Positions 1-64,000 of a DNA stretch of 64,000 bases are shown piece by piece (within the stretch, counting starts at the first letter, position 1; each line of letters starts with the position of its first letter). Under the pieces are notes generated by a model. That model was not told where the DNA came from. It was given only the letters and a program-made list of their open reading frames with translations, and ran no database searches. Origin of the DNA: Mytilus californianus (taxonomy: Eukaryota); NCBI RefSeq assembly GCF_021869535.1, contig NW_026262685.1, positions 372,001 through 436,000 of the forward strand, read 5' to 3'. A program made the position numbers and the translations under genes.

Positions 1-782
1 GAACTTGAAATGATATGCTTTTTGTTCTAAAAAAAAAGGAGAAAAATCCAAAATTTACCAAATTGACAACATGGTCAATTTGACACGAAAAAGCAACAAA
101 ATTTTATAAAGCTTTCTAGTTTTAATACCAATATATAGTTTTTTTAAGTTAAATTTATTCAGATTAGTCCACTTCATCTTTAATAAAAGTATAAAAAAAA
201 GTTTAATTCTGAAACTGTGATTTTTTTTCATGATAATAGCCCAAAAATGGGTAAAATTTGATGAAAATGGGAAAATCATTAAAAATGGGGTACTTTCAAA
301 TGGCCGTAGCAAAATAAATGTGCACCACCATATGATTTTTTCTTCGTCAACCTCTTTCTAACAGTCATATAAACCAAAAAATCAGGTTAAGAAAAAAGGA
401 TTAATCCTAGAAATTTTTGGCTCCTCAGAGGTGTACATCCTTTTGTAAAAGTACAATGTACATCAATATGAGCACTCGTGTATGTAAACAGGCAATCTCA
501 AGATTTTTTGGGAAATTTGAAATGCAACTAGAGCTTGAGGAACTACATAATTATGAATATAAAATGATGATGTATATATATTTTCATGTTTTTTTTTAGA
601 TATTGATAATTTAATATCTGGATAGCAGAAGTACAAATGTATAGAATACAAATAATATTGCTCAAAGGTTCACCAATTTTGAATTGAAAATATTATTACT
701 TGGACATATGCCTTACGAATTTTTGAAGTTGGTTAAATACTTTTTTTTTTTTAATTATTTCATTAATCTCAAATTTACTTAC

Positions 783-3700
783 CAATATTTGGTATCATTT
801 GTATGACTAGGAATATAACTCCACCAACATTGCTACCGAGTGTCATCAGCAGGTTAGTGGTGCCCTCTGGAACCGGATATGCTGCTTCACACGCCATCTC
901 AAAGAACAGTGGCAAGGTTGATGTCAGGAACATTGTTCCCATTATTATTGATGCATATAACATAACTATGGAGAAAAATGGTTATTTGAAAGTCAAAACG
1001 TGAAGCATGCATAAAAAAGGTTCCATACTATGTCATCATGGTTCTTAGCGTTAATCAATCAGAAAAATGTGTATGGCAATGTTAAATTCAAAGGTGATTG
1101 AAATTTTTGATGAAAATCTAATTGTGTCTTATTTACTTTATTGTTTAAATGGTGTTTTTTTTTTTATATATATTAATAAGATTATTCTCTTGATATAGTC
1201 AAATCCTTTACATTCGCTCAATTTAATGGAAGTTAGTCTTACTGGATACAAGAACAAAAGTTTCCGAATTGACTTGCATGTCTGTATATGGACGTTATCT
1301 TATCATGTTTGAAAGCACCAGCGCGATAAATATTTAAAAACGATTTATATTGTTAGCAACTGCGGACTCGGTTATCCATTTATTCATAATCCAAACTTAC
1401 ATGTAGAACTGTGAATAACACCTTCAACGAGGAATATAAACCATACAAAACACCCGGATGCACATATGTACAGAAATAACAACAATAATCTCATGTGTCG
1501 AGAAAATATATCAGAAAATCTGAAAAACATCAAAGAAAGAATTGTAGAATCATTTTTACGTGTTCAAACTACCTGGCAGCCTATATCAAATACAATAGTT
1601 ATTCCTTAATATGTCACTAGTAAATGAGGGGCTCTTATCGCAAAAAACAATTACGACAATAATTTCATGATTGGTTGGTAGTTGCTTAACGTCCACTGGT
1701 AAATATTTAATGCATTTTCAATACGATCGACATTAATTGATCATAAGTTATATTGAAATGTTCATGACTTAAAAGAGTATTTTTTTCATAATTTCTTTTG
1801 TAAAAGTAACTTCCTGAGCACCCGAGTTCATCCACAGTATGTTTCTGTTTCGGTTTCCATTCCTCAACCCTTAAAGTTTTCTGTTTACCGTGTTTAGCCA
1901 TGATGTTGTCTTCAACTTATAGTTTTTAATTGACTCCTTGGAATCTCCTCCCTCTTTTTTTACAAGAAACGTGACAATGACGCTAATAATAACATCACAC
2001 AAATGTAAAAACAATAGTAACAATTTAAGAGATTAATGTTAATATTGAATGTTATTTGTTTTGTGTAATATGACTTTTTACTTACTTAGCAAAAACAAGT
2101 GATGCAAGACATCCTGCGATTAACGAATAAAATCCAAGCCACCCGGCTTCATCCTACAAAAGTTCAGTGTTTAATATTAGAGTTTTAAAATAATCCCAGC
2201 CACCAGGCACTGTTCTACAAAAGTTCAGTGCCATAAGAGTTATATAAATTCCAAGCCGCTCTGCTTTATCTTACAAAAGTCCAGTGCCTTTAAAGTTATA
2301 TAAAATCAAAGTCACCATGCTCTGTCCTACAAAAGTTTAGTGCCATAAGAGTTATATAAAATCCAAGCCACCCATATCTGTCCTACAAAAGTTCAGTGTC
2401 TATGTATGTTGGCGTTTGTTTTTATAGCAGTTCAGTGTTTATGCTGTTCCGTTGTTTTCCTCTAATAGTTGATGTGTTTCCCTCGGTTTTGGTTTGTGAC
2501 GCGGATTTGTTTCAGTTAAATCGATTTATGACTATTGAACAGCGGTATACTACTGTTGCCTTTATTCATTAGAGTTATATAAAATCCAAGCCATCCTGCT
2601 CTGTCCTACAAAAATTCAGTGCCTTTAGAGTTTTATAAAATCCAAGCCACCCTGCTCTGTCCTACAAAAGTTCAGTGCCATTAGAGTTATATAAAATCCA
2701 AGCCACTCTGCTCTGTCCTACAAAAGTTCAGTGCCTTTAGAGTTATATAAAATCCCAGCCACCCTGCTCTGTCCAACAAAAGTTCAGTGCCATAAGAGTT
2801 ATATAAATTCCAAGCCGCTCTGCTTTATCCTACAAACGTTTAGTGCCTATAGAGTTATATAAAATCAAAGTCACTCTGCTCTGTCCTACAAAAGTTCAGT
2901 GCCATTCGAGTTTTATAAAATCCAAGCCACTCTGCTCTGTCCTACAAAAGTTCAGTGCCATTCGAGTTTTATAAATTCCAAACCGCCTTGCTCTATCCTA
3001 CAAAAGTTCAGTGCCATTAGCGTTTTATAAAATCCAAGCCACCCTGCTCTGTTCTACAAAAGTTCAGTGCCATAAGAGTTATATATATTCCAAGCCGCTC
3101 TGCTTTATCCTACAAACGTTTAGTGCATATAGAGTTATATAAAATCAAAGTCACTCTGCTCTGTCCTACAAAAGTTCAGTGACATTCGAGTTTTATAAAA
3201 TCCAAGCCACCCTGCTCTGTCCAACAAAAGTTCAGTGCCATTAGAGTTAAATAAATTCTAAGCCACCCTGCTCTGTCCTACAAAAGTTCAGTGCCTTTAG
3301 AGTTATATAAAATCCCAGCCACCCAGCTTGCCTACACAAGTTCAGCGTCATTAGAGTTATATAAATTCCAAGCCGCCTGCTCTTTCCTACAAAAGTTAAG
3401 TGCCATAAGAGTTTTATAAAAAACAAGCCACCCTGTTCTGTCCTACAAAAGTTCAGTGTCATTAGAGTTATGTAAAATCCAAGACACCTGCTCTGTCCTA
3501 CAAAAGTTAAGTGCCATTAGAGTTACATAAAATCCAAGCCACCTGCTCTTTCTTACAAAAGTTCAGTGCCATTAGAGTTATATAAAATCCAAGCCGTCTG
3601 CTCTGTCCTACAAAAGTTCAGTGCCATTAGAGTTATATAAAATCCAAGCCACCTGCCCTGTCCTACAAAAGTTCAGTGCCATTAGCGTTTTATAAATTCC

Positions 3701-6700
3701 AAGCCACCCTGCTCTCCCCTTTACAAAAATTCAGTGTCATTAGAGTTATATTCAATCCAAGCCACTCTGCTCTGTCCTACAAAAGTTCAGTGCCATTAGC
3801 GTTTTATAAATTCCAAGCCACCCTGCTCTCCCCTTTACAAAAGTTCAGTGTCATTAGAGTTATATAAAATCCAAGCCGCCTGCTCTGTCCTACAAAAGTT
3901 CAGTGTTATTTGAGTTATATCAAACCCAAGCCACTCTGCTCTTGCCTATAGAAGTTAGTGTTATTTGAGTTATATGAAATCCAACCCACCCTGCACTGTC
4001 CTACAAAATTTCAGTATCGTCAGAGTTATATAAAATCTTATATAAAATCTTATTCACCCTGCTCTAGATCTGTCCTATACAAATTAAAGTTCAATGTCAT
4101 TAAAGTTGTGTACCGACGTACATACTCGATTTTTTTTATTTAAGGAATGACTGTAATGTTTTTTCTGTCTATGAAGAATTAAAATCAAAAATGTGATGCA
4201 CACTGAATATTACAGTTTTCGTTACTTTAACAAAGAATGGAAAAAAATATATAAAACGATAAAATTTACGTGAGTTGATTCTTTTATCATAGAAAAAGGT
4301 TGACAATGTTTTCAGATCAAATGGCCGTTGTATGAAATTCTAAATTTTTTATTTTTTTTAAAATGTGTGTTCAATGCATTGCGCCAAAAATACCATGTTG
4401 TACGAGTTAATAGATGTTCAAACTGAGCTTTTTACTCGAATACATAGCATAAAGTCTTTGGACTTTTTCGAGTTTGTGGTTCATCGATAAACATCTTTAA
4501 CACCTTATTTAATGCTACTGATATATAATACTGTGTAGATACCTCTGAAATATTGTGTGGCTTTAAAATAACATCTAACACTCCTTGCCAACAACCAAAT
4601 ACACCTTGTGAAACTCCAAACGTCAGAAAAATCAACCAGAATTTTACATTTCTGGAAAATAAATGTCATAAATACATACTAGTATAAAACTGAGTACGGC
4701 CTCCTCTGAACGTGTGAAGGTCCTTGCAATGTACTAGTATTGGCTAAACTACACACATACAACATGCGTTATAGAAAGATTGACAAAGATCAAAGAATTT
4801 GTAAATTTTGTTCTTATAATTCAATTGAAGAATGTAATAATTTCAAAAAGCTAAATACAGAAACCAGATTTATTTTTGCTACATTCTTGTGAAAATGGAG
4901 AAATATACAACACTGTGGCTTTAATTTGTCATAAATGTTTTACAATAAGAAAACAACTACTATAGCTCCATATAATCATAAGCATTATCGTTATTGTTTT
5001 TTGTTTCTTGATTTTTGTTTGTATTTGTTTTTTACTTATGTCTATTTGTAATCATTATATGTAACTTGCCCTTTATGGGCTAATAATTGGTTTAATAAAA
5101 TATTTGTTTTCGTATTCGTATTTGCACAACCCGTCAAATATCGTTTCTTTACCAGTAAAAACCATTTTCCAATCGGGATATCACATCTTCACGGTGATGC
5201 TGTTTTTAGAGTTCAAAAATTTAGATACGATCCATGTGATCATTTGAATACACTTTTTCTTAAAGATTATCAAATTTACACTATAGTAAGATCTTTGAAT
5301 ATTGTCTTTATTAGGACTGACACTGTTTTTGTTTTTAATAGCTTAAAACATAACTAAATATGTAAATATGGCACTCTTATGGTCCAACATCCTATCGATA
5401 CTGTTTATAACGCCTACATGTTACTTGTTTTGAATTATCCCTGAAGTAAATGCGTGTACATTTACTCTTAGATTGGTATTGTGTTTCTTTTTGTTAGTTG
5501 ATGTTGGCTTCATGTCGATCTGATGCGCTATTTTATGATAAACGGATTTCAGAACATATTGTGTCAAGCTCTATAAGTCGTTCAAAGTTTTAAAAAGTTG
5601 TGAAAAAAATCATACTGACAATCAAAAATCTGCCATGTTTCCATATTGGACATGCGCATGAACATGATTGTGAAGGTGTTAAACTTATGTTTAAGATCGT
5701 CAACCTCCCTTTTTAATCTGAAGCAGATACATTAAAAAACAAGAAAGCACTAAACTCGACAATAACGGAATAATAGACAAACTAGCAAGACTATTATTAA
5801 CAAAATATGCAATATGTTTTGTTTACTACTTCAATACACTATCTAGATCACATGTTTGATCGATTGATTTGCCCAGTCGCAAATATTTCTTGCATATTCA
5901 GGACGATCAGATAACTTATTTTCTAGAATTTAAAGTAATTACGAGACTATGAAATTAATTATATCATTCATATATATTAAAGTAGGCAAAAGACTTATTA
6001 TACCAATTTTGTTCGCACGAAACATGAATTTTTAATACCCTTCATCTGGTACACATGGGGCAAAAGGTTTGGTAAGCCAAATAGAAAATATTTTAAGAAT
6101 TGCATAATCTGTAAAGTGGATTATAATCTAGAAATTGAAACAATTGACCATTTCTGACAACCTACCTTATAAGAACTTTAATACCAGAACTAAAATCTAA
6201 ACGTCCCACTGACGCTGATAGTGTGGGTGGTAGTTTCGGCTTTGCCGGGTAGTATACTAACATCAAGAAAAAAGCAGCACCGACAAAGCAAAGATCTGTA
6301 AAAAAAAACACGAAAACAAGATAATAAGGCAAAACTCTGCAAAACTCTTTAATCGACTGTTATGAAATTTGTATACAAAGTTATATTCGAATGAAATAAA
6401 AGGTAATATAATTTATTTTTTCAATCTAATTTTATTTTCATTGTTTTGTTTAGAATTAAGTTTCTTATACTTACAGTAAATCATGTAACTATGGATATCT
6501 TTACGTTCAGCTGTTATCACTGTTTCTATAATGATAAGTATATTGTAAAAAGAATAGAAAGTTTTTTTAAACAAAACTTTCAGAACTTAGCAGATATTTG
6601 ACAACCTAAATGTAGAACGTTTCTTAAAATTTTCACTACTAAAGTTATTGAATCATAAAAAGTGATGGAATTTTCTAAAGTGTTAATTGTATACAAAATA

Positions 6701-9700
6701 TACTACACGATAGCAAAGTATGTTTAAAGGTTGGGATAATTATTTGATCATGACTATGAGATTGAATAATGTTGATTCTTCAATTTTAGCTCGTTGTTCA
6801 AAATACTCTCACCAATAGATTATATTTCCGATGGGAATCTAAAAACAGTGAAAATTTCGTGATTCACTTTATAAAAGAGGAACTCATTTGAAACCATATC
6901 GACCGAAACAATTATTTTTTAATTCCCAGGTTATTTTACGAATAAAATGTATAAAAACGCGACGAAGTTCGACTAAAGGTACGGTAAAACATTTTCACAA
7001 ATTTTCAGAAAAAGAATAACTTATTGTAATTAGAAGGCAAAAAGGTAAGTAACAAAACTTACGATTGGTGCAGTTGTGTATGATGTTTCCAATGAAAATA
7101 CTGCAAACATAATTAAAGCAAATATTTTTTATTTATTTGACTTAAATATATGAGATATTATCTTACCTCCTATAGATTTCTGGGGATATGATTGGTTAAA
7201 GGACTACACGTGGTGACTACATATATTTGATATAGGGTGTCCTAAAAAATATGGGGTTAGTTACCATATTAGGTTAGTTACCATATGGGGTTAGTAAGGA
7301 GTCACTTCCATTTCAAAACAAAAAAGAAATCTGAAAGGTTTCAACAGACGAAGAAATTGAAAATGAACGATTGAAATAAATTCATAAAACAAATTTAAAG
7401 CTAACAAGTTGTTATTGTTTGCATTTGTTTTTGTATAGACCAATTGAAGTATGTTCTTAATACTAAGTATTGAAGACTTAATCACTTTGATAGGACGCTA
7501 GTCTAAATACCACATGTGAAAGATAGTCGGTAAGATAAATTCGTTACACGGTGTGCTAGTGACCTAATACTATGGGGTCAGTAAATTCCATATGTGGATT
7601 CGAGCTTCGCTCTCACCCCATATGGAATTTACTGACCCCATATATATCGTATTAAGTCACTAACACACCATGTAACTAATAAGATAAGATAATGATTATT
7701 TTGTTAAAGTGTCACACATATATATATATATATATGTGAAAAAACAACCCATATATATATATATATATGAAACAACAACCCAAAAGGAACAAAAGGAACA
7801 CTTTATCTTAATAAATGATAACTTTTCTTACAGTCAAAGTTGGATCTTTTTGGATATACCGATGCTTAATCATAAATCATAAATCCGATATCAAATGAGA
7901 ATAAAGCTGGACGGAAATAAGAAGTTGCAATGTGTAAAGCTTTGCTATTATGTGAATATAATATGACACTACATCAGTATAATATAAATGTATTAACGTT
8001 CCCTGAATCTACAGCTTTTCATCCTGCATTATTTAGCAATGAACACATCATACAGTTGTTGTCGTTGGTCGTTGTCTGTTTAATTTTTGTTCATTCATTG
8101 TTGCAAGGAATTGTATATTTAAATATACAATTCCTTGATTGTTGTAAAATTAATCATGCCGTTTTATCTGATCGATTTCAAATGTTGTCATACAGCTGTC
8201 TTCTATAGCCTACTATTATACATTAAGGGTTTTGTTTATTGTTGAAGGCCGAATGCTGAAGCGTTTTTTGTTCACATCCGTATCTGTAGGACTTAATGGA
8301 CCATAGTTGTCTCTTTGACTCATACCACACATTCTCGTGTTAAAAAAAAATCTGATAAAATTGTTGAAATATATAAACTCTTTATTGACGTCTACTGAAT
8401 ATAAGTTAAAAAATTTCGGTTTCATATTTTAAGATTAAAAATGATAATAATCATAGTGACCAGAGGGAAATATATAGAAGAAACAGAAATATAATAGACA
8501 CACGCACCTGCTTCTCTTATGTACTGTCTTGTTGTCATGACAATTACCTCTAAATGGAACGAAATAAGGCCCTACAATAGTATTTAAGCTTTTATATTAT
8601 AGATATTATTTGGACATGAACATATTTGGATAAAATCATTTAACATGTAGACCTTTTCAGTCCTTTGACAGTTTATAGTATTTTATAGTATATATTATTC
8701 GACGTTCATTATCATACGTGACTGTTCCCACAAACTGAGTATAGTATACAAATCATATATTTTATCAAATATACACAAGACAAGGAAATGAAAGTGTTTC
8801 GTGATTCAATTAACACAACGCGTACTGTAAAACAGTTTCCATAAAACTGTAAGGACATAGATAATTCATAAATGACTTTCCTATTGCTATTGCACTTTTA
8901 AATATCCAAGCTGTTATTAATTTCAACCTATCTATATCATCTACAGGCAACATAACGTTGCAACACAATAAATAAATCAATATATAAAGATATAGATCCA
9001 TTTACCCAGTATGAATGCTAGACCAGGTCCTAAACTACTTAATACTGAATTAAGTGCTGTGGCAGTAGTTCTTTCGTCAGCAGGAAACCATAAGGCTGAC
9101 AGAACAGGTGGAGCACCAAAGGCTACTGGTCCACCTAAACCATTCAGTAACTGACCAATGTTACTTGTCCTGAAAAATGACAATAAGCTCTAAATTAATT
9201 TGATTCATTTGAAATGCTTTTGCATTATAAGCATAATAATGCTACACTTGTAATGATTAATGGGCGTATAAGGTCAGCAACCCTATCAACAAAATGAAGC
9301 CAACCGAAATGTCAAAATGTCAATAAAGATTGGAAAATGTATGTATCATATACAATTTCTATAGATTTACAATGCTTTTATGGAAAGATGTATATTTCAT
9401 GATTAATTGACTATTGCTTGTTTCCTTTGACGCAAGTATTTTGTTCGTATTCAGGAGAATATTCTATGTATCTGCATAGTAAAATATTTTAAATGAGGTG
9501 GATTTTGATTTTTCCCACATGTCCACTGTGGCATGGGCACAGAGGTGGCAAAACTTCTACATTATGAAAATAAGGAGATGTGGTATGACTGCCAATGAGA
9601 CAACTATCCACCAAAGTTCAAATGAAGTGGATGTAAGCAATTATAGGCAACCGTACGGTCTTCAACAATGAGAAAAACCCATACCGTATAGTCGGCTATA

Positions 9701-10800
9701 AAAGTCCCCAACATGAAAAAATATGAAACTATTTAATTGAAAAAACTAACGACATAATTTATTACAAAACAATTAACGAAAAACAAATATGACAGACATG
9801 AACCAACGACAACCACTGAACTACAGGCTCCTGTCCACTATATCAAATTTATGAAGATTATATACCGTTTCTTTTTTATCAAGTGACCTATAATTACCAT
9901 CCATTTGAAGATATCAAAATATGTACTCAACATTTCTATGCGAAAAAAGTTAAAAAAAAAAGTTTATTGTATATTGGTTTGCTGCCAACCATTGCAAACA
10001 AATCAAAGACATAAGTATCTTTCCTTATCATCCACGCCGTTGTATAAAAGTACTATAAACTATTATGTATAATTACCACGTGACGTATGATGGATCTGTT
10101 GTAAGACATCGTACAACAGCACCTAAAAGTACCAGGAATGTAGCTACTAAAGATGCAACTCGGATACCTGAAAAAGAGTCAAATATAATATATTCATCTC
10201 CACTTGTTAAATGTTTTATGTGTTGTTTGTGACAGGACAGCAATTACAAATAAATCCACCACACCTACGGTACTGGAACCATCATTTAGCTAAATAAAAT
10301 TACTGAAGTAAAACCTGCATATACTGTTATTCCTATCAATAACTTGAGAATGACCAAATTACATAGGACACAAATAATATGTTACAATTGTATATAGTTT
10401 ATATATGCAGTAATCATTTGAAATAACACCAGTATATATCATATCAATATTTACCTTTCTTTTCTATCAGCCAAATAAATGGGAGGGTTGACAGAATCGA
10501 TGAAATAGGTCCCCATGCCGTAAGCAATGCTATATCTGAATCTTTCCAACCGAATGCGTCCTCAGTTGTAGCTGAAATGGGTCCATAAATGTTCCATGAT
10601 CCACCTTGAGACATAGCACATAGAGAGAATACGACAAGAACATACCAACGACGTTTGTAAACTTTGGTTCTCGGTAGCGCCTCGTCTGTGTTTATTACAA
10701 CATTCTGATTGCATTTGTCGTCAATAACAGAAACTGTTTCTGTGTAAACAGCACCTGTATTATCACTATCACATAGGAGAGGCTTACTTTCATGTTCCAT
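783..10800 (-). CDS. SLC49A4: SLC49A4/DIRC2-like lysosomal MFS transporter, paralog A (3'-partial, last exon off the left edge)
   Basis: Exons on the minus strand: 10455-10800, 10077-10167, 9006-9169, 8508-8571, 7063-7100, 6475-6525, 6166-6295, 4543-4651, 2086-2153, 1401-1519, 783-965. All have GT-AG ends and join in frame (phases 1,2,1,2,1,1,2,0,2,1,1). Motifs MEHESKPLL, KRRWYVL, GQLLNGLGGP, WFPADERTTATA, YYPAKPKLPP and FEMACEAAYPVPEG match human SLC49A4 as I recall it. No WENW-type terminal exon was found in 1-782. Confidence 0.92.
2128..4105 (-). repeat. 56-bp tandem array (about 32 units) made of paralog A exon 9 splice acceptor plus exon start
   Basis: Minus-strand unit ATATAACTCTAATGGCACTGAACTTTTGTAG|GACAGAGCAGGGTGGCTTGGATTTT versus the real junction CACTGAACTTTTGTAG|GATGAAGCCGGGTGGCTTGGATTTT. 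Period 56 measured from 2641 to 2697. Confidence 0.95.
2400..2566. mobile_element. About 165-bp interspersed repeat inserted in the 56-bp array
   Basis: It interrupts one unit (gttcagtgt|...|cattagag). It ends in the imperfect hairpin AACAGCGGTATACTACTGTT plus GCCTTTATT, and the same end recurs at 21784-21820. Confidence 0.65.
7543..7676. mobile_element. Fold-back element centred on GAGC-GAA-GCTC
   Basis: Perfect 24-bp inner arms (7571-7594 and 7619-7642) plus imperfect outer arms. Confidence 0.75.
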
Positions 10801-13642
10801 GGTGGCTTACGCTTATTTTGTCATACCATCATATGATCCTGACGAATGAACATATTGATATTGTTTGTAATGTTCTCCATTTATAGTATATTTGTGTATT
10901 ATATCGATTCGAAAATATTCATACATAAACGTAAAGTGTTTAACTGCATATATTTATTATACACAAATGTAAAGTGGAACTGCTTAAAGGCAATAAAGTT
11001 TGCATTTCCATATTACACCTGCAGTATGTGTGTAAATGTGTACAGTTTAAATAAATCCTAGGTTTAAATTCATTCAAGCTTGTCATTTTTTCGCTATATT
11101 TAAATATATATAACCATTTGACAGTCTGTCGAAGTCTATAAATATTTTTTGACGTCGTATATGTGTCTTCAAACATCTATTTTCTTCCTGTCAAATGTTT
11201 TTATTCTTATTTTTAATTTCGTACCACTATACTAGAAATAGTATACATGCAGAATGTCTTTATATATATATATATATGAAAAGTAGACAGCAGATAAATA
11301 GTCAATGTTATTTGGGTTTAAACATGTTAAAAGCTATAACAAGGCTAAAATTTCTCGACAGGGTATTTATCATAAGAGTCTTAGAGATTTAAAAGCGTTA
11401 ACATAATTTCTTATCTATATAAATAAGAAGATGTGGTATGAGTGCCAATGAGACAACTCTCCATCCAAGTCACAATGTATAAAAAGTTAACAATTATGGG
11501 TCAAAGTACGGTAGTATATTTTCAAAATTACCGATTTAAAATAAATTAATGAATATTGTTCTGTGTGTTTTTAATGAGAGCTCATGTGAATGGTGGTGAC
11601 AGAGTATCTCTATTCAAACGTGCTTTTGATGAGCGCTGGAAAATGTCAAGTTTTCATACTTCAATAATTATTTAAGGGTATAATATTAAAATGAAATATA
11701 TGAAAATATATAAAATAAGGTTCTCTTATCTACATCAGTACTATAATATGAACAACATATCAACAATTTTTTTTATAGTTGTTGATGTATGTATTGAGTA
11801 GCATTTATTTAATTACTATTCTTGATTTATTGTATTGTATTATTTTATTTAGTTCTCCTAATTGATATGTCATTGCATGTACATATAAAAAGAGATGTGA
11901 GCTTTACGTCAATAACAAAACCAAGCCAAAACACAAATTAACCAAAAGACATCTAGAAATCATAGTCTTCAAGAATAGACAAATATTGTCTACAGAGACA
12001 ACATACTCAGTTTTTGTCCAAAAATATGTATCAAGCCGTCATATATACATCTAGATAAAAAAACATATGATAATTGCTGGTACGTTTTCAGTTATCCTAC
12101 AAGTGCAACTTATCCAATTGGTGTCTCTATATTACCATCATTTATATTCTATTTAAATATCTCCTTAATATAAGATCGTCAAATCGTTTAAAACTGCTTC
12201 ACTAATTTAATTCCATATCATGTTTTCTATTGTTTTATTTTGTTTTATTCACTTTTGATTTTTATGCATTTCCATCGGAGAGTTTTGTTTTTGTGGGTTA
12301 TTTAAAAAAACAACACTTTATAAATTTCATGCATCCGAAGTTCAAATGGAATTACAAGTTAAAAACATTGCCTCGTATAAAGACTAAAAAAACTTTGACC
12401 TATAATGGTTTACTTTTATAAATTGTGACTTGGATGGAGAGTTGTCTCATTGGCACTCATACCACATCTTCTTATATGTAAATAAAACGGAGATATAGCA
12501 TAATCATAAATATGTCATACAAGTTTGCCTCGCTTAAAGATACGTAATCGTCCTCTTCTTGCCAGAAATTTTCGATGTCTCAGCGTTTGAGTGGCAAATT
12601 GTGCAAGAGACATTTTCAGTAAATTTAAATTTCTATATACGACAGCAGGAATATAGATAAGTTGCTAATTTTGTTATCAATTGTTATCAATTTTATAATA
12701 AAAAGACGTTAAGGTGTAATCATACGGTGTTCATTAATAGACAAGTGACAATATGTCAAGCTCTAAATAGTCTAGATTATAACTCAAACTTGTGACTATT
12801 TTTATCAGAGACTATTAATGATATGACATACTTAACGACGTTCCTTTCAATCTTTACGTCCTGCATGATTGCTTACATGTAGCACGTCTACTGTTCATAG
12901 TCAGCGACGAGACCAAGAGATAAGTTAGAACTTTTAAAAGAGATAACAAATATTTTTTTGATATTTGATGTTTCATTTATATTACGTTTGTAAAGCTACA
13001 AATGTTGATGAAAAATACAAAAGTAATCTTGACCTTACGTACACACATGTGATACTACTTAATATGTTATTCGTTTGATATATATTTGAAATACTCTAAT
13101 TGTTGACCTCCTGACTGGTAAATAACCTCTCAAAAATTAATAACAAATATAAAATTGACATCAAAATAATGCAATATAACGACATTTTTGAATACTAGAT
13201 ACACTCTCACTGTGTATTTTTTCTAGAATTAAGTTAGCACATATATACCAGAAAGTAGAACGCGAAGTGAGTGTTGTGTTATTATCAAACTATTGGTTTC
13301 AAAGACTTTTGACGGATTATTTTGTTATTGTCGTGTGTATACATGTATATGTGTCCCTTTTTAGTAGTCAAGCATGAAATGGTTTAATGATTAACACAAA
13401 AGATTCGTCCAACAAACAATACACATCACACAGACCTTTAAGAGATCCCTTTGTGTGACAGGTGCCTAAACAATATATCAAGCTCTAAATCGTTTAGAGT
13501 CTTTAAAAAACGGGGCATGCTAATACAAAATTTAAAGTAACTGAGAGAATTTTCAATCTAACTTATTATTTCATTGTTCCGTAAAAAGCAGAAAATGCAG
13601 TATGAATTTCTAACTAGGAGGAGGATAAAATCCACCTTCATT

Positions 13643-14070
13643 GTGATTGATTGATTGTTGGTTGCTTAACGTCCAGTGACAAATATTTCATGCATGTCCA
13701 GGACTGTAACAAATTACTGATAAAACAAAAGGTAGGTCCTGTAATAGAAGCAGTCATCACGAAGGTCGGGAACTTTTGGACTGCTACTGGTAAATGGGGA
13801 TATATTGGATACACAGCAATTTTGCCTTGCAACAGGCCATATACGGACCCATCAAAGATTTATTGCAAGGTTATTTACGTGAGAGGGCGTGACACTCTCT
13901 TCACACGAGGCATCGGATTTAACGTCCCCATTCTGACCGAATGTGGCTGGAACTTGTACATCCCGCACTGCCGAACGGAGGCCTCACTTTTGCAAGGGTT
14001 TCACTGCCGGTCGGAAGAAGACATAAGTTACCATATTTCTTTTCCCCAGCCAACCTTAGGGGTCCTTTGT
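13643..14070 (-). mobile_element. SINE-like element with (CAAT)n tail
   Basis: GC-richer island ending in a TGAT microsatellite. The tail TTGCTTAACGTCCA..AAATATTT..ATGCAT recurs at about 1670-1715 and 5870-5905. The central GGGGACGTTAAA motif resembles a Nin/Deu domain (from memory). Confidence 0.5.
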
Positions 14071-14232
14071 TAAGAATAAAACAACAAGAGAAGCAATTCA
14101 AAGAACCTCTTTATATGATAATGAAATCATGTTTTTCATGTTTATATATTAGTTGATATCTAGACATTTACATTTGCATGTACATGTAGTTTCATGTTCC
14201 CAAATTTGACCAATGCCTTTACGAAATATTTT

Positions 14233-14456
14233 GAGGGTCTGGATGGGGGTCTTTCATTTCTGTATTCTTAAATTTTTTTAGGACATTTTCTCTATTCATT
14301 ATATTTTTTGGCCTTTTTTCTCTATTCTTTATATTTTAGCACCTCATTATTATCTATTCTTCATTGTTTTGGCCTATTTTTCTCTATTCTTTTTTTTTCC
14401 ATCTTATTGTAGATTTGACCCATTATTCTATATTCTGTAAACCCCATCCAGACCCT
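14233..14456. mobile_element. MITE with AGGGTCTGGATGGGG TIRs and internal TTCTCTATTCTTT repeats
   Basis: TIRs at both ends. Flanks ATATTTT and ATATTAT resemble a TSD. Sister copies lie at 28272-28479 and 50827-51051. Confidence 0.75.
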
Positions 14457-14500
14457 ATATTATCTTATCTCATCGACATTTCGATCAATAAGTTACAGAT

Positions 14501-17025
14501 ATGACACCAAAAGTTAAGAACACTCATTTCCTATTATTGCTTCTTGTCAACTTTGTCTTTGGCGAAAATAGCTCTGATGGAATTTGGACAAAGGAACAAC
14601 TCCATTATCTAGAGAATCTCAAAAGAGAAATAGGTGAGTATACCAACTACATCACGTGACATTTCATTTATATATGAAAGAGTGAGATAAAGTGTACGAC
14701 AAAAAAGATGAATTATTCTGTCTACTCTTATTTTTATCAAGCAGCTCTTTTATTTGAAGAATATATATTTCAACGGATTCGATTTTCCAGAACTTTGTGT
14801 TAAATCTGCTGACAGTCGCCTCTCTTAAAGGAATTTCAGATCCTCATCCCGGTCCTATCTGAAAATTTTATTGAAACCAATAGATATACCTGCTTTGAAC
14901 TAGACCTGCACGCTCAGTCGGAGTTTTAACGTGCTAGTTCACCAGGTGACAGTCCACAGGAAGTCATGTCACCCTACTCGGACACACTATGCTGACTCCG
15001 AGCCGACCAGCTTCCATACTCCTCAATGCCGCGTGCTTAGCAGAGAAGCAGCAGTTACAAATTTTAAAGTCTTTTGTTTGACCCGGTTTCCCGCACTCGA
15101 GGCGATCAAGAAGATAAAATGTTATCGTTTAACTAATTTAAGAAAGTCAGCAAACCACTTGCACAGTAAGAATTGAAATATCATCGTATGTTTTTAACCC
15201 TGTTGATCGTTAGGAAAAGGAAAACAAATGACTTAGATTTTGATTTAAATGAATGCTCCTCAATAAATGAATTTTAAAAGAACTTTGTGTATTTTATGTT
15301 AACGCACAGAAAAAAGATTTAAATTGTTATGTTTACATTTAAAATATACCCAAAATACTACATGTTGTGCATCTTTTGTAGAATATCTGAAAGAGACATG
15401 TAAACAGCCACAAATTTTAACTAATGGTAAGTTGATATTTTATTCTTGGTTATAAACCCTGTGTATGTAAAACAATTTGTTCAAAGAAACAAGAAACATT
15501 CTTCAGCACAGGAGACATCGATTTATTGGAATAAACCAAAGAAAATCCAAAGCATTAACCTTAATGTTAGTATTATTTTGCAGTTTCCACATGCAAGTTA
15601 TGTGAGCCGTCCTCGCATGCAAAATATTCTGTTAAATGTCTTACTTATGAAAACCTGATTTTCGTGTATGAAAAAACTCTGAAGTGTCAGCATACTAGTT
15701 GCAGTAGACCTTGTCGTTACTTATAAGTTGAATTCAAAATATGGTGAATTTATCAATAATTCTTCAATAGTATCAGATTAAGACTTGAAGCACGCAATGA
15801 CCACTGGTAACGGTCCAGATATTTCTATATAAATACCTATGTACACATAGTCATAGATTTAGATGAAATTATTTTACACGATAGGAAACTCGTGTTCCTT
15901 TTAAATTATATATTTTACCAAACATAGAAATATCTGAAATGAAATATCCCAAGGAAGCTATTTAAACATATGCAGTGCACAGATTCGATGTTTATGCAAA
16001 CATTCATTGGGAAACATGGGAAACATGGGAAACGTAGAGGTTTGTAACGTGAAGTATGTAACCTCTGTCAAACGTGTTAATGAAATGCACATGTGCTTTA
16101 ATCTCCTCAAATTAAATACAGCGGTAATACTTTTGACAGTTAAAAGATATGGTTTCCCAATTTCCATTCTCAATTTTGTTAAAATACGAGTAGCTTTAAT
16201 TACAGGTGATTAAAATCGAACAATTATTATGTTATAAAATATCTCTGAATTATTCTGACCGAGAAATTAAGGGGCGGAATCCGTTATTCATATACGATAA
16301 TCAACAAATTTCCTATGATCTGGGTACAAAACTAAGTATTATGAAGATTAAACGAAATTACCATTACCTTTTCGTAACATGAGGTGACCTTCTATCAGTC
16401 CGATTCAAAAAATATTCATGGTCCATATTGAAATCAATATGCAACAGAGCTCAAACTGTAAAGTACGTGTGTTGAAAATGGATATGTTTAAGATGCAGTC
16501 TTTAATTACAATACAGAGATATTATATCAGAGTTGATAGAATTTAAAACACAATATCATACTAGTATTTAATTTGACAGGTCAGAAAAGTGAGGAAGTAC
16601 CTCTACCGATAGATGTTCCGACCATAAATGAAATACAGCCTATAGCGTTCTATGCTCAACTCTCACAGACGTTGACTATCGGAGACTTACAATCAGTTGA
16701 GTACGATGTCGTAAGGGTAAACGTTGGCAACGGCTATGATAAAAGACATGGTCATTTCACAGCTCCCGTCACAGGACTCTTCTATTTCTCGTTTACTGTC
16801 ATGTCGTTTCCTGATCATAGCGTCCACATGGAAATTGTAAAAAATGGAGCGGTCATCGGAAATTGCTTTGCTGACAGTCATGGGTATGAAAGTGGTACCT
16901 CAACAGTGATCACCCAATTAGACAAGGGTGATATGGTGTGGATACGACACATCAAAGCAGAAGGTTCACAACCATTGCATCCTATGTACAACGCATTTAC
17001 TGGTTTTCTCATTGCCAGGACATAA
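14501..17025 (+). CDS. Secreted C1q domain-containing protein (207 aa, 3 coding exons)
   Basis: Exon 1 14501-14633 (MTPKVKNTHFLLLLLVNFVFG signal-like peptide, donor G|GTGAGT). Exon 2 15382-15426 (YLKETCKQPQILTN, TTTTGTAG and GTAAGT). Exon 3 16580-17025 encodes a gC1q domain (IAFYAQL, YDVVRVNVGNGYD, GHFTAPVTGLFYFSF, QLDKGDMVWI, YNAFTGFLI). All introns are phase 1. Confidence 0.9.
14901..15110 (-). mobile_element. Decayed tRNA-headed SINE (Meta-domain-like) in C1q intron 1
   Basis: Minus strand CCTCGAGTGCGG..GGGTCAAACAAAAGAC..TGCTTCTCTGCTAAGCACGCGGCATTGAGGAGT..GGCTCGGAGTCAGCATAGTGTGTCCGAGT. It resembles bivalve Meta-SINEs as I recall them; no database check was possible. Confidence 0.55.
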
Positions 17026-17866
17026 TGAAATTTTATTAAATCATTTTGAAACAAATAAACCATATTCAATTTCAATTTCTTTCGAATTAACTTCGAAAAA
17101 GTAAAGCAGATAACTATAATATGTGAAAAATTTGGAAAATATCCGAAGTGACAGGAAATAGGTTGTACACGATAAATGCAATAAAGGAAGTCGTTTGTCA
17201 ATGTCATAGATATATACAGACAAGTCACTCATTATCAATTCAGAACTGTAATCTACCTTTAGAAATTGAATCAAAAAGAGAGGCGAAAGATACCAAAGGG
17301 ACATTTAAACTCATAAGACGAAAATAAACTGACAACTCCAGGGCAAAAAAAGAAAAGGATTAAAAGACAAACAACTGCTTAAAAACATAGAAAACTGAAG
17401 ACTGATCAACACGAACACTTATAAATTTATCAATTCTCTTTTATATTTTACTGGATATTAATCATTACATTCAATCCTTGGTACTATCAAGACTGATACT
17501 CCAGGCTTCTCTGATAAGAAGAGCATTGAGGGGTAAAAATAACTTATTCTAGACTGGTCTCAAGTCAAAATACCGCTTACGAGTACCGAAAGGAATATTT
17601 CTTTTTATTTTAACCTTACGAGTTAGATATCAAATTTTGACTAAGCGTATCGCAAAACAGAGTGTTTTGTCAAAAAAAAAAGACCGAAAATCATCAAAAT
17701 AACAAATTTGCAACCTTATCATTTATTCTACATATTTTAATTAATAATAAAACAATAAATATATTACATGATAAACCATTCAAAAATCGAAATAAAAATA
17801 AACAGCATTAAGTTTGAAATAAAATCACAACTTTAGGAATTGAGACAAATTAATAAAATAAATATC

Positions 17867-20800
17867 CTAATCCACTTTAATCTCAGTTTCATCGATTTCA
17901 AGTCTATTATAACGTTCCTTAAGGAACGCAAGGACTGGTATACAAGATGCAATAGCTCCTATCAGACACCAATTTTCCCATGATGAACCTAAAGTTAAAA
18001 AGAAGTTTCATTGTAAATATAATACTCATATTTGCAAAACACAAATACGTAAATTGATTTAAAGGAACTAAATGTGATGTAAGCCATCGCTGAAAACGTC
18101 AAGTCATGTGACGAAATTAACCAGGATTATTTTAAGTCTGATTTGAGACATTTGTGACCTTTAACAAAAACAATATTATCAATATGATTGTAATTACTGA
18201 TTAACAAACTGCTTTCATGTATATTAAATCTACTGGGTTTCCTCTAGTCTTCACAAATTTATTCTTAGTGATGGTTTTAATGGTTGTCCTGGAATGTTTT
18301 ATACTTCTATTTGTCTATTTAAGAAGTTAACATTGAAATTCAATGAGTCATACTTTTCCTTGATCAATATATAAATGGCTTACCAATATTAGGAACCATA
18401 AGTACTATAAGGAACACTAGACCACCAATGTTGTTAAGTAACGTTAGTACTAAGTTTGTGACTCCTTCTGCCACAGGGTAACTCGCTTCACAAGCCATCT
18501 CAAAGTATAATGGAGAGGTGGAACCAAGCATCATACAGAATATTATTATGGAGGCATAAAGTTGAACTGAAATTGGAAATTGAATATTTTAAAAAATTAA
18601 GAATAATTTTAATAAAACGTTGTTTTTTTTAGATTTTAAGTTTCACGCTTCACTGACCTCCTGACATATAGTTGTATTCATGGCGTAGATACTACAAACG
18701 GTTCTGGCGACTGTGCAATCCTAAACTGATAGAACCTCTTAACATTCCATATTGTTACAATATTATTTTTTTTCATTTCATCACCACGTCACTAGTGTCA
18801 ATTCAACTTTTGGACTTCCAAATTTTTTTATTCGAGCGTCACCGATAAGTCTTGAGCAGACATGCTGAATGAATGTCAATCAAACTGCCACCAACAAAAA
18901 CAGATATTTCACGCAGTCGTCTATATATGGTTTTCAACAACATTATGTGTATAAATAATATTAATTATTTCAGTGAATTTATAAAATCTCTAATCAGTTC
19001 AGTGATTATAAAAAAACCCTGAAATTTCAAGGATTTCACAAAATCCCTGATTTTACAAATTCACTGTAACATATTTACCACATGTCCAGATCTATATCAC
19101 CCTTAATCAATGTTGACTCTACATCAGATTTTGCATAAGAATTCCGGATAAATACAACAAGTTAATTTTCTGTATCTTAATATTGTTTTAATGTACTCTC
19201 ACTTTAGTTATCTTTTGCCATTGCTAAAAAGCAGTGATTCCATCGCAGACAAATGAGTAAGTATGTTAAAGGCCTTCGTATTATTTCTTACTGAATTAAA
19301 CAGTTTGTAATCATGGTGAATTTTAGTATTCATTGTTTGACATACAATAATTTTTGAAACTGGTTACTTATTATACTTGTTACAGGTATTGTAAGCTATT
19401 AAAAAACAAATTTTTATGGTTTTTTTTGAAATTTTAGTTTATAAACATTTTTGCAAAAATATGCAAATCAGCTGATTACTTTAAGTAAAATAAATACCAC
19501 AAACTCTCTCGACTTCTTACAACAAAGATTATTAAAATGTATTGTTAACTAAGAACGTATAATTTGCAATTTTCTTATTTAAATAAACGTTTAAGGTTTC
19601 TTTAAAAAAGTACTTACTTTGAGAATTAGGAATGGTTCCCTGTATAAGAAATGTAAACCATACTAAAGACCCAGCAGCACCAACATATAGAAACAGTAAA
19701 AACAATCTCATGTGTTTTGAAAATACATCAGCAAATCTGTTCAAAGATGAAACACGAATATAGAAAAAACAGTCGTTCTGTTACTAGACAAATTAAGTAA
19801 TATCTTGTCAAATATAAAGTGAACAAAACAAATGTGTTGACACCCTGTCTGATTCGATCAAATCGCCTTTCACAACAAAATGGCTAATGATTGATGCTTG
19901 ATAATCGTTGAAAATCACGTGTATTCTATTTGAAATACGCAAATTTTCATGAAACTTTCTTTTTTTCAATTTCCTATAGACATCACGTGGGACAAGTGTT
20001 TCTTTGAATAGTTGGAATTTTATTGGAAGCCAATCATTCCTTGTTTATTTGTATTAATATGAGTTTCGATTTTGCATAGTAACTAGTAAAAGAATGAATT
20101 TATAACTAATTACTGTGATCTTATCTATAACTAAAATTTACATCCCACATTTTCCGTTTGAATTCAATTGATATATTCTTCCAAGTATACAAAAGGAACC
20201 AATAAACTGTTCCTTCATACATGATACTGAAATAATAGAATCTGACGACATATTTGTATGCATATCAAAGTTCAATTACTAATAAGTAATGAATTTACCA
20301 ACTGTATTATTGTATTTGACATGCATTTCTAAACTCATGTAACATGCAAAGCATACAGCTCATTCTGAGATCAATCAACACGTTTTCTGAATAATATAAT
20401 GTAAACTATCAGTCGTCGGTTACAGTATGAACCTTTTTGCCGAATGAGCACTCGAATTAATGACTTATAGTATTATTATAAACCTCACAATACAGTATGC
20501 AGAGGAGCTGATATTTTGGAACATTTTCGTACAAACACAAGCGATTGAACAATTATATTTTTTCTATTTACAATTATCTATTTTTGAATAAGGAATTCAG
20601 TAATTGATCCAGGAAATCAGTATTGAACCTACCTTGCGATAGCTAACGTTACAATGCATCCTGCTAATAAAGAATAAAATCCTAACCAACCAGCTTGTTC
20701 CTGCAACAAAATAAGTTTGATTTCGCTTTCCAGTGAATAAAAAGCACTTGGAGTGTCCAACTAATTAAATTAATTCTTTAAGTCTCAACAGTGCCTAACT

Positions 20801-23800
20801 CCACCATCTATTATATGATGATTTATTTAAATAATGAGTAAATGCCACCTTTAACGTTAGAAGGCTTTAAAGTTACTTGTATTTGTATGAATTTGTTATA
20901 CATTTGTAGTTGATTGCATATTATTCATTTCTATTTCTTTTTATTGTTTTTACTCATCCATTTGATTATGAATACTACTATTGATATAATGATTTGTAAT
21001 GTGTAAACCAATAATTATTATGAGATACCTAAACATTAAAATTTATCATTTAATTAGTTTTATTAGTCTGAGAACAACTTACCTCTGATATATTATGAGG
21101 TTTGAGGATTACATCTAGAACACTTTGCCAACAACCATAGACACCTAACGACACTCCGTATGTCAGTCCTATCAACCAAAACTTGCCATTTCTACACAGT
21201 GAAATAGTTAGGTTTGTACATGAGTGCATGTTTACTGTGACAATCAATACACAAATAAAATATTTATTTATAAAGTTGTTGAGAACAAAAATCGGAAACT
21301 TTTTGAATTAATTAATAGATTCTACATTTCACCTTATTGGATTGGATGAAAATTTTATACGTAAATTCACTGAAATCTTTGAGAAAAAATTAACCATTTC
21401 TTTAAGTTTGCAAACCATAAATTAATTCCCGATGCGTTTTCCATCTTACCTGAATAATTGTTTGATTCCACTTTTAAAGTCTACTCTTTCAGCTGAAGCT
21501 GATAAAGAGGGCGGAAGTTTTGGTTTGTTGGGAAAGTATACCAACACTAACAGAAAGACTAATACTGCTAAACCACATTCTGTGAAAAAATATATAAAGT
21601 AAATTAGAGGCAACAGTATTGTACCGTTAGTAACATCTAATATATCCATTTAGAAGATATAAATCAAGGTAAACCAAAAGGTGACGGAATCGCATGAACT
21701 CAAAAAGGAGCGACGCTGCGTGCGTGGCCAGGATGAAGCGTCTCCTGCTATGCATGCATCTCCCGCCTCTTTATGGAGCTATTGACTATTGAACAGCGGT
21801 ATACTACTGTTGCCTTTATTTCTTATCATATCTTTTAAACACGAGATGTTGATATGCGATGTCTTTATATAATTTTATTCATAAAAATAAGAGTTTAAAA
21901 TGAAATTTTTGCATGGTTCTTCCGCAACTACAATTCCATTAGCCAATACTACTAAAGCTATTCTTTGAATCCTATGTTATTATAAAGCGAGTCACTGGTG
22001 TTGACCTTCGTTGGGTAAAACACAACAGAAATGCAAAAAAATCAAATTTCAATAAATTGCACTTCTCTGAATCGTTTTCACTGGAATACAGATGAAACAA
22101 AAAGATTAGTTCCTAACTTGTTATGTTATACTATATCTTACTTACTCAGTGGCTTCAATCAAAACATGTGGAGTTCCAAAACATAACGGAAATAAGAAAC
22201 TACAAACACTTTGGTCACTCTGTATCATATTCAAATAACAAACTGTATTACTGTTCAAGAGATAATATTTTTATCATGTCAAAAGATACGTATTTTCTTA
22301 ACATGTTCCTGTCTTAAGATAGTTCCGTGTCAATACTTACCCCAATACATAAGTTTCATAATTTCCGCTCTCTCTTTATGAATTCTTGTTTCTATATAAA
22401 TAAATTAATTCGAATTGAACATAAATGCAGCAAAACACCAACGACATAAACAAAGCAACATATTTCTAAAACTGCATTTTATAAAATATATATTATAACT
22501 GCTTAGCTTTATAATCGCCACTATTGCTGAACATTTTCCGGTACTATTATTTTCACAAATTTGAATTGATTTCCACGTGATGTGGTACTTTATCAGCACT
22601 GGCTTTCAAATATTTGACTTTTAAAGTTCCTGGTGAACATTAGTACCGAAAAGCACTTCGGTTCATGAAAAAATGAAGTATTATTTTCACTTTTTATAGC
22701 ACTGGGTTGAGACAGCTGTTAGTGGACTATTTGTTTCTTGAATTTTCTGTTTATAAATTTTGAAATTATTGAGAAACTAAGGTTCCAACTGATGCAAAGT
22801 TTATCTTAGAGGGATTTTGTTATTATTTTACCGTTTTCTTTTGTCATATAGCTCTTCACGTGTTTGGGTACCTATTAATTCCTGGGTTTTCAAATATTTG
22901 GCTATGAGTGTTCCTGATGAAGGTAAATCCAGGTTAGACAGTTGCTTTTCATTTGTTCCGTTAGTTGATATAGTCGAGACTGAGTGTTTGATTTTATCAG
23001 GTTTAATGGAAAGTCCCTTTTTAAATTTACCTAGGAGTTTGATATTTTTGTAAATATATTTTTTTTTCAGACGCATAACATTTATTAAAAGTATTAATTT
23101 TATTTTTTCAGAGAATCACAATATTATCTTTTCCATTTAGTTCCCTCATCGGTTTGTTATTTTTTTTGTTGAATGGAAATTTGGCAAGTCACTGAATTGT
23201 GTGAACATATAAAGCATGTTTTAATTCCTTAAAATGAATCGCTTTTGATTAAATGTACCAAATGGACCAGCGTCTCCTCAGAGATCTCAGAGGTAAAAAA
23301 AGGAAACAAAATTATAGCATTTCAGCAAATATCATGCCAAGGAATGTCATTTAGAGCAAACTTACCGGAGGTCTTGAAAAATAACAAGGATATTTGTTCA
23401 GAACGAAGAAAACGCGTTTAAATGTAAAAAATTACACCAACTATCGACTTCACGTGCAATTAAAATATCTACTAAATTTCATGTATCACATATAAATTGA
23501 TACAAAATGTTTCATACCAATAAGAAAATAAATCTCTTGGTAGGACAGTGATAGTAGTATTTGTTTATTAAAGAAACTAATTAGAGGCAGTATCCCCATT
23601 TCAAAAATTATGTTACACCGAATGTAACTTGACACGCATTAAACACGTTTAGGAAATGTGAAAGATATTATCTTTCGATTTTTTAATTTTTTTTCGATTA
23701 ACATCTATGATTCCCAATTATGTTACCTGGGTTGTACCCCATGTTTTATTTCATACCTACCGTTGAACTGACTAATGTTGTACCATATACTTTGGTTATC

Positions 23801-26800
23801 AGCAGTACTATAATGGAAGAAACGATTATAGCTATTAACAAAGACAGATAATAGTGTATTGAGATACATCAATGTGCCAAAGCAAGTTCACTTCAGTACT
23901 AACCGATATATTATACTGTAAGCCAACCCACTGAAAAGTTGACTATAGAACACAAAGCACTGTATGTAAATGTATTTAAGTGTATATAATAAAATGAAAA
24001 TATATTAAATAAAATAAAGTTATAAATCAATCAACCAAAAAGAATATTTACAACCAACAAAAAACAATATTCCATTTCTTTGCATCAATAAAAGAACACT
24101 ACTGTCAAAGATAGGTGCGAGTCGAAAATGTTTCCACCTAAAACAATTACTTGTGAAAAATCTATTCTGCACATGGTGTTTAACAGTGACTGTGTCTTCT
24201 TGATAAACATTTATTGTGATGATGAATTTGGACTATCTCTTTAGAAAATATGTCCAATGCAAATAAATAAATTACTGCATTTACCGAATAGGCGATTTAA
24301 GTTACAGTTTTTAAATTGTATGATTTTCCAATTTTTCACTAATTTCCATTCCTCAAAGTTTTGACATTTTGACCGAATATAGATTCTTACAACGAGCATT
24401 TATTGCAGGAGAAAAATGGCTACCCTGTCGAGGCTTTCTCTTTATGCCATGCAATTCCCTAAAATTTTACCCCAATGTTTATATAATAAAAACGGATTGA
24501 CGAGGTTGGAACATCAGTAAACTACCGTTGCCACTATTTAGTTGCTAAAAGGGATGCTAGCTTTACAAGCGACTTAACTTAGACCTTTTACTATTAGTGT
24601 TGTTGTGCTCTTTGTAACTTGTAACCGGTAGATAAATTGAAACAAAAATGAAACAGTCATACCCTTATTCAAAATTTCTGTAAAGGGAAAAAACAATACG
24701 GATTTAATAACCTTTTGTCTGCAAATTGTTTTTTATTAAGGATATTTTTCTTTTCAATTTCACACTTTCGAAAATTTGTTGTGTGTACATGGAGCACATG
24801 TGCCATACAAAATGGCGAAACAAAATCTTAATAACTTGATTAAATAATAAATATGGTAGTGAAGTGTAGGAGTATAATTAAGTAATCAATATCCAAACTC
24901 TTTTTTTTATATTTTTAAAGAGAATTTGAAAAGTTAGAATGAGAACTAAAAATTACAAGGTGTATTTTGAATTAGGAGGAGTCCCACTGCATTTACAAAG
25001 GTATTGTAAAATGATCCTTGATGGATTTGGCTATTCTGTTTAGGTCCTTTTTGGTCATAAAGCTCCCAAAGTTTCAGCGTATTAACGCATTCCTGGCTTT
25101 TAAATGTTTAAGTTTGAGCGTTCTTGGTGAAGGTATAAATCCAGAAAACCGCTTAATTCGGACGCACAAAATTAATCAAGTGATTATTTTATTTATCTCT
25201 GTAGACCTGTTAATTTTATATATCAACATTTAATAAGAAAAGAACGTTTACATGCAAATGACTTTTATAGCTTGTTCATAGGTTGTGCTGGTTCACTACT
25301 GTACCAGGTTTGGGGAGGGTTGGGCGCCCGCAAAAATGTTTAACCCCGCCACATTCTGTATGTCCCTGTCCAAAGTCAGGAGCCTGTAATTTAGTGGTTG
25401 TCGTTTGTTGCTGTATATCATATTTGTTTTTCATTTATTTATTTGTACATAAATCAGGACGTTAGTTTTCTCTTTTGAATTGTTTTTATAGCTGATTATG
25501 CGGTAAGAGTTTTGCTCATTGTTGAAGGCCGTATGGTGACCTATAGTTGTTAACTTCTATGTCGTTTGGTCTCTGGTGGAGTGTTGTCTCATTGGCAATT
25601 ATACCACATCTTCTTATTTTTATATATAACTTGATTGTGACATCACAGAACGAGATATCACCGAATTTGTACTTATCATGATCAAGACAGCATGTGTCAC
25701 ATGTGGAGCAGGATTTGCTTCATCTTCCGGGAGCACATGACATTAACTTTCGGGTGTTTTTGAAGTTGCTCAGACTTTGGTATATAGTGTTTTGTAGACT
25801 GTTGTTTGTCTTTTTGTCGGGGTTTTTTTTGTGTTTTTCTTTTGCCATTGTGTTGTCCATTTCTCTTTTACATGAGTTTTAAATCCCCTTGATATTTTTC
25901 GCCTCTTTTTTTAAATTGAAACTGGAAGTCATTTAAATATAACAGAAAAACCTAAATATTTTATATACAACTGTTTTAAATGATATAAAAGTACTTTAAT
26001 ATTGGAAACTATTTATACATTGTTGAAAGAATTTGTAACTCTAAATTGTGAAAACCATGCTCCAAAATTGTATGAATGATATTAGTTACTGTCATGCTAC
26101 AAAATTGTATGAATTATATTAGTTAATACCATGCTCCAATTGTATTAAGTTGTATTAATTAATATCATGCTCCAAAATTGTATTAAATGTTTTAATTAAT
26201 ATCATGATCCAAGATTGTGTTAAATTGTATAAATTGTATTAATGAATTACTAAATTGTATTACAATATATACTGTTCTGTTAGCTATAAGCTGTATTGCT
26301 TTTGAAATAAAGAATATAATATATATATAAACCCCTGTTTTGAAATAAAGATTTTACTGTAATATGGTAAAAAGATGACAGCACCAAACAAAAAATGTCA
26401 TGATCTGACCTTGACCAGCAACTTGTTAAATCATAAACATGTTTAGAAACATTTCAAGCATATTTGATTTGATGAGTAATTAAATACTTTAAATTCAAAA
26501 CAATTACTATAATTGCATAAACAATACTACATAGAAAGAAAGCTGTACTGGATTAAAAAGTCAAACTACAACTCACAAATTGAAACAGCACTGAATACTA
26601 CAGATAGAAAGGATACAAACCTAAATATGGCTGAACACAAAAACAGTGAACTTAACAAGTCGAACAAGTTTGAATACCAAAGATAGCAGGTTACAAATTT
26701 GAAAGAATACTTAAGATGAGTAAGTAGAAAAAGCGAACAAATTTTATACAAGTATATTCTAAATGTGTTCGTCTTTAATCTTAACTTGAATACATACCTG

Positions 26801-27654
26801 GTATTATAGGTTGTTGTATTGCTTTTATCAGGTTTGTCAGGAACAAAATAGGGACCTGTAAGTAAGATACTTCATTAAAGAACCTTGGTGAGTGCGCTCA
26901 CATACCCCACGTCCCCACATTGTCATTGGAGAAATAAAATAAGTGAAAGAAAAAAAAATTGTATCAGAAAAAAAAATTGAATCATAATTTCCTGTCAATA
27001 TGCACATCTACATAGTATGTCCTTATTATCTACACAGTTTCATGAAATTCTGTTGTGTGGTTTGAGAGGAGTTGCGATGACAAAAGGTTGCAGTAGTATA
27101 TTGGGCAAATAAGTTCAAAGGGGCGTAACTCCTGGAAAAAAAATTGAATCGTAATTTCCTGTCGATATGCACATCTACGTAGTATGTCCTTATTATCTGA
27201 AAAGGTTTCATGAAATTCTGTTGTGTGGTTTGAGAGGAGTTGCGATGACAAAAGGTTGCAGTAGTATATTGGGCAAATAAGTTCAAAGGGGCGTAACTCC
27301 TGGAAAAAAAATTGAATCGTAATTTCCTGTCGATATGCACATCTACGTAGTATGTCCTTATTATTTGAAAAGGTTTCATGAAATTCTACTGTGTGGTTTG
27401 AGAGGAGTTGCGATGACAAAAAGTTGCAGTAGTATATTGGGCAAATAAGTTCAAAGGGGCGTAACTCCTGGAAAAAAAATTGAATCGTAATTTCCTGTCG
27501 ATATGCACATCTACGTTGTATGTCCTTATTATCTGAAAAGGTTTAATGAAATTCTGTTGTGTGGTTTGAGAGGAGTTGCGATGACAAGAAATAGGACTGA
27601 CGGACTGACGGACGGACAGACAGACGGACGGACAGACGGACAGATTGACGGACG

Positions 27655-27708
<54 letters not shown>

Positions 27709-30700
27709 TAACTTTGTCAATTATACTACTATTTTTTTCTCGATATTCCAAATGCACGTACATGTGTTGTAATAAATTGAATATAAAGAAAAAACAAGCC
27801 TGTGGTAGGAACTTTCCTTTTGAATTTCTTTCAATCTTAAACTTCGCAATGCCATTGATTCTTGTAAGTACCTTGAGATTATGACAACATAGCAGGGTAT
27901 TTGTGACCTGTTACATAAAGTAAAGAAGCTAAACAAATTTGGCACATTTTTAGTAATATTTATCAAAAAAAAAATAAAATGGGCAATAGAAAAGAAATTA
28001 TATCGATCGAATATGCAGATACATTAAATAGATAGGGAAAGAGCAAATGTACAAAGAAAAATTACTAAAGGTAAATTCGAAACATCAAAATCTCTTCTAA
28101 TGATTAACATTGGAGATGTATTATTAAATACTTGTTACAGGCAAAGATGTGGATTGAATCAGCTTTTATTGCGCGTCAAAGCTGTTTGAAATGTGACTGT
28201 GTATATATATATAAATCCAACAGAGCCTAAAGGTGTTGGCTCTTGTACGTCTAAAACGCAAATGCATACTTCAGGGTGTGAATGGGGGTTTATAGAATAG
28301 AGAATAATGGGTAAAAAATATAAAGAATAGAGAAAAATGGACCAAAAAAATAAAGAATAGAGAATAATGAGGTGCTAAAATATAAAGAATAGAAAATAAT
28401 GGGCAAAAAGTATACATAATAGAAAAATTGTCTAAAAAATTAAAGAATACAGAAATGAATGACCCCCATCCAGACCCTCACACTTCTAAAAAAAACATTA
28501 CTTAGGCGTCACCTATCATACTGGGCGCTTCTGTACATCAAATTTCCAAATTATTCATTTTGGTTCTGGAAGATGTTCCAAATTGATACAAAACTTAACA
28601 AAAACATTTAGAAATTTTCTTCAACGCTGAGCCAAGTATAGCACTAAAAACTTCCATTTTTTTCATTTCTTTACACTTTGTATTAAAACCTCAATATTTT
28701 GAATTATGTAAAAAACTAAAAAAAAAATGATTAAACAGAAAAAATTTGAATATCACCAAAAACTTTATAAATCACTTTCAGATAATTTTAAAAATAATCC
28801 AAAAGAATATTGGAATGTTCTAAAGGCAATAAAAAAGAAACCAAATATTGAAGGAGATATTCCTGAAATTTTAATGCATGAAAATAAAATCATAAAACAT
28901 TTTCAGGATCAGGGTACACCGGCATCATATGATAAACCCTTTGTAAATAAACTGGAACGTGAATTAAACATTCTAGAGGATAATATTGAATTGAATATGG
29001 AAACTGATGCACCAATTACATTTGCTGAGGTAAAACTGGTCATTTCAAACCTTAAAGTTAACAAATCAGCAGGTCCAGATAGAATTGTTAATGAAATACT
29101 CAAACATTCACAACCTGTGATAATTAATTCTATTGTAAAAGTTTTTAATTTGATTTTAAAGACAAGTAATTATCCAGATTCATGGAAATTATCTTTCATG
29201 ATCCCTTTACATAAATCAAAGCGCGAAAGCGCTGTAAAGGCAGTTAATTACAGGTTGTGTGTATTTTTAGTCCAGTTATATCATTATCTTGCATAGTACA
29301 GTGTACTTATCAGAGGTGGCTTTCAGTATTTAAGATTTAGAGTTCTCTAATGATATTGAACAAGTTTTATGAATGTCATATTCTGAGCACTATATGAAGG
29401 CGATTGTTCTCACTTGTTTATGAACTAGTGCATTATGTCCAGTTTGTACCTTTTTTTTATCTATGTTTATAGTCAAATTAGTTATCAAAGGTACCAGGAT
29501 TATAATTTAATACGCCAGACGCGTGTTTCGTCTACATAAGACTAACCAGTGACGCTCAGATCAAAATAGTAATAAAGCCAAACAAGTACAATGTTGAAGA
29601 GCATTGAGGACCCAAAATTCCAAAAAGTTGTGCCAAATACGGCTAAGGTAATCTTTTCCTTGGATAAGAAAATCCTTAGTTTTTCGAAAAATTCAAAGTT
29701 TTGTAACAGGAAATTTATAAAAATGACCATATAATTGATATTCAAATACTGCTTAAAATAGTTAAGCATTTTCTTTTTAGTAATAAGTAAATGTTATCAA
29801 CTGTATTTTATTCAACTCTGCAAATGTGGTTTGTTACTGGTAAGTATGGATGATAGTTGTTTCATTGGCAATCATAACACATCTCCTTATTTATATAATG
29901 ATCTATATTCAACGACCTCAGGTACAAAAAAAATGTATGTAACTAAACTATGATGGGAAACCTTTGACTTCTTTCTTTTATATAAACTTTTGATTTGGTA
30001 CCATAGAACTATGTAGAATAAATGTACATTGCAACATGTCAACTCTTTCAATGACAATACTTTTTTTGTAAACTATAACTCCAAGCAAAATTATATTTCC
30101 AAGCATAAAGTAATTTATGAATGAAAAAAGGAGTTCTTAATTAAGAAATAAACTGATTCGCTGAGCGCAGCTGGATACACCCGCAGAGGTCCAACCCTGA
30201 ACAGTTGGGGCAAAAATGGACACAATATTCAAGCTTGATACAGGTCTGAATTTGGATTGTAATTAAATATTTGATATATTATAGTTTCTGAATAAATGTA
30301 GTCAAAGAACTTGAAATCGGTTATATGAATTGAATTTATATTTAATTAAAGATTTCTTGCTGTTGTGCAATACACTATGCTGTTGCACAATACTTAATAA
30401 ATCTGTTGCCAGACTATAAACAAATAAAGTTCAATTTCTTCTCAATGTCATATTTGAAATTTATGAAAATCAATAGGGAGATTACATCAATAGCTATAAA
30501 TAATTCACCAAAGTTTCATGTGAACCGCTTAAAGCATTTTTGAGTTGTTGTCCAAAAACTGGAAAATCCCCCCTTTTTTAATGAATAAAACCCCATAACT
30601 CAGAAATGTATAATCTAAAATTTATAAAATTCTAAAGGGAGCTTACGGATTGATAATTTAGTCTTCGATGCAAGATTTTTTTATCAGTTGTTAGTGGCTT

Positions 30701-33700
30701 TGAACTAGCTGTTAGTAACTGCGAGTACTCTCAGATCTGTACTTAGTGTCTTTTTGTTGTTTGGATGTACAACTACCCGACCACGTCCACTTGTATTTGT
30801 ATTTATCCATCTGATGAGTTAAGCCTCTTTCAACTGATTTTTATAGTTCGTTCTTATATTGTACTGTTACACCACTGTCCCAGGTTAGGGGGAGGGTTGG
30901 GATCCCGCTAACATGTTTAAGCCCGCCACATTCTGTATGTACATGTATGTGCCTGTCCCAAGTCAGGAGCCTGTAAAAGTGTAATTCAGTGGTTGTCGTT
31001 TGTTTAAGTGTTGCATATTTGTTATATTCGTTCATTTTTTGTACATAAATTAGGCTGTTAGTTTTCTTGTTTGAATTGTTTTACATTGTCATTTCGGGGC
31101 CTTTTATAGCTGACTGTGCGGTATGGGCTTTGCTCATTGTTGAAGGCCGTACTGTGACCTATAGCTGTTAATTTCTGTGTCATTTGGTCTCTTGTGGAGA
31201 GTTGTCTCATTGGCAATCATACCACATCTTCTTTTTTATATTTACATCAACAGATATAAAAAATTCACCAAAGTCAAGGTGAGACAACAAAACTTAGTTG
31301 TAAGATCTCTGAAATTTTTTACACGGTACGAGTTTTTCTCATTGTTGGAGATTGTATGGTGACAGTAACACCTGTAACTGCTTAAACCCATTTCTTATGC
31401 ACTTTAGTTCGATAAACTCACTGAATATCATACCACATTTCCTTATTTTATATGCATTACAATTTACATGTGCATGTAATTGTAAATATATATATATACC
31501 AGAACAAAATTCATTGCGTCACTTTTATTTATGCATCCTTTGGCACAATACAAGTTCTAAAATTACACAACATAAAACAACTAAATGTTATTTCAGATGA
31601 AAGTTTTGTTTCAGTTCCATTCATAGGATTTATTAGAATTTTGTATGTTTTGCCAAGTCCAATAATTCGCTCTATGTGCACGTGTTAATTGGAGACTTTT
31701 CTATCCCGTATAAATGTTTTGGAACTAATTCTGTTTTTTGAAAAAAGTTAGCAGACAAATCTTGCACATTTAAACCTTTGTCTGCCATCACACTGTCACC
31801 TGGATCACATAATTGAACTATTCTACATCTTTCAACTATTTCATAGTCACTGGTACAACCAACATACAATGTACATGTATGCATTAGAGACATAGTTGAC
31901 TAAACCACCAGGTGTCGAACATTCAAGAATTTTCAGTGTTTCTGTTTTTATATGATGAAAAGGTTGCCTGAGCTCTAGGAGCTTTAGGTTTTATCACGGG
32001 ATATTCTGTGCTGTCAATAATAATCCAAATCGTAGGAAACTTTAATTTGAAGTTGGATGGTGAAAAATGCCTGACTAAACCACTAGATGGCCAAGTGTTA
32101 GCCTCACACCACTGTTTAGACATAAAAACAATCCATGTATACACAATATTCTTAACACTAGATCCAATCTAGAATCTAGACAGTTCAAAGTTGGTTGTAT
32201 AATGCCTCAATTTCATCAAAGTCATAAAAAAACTGATTTTCAACTGACACCATATCAATTTGAAAATATATGTATCTCAAACAATGTGCTGCTGGACCAA
32301 ATGCGGTCAAAACAAATAAAAATTTAGTATACAACTCTAAACCGGTATAAAAATGCATGGCTGTGTCACGTGTCTTCATTTAAAAATTCTCTGCTGAAAA
32401 CATAGGCATTGATGGTGTTTGCGTAATTCCATCTGTGAAGCTCAACATTAGCTCGGCAGTTGGTGGTGGACAGTCATAAATCCTTTCTGCAGTATGAATG
32501 ACTTCTTCAGGAAAACCAACTTTACAATCAAAAATTTCCTCTAGATTTCTACTACAATATTCATCAAATTTAGTTCTTTTGTTTTCTCAGGAAACTGCCC
32601 TGATTTTTCTTTTTGCGGACGATTCAGTCTCTTGCTCGGTCCAGGAAAATAGGCTGGGAATGGCAGTAGACTTAAGTCTCTGTATGGTGGGTTTGCGCCC
32701 TGAAAAAGGTTATAAAACATTAGTTTTTTGATAATTAAATGAACTTCCATTAGCAATAAAATTGAGAATGGAAATGGGGAATGTGTCAAAGAGACAACAA
32801 CCCGACCATAGAGCAGACAACAGCCGAAGGCCACCAATGGGTCTTCAATGCAGCGAGAAACGTAAATGTATACTTTGTACTACCTGGCGAAATATTAACT
32901 AGATTTATTCATTACAATCTGGATAAAACTATGTTTGCCTGATTCAATGTATGTTATGTAAATCCAAAGGACAAATAATGAGAGACTTATGCAACAAAGG
33001 TACATTGTTTGTACCTAAATAACTATAATATGATCTAATATAGATGAGAGCATGTCATTGTTTTGTTCCTGTTAACGTTGTCATTGATATTTTTCAAGAA
33101 AGTCTATGAGGCATAGCTTATGCATTCTTGTCATTACTACATTAGCATAATTACTGCTAAAATAATGCTCAGTATGATATACCTCTTGTAAGAAATCATT
33201 ATAATTGTAGCAATAACCAAAAAATCTCAAACAGATCACATTGAATCGTAATCCAAAAAATTATGACGTCTTGAATTAACCACCCCTTTTTATTCTAAAA
33301 CGATAATTGCGGTTGTAAACAGACTTTGGTTTATTCGCATGGCGATTACATATTTAACTATATATTTCAAAAAGAAAATAGAGTTTTACCATGAATAGTT
33401 TCCTGCACGTAGTCTTTTTCAGTAAAACGTGCCTTGCAAACAACAGCTGATTGAGATGGACTCCACGATTTCATCGTGTTCTCGTCCAATCTGCGTATGG
33501 GCCATGGCGTTGATCCAACTTTTCCTTCTTTTTAAGTCATTTGGAAATGCATGTCCTCCTCTTAAATGACACCCAGGTACACAACAACAAGTACTTGGCA
33601 TCGTTAATTAAAAATGTAACTGAAATAGTTGCACAGTGCAGAAACCGGAAGTTGAGGAACAGGATCCGCTACCACAGCGCCACCTATTCAGGAACGATAA

Positions 33701-36700
33701 TTTGCTACTTTATATAACAGCGAAATAACAATAACGTTAGACGGGTTCACGTGCATAAACGGATCGCTTTAAATTGTATAATATAATTCATGTTCAGTCG
33801 ACCTTTAATTATTATATCAACGACTGAAATGATTTATAAACATCTAGATTGCAGATAACACTCGAAATTAACCCGAGCTCTTTCCACACGGAATTCCGAT
33901 AATTCTAGTTTGTCAATCGGTTGACTGCCTATAATGCAAAATACAAATATATCAAAAGTTTTTAAAACTAACAAAACACAATGATCATTTCTCTATTTCC
34001 CAATGTAAATGAAATGAAACAAAAAACATTTTATATCGCAATAAGAAGAGGAGAGAATTCAACATTTCCGGATCTACTTGGAGCCTAATGACCCCCCACG
34101 TAGATAAGTTGGATATCGCGGAAGGAAGTATTAACCCGGCAACCAGAAAGGCATTAAAGCACTGCCTTTAAAAAGGTGACAAGTTAGACCCTAATAATTA
34201 TAGAGGAATTTCTCTTATAAGTAATCTACAAAAAATTGTTAATGCCATATTGAATAATAGGCTAATCAAGATTGTTGACAAACAATTAAGTGATTGTCAG
34301 TTTGGTTTCAGAGAAAATCACAGAACAGCTGATAGCATCTTTTTATTGAAGTCATTGATTAATAAATATCTACATAAAGAGAAAAAAAAGATTTATGCCT
34401 GCTTTATAGATCTGAAAAAGGCTTTTGATTCAGTATGGAGAACTGCTTTGCTTTATAAATTATGCAAAATGGGAGTTGGCAGGTCTTTTTACAAAGTTAT
34501 AAAACAACAATACTTAAATACTAAATCATCTTTGAAATACAAAGATTATGTATCAGAATTTTTTAATATTGCTAGAGGGGTTAAACAAGGAGACACCCTG
34601 AGCCCCACTTTATTTAATGTCTTCATAAATGATATTGTAAAAAATTCTGAGGGAAATGATTCAAGTCCCCTTAAGCTTATAAATAGTAAGGTGGGATGCC
34701 TCCTTTTTGCGGATGATCTTTTGATCCTGTCAGAATAGAAAGAGGGTCTTCAAAACAGTTTAAATAATGTTAAATTATATTGCAACAAATGGCAACTCTC
34801 TTTAAATACAAAGAAAACAAAATCCATGATTTTCAGTCAGCCCAAACAAAATGGTGAAACATCACATATTTACTATGAGAATGAAGCCATAGAGAGCGTA
34901 TCAGAATATTCATTTTTGGGAATGTTGATAAAATGTAATGGAAATTTATTACAAAGTACTTTAGAGCTGACAAAAAAGGCAAAAAAAGTATTTTTTGCAT
35001 TAAATCCTATACTAAATCATTGAATAATCTACCTATAAAAGTAGCAAATAACCTTTTTGATTCTTTAGTAAAATCAATTATGACCTATAATTCAGAAGTA
35101 ACATATTTGGATACATATATTTCTTTTCATAGAGCCAAAAACAGAGCCTTATCTTCAGGAAAACAAATTAATCAACTTGATTTTACAGACAAAACCCCTA
35201 TTGAAAATATGCATCTTAAATTTTGTAAATCTACTCTAGGAATAAGAAAAAATGCATCCAATTTAGGAGCAAGAGATGAATTAGGAAGATTGCCTATAGA
35301 ATGTTTTATTAAAACACAAACCCTTTTATATTTAGCTAGACTATATAATAATAATAATATTAATCCATTGATAAAGGAAGCTTTTTCTCTAGCACAGTCT
35401 CTAGATTTGACTGGAACTTATTCATGGTATACATATGCAAAAAATATTGTTGAAGAGACTAATATTGACCATAATATTTTTTCTAATTGTAAGGACATAA
35501 AAGATGTAAATAAAATAAAAAACGATATAAAGTTAAAAATGAAAAATAGATATGAAGATTTAATTGAAACTAAATTTGAAAACATTGATGATAAAAGTAA
35601 ATTTTATCTATATAAAAAACTTAAAAAGGATTGCAAACTAGAATCTTATCTAAATATACCTAATTTTCAGATAAGGAGATTGATCACTAAATTTAGAATA
35701 AGTGATCACTCCCTCTTAATTGAAAAGGGGGGATATTTTAAAATCCCAAGAGAGGAACGATTTTGTCATAAATGTAAAATACTAGAGGATGAGAAACATT
35801 TTTTACTCTATTGTGATTATAATAAAACACTAAGAAATGCCTTTTTTGAACACATATGTACTGAAAATAATAACTTTAAAAATTTAAATGAAGAAGAAAA
35901 AAATCATTATTTACTAAATCCATCAACGCCTTTACAAACAAATAAGTTAGGATCCTTCTTGAAAAAGTCATTAGAACTGAGGGCAGGGGACTCTTAACAG
36001 CTTGTTTGTTTTTATAAATTTTGATGCTGTTTTTATTGTGTTTGTTTGATATGTATTTATATATGTTTATTGTGTTAATACATGTTGGTCACAAACTGTA
36101 AAGTTTATACGACAATAAAATATTTGATTTGATTTGATTTGTATTACTAAGATTAAATTGGAAACGAAGTGAAACTACGTTGCACACGAAATTGGCCATT
36201 ATAATGCCTCTTTTAAACTTTGTTTTAGTTATAAGTATTGATAAACAATCGAGAGCCATGACGTGGGAGATTCGGTATTCTATAAGCATTGGCGAAATAC
36301 AATATATTTGTAATAAAAAATACAATATATTTGTAATGAAATAAAAAAATATGTCTGCATGACTGCAAACAACAAAATCCTGTTTCATTTCAATGCAATC
36401 GTACGAACACATTTGTCAAGAATATCTTCTTTGAAATGGTACCAAACATTTGTAAGGCTGTCCCCATGCAGGCCATTATATATATTCATGCTTAAACTAC
36501 AGTGACTATCTATAACTAAAGGTCGTGCTGTCGTTGGACCGCTTCCATCAATCATTTTATTTAATTAATCATGTACCATGAACATTTGTAGCCAGTGATA
36601 TTGTCAAAAATGTCTGCTTTGCATCAGTCCGAGAGCTAGAATCCCATGTCGATCGTGATTTGAAACATGTAGATCATATATAAAAGTACGGAATAGTCAG

Positions 36701-38175
36701 AATGGGTTTTGGTGAGTGTAAACATGAAATATTCAATTGGATTGAAAGGTCTCATTTTAACAAGAAGTGATTGCATATTCAAAGATATTTCAATTTAAAA
36801 CTCAGCAGTTCAGGGAGTCCATTAGTAACAAGCAGCAGTGTTTACTTCGACATCTTTCCTACCCTTGTGTTTAATATAAAAAATAAAAGAACGCCTTTTC
36901 ATCCAGACGATTTCAACTAAAATTGTTTCCCCGTCACTGTGAGGCAGTTACAGATCATATTCAGCGTGTTTTTGACTTCATCGGCGTTCCATTAGTCTAT
37001 AAAAACGATCCCTGCTGTTATAACATTTTGGTTATAATCTAACGCATTTCATACTTATTAATTAAATCATCAAAATATTACCTATTATAAAGGAAACTCC
37101 AAGTCCTAAATTATTAAATACTAAGTTAATAGCTGTGGCTGTTGTTCTTTCATTGGCAGGAAACCAGAGTGCTGATAAAACAGGTGGACCTCCCATTGCA
37201 ACAGGTCCTGCCAGTCCATTTAATAACTGTCCAATATTAACAGTCCTAAAATATTGAACTAAAATGGAGTATTCATTATAAGTCTAAGATAAACAGTTAA
37301 ACTGGAATATATTTTTTATAAACTAAGCACATTTATGTTCGTTAAACTTTTGTGAATTGTGAAACTGTGTTAAAGTACAAACCAAAGAGCAGCAAAAGAG
37401 CTAGTAATCAAGTTATCTATATATTTACTAGCACTGGTTAATTAAATTCATCAAAATTGTTACAATATCTTTGACATGCATACATACCAGCTGATATACT
37501 CTGGGTCGTCTGTTATACATCTTACTCCCGCTCCAGCTGCTACCAGGAAAGTTGATATCACACAGGCGGGCCTGAGACCTACAAATGTTAGTTGTCAATA
37601 GCTAGATGTAGGGTAAATATTAATTTTAAAAAAGCACGATTCATCGTTAGGTCAAAATAAAGAAAGCGCATAATTAGTAAAAAGTTTTTTTTATCACAAG
37701 TGGTTCGTTTTTATAAACAAGACTTGCAACATTTTACATGTATTATTTTATGCAAGGAATACAATTCTACGTAATCTTTAGATATGCGAAACAGTGATTA
37801 ATTTTATTTACCTTTCACATCAATTATCCATGCAAGTGGAAAGGTAGCAATGAGATAGGCAATAGGTCCCCAGTTGGCAAATAATGCAATGTCACCATCC
37901 GTCCAACCAAAGGCTTCCTCGCTCGCCTCTGCTATCGGGCCCCAGGTATTCCATATCCCACCTTGCGCAAATGCAATCAATGAGAAAACAACCAAAATAT
38001 ACCATCGTCTCTTGTATAATTTTGTTTCATGTGCAACTTTGTTGTCTGTGTCTTTCAGTACACCAACGTCTGATATGTTGTCGGAAGTGTTGATAACAAT
38101 GGCTTGATTTGGATATATTGAATCGTAAACCGTCTTTTGGTCGTCCTTAAGCAATGGCTCTCGAGCGGCTTCCAT
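17867..38175 (-). CDS. SLC49A4: SLC49A4/DIRC2-like lysosomal MFS transporter, paralog B (complete, 12 exons, 1506 nt, 501 aa)
   Basis: Exons: 37812-38175, 37488-37578, 37082-37245, 26798-26855, 23761-23807, 22341-22391, 21450-21579, 21083-21191, 20633-20700, 19618-19736, 18384-18566, 17867-17988 (TAG). All GT-AG, one continuous frame from MEAAREPLL via WNTWGPI, WFPANERTTATA and FEMACEASYPVAEG to RYNRLEIDETEIKVD*. Intron phases match A and C. Confidence 0.95.
26056..26260. repeat. Degenerate minisatellite of about 38 bp (CATGCTCCAAAATTGTAT...)
   Basis: About five recurrences of the CATGCTCCAAAATTGTAT core. Confidence 0.6.
26862..27710 (+). mobile_element. Helentron/HINE-like non-autonomous element carrying a 168-bp tandem array
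   Basis: About 3.7 units of 167-168 bp (TTGAATC at 26977, 27144, 27312, 27480), a (GACG/GACA)n tract at about 27595-27662 and a terminal palindrome ATTATACC..CGCAAC-TC-GTTGCG..GGTATAAT at 27673-27708. This architecture is known from bivalve CvA/pearl- and HINE-type elements. Confidence 0.75.
28272..28479. mobile_element. MITE, same family as 14233-14456
   Basis: AGGGTGTGAATGGGG...CCCCATCCAGACCCT with AAAGAATAGAGAA internal repeats. Flanks CATACTTC and CACACTTC. Confidence 0.7.
28680..29219 (+). mobile_element. LINE ORF2 fragment, 5' part (pre-RT region), CR1/L2-like group
   Basis: ORF 28727-29296 reads NNPKEYWNVLK, ITFAEVKLVISNLKVNKSAGPDRIVNEILK, YPDSWKLSFMIPLHKS, which precede the RT domain in LINE ORF2. 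Homology stops at IPLHKS. Confidence 0.85.
29478..29748 (-). mobile_element. Retrozyme-family repeat with a mutated hammerhead core
   Basis: Minus strand: GAGCGTCA-CTGGTTA-GTC-TTATGTA-GAC-GAAA-CACGCG-TC-TGGCGT. Stems I, II and III can pair, but the core reads CUGGUUA instead of CUGAUGA. Other fragments lie at 50600-50750 and 18830-18865. Confidence 0.65.
30855..31240 (-). repeat. High-copy interspersed family (AAGAAGATGTGGTATGATTGCCAATGAGACAAC terminus), longest copy
   Basis: Homologous copies at about 9569-9835 (+), 11421-11510 (+), 12365-12478 (-), 25295-25625 (-) and 42370-42700 (-). Confidence 0.8.
31670..33690 (-). mobile_element. Decayed THAP + DDE_Tnp_4 (PIF/Harbinger-ISL2EU-like) DNA transposon
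   Basis: THAP start MPSTCCCVPGC..HAFPND..W (33601), THAP-like tail LKSTAIPSLF (about 32650), FYTGL helix region, IIIDSTEYPVIKP..ATFSSYKNRNT and SDYEIV..GDSVMADKG. The pieces fall in different frames. Confidence 0.8.
34171..36140 (+). mobile_element. Same LINE, RT domain to 3' end, decayed (stop and frameshift)
   Basis: GDKLDPNNYRGISL, QFGFRENHRT, FIDLKKAFDSV, GVKQGDTLSPTLF, LLFADD. TAG at 34736-34738 and a frameshift near 35000. C-terminal CCHC motif (CHKC..EDEKHFLLYC), then AATAAA and a (ATTTG)n tail at about 36112-36140. Confidence 0.9.
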
Positions 38176-39168
38176 TCTTTAAAGTTGTCAGCTTTAATAA
38201 AGTAAATACAAAAACGTGTGCTAAAATAGTCGTGGTGAAACATTCTTTTATTTTTTTGTGTCGTTGGGTTGCTATCTCAATGACGTATACCTTACATCAT
38301 CGTGTATGCCTATTTTGAGAGGAGAGGAAGTGCAAACATACCAAATCAATATCAGGTCAAGGCAAGAGGCAAAATCGAAAAATTTGGTTTTTTGAAAAAA
38401 AATGATTACGGAATGAAAAATTTACAAAATAAAAACATTAAAAATCTCAAAATTAACCTTAACGGACGACATGTCCATCAGATTCAAGGGTAAAAATAAC
38501 AATAAATAGACAATGTCTCAGTGACAATGTTTACGCTTCCGAATTTTAATTTGATATTAAAAATAATTGCTTCTATGCAAAACGTCACATACAAATAAAT
38601 AGTCACATTTTGGCTGCGCTCGTCCGTTGAGTTATTTCTTTTTATCTGTCACTTTTATTAAACAAAATGCCTACTAGACATATAAAGTGTTTAATAATTA
38701 TATGTTCATGTATCAAATTTATCGTAACGGGCCTAATACATTAGATATATCATTGTTATATTTGTATATATTTAGCTTTATCTAATGAGTTGTAAAAGGG
38801 TCTTTGGGGAGATTCGTTGTATGTTAATTGTGTTAGTCATGTCAGTGTTACCCTCTAAGAAACGTTATTATTTATTTACTTACTAACTTACTTATATTTG
38901 ACAATTTATTTCCTTTGTACAGTGACTTTTAAATGTAAATATTAATAAAAATAAGATTATTTAGCAGTTTCAATTTTTAGTGAAAAAGGGGGGAACGTAT
39001 AAGGTCATCTCAACCAAAAGGCCTTTACTGATCAATAAAACGTGTATCTGAATACGAAAACTATATTCTTGGACGAAGATAAATCGACAATGTCTCACTC
39101 AGTTGTACTGTTGAAAAACGTAGATAGCATTGTTAATTAACAGTACGTGAAAAAGCAGTGCAAACAGA

Positions 39169-39190
39169 TCATGTGACTCCACCAATAACT
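39169..39190. promoter_or_regulatory. Possible CLEAR/M-box (TCATGTGAC) next to CCAAT, about 1 kb upstream of the paralog B ATG
   Basis: Motif match only. TFEB/MITF-type sites are typical of lysosomal genes, but this 8-mer is expected about twice by chance in the window. Confidence 0.25.
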
Positions 39191-39644
39191 TTACAATAAA
39201 TCGCCATACCTTTTATTTGTTGATTTGTTCATCCAGGTGAAATTATAACATAAAATATACGTACACTTGTATGTCCGAAGTAATTATGTATTCATTTTAG
39301 GACATCTGACAGGACCGATAAAATTGAATAACCCTTGTGACAGTTGTTACCAAATGTAAACATAACTGACCTACTTATAATAATGAAAGTATAGTATAAA
39401 TAACGAAATATTAACGGTAAATATATTCCGGAATAGAAATATCCATACATTTATTCCCGATCGATGTTTAAGTACTTTAATTTTGATTTCTTTTACTTTA
39501 TTTTATCTACAGCAGATTGTATTTAAATATCATTTTCTCCCTGCAAAATATCTTAGTTCTGAGCTCGAAATTGAATTTTAAAGAATAAAATAATAAACTG
39601 AAAACGTCATTCAGTTATCAATCTGGCTTATGGAACAGCCACTA

Positions 39645-40500
39645 TGTTCCGTCAGTTACTTTGTTCCGGCGGAACTTTTCAACTAGTTATTTCGTTCCGA
39701 TGGAACTTTCCAACTAGTTGTTTTATTCCGAGTGCAGTCGAAAAGTTCCGGAAAAAAGTAGCTAGTTGAAAAGTCCCGGAACAATGTAGCTAGTTGAATA
39801 GTTAACCGTANNNNNNNNNNNNNNNNNNNNNNNNNNNNNNNNNNNNNNNNNNNNNNNNNNNNNNNNNNNNNNNNNNNNNNNNNNNNNNNNNNNNNNNNNN
39901 NNNNNNNNNNNNNNNNNNNNNNNNNNNNNNNNNNNNNNNNNNNNNTGTGACTAGTTGATAAGTTCCGTTTGACTTTTGTGGCTAGTATCTTTGTTCCCCT
40001 TTGAAAAGGTTCAAAGATAATATGTTGCGCTTTTACTTTGCATCAATTCTCCAAATGGAACTTTGTGACTGGTTGATAAGTTCCGTTGGAACTTTTGGGC
40101 TAGTTTGTTAGTTCCGGTTTTGACTTATTTGCCAAAGAGGAACTATGTGGCTAGTTGATAAGTTCCTTTTGACTTTTGTAATCAGTATCTTGGTTTCCCT
40201 TTGAAAGGTTCAAATATAATATGTTGCGCTTTTACTTTGCATCAATTCTCCAAATGGAACTTTCTGCCTGGTTGATAAGTTCCGTTGGAACTTTTGGGCT
40301 AGTTTGTTAGTTCCGGTTTTGACTAATTTGGCAAAAAGGAACTTTCTAACTAGTTGATATGTTCCGTTGGAACTTTTCAACTAGTCACTTTGTTCCGATG
40401 GAACTTTTAAACCAGAGGAAGAACAAAGTAACTAGTTAATAAGTTCCTCCGGAACTTTTCGGCTAGTTAGTTCTTTCCGCCCGGAACTTTCCAACGTCGG
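39645..40500. repeat. Degenerate GGAACTTTT/CTAGTT repeat region flanking the assembly gap
   Basis: Short subunits in both orientations, plus a near-duplicate block of about 180 bp (about 39946-40130 and 40140-40320). Confidence 0.7.
39811..39945. other. Assembly gap (135 N)
   Basis: Run of n characters. Confidence 1.
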
Positions 40501-41386
40501 AACAAAAGAGCATTTACACTTACACAGGCGTTTTTGCCCTTATTTTCTTTTCTTTTTTCCTTCTTTGTGTGTTGAATAATAGTTTATGAACGCTGTCCCT
40601 CGATTCTTATTTTTAAAATTGAAAATAATAATAGAGGGACAGTATATGCGCTAATTGTATAGTGATATCGTATTGATAAGAGCAAGAACGCATTAAATAA
40701 ATGAAAATAAGTTAAAACATTATTTCAACCAAGAATGAAAATTATAAATGAAATGCTATAGTTGGCGAGACTTTATTTTCTACCAGATGTGTGTATTTTT
40801 TTATATTTATATACCAAATGTATGTATTTTTCACCTACATCATTTGAGAAATCTTTCGTATACCCGTTCCATTTTATGTACAGAAATATGCTAAATGTAT
40901 GCAATTTATATGATTCTTTTCTCTCTTATTTTCAATATATATTTTAAATTGTGACTATCTATAGTTCCGTAACTTTCTATCTGTATAAACCAATGATCGA
41001 CAAGTGCATACATTTTTGTGAAATAAATATATAAAGGCTATATATATGTTTCAAATTTTCCATAATTATTGAAAGCGAGTATATACTTACAAAAAAATGT
41101 ACACATGAAGTATATTACATCTGATAGTTTTTAAATGGAAAGTTCCAAGTTACCGGCCGTGTACACTGATACGCTCAGCAGAGAAGCGATGTATGAACCT
41201 GCATTATGTAATTGTGACTGTAATAAAGAGTTTTTTTTTAGCCCGATAGGAAATCACTTGAATACCTCATCTCACAATAACTCTGGCAATAATTCCTTTA
41301 GCCATGCTGATGATCAATTGAGAGAAGGACAGACTTGAATAAATGTGTTGCAAATAAGACTTCTGACCAAATTAGATTTTTGGAAA

Positions 41387-42113
41387 CAATTTTACACGGA
41401 ACACTGCTAGTTAATTATGACTTTAAACTTTGAGAGAATCCATAAAAGGAATTGCTCTAAAGTTATTCCCCTATATATTTACTTGTTTCATAAACTTTAG
41501 TTTAAAAACGACAGACCATAGTTATTTAAGAAAAATAAGATGTCCAATCAGCCGACTTTTCCGACTCTTAAACCTTTTTTTAAACATTGTTCCGTATCAA
41601 GTTAGTTTAAAAAGTTTGCCGATAGGTAGTACAACATGTTTGGTATAATTCTTTATTTTTTGGATCCGGGAAACTGGGATTGCTTTTGTCATTACCTTGT
41701 CGGGTTAAAACAACCGTACGCATGAAAAGTGATTTCGACATTGAATTCAACAATTTTACACGGAACACTGCTAGTTAATTATGACTTTAAACTTTGAGAG
41801 AATCCATAAAAGTAATTGCTCTAAAGTAATTCCCCTATATATGTACTTGATTCATAAACTTAGTTTAAAAACGACAGACCATAGTTATTTAAGAAAAATA
41901 AGATGTCCAATCGGCCGACTTTTTCGACTCTTAAACCTTTTTTTAAACATTGTTCCGTATCAAGTTAGTTTAAAAAGTTTGCCGATAGGTAGTACAACAT
42001 GTTTGGTATAATATTTATTTTTTGGATCCGGGAAACTGGGATTGCTTTTGTCATTACCTTGTCGGGTTAAAACAACCGTACGCATGACAAGTGATTTCGA
42101 CATTGAATTCAAC
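41387..42113. repeat. 364-bp direct tandem duplication
   Basis: CAATTTTACACGGAACAC starts at 41387 and 41751, and the two copies differ by only a few substitutions and indels. Confidence 0.9.
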
Positions 42114-45100
42114 TACGTAAGTCCTTGCTTGTTTTTTGGTACTTTGTGGTTTAATATAGATATGACGTGGTTTTTTAATCGGCAAGCCGTCAAGGAGGCG
42201 ACATGTAGAGAATTTATAATCTTAACTTAAAATCGATGCTGATCTCTTATCTAGGGGAATAAAACGTTAATATTTATGAATTTGTGTTTTTTTTATTCAT
42301 AATGAACATAACATCAATTTTTTTTATTTTTTTGCGAAGTTTCCCTTTAAGCTCTTTTCAACTGACTTTTATAATTTTTTCCCCAGCTAACATGTTTAAT
42401 CCCCGCGCCACGTTCTGTATGTGCCTGTCCCAAATCAGCCGGAGCCCGTTATTCAGTGGTGGTTGTTGTTTGTTGTTGTATATCATGTTTGTTTTTCGTT
42501 TATTGTTTTGTACATAAATCAGGCCGTTAGTTTTTCTCGATTGAATTGTTTTACATTTGTCATTTCTGTTATAGCTTACAATGCGGTATTGGATTTGCTC
42601 ATTGTTGAAGGCGTATGGTGACATATAGTTGTTAACTTTTGCATCATTTGGTCTCTGGTAGAGAGTTGTCTCATAGGCATAGCACATCTTCTTATTTGTA
42701 TATTCTATTCATTGAAGACCAAAAAGTTTGACTGACGGAGCAGAGTGTGTCACATGCAGATTATTAAAAGCACAGAACTGTTCAAGTTTTAACTAGTTGC
42801 AGCCCTCAAACTTCAATAATGTTATTGTCTATTGAATTGTTGGTAGAGTGTCTGACATGTCCAGCATCCAGATTCAATAGTACCGCATATCACCTTTCAC
42901 ATGTTCCATATAACCTGAGATTACTATATGAATGGTTATAGGAATATCAGATGTAACCATGCAGTTTGAGAATTTACCCTACAGGTTAGGACTTAGGTAT
43001 TAAAACATGTATAAAAAATGTATAATGGCATACTTCTGCATGAATAAAAGGCATATATTTTAATTTTAACATTTTAATAGAATTTCAATTTCACCAAAAT
43101 CATCAGATTATCTAAATTTTCGATAAAGATATCAATTTACGTAAGCAGTATAACACATGTATTTACTTTACTTCATTACATGCCAATTTGTTCATTTTTT
43201 TAAGAACAGACTTTAAGCAGATTTACTCTTTAAACATTTTCCCCGCAGTAACTATGTACATGTACCCTTATACGCTCCTGGAACCTGCTTAAATAGTATA
43301 AAGGCACAATTTCCGGTATAATAAAGATTCATTGGGACCTAAAACGTTTGCGAGTTGTTTTATCGGGACAATTAATGGAAGATCACACTTTTCTCAAACA
43401 GAGAGTAAATAATGACATGTCTGCTGAAAAATTTATTTATAAAAAAATTTATTGAAATAAGTACATGCAAAAACGCAAGTGATTTAGAAATTAAGCCCTT
43501 TCCAGGAGTTAAAGATGACAAAGCACAAAATTAGAATTGTAACCCTTACACTACTATATTTGCCTGTCCTCTACTCCACTTTTATACCCCATTACAATTT
43601 ATACGCAGAGCAATATTCTGAATGGATGAAAATACGATGATAGCAAAAAAAAAAACAATTTTCAACATAATAAGCTAAAAACCGGCAAGCTTTTTGGAAA
43701 AGCTATTACTTGTATATATAAATATGACTTACATGGCATCGTCCAACAACAGAACCTGAACAGGGCAAATGCAACTGTTGGAAAAAGTTAGAAAAAAACG
43801 TTTACGATTATGATTTCATTAGTATATTGATTTTCAGTTTTATTGATTTGCTTACTATTATGAGGGACGTCCCATAACATTTTACTCAAATCCCGAGCTG
43901 AACGATACCGGGAATGATTTCTGCGCAGATGTGGGAAACTAAAAAAAGTCTGAAAATAAAAAGTTAACTATTTTCAGTTCATAAGTAGATTGATTTTTTT
44001 TTTATTATTATTGATTTTTCTATCGTTATTGGGGACTTCGTCCCCATATTATATTTTAAGAGATAATATGGGGGGAAAACACTAAAATTCATCTGACGAT
44101 TTTGGTGAAATTAGGAAGTAAGTAGATCTTGACATCCTAAGCATGGCTAACCCTGTCAGATTTTCTCTATCTATTATGGTTGTCAAGATATAAGATGCAT
44201 TTCACCCTTAAGTTCTTTTTCTGTCCATGGCGACATGTTTGTCGACTTAATTACTGGAAAAACCACATACTTTATACTAGGTAACCTTATGATCATTCCC
44301 CCCAAGTTTAGTTGAAATTAGTTCAAAAGCTTCGTCATATAAGATCTTTTAAAAAGTTTACGACGGGCGATAGACGAAGGACGAATACGGACGCCAAGTG
44401 ATGGCAAAAGCTCACTAGGCCCCAAGCGCCTGTGACATTTCAGATGAAGTATATGTAATTTGTGGTATTGTTAACCCTGTATAATCCTTAATTATCCGAT
44501 GGAGAATGTCAGTCTTAGAGTTGTCACATATTTAAAGTAGAAAATAAAAACATTTGGCTTCATGGTAAGTATTTATGACCCTTAATCATTGACAAGAAAA
44601 CAGCTGATCTGCAAAGTATACCATCTATACATGCCGCCATAAAACATATTCAGTGTTCTAGACAAAACAGACGAGGGAAGGTATCACTCGACTAACGAAA
44701 GTGTTATTCTTATAAAGCCTAGTTGGTGAATGATATAGATCACTGCATACAGTACCATGCCAAGAAATCCTCACTCAAAACTCCGGTGGACCTCCTACGG
44801 CACCCATTAGTAGATAAAGATTTGATTTCATTCAACAAATTAATTTATGACCTGCATGTACGTGTCGCTTAGAACACGGCAATGTACCAAATGGTCAATA
44901 TTAATCATCCGTGTAATTTGCTGTATGGGATGTTTGCAAACTTTCAACGGAGGCAATTTCTTGGCATGAACTGGAATACAGATTCATCGGTTTAAACCCC
45001 TGTTAGAGAAAGACAATTTGCTAACAAACATTTTCAGATCTTGCGTTGATACGCTAAATTACAGACGTTTAGTCCTGTTTTCTTGCAAGATTTTAATTAT

Positions 45101-46619
45101 TTCCATGTAACGGATACCCCAACTATCCTGAGAAATTTTTTAAAACAGTGTTAATTTATAAATCTTAATCGACACATAGAAGCAAAAATTCGATTCTCCT
45201 GCTGGATATAGGCCGTGAAAAGCTTTATCACACTTGAGGTGAATGCTCTTAAATCAGTTTTAATACAGTTGTGGTGTAATTTTACTCTTGATATAATTAT
45301 CCATGTGTTATTAAAGCGATACGGAACTCACACAAGTTATGGAACCATTACTTATGTGAACTATTTCTCTCTCTTGTTTTTCGGTTTCAGTAACGTTCTT
45401 TGAAAAGGTTTTGCCAATTGTCCGACTATTTGCCTTCAGCTGTTGATTGTTATTTAATACATTAATTCCCGCAAAGGTATCTATCAAATATCTGTATGTG
45501 CCTCGTACACGGCTGTCATTCGGTATATCGAGAAAAATGATCTTGAAAGAATAAGTAACGGTGTTCAAGTATTGCGATTGGATCGTAAAAGATCTGGTAT
45601 AGAATCGTGAAGGAAATCTTATCGAGAAAACACATGCAACGTCAGTAAATAAGCTAATTTAATCAATTATAATGACAAATGTTGGAAAAATAAAACTGCC
45701 TGTCAAAATGGTTCAACATTATGATCAGTATCCGAAAAAATTAAGACTTAAAAGTAAACAGTTTTTACAAAACTACGAAAGGCAGATTGCTCTTCGAAAT
45801 TTCAGAGAAATACAAATGTAAACAAACATGTTTTTTTTTAATTATTTTTAAATGCATAAACTACTTTTCTCTTAAAAACTATCGTTGAATATTACTGTTT
45901 AAAATAGTTCTTAAAGTTATTTTGATATAGTTTAATCAGAAACTTTGCAAAAACGGTACTGTAATATTTGTAAAAATTGATATTTCGGATCGTGAAAGAT
46001 CGGGTACCGCATTTTAATGATCGTGAAAAGGATCATGATAGATCTGATGTCGATATATCAAAAGATTTGATTTGCATGACTTATTCCGCTTCACTTTTGT
46101 TTGTGAATAGGGCTATGATGGTTCAATGCCATTGGATCTGATTATTTGATAATATCACACCGGCTAGTTTTCTTCTATGTCCGTCCTGCATAAGAATTAT
46201 TTCGTTTGAAAAGTTAAGATTGTCTCATCTGAATTCCATTAATTTTTATGCACAGTCATATCTGTAAAACGAAGATCCTTGTTGATTTTTGTAAAAATTG
46301 GAAAAAAAATGTGTTTAAAAAAACAGAAGGAAAACAACTGCCATATTCCTGACTTGGCACAGGCATTTTCCTAAGAAAATGGTGGTTTAAATCTGTGTTT
46401 TTAGCTAGCTAATACGCCCACTTGTATGACAGTTGTTTAATGTTCCGTAATATTGTCAAATTGAGCAAGGAACCCACACAGAAAATAGTTGGTTAACGTG
46501 GCTATATCTGAGATCCAGCAGCCAAAATGAGAATACAGTCAGTATAGTAAAGCATAATAACGGAGCCCCTTAAGTGCAAAGTAAATAGAAATATTTCCGT
46601 TTGCAGCGAAAATTTAATC

Positions 46620-47005
46620 TGGTGCGCATCAATTTGAAAAATCGTGCGACTTTTAAACTTGTGCGCCTGACTTTCAAACTGGCGCGGAAGACTTTCAAAA
46701 TTGGTGCACACGACTATCAAACTCGTGATCATGACTTTCAAAAATGAAAAGGTGCGGGCAACTTTTCAGCTCGTGCGCACGAGCGACTTTCAAACTTGTG
46801 CACATGACTTTCAAACTGGCGCGCACGACTTTCAAGCTCGTGCTCACGACTTTCAAAAATGGTGCGTATGAGTTTCAAGAACTCGTGCGCACTAGTTTGA
46901 AAGTTGTGAGCACCAGTTTTTGAAAGTTGTGCGCACCAGTTTTCAAATTTCGTCCGCAGGAGTTTCAAAGTCTTGCGCACGATTTTTCAAACTAGTGCGC
47001 ACCAC
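46620..47005. repeat. About 20-bp minisatellite GTGCGCACGACTTTCAAACT with an internal orientation flip
   Basis: About 15 degenerate units, and some units near 46900-46945 read GAAAGTTGTGCGCAC (inverted). Confidence 0.75.
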
Positions 47006-47399
47006 ATTAAATCTCCGGCAAACGAACATATTTCTATTTACTTGGCATGCACTTAAAGGGCTCCTTACATAATGACATATACACTTTCCCGATAAAATAC
47101 AAAAAAAAGTAAAATATATAAATACAAGGATATACAAAATGAAACAACACTATAAAAACCTCATGTGTCCGAATCGCATCTCTGGATCCACCCACACAAG
47201 GAACTCCAAAAGCCAAAAACCTTAAAGCTGGATGCACATATACCGAACCACGTCAAGAGGCATACGATCAAATGTATCATATTAGTACAAAGACAAATAA
47301 ATGGAAAACTGTGAAGTAGATAAAATACTACACAGAGTCGGCACATAGAATGTATAACTCAAGACCATCCTGTATTATTTGTTAAGTAGACGCTGAATA

Positions 47400-47835
47400 T
47401 TATTATGCCCCCGCCATAGCGGAGGGGGCATTAAGTGTTACTCTTGTCTGTCCGTCCCGTCCGTCCCGTCTGTCCGTCCCGTCTGTACATCCCCAAAATT
47501 GGTTTCCGTTTTCTAACTTTAGTTTGCCTCAACCTAATGTTATGAAACTTATAAACAATGCTTATTTCCACAAAACACAGATCAAGTTCGAAATTGGGTG
47601 GCGTCACTTTTACCGTTCTTGAGTTATGCCCCTTTTTAAATGGAAAATATTCTAAATCTGTCGTTTCCGTTCTCAAACTTTAGTTTGCCTCAACCAAATG
47701 TCATGAAACTTATACACTATGCTTATAATCACAAAACGGTCTTAACTACGTGAATCCTGCATCTGTATGTGGAAATTGACTCATGTATATTTACAAGCGG
47801 GGGCATATGTGGCCCATAGACACATTCTCCATTTA
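47400..47835 (-). mobile_element. HINE-like element (palindrome, GTCC microsatellite, about 160-bp internal repeat)
   Basis: Hairpin ATGCCCCC..GGGGGCAT at about 47405-47431, (GTCC)n at 47447-47485, and a repeated ACTTTAGTTTGCCTCAACC block at about 47516 and 47677. Confidence 0.7.
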
Positions 47836-48520
47836 TTTTATTATGTCTTGGTATTTTCCAATGAATTTTTTGAGAAAAAGGACATGTTCTTTCACAAAAC
47901 CCTAGCTCATTATTTTTTTGCTAAGGCACTGATAACGTTTTAAAAACTTTGAGTAATGCAAGCTCCTGAAAATCGTATGAGTTGAGAAATGTATACTCCA
48001 TACGCGGATGAAGTTGGTAAATCGCTGCTAAGGTGAGGAAAATTGATAATTTCAAAATTGAATCATCTCGTTTGTCATAGACTTTGGTATTGAGATGACC
48101 GCTGTAGTCAAATTCGGGATATATGTCTAAAAAATGCAGCCGAGGAAGCTGTATATATGTTGTCTGTATTCTCTAGTTCATGACTATAAATGGGACCCAA
48201 TTAGAAAAGTTTGTATTGTTAATGGAAAGAACATCTTCAATACACCTGTATGTAAAATGAAATATTATAGCTTCCTTGATCTAACCCATACAAAAGCAAA
48301 AATGTACACTTTAAGACATTTCATGGGGAAGACCACCAGACCCCCTCTCGCTTCACTTCTTTGTGGATGCATTACGCATTATATATACAAAGATATTCAC
48401 TTTTCGACAACTTACACTCCTGAGGTACTTATTATCTTGGATGCCTAGTTACATGTAGCATTGCATCTTAAATGAAAACATGCAGGTCTAAATGTGGGTA
48501 AATATATATTTACCCACATT

Positions 48521-48552
<32 letters not shown>

Positions 48553-48859
48553 ACCAAAACAAATTAAAGCATTAATTTACGTTCTAAGTAAGTAATTACA
48601 CGCTTCAACCAATTACAAGTATATCAATTTTTGGTAAAATAAATGCTGTTTTCTGATCATTAAGTCTGGTCACGCCTCGCTTTCACGATCAAAATAATGA
48701 TAGACATGAACTAACGACAACAACTAACATAAAAACAATAGACACAAATCATCGAAATAATAGGTCTCTCAGTAACTGAAAGCTAGGTCAAAGCCAATTA
48801 CAACCAACAAATAAATCATGTTCTCCAGACTAAAGTATCAATCAGTACACATCCAACGG

Positions 48860-49200
48860 ATTTAGTGTAAAGACGTCATAAAAGGTCTGAGAAAAGCATG
48901 ACCTTGTGCAATGCCAAAATATAAGTAAACAGCATCGACAGGATGTATGATTGTGAATGTTTTAATTTTAAATGTGTAGTAACGAAATCCCTGACTTAAT
49001 AATTGATCTGTTATACATACATTACGTGCATTCAAATCTAAAACGAGACTACAGACACGAGCATAGAGAATTTGATGTGAAATATACACACAGTAAGAAG
49101 GTGTTAAAGGAACATCTCCTTCAAAAAAGGGGAAATTAACAATCATTATTGTCTCTTTTGTCGTAACATCTCCGTCAAAAAAGGGAAAATTAACAATCAA
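48860..49200 (-). mobile_element. Penelope-like RT C-terminal fragment
   Basis: IVNFPFFEGDVP..SYCVYISH..YARVCS..LLSQGFRY, homologous to 63215-63500. It carries an internal duplication of about 43 bp. Confidence 0.7.
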
Positions 49201-50237
49201 TATTGTCTCTATTGACTTATTTTTCGTATAAAGTTTTCCCGTGCATGTGAAACTGAAATATCCAAAATGTAGAAAAAGGACAATTATTTGTGTATGGATA
49301 TGATTTAATAGATGGAGATTAATGGCTAAAAAATAAGAATAAACAAAATAAACAAAATATTAAATAATTAAAACATAATGTATGCTAAAATAGAAAGAAC
49401 AGAAAAAACAAATAAAAAACATATAACAAATAGAGAAAATGACATTTAATAGAATAAACAGAATTTAGACCATCTTATCCAGTCTCTGATTCATTGACTT
49501 GGAAGAATGAAATGAACCTATATTATTCATTAATTTCTTAATCCGTTTTGTTAACATGGTGTCCTATCGCTATCTTATTTAAATTTCGTTGACTATAATA
49601 TCTCCGTTGGTACAATTTGTAAACTTGTGTTTCCTATCTTTATTACTTTGCTTGATGCTTCTTTCAAGAAAGTGCTTGATGTAACGGTACTAATTGGTAC
49701 TGTTGAAATGATGTCTTCAAAGGTATGACTTTGTTCACTCTGTCAAAGTTACCTAGAGGTATCTTCAATATGCCTAAACCGTCCTCCTTTCCTTGTTGAT
49801 GACACTTTTCACTGAATTCGACTTATCATCGGATATTCCCATGTCGTGACAATCGAGAGGAGTGCAACTTATGGCGCAGGAAGTGCTTACCCTTCCGAAG
49901 CCCCTAATTAAAATCTTGGATATAAGAAGTGTCATTGGTTCTCAATTTACTTAAAATGTTTTGTGAACTTTTGGTTTTCTTCCTCCTGTATTTTTTATGT
50001 TTTTGCTCACCCTGCTGTCTTCTTAATTTTTGCGTTTTTATATATATTGAACTTTCTGTTGTGAAACTAGACAAAATGGCGGCTACCAACCCTGCTATAA
50101 TGTTTTGTTCATTTCATTTTGCATAGTGGATCGTTTTATAATGTAGATATATTTTATTTTTTATGGAATAATCAAGAAATAAGGTCCAACTACTTATTGT
50201 TTAACTGAACGAGTGAAAATGTTCATAAACTGATAAT

Positions 50238-53200
50238 TTAGTTTGAATCTAAGTTTATCTCAGTTTCGTCTATCTCAAGTCGGTTGTAATTTTCTTTAAG
50301 AAACACTAAGACAGGTATACAGGCTGCAATAGCTCCTAACAGGCACCAGTTCTCCCATCTTGTCCCTGTAAAGGATACCTTTTATTTTGTGCTGAACATT
50401 CTTTTCGGAAAGTTTAGGCAATCTAAATACAATTTGTCATTTTATTTAAATGTCTTTGTAAATGTGTTTTATATATATATTTCCAAGTCGATATATCTTA
50501 TCAAATGTTTATGCTTAATCAGAATGGTGTATCTTGGTAATAAAGCAATGCCATCATCGATGTTAATTTCATCACAGATATACCAGCTGGTTTCAAATTT
50601 TGGACTTCAGATGCGCGTCTCGTCTACAAAAGACCCATCAAAGACGCTCGAATAAAAAAAACGTTAAATTGCAAAATAAAGTAAAAAATTGAAGAGCATT
50701 GAGGACCCAAAATTCCAAAAGGCTTTGCCAAATACAGCTAAGGTAATCTATTCATCTGGAAAGGCCTTGGTGTAATCCCTTAATGTGATAGTATGTACAG
50801 GTCAGTTTTTCTTGAGTTCTATACTTGAGGGTCTGGATGGGGTCTACAGAATAGAGAATAATGGACAAAATGTGCAGAATAAAGAGCTGAAAATATAAAG
50901 ATTAAAGAAAAATAGGGCAAAAAAAAAGAATAGAGAATAATAGGGTGCTAAAATATAAAGAATACAGAGTAACAGGCAACATTTTTAAAGAATAGAGAAA
51001 GATGGCCTAAAAAATAAATACAGAAATGAAGGGACACCTATCCACACCCTCTATACTTTATAATTTTTGAGATGTAAAATTTGTCATCATTTGAGTGCAC
51101 AGGTAAAATAATAACTTCAGTTTCTTACCAATATGTGGCACCATCTGTACACCTAAGAATATTAAGCCTCCTATATTGTTAACTAATGTTAATACTAAAT
51201 TAGTAATGCCCTCTGCTACAGGATAGGTTGCCTCGCAGGCCATCTCAAAATACAGAGGCGACGTGGATCCAAGAAACATGGATAGCAATATGATAGACAT
51301 GTACAACTGCACTGAGAATTAAATGATAAATAGTGTCAAGAGTTAACTTAATAGTTGTATAAAGTAATATAATGGATTATACAGACGGAAGTATAGCAGA
51401 GCGGAAAGAGAGACCATACAAAACACAATATTTTTTGTACATCTATAACAGTGGTCAATTTTATACTGTCCTATAAGATACGTTCCCTGTCATTATTTCT
51501 ACTGTAGTACAGTAGTTGTATTTCTAAATATGATTTAATATTTATCGGACTTGTGGGAAAAAACGTGTAATTCTATAAGAAAGTATATCAACTAGCATAT
51601 AGTTTGGAACCTAATTTTAATTTTACACTCTCGGGTCCCATTGTCATTTTTTCATGATTATTTTTGGTAGATAATACCGCTAATGCTATATTCTTGCCGC
51701 AAACAGTCTTAACTGTGTACTGAGTTATTGAGCGATACTAAATTCTTCAATCTGGTACTCAATCAGAATGCTCAAATCTATTATACAAACAGCTTTCTAG
51801 CTAAATTTCATCTGTGAAAATAAATTTCTTTTTTGTTTTGTTTTGTTTTTTCTTTTTATTTTACCTGTAGATGAATGGATGGTTCCCAAAAGAAGGAATG
51901 TAAACCAGACTAGACTACCACATCCACCAATATATAAGACTAGTAGGAATAAGCGCATATGCTTTGCAAAGATGTCTGCAAATCTACAAAGTGTATTTCA
52001 AATATGATATTCTAAAAGGATCACACAGAACGTAGGCAAAGTAAGTGACAATAAATCCAAAGAAATAGTTAGAGCTATAGTCAAGAGAACCGAAAACTAC
52101 AGTTCTATAAACACTAAAAAGCGTGTACTCTTCAACAAGCTTAATATTGTACTAGATAGTGGCCGGTATATATAATCATCATTGACATTTTTTTCTTTCA
52201 CAAAAACAAGCCTACTGTCTCAACAAGAGACCAATTTTGACATAACAGAAAAATATCAAAGGTCTTTATAAAGTCAAGCCTTTGTTATGACATACTTAAT
52301 CCCTTTGACTTATATAAGATAGAAAAGAAAAACTTGGCTATTCATAGATGTCATATACCGTACATGCATCTTAGAGTTATATAATAAATGAATCAGTTCA
52401 TATGGATTCTATAACTGCTTCTTCAAAATATCAACTGAAACCAGGTCAGAGATAAACTTACTTAGCTACAGCCAGTGTCACAATGCATCCTGCTACTAAT
52501 GAATAAAATCCCAGCCATCCTGCTTCATCCTAACAATATATATAATGAAAAATTATTAATATAACCTAGAATGTAAATTTCAAAAGCATGCGTAGTAGGA
52601 AACCTTTGTCTATTTGATCAAAACATATTCACAAAAATACCGAAAAAAGGGGGTCAATAAAATCTGGAAAGATCAAACGCTTGACTAAATCAACCAACGA
52701 AACGAATGGAAGACAACTGTAATATTCCTGAAATCACTTACAGTTACTCTGAGACCAAATAGTGCTATTCCTGAAATCACTTACAGTTACTCTGATACCA
52801 AATAGTGCTTTGTGTAAGAGATTATTTTGTGTTATATCAGATACAGCAGAATATATTTTGATTTTCAAATAGCTGTTTAAATGTGTTGGTCGAGACCATT
52901 AGATAACCAATTATGTAACATTGATGTTTTCAACCTATTGTATTGCCAAACTATTAGACGGAATATTTTGAAAATGTGGCACCTAAAAGGAGTCTTGCGA
53001 ATAATATTTTTTTCCGATATCTTTTTATTTTCGTTTTTTGGCAACCTATTATTTTACAAGATTAATTTGGGTATATGGAAATATTTATACTATGCATACA
53101 TATTTTTATAACAATTCTATTATAATGAAAAGGAATGTATGTAAGGTGATACCTGTTCATATATATATATATATATATAGATAGCAAATTTGTTTCTTCT

Positions 53201-56200
53201 ATCGGCGGGATTTGAATCTATGCTTCTGTTACATTGTGGCCTGCAGTATAGACAGCAACCTCGAGCACTCGGCCAACGAGGCTAATAAAGCTATACTACT
53301 CATCAACACTATTAGTATTTGATATACTTTTCCGTCAATGATTAAATACCTCAGATATTCCATGAGGCTTAAGTATGACATCAAGGACACTCTGCCAGGA
53401 GTTGTAAACTCCTAATGACACACCATACGTTAGACAGATCATCCAAAACTTCACGTTTCTGTTAATAAAAATTCAGTAAACGGATTTAAAACTAGAGACG
53501 ATAAATATCTACATTAATTGTCTATGTTTCTTTCAGCAGAATTAGCAGAAATCCAAATCCAAATATATGATAAAGGATGAAAAGAATTATGACATTTTCA
53601 CGGCATAAGGGTGCTCTTTTATGTACCCTACTCAGGTGACAGAAATAAATTATGGAATGACATTGGATGTACGAGTTCAATATATTGTTTTGAATTATTT
53701 GTGAACAGATGCAGTAAATCTATGTTAAGAAAGATGAAACAATACGGTTGCTACGGAAAATACTATGATAGTTTCTGCATGGTGAATATCTAAATCCAGA
53801 AAAGCGCTACTAACAGACTAAGTTAACGAAGAGTTATTTTCATATAATTTAGACGAGCTCAACAAATGATAGATATGACGTATATATTGTAAAGAACTTA
53901 TATTTAATTCTTTTTCGGAATTTTTGTTTTTCAATGTTCTTTTGATTAATCATTTGGCCTCCTAACTGTTTTGATTCGAGCGCAACTGATGAGTCTTATA
54001 TAGACGAATCACGAGTCTGGCGTTCAAAATCATATGGATCGATGCCGCTGCTGGTGGACAATATCACCATCCGAGTAATCAGCACTTCTGTGCTGACATG
54101 GCATATCTTTAATTAATTCATTTTCTGTAAATTTACTGTTTATAAAATTTTGAATTATTCGAAATACTAACTTAAAGGTATTTCAACCCTAGATATTGAT
54201 AGCTTTAGTTGTATTTAGTAACTTTTCGGAACCTGTGGTTTTCAAAGCTTTTCAATTTTGTATTTGATAAGGCCTTCTAACTGTTTTGGTCGGAGTGCCA
54301 CGAATGTGTCTTATGTAGTCATGACGCGCGTCTGGCGTACCAAATTATATATATGGTAGCGCTTTGGTCAGTTTTTTATTATAAAAAGAAGCAAGGTCAT
54401 AAACAGTGAGTAGTATCGCCTATATTGGCACAAATACTACTTATATATTAAGACTGTAGTTATAGATAACATGACATATCTAATGGTTTTACCTCATTAA
54501 TTGTTTTACCCCTTCTCCAAAATCTACCCTCTCCACAGAAGCTGATACAGTTGGTGGAAGTTTGGGTTTATCTGGGAAGTATATAATCACAAGCAGCAAA
54601 GCTAACACGCACATGCCACATTCTGTTCAACAAAACGAATATTTAAACACAATCAGCCTTAACAGCAGCATATTTCAAATCAACAAGAAAGTAATATAAA
54701 AAACGTTTGATATTGATGAAATGAGGGATACAGCAGATACAATTAGGTCTGATCCATATCTTGACTTACATAAAGAAATCGGTGGTGAAGTACTTTCATG
54801 TAGTTGGGTCATTATAAAAAAAAAACATGCAAATATATGTTATTTGGTCTTTTTAAGTCACAGACATGACAATATATCAAAATAACACTTGTATATGTTA
54901 GATATGAATGTTTTGTGATACATTATATACAGTTTACAGTATGAAATGTTATAAAAACATCCTTAATGTTTTCTGAAACCCTTGGATATAGCCAGAATAA
55001 ACTGTTATTTTTTTTCTATATTACCTTTCAGACATGAAATAGGACTATTATTCATATTCTTTGTTATTAGGATTTATCACTATTTATTGCATTTTGATAT
55101 ATACAAACATTTTTTAATGATTTGGAAAGTGTATCATTTTTTTTAAGTCAGTGGTGTAACCCAAAGACAAATTGGTTGGGTAAGAGTTATCTTTCTCAAG
55201 ATTTCAGCATTTACAATAGTTTCTCCCCTAGCAATGTTACCTGTAAGCATGTAATTCAGACGACACAAAAAATCTATGTTGGAAATTATTGAAAAAATCT
55301 TAAAACTGAGTAAGTAAAAACTACATCGTAAATAAAATTAGTGCCCATAGTGCACCTTTATAAAAATCATTTTCCGAAAGATTTCCGAAACTTTGATTTA
55401 TGAAAAGATATTGATTGTAGAAACATGCACCAGGAACAACATATAAAATAGGGGAATGCATGGAGCACTTAGTTCAACTAAATCTAAAAATACACTTGTA
55501 CGTCATTGGTGTTACTGTCAATGGTGAGACCACTTTAATAAAGTAACACCATTGATCAGTTTAGTAACAACAATGAATATATTATGACAATCAGCAATTT
55601 TTTGTGTTTTTTCATGTTTAACAACCGAAACATCATATTACTTATGAAATATAATACTTATTTAACAATGTTTTAACAATATAATGTATTACCTATACCA
55701 AGTTTTCACAAACTGGTGTATGCTGGTAACACCAAGGACACCATTTAGTAACACTATTGACATTTTTAGTTATTGATGTTATGATATTTAACTCGGGATT
55801 TTTTAGCCTAAGAATTACTTTTTTTTTTTTCTTTTGCTTAGTGTTCTTTAATTGTTTTGTGTTCAGTACTTAATAAAAGTAAAATTAGAACTTTGTTGTC
55901 AATGGTGATACTTTTGTGTAATTGTAGTAACTGATGGGTCAGTGGTGTTACTATATAAAAATGCAATAATTTTTATTTTCTATTAACAAATAATTTAATT
56001 TTGGATGTAACACGTCTTCTGATTGGCTGAAAGTGTTTTGTCTATCAGCTCATAGACATAATTTTGTCATGTGACCGTGACGTCACCAACGGTTTTTTTT
56101 AAATTTACTCCTTAAAAATGGAATTTAGAATTAAATTATAAGGAATGACTGTAATATTTTTTCTGTCTATTCGAAATAACCTAAAAAATGTGGTGCACAC

Positions 56201-59200
56201 TTTTAAGTAACCCGCTACGCGGGTTATTCAGTGTGCACCACATTTTTTATGTTATTTCTTCATAGACAGAAAAAATATTACAGTCATTCCTTAAATGAAA
56301 GTTTATTTAGGCTGTATACGAAGGATTAGGCATTATCTAATCATTCAGTCTTACACATTTAACATATATTCAGTTTTAGTGTATACTTTAGTATAAACAA
56401 CAGCCATAATTAGGACAGCTATGTTTTTTACAACAATTTATTCTGAAATTTATGTTCAAATAGAATGCATACCTATAAAATAATGTCAATAAGTAGTAAT
56501 TTAACCCTTAACAACAAATTGGAATAGTTAATTGGTATTTACAAATATTTTTTAATAAATAAATGCATGTTTTTATTGGTAACACCATTGACATGATTCT
56601 ATCAAAGGATGACCAAAAATTGTTAAAATTGAAGGAACTCCTAATTTTCCCCATTGCATATTTCTGAATATAGTTGCTACCATATTTCAAAATAGCAGGA
56701 CATATTTTAATTTTTAAAACAATGACATCAGTTTCCCGAAATTTCCCTCATCGAAATATGCATGTTTTTTTATAATGATCCAGCTACTAATTTAAAGTTC
56801 ATTCTGAATGGTAAACGGTCGCCATCTTAACTTCTTTTTTTTACCGTGAGCAATTCCTAAAATTTGTCGCACTCACAATTCTGTTAAAGATTGAATATGT
56901 ACGTTTCCATGTAGGAGCGCACAATAACAAAAGTATATGTATTTTTTTAAGTTTACCTTTAAATCTATCAGTACTCACCCCAATACATAAGTTTCATTAT
57001 TTCTTGTCGCTCATCAAGTACTCTTGATCCTGTAAAACAAAGCTGGCTTTAGCAGATCATCCAGCCAGGCTTTTTATATATGTAAGTGGATTATCCTAGA
57101 TTGCTTCAAGTATCATAATAATATACATTTTCAGACCACATATACAGACAAACTAAACCCACTATTGAAAGACAAAATAAACTGAAAATTAACAGACAAA
57201 CTAAACCAAAAATTTAAAACAAACAAACTACGTAATAAAAAAGAAAAACATATTCTGTTTTATTTCAAATAAAATTCGTATAAACACATTAGATTTATGA
57301 AATTACAAGATTTTGAAATCATTCAAAAAAACATTTTTTTTTCTCTCTTATAACTAATTTTATGTAGCCTGTGCTAATATATAAATAACACATAGCTGAG
57401 AGGGTGATAGAGCAGATTGTTACCCCGAGAAAACATTGTCAACTGAGGCGAAGCCAAGGTTGACAATGTCTTTTCGAGGGGTAACAATCTGCTCTATCAC
57501 CCTCTCAGCTATGTGTTATTTAATTTATTATACTGAATGTTCTGTTATTACTGTCGATTAAATTTCAAACTATGACGTCTTGTACATAACAACCATCCGT
57601 ATTTAATAAAGCGCACACTTGATCAAGCATCTCCGTGAAGGGTAATAGAGTAAATTAACACCCTCGTATAAGCCAATCAAAATATTGCATTTTTACGTGA
57701 AGTATAATAATAACTAATGTTATTTAGCCTGTGATGATAACTAATGTTATGTAGCATGTGATAATAACTAATGTTAGTTAGCCTGTGATAATAACTAATG
57801 TTATGTTGCGTGTGATAATAATTAATGTTCTTTAGCCTGTGATAATAACTTATGTTATGTAGCCTGTGATAATAACTAATGTTATTTAGTCTGTGATAAT
57901 AACTAACCATTCGTGATGCTTACGTTGTAAAAAGAACTGTAATTCTTGATATTGCTGAAAGGTAAAATAGCAAATGCATTCATGCCCTAAGTGATCAGAA
58001 TAAACCAGAGGTATTGTGAGATGCGCTAACAAAATGATACCCCGCCCCTTCCAAAGACCTAAAATAATTCGGACCAAAACAAAATAGGAGGTTCACAATA
58101 GCCTTATACGGTTAATATGTTGAGATTACTTCTTTACATTACAGGGAGGGGTTTAGGAGGAGAAACGGACACAAATATGAACAATGCTGTGCGGATATGA
58201 CGATGCCAGTGTCCATATCGATTCAAAGTAAACACCAAAAATTATTCAGATGAAGAAATGATATAGGAGTACGATTCTGTTAAAGTTTGACTAAAATCTG
58301 TCAAGTGGTTCAAGAACAGAAATTTGTTGGTACAAAGGTGGGACAGAAGGACGAACGAACGAACTCCCTCCATCAGTATAGAATGTCTGCTTTAGAAAGC
58401 AGGGTATAATAATGTTCTGATATAACCAGCAGTCATATAGGACTTTTACTTTCTTACTAATCAATGGAAGAAATGCACTTTGAAAATCAAATTATTAAGA
58501 ACGGATTTAGGCATGCAAAAACGTCACTTTTTGTTCGATGAATGCGTTACATACATTCACGCCTTCATTTTATAAAGAAAGAAAGAAATGTTAAATCTCA
58601 TCATCCGTTGATAGACAAATCAAATGGTTAGTTAAGTATAAGTTGGCTCTTACATTATTTTACAATTCCTAATGTATGTATAAGTTCTACTGAGGTAGAT
58701 GCAACCACTGTAAGAACAAGAATCTTCTTATATAATAGTAAAGGAAGGATATGGTGTATCAATTCATGGCACGAAATCACTACGCGCACATGAAAAAAGA
58801 CAAAAATAAAGGTACAGCGCTTTTATAATTTCTTAGTGATTGAGTCCAAGTAAATAGGTTGTTTCGTCAATAGTTATGGTAAATGTATTATACATGTAAC
58901 TAATCATCGGGAACATGAATAATTGTTGCAAGGGTTCCAAATGCGTTTTGCCGATGAAGGAAATTCCTAAACTTTGAATCAAATATAAACACATTTTAAT
59001 TTGGTCGAAGACCAAAATCAATAGTGAGCTGCAAACACAATTAAAGCAATTAAAAAAACAAAGCAGGAATGTTAGAAAAATTATGTAATAGATTTACCTT
59101 GCATTATAAGCTGTAGCATTATTAGTGTCTTGTTTGTCAGGCACGAAGTATGGTCCTATAAATAAATATATATCACCAATATGGAAAATACCGAACCTTA

Positions 59201-60118
59201 TTCTAAGATAAAATATGGATCATTTGATGAATTTTTCTTATATTTCTACGAATTAAACCGTAAAAGTTTATAGAATTATTTAATTTCATGTTCTATTCTG
59301 GAGAGGTAACATCTTGTGTTTCTTATTTCATTCTAAAGCGATAAAATCTTTACATTAGGATAGAGCTTTTTCTGTGAATTATGTTGTCTAATCATGACAT
59401 GTCTGCTTACCTATTATAAACGATATACCGACTCCAAGACTGTTCAATATGGCGCTGATGGCTGTGGATGTTGTTCTTTCATTCACAGGAAACCAGCGAG
59501 CAGAGAGTGCAGGTGGAACTCCCATGGCAACGGGACCAGCTAAACCATTCAGCAGCTGTCCAATATTAACTGTCCTTAAACCAGCAAAATTTGCGATATT
59601 CTATGAAAATTGTTACCAACAGTAATTTGCTCTGCTGAATTACATTTTTATTTTATGGATAATTGTCAATATGATTATGTATAATACTTTTAAATATTCA
59701 AATTCCGCTTGGTTGTCTAACTTTTTGATTGGACTATGGGAGTGAAACAATAAAACTGGAAGTAGACATGCCTCTTGAATTATTGTATAGGTTACTCAGT
59801 TGACCCAACAAATTACGATATAAACCTCGAATATCATTTGGTTGGTATAAAAGCACAAAAAACACAAAAATCTCGACTATGAAAAAAACCATTATGTTTA
59901 CATAACAAAATACAACAAAAAAAACAAAGCTTAAAACAAAACAAAAAAAATGAAAATATAAATATTAAACAACTGTGATTACATTGTATAAGACTATGTA
60001 TAAATTAACACCAAAAGATCGTCTTACCATTTAACATAATCAGGATTATCGGTAATACATCGTACGCCAGCTCCGGCGGCTACCATAACTGCAGCTATCA
60101 ATGTGGCAGATCTTAGCC
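50238..60118 (-). CDS. SLC49A4: SLC49A4/DIRC2-like lysosomal MFS transporter, paralog C (5'-partial, exon 1 off the right edge)
   Basis: Exons 2-12: 60028-60118, 59411-59574, 59098-59155, 57908-57954, 56979-57029, 54493-54622, 53350-53458, 52462-52529, 51865-51983, 51129-51311, 50238-50365 (TAA). Exon 2-11 lengths equal those of B (91,164,58,47,51,130,109,68,119,183) and the frame is open. Confidence 0.92.
50827..51051. mobile_element. MITE, same family, with perfect 7-bp TSD TATACTT
   Basis: TATACTT|GAGGGTCTGGATGGGG...CCTATCCACACCCTC|TATACTT. Confidence 0.8.
53900..54360 (+). mobile_element. Degenerate retrozyme-like tandem: 315-nt monomer between two type I hammerhead motifs
   Basis: Motif 1 (53978-54024): CTGATGA-GTC-TTATATA-GAC-GAAT-CACGAG-TC-TGGCG. 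Motif 2 (54293-54340) is more decayed. The GTC sites at 54017 and 54332 are 315 nt apart, and the monomer is homologous to the reverse complement of 29480-29745. Confidence 0.65.
56139..56293. mobile_element. Fold-back element centred on CCCGC-GTA-GCGGG (minus strand)
   Basis: Perfect outer arms of about 32 bp (TAAGGAATGACTGTAATATTTTTTCTGTCTAT) and inner 19-bp arms. A half copy lies at 4140-4210. Confidence 0.8.
57383..57521. mobile_element. Fold-back element centred on GGC-GAA-GCC
   Basis: Arms 57383-57443 and 57459-57521, with the outer 44 bp perfectly complementary. Confidence 0.8.
57710..57907 (-). repeat. 27-bp tandem array (about 7 units) starting at the paralog C exon 5 donor
   Basis: Minus-strand unit (G/A)TTAGTTATTATCACAGGCTAAATAAC. 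Only the first unit starts with GT. Confidence 0.9.
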
Positions 60119-61081
60119 CTGTAACAGACCAATATCAATGTGGCAGAACTTAGCCCTGTAACAGACCAATATCAATGTGGCAGATCTTAGCCCTGTAACA
60201 AACCAATATCAATGTGACAGATCTTAGCCCTGTAACAGACCAATACCAATGTGGCAGATCTTAGACCTGTAACAGACCAATATCAATGTGGCAGATCTTA
60301 GGCCTGTAACAGACCAATTTCAATGTGGCAGATCTTAGCCCTGTAACAGACCAATATCAATGTGGCAGATCTTAGCCCTGTAACAGACCAATACCAATGT
60401 GGATGATCTTAGTCCTGAAACAGACCAATGTCAATGTTGCAGATCTGAGCCCTGTAACAGACCAATATCAATGTGGCAGATCTTAGCCCTGTAACAGACC
60501 AATATCAATATGGAAGATCTAAGCCCTGTAACAGAATAATATCTTAGCCCTATAACAGACCAATATCAATGTGGAAGATCTTAGCCCTGTAACAGACCAA
60601 TACCAATGTGGCAGATCTTAGCCCTGTAACAGACCAATACCAATGTGGCAGATCTTAGACCTGAACAGACCAATATCAATGTGGCAGATCTTAGGCCTGT
60701 AACAGACCAATATCAATGTGGCAGATCTTAGCCCTGTAACAGACCAATACCAATGTGGAAGATCTTAGCCCTGTAGCAGACCAATATCAATGTGGCAGAT
60801 CTTAGCCCTGTAACAGACCAATATCAATGTGGCAGATCTTAGCCCTGTAACAGACCAATATCAATGTGGCAGATCTTAGCCCTGTAACAGACCAATATCA
60901 ATGTGGAAGATCTTAGCCCTGTAGCAGACCAATATCAATGTGGAAGATCTTAGCCCTGTAACAGACCAATATCAATGTGACAGATCTTAGCCCTGTAACA
61001 GACCAATATCAATGTGGCAGATCTTAGCCTTGTTATAGACCAATATCAATGTGGCAGATCTTAGCCCTGTAACAGACCAAT
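60096..61081 (-). repeat. 37-bp tandem array (about 27 units) made of paralog C exon 2 splice acceptor plus first 23 exon nt
   Basis: Minus-strand unit TTGGTCTGTTACAG|GGCTAAGATCTGCCACATTGATA. The innermost unit is the real exon 2 start (60118). One unit near 60535-60550 is shortened. Confidence 0.96.
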
Positions 61082-61189
61082 TTATGTAGAGCTGTCTAAC
61101 AAAATTATAATTACATGGTGTATGTATGATTTCTAATTTGGCCTCTCATTTTTTTTTTCAATTGTAGTGTCATTGTACACTCCATGCGG

Positions 61190-62760
61190 CGGCGTTAACT
61201 AACTAGCTAAAAGCTTAATATTTAAGAAGGTAGAAGACCTGGATGCTTCATAATTTGTATATAGATGCCTTATGTTGTGAAGTTTCCGTCTGTCATATGG
61301 CCATTGTCTTTAACCTCATTTTCATGGTTCAGTGACTACTTGAAATAAAGTTAATTTTTTTGTAATGTTTATTTCTCACTTATTATGAGTAATCGGATAA
61401 CTATATTTGGTATATGCGTACCTTTCAAGGTCCTCATACATGTCAGACAGTTTTCACTTGACCTCGACCTCATTTCACGGATCAGTAAACAACAAGGTTA
61501 AGTTTCCATGGTCAAGTCCATATCTCAGATACTATAAGCAACAGGTCTACTATATTTGATGTATGGAATGATTGTAAGGTGTACATGTCCAACTGATTGA
61601 CCTCATTTTCATGGTTCAGTGGTTATAGTTAAGTTTTTGTGTTTATACTGTATACAATAGGTCAACTATTTTGGTGTATGGGAATATTTTACGATGTACA
61701 TGTCAGTCTGGCAGGTTTTATTTTACCTTGACCTCATTTTCACGGATCACTGCTCAATGTTAAGTTTTTGTGTATTGGTCTGTTTTTCTTATTTATATAT
61801 ATATATCTATATTAATTTATAGGCAATATGTCAACTATATTTGGTGTATATTTAGAATGATTGGAAGGTGTTTATGTCTGTCTTGCAGGTATCATCTGAC
61901 CTTGACCTCATTTTCATGGTTCATTTGTCAATGTTAGGTTTTCCTGATTAAGTTTGTTTTTTAGATACTCTATGCAATAGATCGACTATATTTGATGTAT
62001 GGAATGATTGTAAGGTGTACATGTCCAACTGCTTGACCTCATTTTCATGGTTCAGTGGTTAAAGTTAAGTTTTTGTGTTTATACTGTATACAATAGGTCA
62101 ACTATTTTGGTGTATGGGAATATTTTACGATGTACATGTCAGTCTGGCAGGTTTTATTTTACCTTGACCTCATTTTCACGGATCACTGCTCAATGTTAAG
62201 TTTTTGTGTATTGGTCTGTTTTTCTTATTTATATATATATATCTATATTAATTTATAGGCAATATGTCAACTATATTTGGTGTATATTTAGAATGATTGG
62301 AAGGTGTTTATGTCTGTCTTGCAGGTATCATCTGACCTTGACCTCATTTTCATGGTTCATTTGTCAATGTTAGGTTTTCCTGATTAAGTTTGTTTTTTAG
62401 ATACTCTATGCAATAGATCGACTATATTTGATGCATGGAATGATTGTAAGGTGTACATGTCTGTCTGGAAGGGTTCATCTGACCTTGACCTCAATTTCAT
62501 GGTTCATTGGTCAATATAAAGTTTTCATGGTTTGGTCTGTTACTTGTACAGTATAATCAATAGGACCACTATATTTGGTGTATGGAATGATTGTAAGGTG
62601 TACATGTATTTCTGGCTTGGTTTATCTGACCTTGACCTCATTTTCTTCGATCATGTTACGTTAATGTGATACTTGTAGTAAAACGTTATATTTAGGACTA
62701 TCAACCTAAAATCAATGGTCAGTAAAGCAGGCGAGATATTTCAACGTGTGCACTCTTATT
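61190..62760 (-). mobile_element. HINE-like satellite carrier with about ten GACCTTGACCTCATTTT subunits and a 436-bp near-perfect duplication
   Basis: The motif recurs every 130-170 bp, and 61551-61986 nearly equals 61987-62422. The putative terminus AATAAGAGTGCACACG (minus strand) is at about 62760. Confidence 0.7.
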
Positions 62761-62899
62761 GACCAAGTTCTGGGCAATTTCTTTTTCGACTCTCTAATTA
62801 TGTTCAACAAACTCGTTTACTTTACGTTTTAGATCATGGATTCACGTATATTTTGGCTTCAGAATTGACTAAAGAGATGAGTATTCTTTAGATAACAAA

Positions 62900-64000
62900 C
62901 GATTGATAAAAGTAAAAGAGGGACGAAAGATACCAGAGGGACAGTCAAACTCATAGATCGAAAACAAACTGACAACGCCATGGCCAAAAATAAAAAGACA
63001 AACAGACAAACAATAGTACAGACGACACAACATAGAAAACTAAAGACTAGGCAACACGAACCCCACCAAAAACTGGGGGTTATCTCAGGTGCTCCGGAAG
63101 GGTAAGCAGATCCTGCTCCACATGTGGCACCCGTCGTGTTGCTTATGTTATTACAAATCCGGTAAATAGTCTAATTCGGTAGGTCACATTCGTGAAAAGG
63201 GAAGGGTATTGTAGTTACGACATAAGGAACATATCCGATATCATCTGTGAAACGGTTATTCCATAACGGTCAACCAACTCGTGATGGCATCCGTAAAATT
63301 TACGAAGGGATGATTTCAACTTCACCATTTGGAACTCTTGGTTTAATAGCTTCCTTGTGAGCAGCAATCCTCTATCAAGGAAATCATGATAGGAAATACA
63401 AGCCCGGGAATATCGTATCTGGGAGATATATACTCCGTATGCAGGCGCTGCTGGAATGTTGCTACATAGAAATGGAAAGTTCACAATTGGGAAGCTGAAA
63501 TCATCTCTTTTGTCGTAAAGTTTTGTTTCCAACCGACCCTCATTGTCAATTTCTAGATGTAAGTCAAGATATGAGGCAGACTTAACTGTATCTGTAGTAT
63601 CCTTTTTCTCTAGTTCGATCGATGGGATAGATTCGTTCAACATAGTCACCAAATTTTGTATTATTTTGTGAGAGAACATCATCTATATAGCGGAACGTAA
63701 AGTTAAAGGATATTGCTAACTTCTTATCTTTCTTCCTAAGAAGTTCCTGTATGAAGTCAGCCTCATAATAATAAAGAAACAAGTCGGCAAGAAGAGGGCA
63801 CAATTGGTTTCCATTGGAATTCAGACAGTCTGTTGAAAAACACGTCCTCCAAACGTAACAAATATGTTGTCAATCAAGAAATCAAGCATCTTGATAATGT
63901 CAGTTTCAGAGAATTTTTTGTTTTAATCAGAGTGATTCTTTACAAAGTAGGATTTATCCCTCCCCAAGACAAGATACAAGATACAAGTAATAGTCTATTG
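62900..64000 (-). mobile_element. Penelope-like retroelement RT (frameshifted) with 3' tail; continues off the window
   Basis: LDFLIDNIFV, LLADLFLY, FRYIDDV, SYLDLHL, KLYDKRDDFSFPIVNFP, AYGVYISQ. Sequence related to the 62900-63130 tail recurs at about 17270-17420, 25670-25900 and 49840-49900. Confidence 0.8.

What the first reader, a model, noticed from the sequence alone, without database searches (positions are those of the whole stretch)
2086..61081. Recurrent splice-site-anchored tandem arrays across an SLC49A4 gene cluster
Seen: three unrelated tandem arrays (56, 37 and 27 bp) each begin exactly at a splice junction of a paralog. Two are amplified branch/acceptor + exon-start cassettes (A exon 9, C exon 2), and one begins at the +1 G of a donor (C exon 5). 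The homologous junctions in the other paralogs have no array, so the events are independent. Inference: either exon junctions are hotspots for local amplification in this genome (slippage, microhomology-mediated repair, R-loops, small circular DNA), or the arrays act as copy-number-variable splicing rheostats that divert pre-mRNA to NMD. I know of no named system matching this.
Basis: partly seen in the sequence, partly recalled or inferred. Interest (0 to 1): 0.85.

Follow-up and report, generated by a model that had tools for sequence, protein, structure and literature searches.

The report
Splice-junction "mirage" minisatellites in mussel transporter genes
In three neighbouring California mussel transporter genes, short pieces spanning or touching an exon-intron junction have been copied in tandem up to about 30 times; this repeat type is already known ("mirages" in amphioxus, the human F7 intron 7 repeat), and the RNA available shows only the true splice site in use.

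Summary
The window is Mytilus californianus (GCA_021869535.1) and carries three minus-strand SLC49A4/DIRC2-like genes.

- **The two acceptor arrays.** The 56-bp array (2127-4105) and the 37-bp array (60096-61081) are built from the intron tail plus the first 27 or 23 nt of A exon 9 and C exon 2. They end inside the exon, not at the junction.
- **The donor array.** The 27-bp array (57707-57906) starts at intron position +2 of C exon 5. It contains no exon sequence and no decoy GT.
- **Origin.** Paralogs and M. galloprovincialis/M. trossulus orthologs are single-copy at these junctions. Direct repeats in the single-copy state (GATA 37 bp apart; TTAGTTAT 33 nt apart) account for the 37-bp unit exactly and place the start of the 27-bp array.
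- **Age and RNA.** The 56-bp array is shared with M. coruscus. Nine M. coruscus transcript assemblies splice across it to the true acceptor.
- **Untested part.** Gene C had no RNA coverage, so decoy use there is untested.
- **Known kind.** This is a named phenomenon, the "mirage" minisatellite. This scan has already reported at least a dozen such arrays elsewhere in this genome.
- **Hotspot and rheostat ideas.** Enrichment at junctions is suggestive but not shown here. The rheostat idea has no support.
- **Assembly gap.** The N gap (39811-39945) is intergenic and does not touch the arrays.

The parts
2127..4105 (-). 56-bp minisatellite in intron 8 of paralog A. It has 31 decoy copies of 'intron tail + first 27 nt of exon 9' plus the true copy. 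About 27 decoys keep an AG at or within 2 nt of the homologous place.
   Evidence: TRF; unit table; sequence; the same array is in M. coruscus.
2399..2566 (-). 168-bp dispersed element inserted into the 56-bp array, four decoy units upstream of the true exon.
   Evidence: 96.4% identical copy at the same place in M. coruscus (L011 11831-11997). Partial copies lie in other introns (window 21783-21820, L012, L013, L014, L015).
2086..2153 (-). Paralog A exon 9 (68 nt, DEAGWLGFYSLIAGCLASLVFAK). Its first 27 nt are the last, partial unit of the array.
   Evidence: 100% match to cDNA L001 1204-1273 and to RefSeq protein P0185 residues 84-106.
4543..4651 (-). Paralog A exon 8. Its donor (GTATCT) is joined to the true exon 9 acceptor at 2153.
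60096..61081 (-). 37-bp minisatellite in intron 1 of paralog C. It has 26 copies of 'ttggtctgttacag + first 23 nt of exon 2'. Of these, 25 keep the AG and 10 are identical to the true exon start. A 111-bp higher-order period is also present.
   Evidence: TRF; unit table; sequence.
60028..60118 (-). Paralog C exon 2 (91 nt, G-LRSATLIAAVMVAAGAGVRCITDNPDYVKW).
   Evidence: It is homologous to A exon 2 (10167-10077) and B exon 2 (37578-37488), neither of which has an array.
57707..57906 (-). 27-bp minisatellite (7.4 copies) starting at position +2 of intron 5 of paralog C. The units contain no exon sequence and no GT at the donor-homologous place.
   Evidence: TRF; sequence.
57908..57954 (-). Paralog C exon 5 (47 nt, NIKNYSSFYNVSITN). 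The donor is G|GTTAGT, with the +1 G at 57907.
   Evidence: The frame chains e4-e5-e6, and the M. galloprovincialis ortholog ends the exon at the same ITN|G.
52462..52529 (-). Paralog C exon 9. This is the homologous junction and it has no array.
20633..20700 (-). Paralog B exon 9. This is the homologous junction and it has no array.
39811..39945 (.). Assembly gap (N) in an intergenic position between B and C, inside a tract of tandem repeats. It is not part of the finding's arrays.

Best explanation
These are 'mirage'-type splice-junction minisatellites.

**How they arise (inferred).** A short segment that happened to span, or in the 27-bp case abut, an exon-intron junction was duplicated in tandem by slippage or repair between short direct repeats. 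The copy number then grew and drifted by unequal exchange or replication slippage.

**Why they survive (inferred).** Such arrays persist only because the exon-proximal copy stays joined to the rest of the exon and remains the splice site in use. The other copies sit in the intron as silent decoys. Choice of the exon-proximal site is most simply explained by exon definition: the acceptor nearest the exon body and its donor wins. This step was not tested.

**What is shown here.**
- The arrays have a local origin.
- Direct repeats sit at the unit boundaries for two of the three arrays.
- Each array is specific to one lineage.
- The 56-bp array persists, and differs in copy number, between M. californianus and M. 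coruscus.
- Across the orthologous M. coruscus array, splicing goes to the true acceptor.
For: **Local origin.**
- Unit sequences occur only in their own arrays in the window and in all fetched loci.
- The exon parts of the units are ancestral coding sequence shared with the paralogs.

**Seed mechanism.**
- In single-copy M. galloprovincialis and M. trossulus, a 4-bp direct repeat GATA sits at intron -18..-15 and exon +20..+23. That is exactly 37 bp apart and gives exactly the observed unit.
- In single-copy M. trossulus, TTAGTTAT occurs at intron +2..+9 and again 33 nt on. This explains why the californianus array starts at +2.

**Age and dynamics.**
- The 56-bp array is absent from M. galloprovincialis and M. 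trossulus, whose intron 8 is about 700 and 595 bp.
- It is present in M. coruscus with about 28 copies, against 32 here. Both carry the same 168-bp insertion and a collinear proximal 850 bp at 91% identity.
- All 31 decoys share GACAGAGCA against the true GATGAAGCC. The array has therefore homogenised without the boundary copy, as described for amphioxus mirages (PMC3087553).

**Splicing.**
- Nine transcript assemblies are 99-100% identical to the M. coruscus locus. They join e8 to the true e9 across the array and hold one exon-start copy each.
- RefSeq XP_052103188.1 of M. californianus does the same.

**Generality in Mytilus.**
- C orthologs carry donor-side arrays at e3 (83 bp, 2-6 copies) and e5 (43 bp, up to 6 identical donors).
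- These differ by presence or absence between the two M. galloprovincialis assemblies, and the gene models use the first donor.

**Genes intact.** C e1-e11 chain in frame. The A exons match the cDNA without frame breaks.

**Precedent.** PMC3087553, PMC3902484 and PMC1557585.
Against: - There is no RNA evidence for gene C. A raw RNA-seq run gave zero depth on all C exons, so use of the 24 near-perfect decoy acceptors is untested.
- Assembled transcripts drop rare isoforms, so low-level decoy use in A is not excluded.
- The RNA evidence for A comes from the sister species, not from M. californianus.
- The seed repeat for the 56-bp unit could not be reconstructed.
- Half of the well-expanded minisatellites in these genes sit on junctions. 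A purely random-seed model does not predict this.
- The RefSeq models of A and C lack exons 1-6 for unknown reasons.
Confidence: 0.78

Rival explanations
1. Junction-linked bias. The arrays are mirages, but in Mytilus they arise, expand or persist preferentially at exon-intron junctions. Possible causes are that the selected boundary copy acts as an anchor that cannot be deleted and re-seeds the array, recombination near exons, or transcription/splicing-coupled instability.
For: - In the window, 2 of the 5 minisatellites with unit >=10 bp and >=5 copies span a junction and a third abuts one. The random-seed expectation is 0.17 (P about 0.012).
- In the orthologous loci, which were not picked for this, 2 of 4 such arrays span a junction.
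- The C e5 donor was amplified twice with different unit phases: 27 bp in californianus, and 43 bp in galloprovincialis/edulis.
- Other follow-ups of this scan report denser cases and call them non-random (POLE, ANKS3). I did not check those.
Against: - Counting all arrays, observed and expected agree within about twofold (6 locus-level cases against 2.4-3.7 expected).
- The copy-number threshold was chosen after the fact, and the window was picked because of the arrays.
- Plain direct repeats explain the unit phases.
- The units show no unusual DNA hairpin potential (z -1.4 to 0).
Confidence: 0.15
2. Splicing rheostat. The decoy acceptors divert part of the pre-mRNA into stop-containing transcripts that are degraded by NMD, so array length tunes expression.
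For: - 25 of 26 units of the 37-bp array keep the AG, and 10 match the true site over all 37 nt.
- Every decoy in both arrays leads to a stop. For A this happens within 4-83 codons. For C it follows from reading the unit in frame.
- Each unit holds a plausible branch motif (TTGAT or CTAAT, read from the sequence).
Against: - Nine of nine M. coruscus transcript assemblies, and the RefSeq model, use only the true acceptor of A.
- Amphioxus mirages and the F7 pseudo-sites stay silent (PMC3087553, PMC1557585).
- The arrays are absent from close relatives and polymorphic, as expected for neutral VNTRs.
- The RNA run gave no reads on the stretch of the C e2 array that was laid (60096-60449).
Confidence: 0.05
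3. Assembly artefact. The arrays, or their lengths, were produced by the assembler.
For: The window has an N gap and many repeats. The copy number of the 37-bp array rests on one assembly.
Against: - The 56-bp array is in two independent assemblies of two species, with a shared insertion.
- Units carry many distinct substitutions and a higher-order pattern.
- Contigs of another DNA run (X13) differ from the window at many sites. They still cover the part of the 37-bp array that was laid, and also the e5/array boundary.
Confidence: 0.02

Closest known systems
Amphioxus 'mirage' minisatellites (Adh3, globins BflGb6/BflGb9, troponin C, PGBD5), as described in PMC3087553 and PMC3902484
   Same: - Tandem repeats whose unit spans an exon-intron boundary of the host gene, on either the acceptor or the donor side.
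- Many copies keep AG or GT.
- Normal splicing is kept.
- Copy number varies.
- The array homogenises while the boundary copy stays apart.
   Different: - The host is a bivalve mollusc, not a cephalochordate.
- There are far more copies here (26 and 32, against 2-6 in the globins).
- Somatic instability, reported for Adh3, was not testable here.
- The 27-bp array holds no exon sequence, so it is not strictly a mirage.
Human F7 intron 7 37-bp VNTR (PMC1557585)
   Same: A minisatellite at a splice junction that makes a row of identical pseudo-sites. These stay silent because the exon-proximal site is chosen. The 43-bp e5 and 83-bp e3 donor arrays of the Mytilus C orthologs have the same design.
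   Different: - F7 is donor-side, with 5'-to-3' scanning shown by mutagenesis.
- The two large arrays here are acceptor-side, where the last copy, not the first, must be chosen, and no experiment exists.
- The californianus 27-bp donor array has no pseudo-donors.
Other junction minisatellites reported by this scan in the same genome (WDR7, POLE, ANKS3, RIMOC1, PSMA4, MRPS15, UPB1, WDR44, TFIIB, adenylate cyclase)
   Same: Same genome and same architecture, with the same outcome wherever RNA was available: only the exon-proximal site is used.
   Different: - Those are AI notes that I did not check.
- This case adds three arrays in one paralog cluster, cross-species dating, the seed direct repeats, and presence/absence polymorphism at the orthologous loci.
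Tandem (NAGNAG-type) alternative splice sites (PMC2423196)
   Same: Closely spaced duplicate splice sites.
   Different: NAGNAG sites lie 3 nt apart, are used alternatively, and change one residue. Here the copies are 37-56 nt apart, number in the dozens, and appear unused.

Membership tests
Mirage (splice-junction) minisatellite | Tandem repeat whose unit spans an exon-intron boundary | tested here: met
   The 56-bp unit is 29 nt of intron plus 27 nt of exon 9. The 37-bp unit is 14 nt of intron plus 23 nt of exon 2. The 27-bp array does not meet this: it starts at intron +2 and holds no exon sequence.
Mirage (splice-junction) minisatellite | Unit derived from the host gene's own junction, not from a dispersed repeat | tested here: met
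   The exon parts are conserved in the paralogs. Orthologs are single-copy. No unit copies occur elsewhere in the window or the fetched loci.
Mirage (splice-junction) minisatellite | Many but not all copies keep the splice signal | tested here: met
   25 of 26 copies keep the AG in the 37-bp array. In the 56-bp array, 21 of 32 are in strict register, and about 27 of the 31 decoys if a 1-2 nt shift is allowed.
Mirage (splice-junction) minisatellite | Regular splicing is not disturbed; the authentic site is used | tested here: inconclusive
   Met for the 56-bp array through M. coruscus cDNAs (9 of 9) and RefSeq XP_052103188.1. Not testable for the two C arrays, because the raw RNA run gave zero depth on the C exons and the RefSeq model of C starts at exon 7.
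Mirage (splice-junction) minisatellite | Length instability or copy-number polymorphism | tested here: met
   There are 32 copies here against about 28 in M. coruscus, with turnover in the distal part. The orthologous-locus arrays are present or absent between two M. galloprovincialis assemblies. Polymorphism within M. californianus was not tested.
Mirage (splice-junction) minisatellite | Concerted evolution inside the array, with the boundary copy left out | tested here: met
   All 31 decoys of the 56-bp array differ from the true exon start at 4-9 of 27 positions, and the typical decoy reads GACAGAGCA where the true exon has GATGAAGCC. This is not visible in the younger 37-bp array.
Mirage (splice-junction) minisatellite | Somatic instability (reported for Adh3) | not testable with these tools
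   It needs several tissues of one animal.
F7-type donor pseudo-site VNTR | The first repeat element spans the exon-intron boundary, giving a row of identical donors | tested here: not met
   The californianus 27-bp units read cATTAGT, not GGTTAGT, and hold no exon sequence. The feature is met by the 43-bp array of the M. galloprovincialis/M. edulis orthologs, with 6 and 3 exact donor copies.

The most novel reading that the evidence does not exclude
In Mytilus, well-expanded minisatellites may derive from exon-intron junctions far more often than random seeding allows: half of them in these genes, against a few per cent expected. The cause would be tied to the junction itself, for example a selected boundary copy that cannot be deleted and keeps re-seeding the array, or recombination or transcription-linked instability near exons. 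Mussel genomes would then be a natural library of graded decoy-site arrays for studying 3' splice-site choice and intron gain.
Probability: 0.25. Interest if true: 0.6.

Novelty: new member of a known kind. Interest (0 to 1): 0.3.

Why it matters
**For annotation.** Arrays of near-perfect decoy splice sites can mislead gene predictors. RefSeq models of A and C are 5'-truncated although full 12-exon reading frames exist. I did not show that the arrays caused this.

**For biology.** The two acceptor arrays are natural experiments on 3' splice-site choice: 24 decoys, 10 of them identical to the true site over 37 nt. They mirror the F7 donor model, in a lineage where these repeats seem common and polymorphic. 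If the suspected excess at junctions is confirmed genome-wide, it would point to an unexplained bias in how minisatellites form or persist.

**On its own.** This locus is one more example of a described kind of repeat.

Tried and rejected
- **RNA test of decoy use in C.** The one read-laying run (54450-60449, raw RNA run X16 plus three contig runs) gave zero depth on every C exon. Reads fell only on two high-copy mobile elements. X1 and X17 behaved like DNA. No conclusion on splicing of C is possible.
- **A C-type transcript or full model.** I found no Logan transcript and no full-length M. californianus or M. coruscus model of C. I could therefore not test whether M. coruscus has the 37-bp or 27-bp arrays.
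- **Dispersed satellite or mobile-element origin of the units.** Rejected, because there are no copies outside the arrays.
- **Hairpin-driven slippage.** Rejected, because DNA folding z-scores are -1.4 to 0.
- **Pseudogene decay.** Rejected, because the exons of A and C are intact and in frame.
- **Seed repeat for the 56-bp unit.** It could not be reconstructed, because the intron tail has diverged between lineages.
- **Original Adh3 mirage paper (PMC117041).** It is not held, so I cite it only through PMC3087553.
- **First attempts to chain the C exons.** They failed on my own search ranges, not on the sequence.
Full report
**What the window is.** Bases 1-16484 are 100% identical to GCA_021869535.1 scaffold JAKFGE010000035.1 of Mytilus californianus. 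The sequence is AT-rich (about 31% GC), and about 11% of it lies in tandem repeats (30 arrays). Three paralogous genes lie on the minus strand. They hit Pfam MFS_1, and the sources name their Mytilus relatives SLC49A4/DIRC2.
- A occupies 10800 down to the window start; exon 12 is off-window.
- B occupies 38175-17870.
- C occupies 60118-50241; exon 1 lies just outside, at window-equivalent 64525-64159.

**The N gap, checked first.** The gap (39811-39945) lies about 1.6 kb upstream of B exon 1, inside a tract of tandem repeats. It is intergenic, no frame crosses it, and it is about 18 kb from the nearest of the three arrays. I did not try to fill it. The order C-B-A is the same on M. galloprovincialis and M. 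trossulus chromosomes.

**The observation.** All three arrays are real.
- A exon 9 is 2153-2086, C exon 2 is 60118-60028 and C exon 5 is 57954-57908. These rest on paralog conservation that starts right after the AG, on orthologous proteins, on cDNA and on an in-frame chain of C exons 1-11.
- The 56-bp unit is 29 nt of intron tail plus the first 27 nt of exon 9. The 37-bp unit is 14 nt of intron tail plus the first 23 nt of exon 2. Both arrays therefore carry the junction in every unit and end inside the exon, which corrects 'begin exactly at a splice junction'.
- The 27-bp array starts at intron +2. Its other units read cATTAGT, so they are not donors.
- In the 37-bp array, 25 of 26 copies keep the AG and 10 equal the true site over the whole unit.
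- In the 56-bp array, about 27 of 31 decoys keep an AG. All decoys differ from the true exon start at 4-9 of 27 positions, and each leads to a stop within 4-83 codons.

**Origin.**
- Units occur nowhere else in the window or in any fetched locus.
- In single-copy M. galloprovincialis and M. trossulus, GATA sits at intron -18..-15 and at exon +20..+23. That is exactly 37 bp apart and bounds exactly the observed unit.
- In single-copy M. trossulus, TTAGTTAT occurs at intron +2..+9 and again 33 nt downstream. This explains why the californianus array starts at +2.
- These are the marks of slippage or repair between short direct repeats.
- The seed of the 56-bp unit could not be rebuilt.
- The units show no special DNA hairpin potential.

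**Age and dynamics.**
- Intron 8 of the A ortholog is about 700 bp in M. galloprovincialis and 595 bp in M. trossulus, with no array.
- M. coruscus has the same 56-bp array (about 28 copies) and the same 168-bp dispersed element inserted four units from the exon (96.4% identical).
- The proximal 850 bp is collinear between the two species at 91%, while the distal part has turned over.
- The decoys share substitutions that the true copy lacks. PMC3087553 describes the same exclusion of the boundary copy for amphioxus.
- C intron 1 is 259 bp in M. galloprovincialis and 221 bp in M. trossulus, but about 4 kb here.

**Splicing evidence.**
- Nine Logan transcript assemblies from nine RNA runs encode the same 493-aa protein. 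They are 99-100% identical to the M. coruscus locus and 96.6% to the window.
- They join exon 8 to the true exon 9 across the array, with one exon-start copy each.
- RefSeq XP_052103188.1 of M. californianus uses the same junction.
- For C, the raw RNA run gave zero depth on all exons laid, and the RefSeq model starts at exon 7. Decoy use in C is therefore untested.
- Contigs hide rare isoforms, so low-level decoy use in A is not excluded either.

**More of the same in the genus.**
- C orthologs carry an 83-bp array made of the last 57 nt of exon 3, its donor and 26 nt of intron. M. trossulus has 6 copies and one M. galloprovincialis assembly has 2. It is absent from the other M. galloprovincialis assembly and from M. 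edulis.
- They also carry a 43-bp array made of the last 16 nt of exon 5, its donor and 27 nt of intron. It is present in one M. galloprovincialis assembly and in M. edulis, and absent from the other M. galloprovincialis assembly and from M. trossulus.
- The exon 5 donor has thus been amplified twice, with different unit phases.
- The gene models use the first donor.

**Chance.** I used a model in which a seed duplication of unit length u falls at random, so the expected count is the sum of (u-1) times junctions divided by length.
- Counting all arrays, the window expects 0.8-1.7 junction-spanning arrays and has 2. All six loci together expect 2.4-3.7 and have 6, which represent 4 independent events.
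- Counting only minisatellites with unit >=10 bp and >=5 copies, the window expects 0.17 and has 2 of 5, plus one abutting (P about 0.012). The orthologous loci have 2 of 4.
- The threshold was chosen after the fact, and the window was picked because of these arrays. I call this suggestive only.
- Any array that overlaps an exon and survives must include a junction, because one lying wholly inside an exon would break the frame.

**What is known.** Repeats of this design are named 'mirages' in amphioxus (PMC3087553, PMC3902484). The human F7 intron 7 37-bp VNTR is a donor-side case with silent pseudo-sites (PMC1557585). A search of the held library found no report for Mytilus. This scan has already reported at least a dozen such arrays on other DNA of this genome, and the followed-up ones shown were classed as mirages. 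Those are unchecked notes, and one of them gave me the name.

**Verdict.** The arrays are real, independent, lineage-specific splice-junction minisatellites of a known kind. The rheostat reading has no support, and the hotspot reading remains open. Interest is modest for this locus alone. The open question worth testing is whether junction-derived arrays are truly over-represented in mussel genomes.

Noticed in passing
window 1-11012 and 50241-60118 (plus exon 1 at window-equivalent 64159-64525): RefSeq models of paralogs A (XP_052103188.1, 245 aa) and C (XP_052103212.1, 242 aa) start at an internal Met in exon 7. Intact exons 1-6 are nevertheless present and chain in frame, so both genes look under-annotated.
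   Followed up: partly
window 57378-57652 and 55850-56450: Two very high-copy dispersed elements lie in C introns, with summed contig depth up to about 1,000,000 in a DNA run. The first is palindromic and MITE-like. They were the only places where RNA reads landed.
   Followed up: no
window 54802-56781: A contig of DNA run X13 joins 54801 directly to 56782. This 1.98-kb repeat-rich block in a C intron is therefore an insertion/deletion polymorphism.
   Followed up: no
window 61082-64000: C intron 1 is about 4 kb here, against 221-259 bp in M. trossulus and M. galloprovincialis. Besides the 37-bp array it holds about 2.8 kb of inserted repeats, including a 436-bp x 2.1 tandem repeat (61527-62461).
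   Followed up: partly
L015 4739-5221; L014 8710-8880 and 13556-13784; L018 5070-5255: Donor-side mirages occur in the C orthologs of M. trossulus, M. galloprovincialis and M. edulis: an 83-bp array at exon 3 and a 43-bp array at exon 5. They are present or absent between two M. galloprovincialis assemblies.
   Followed up: yes
L017 6411-6799, L018 6109-6313, L014 14630-14718: An ordinary intronic 36-37-bp VNTR downstream of exon 5 of the C ortholog has 11, 5.5 and 2.4 copies in three assemblies. This shows how fast minisatellites change in these genomes.
   Followed up: no
P0001 (M. trossulus isoform X2), against window 4543-4651 and 2086-2153: One RefSeq isoform of the A-type ortholog in M. 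trossulus lacks the residues encoded by exons 8 and 9. These are the two exons that flank the array-bearing intron in M. californianus and M. coruscus.
   Followed up: no
window 14501-16484 (+ strand): A C1q-domain gene is called between A and B on the opposite strand (gene table of L010).
   Followed up: no
L010 20345-27229 (beyond the window start): A fourth SLC49A4-like paralog (495 aa) follows A on the same strand, so the cluster has at least four members.
   Followed up: no
window 39654-40412 and L014 7125-7274: The tandem repeats on both sides of the N gap share a GTTCCG...GGAAC motif. A similar TTCCGGAAAAGT repeat lies in an intron of the M. galloprovincialis C ortholog, so this may be a dispersed repeat family.
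   Followed up: no
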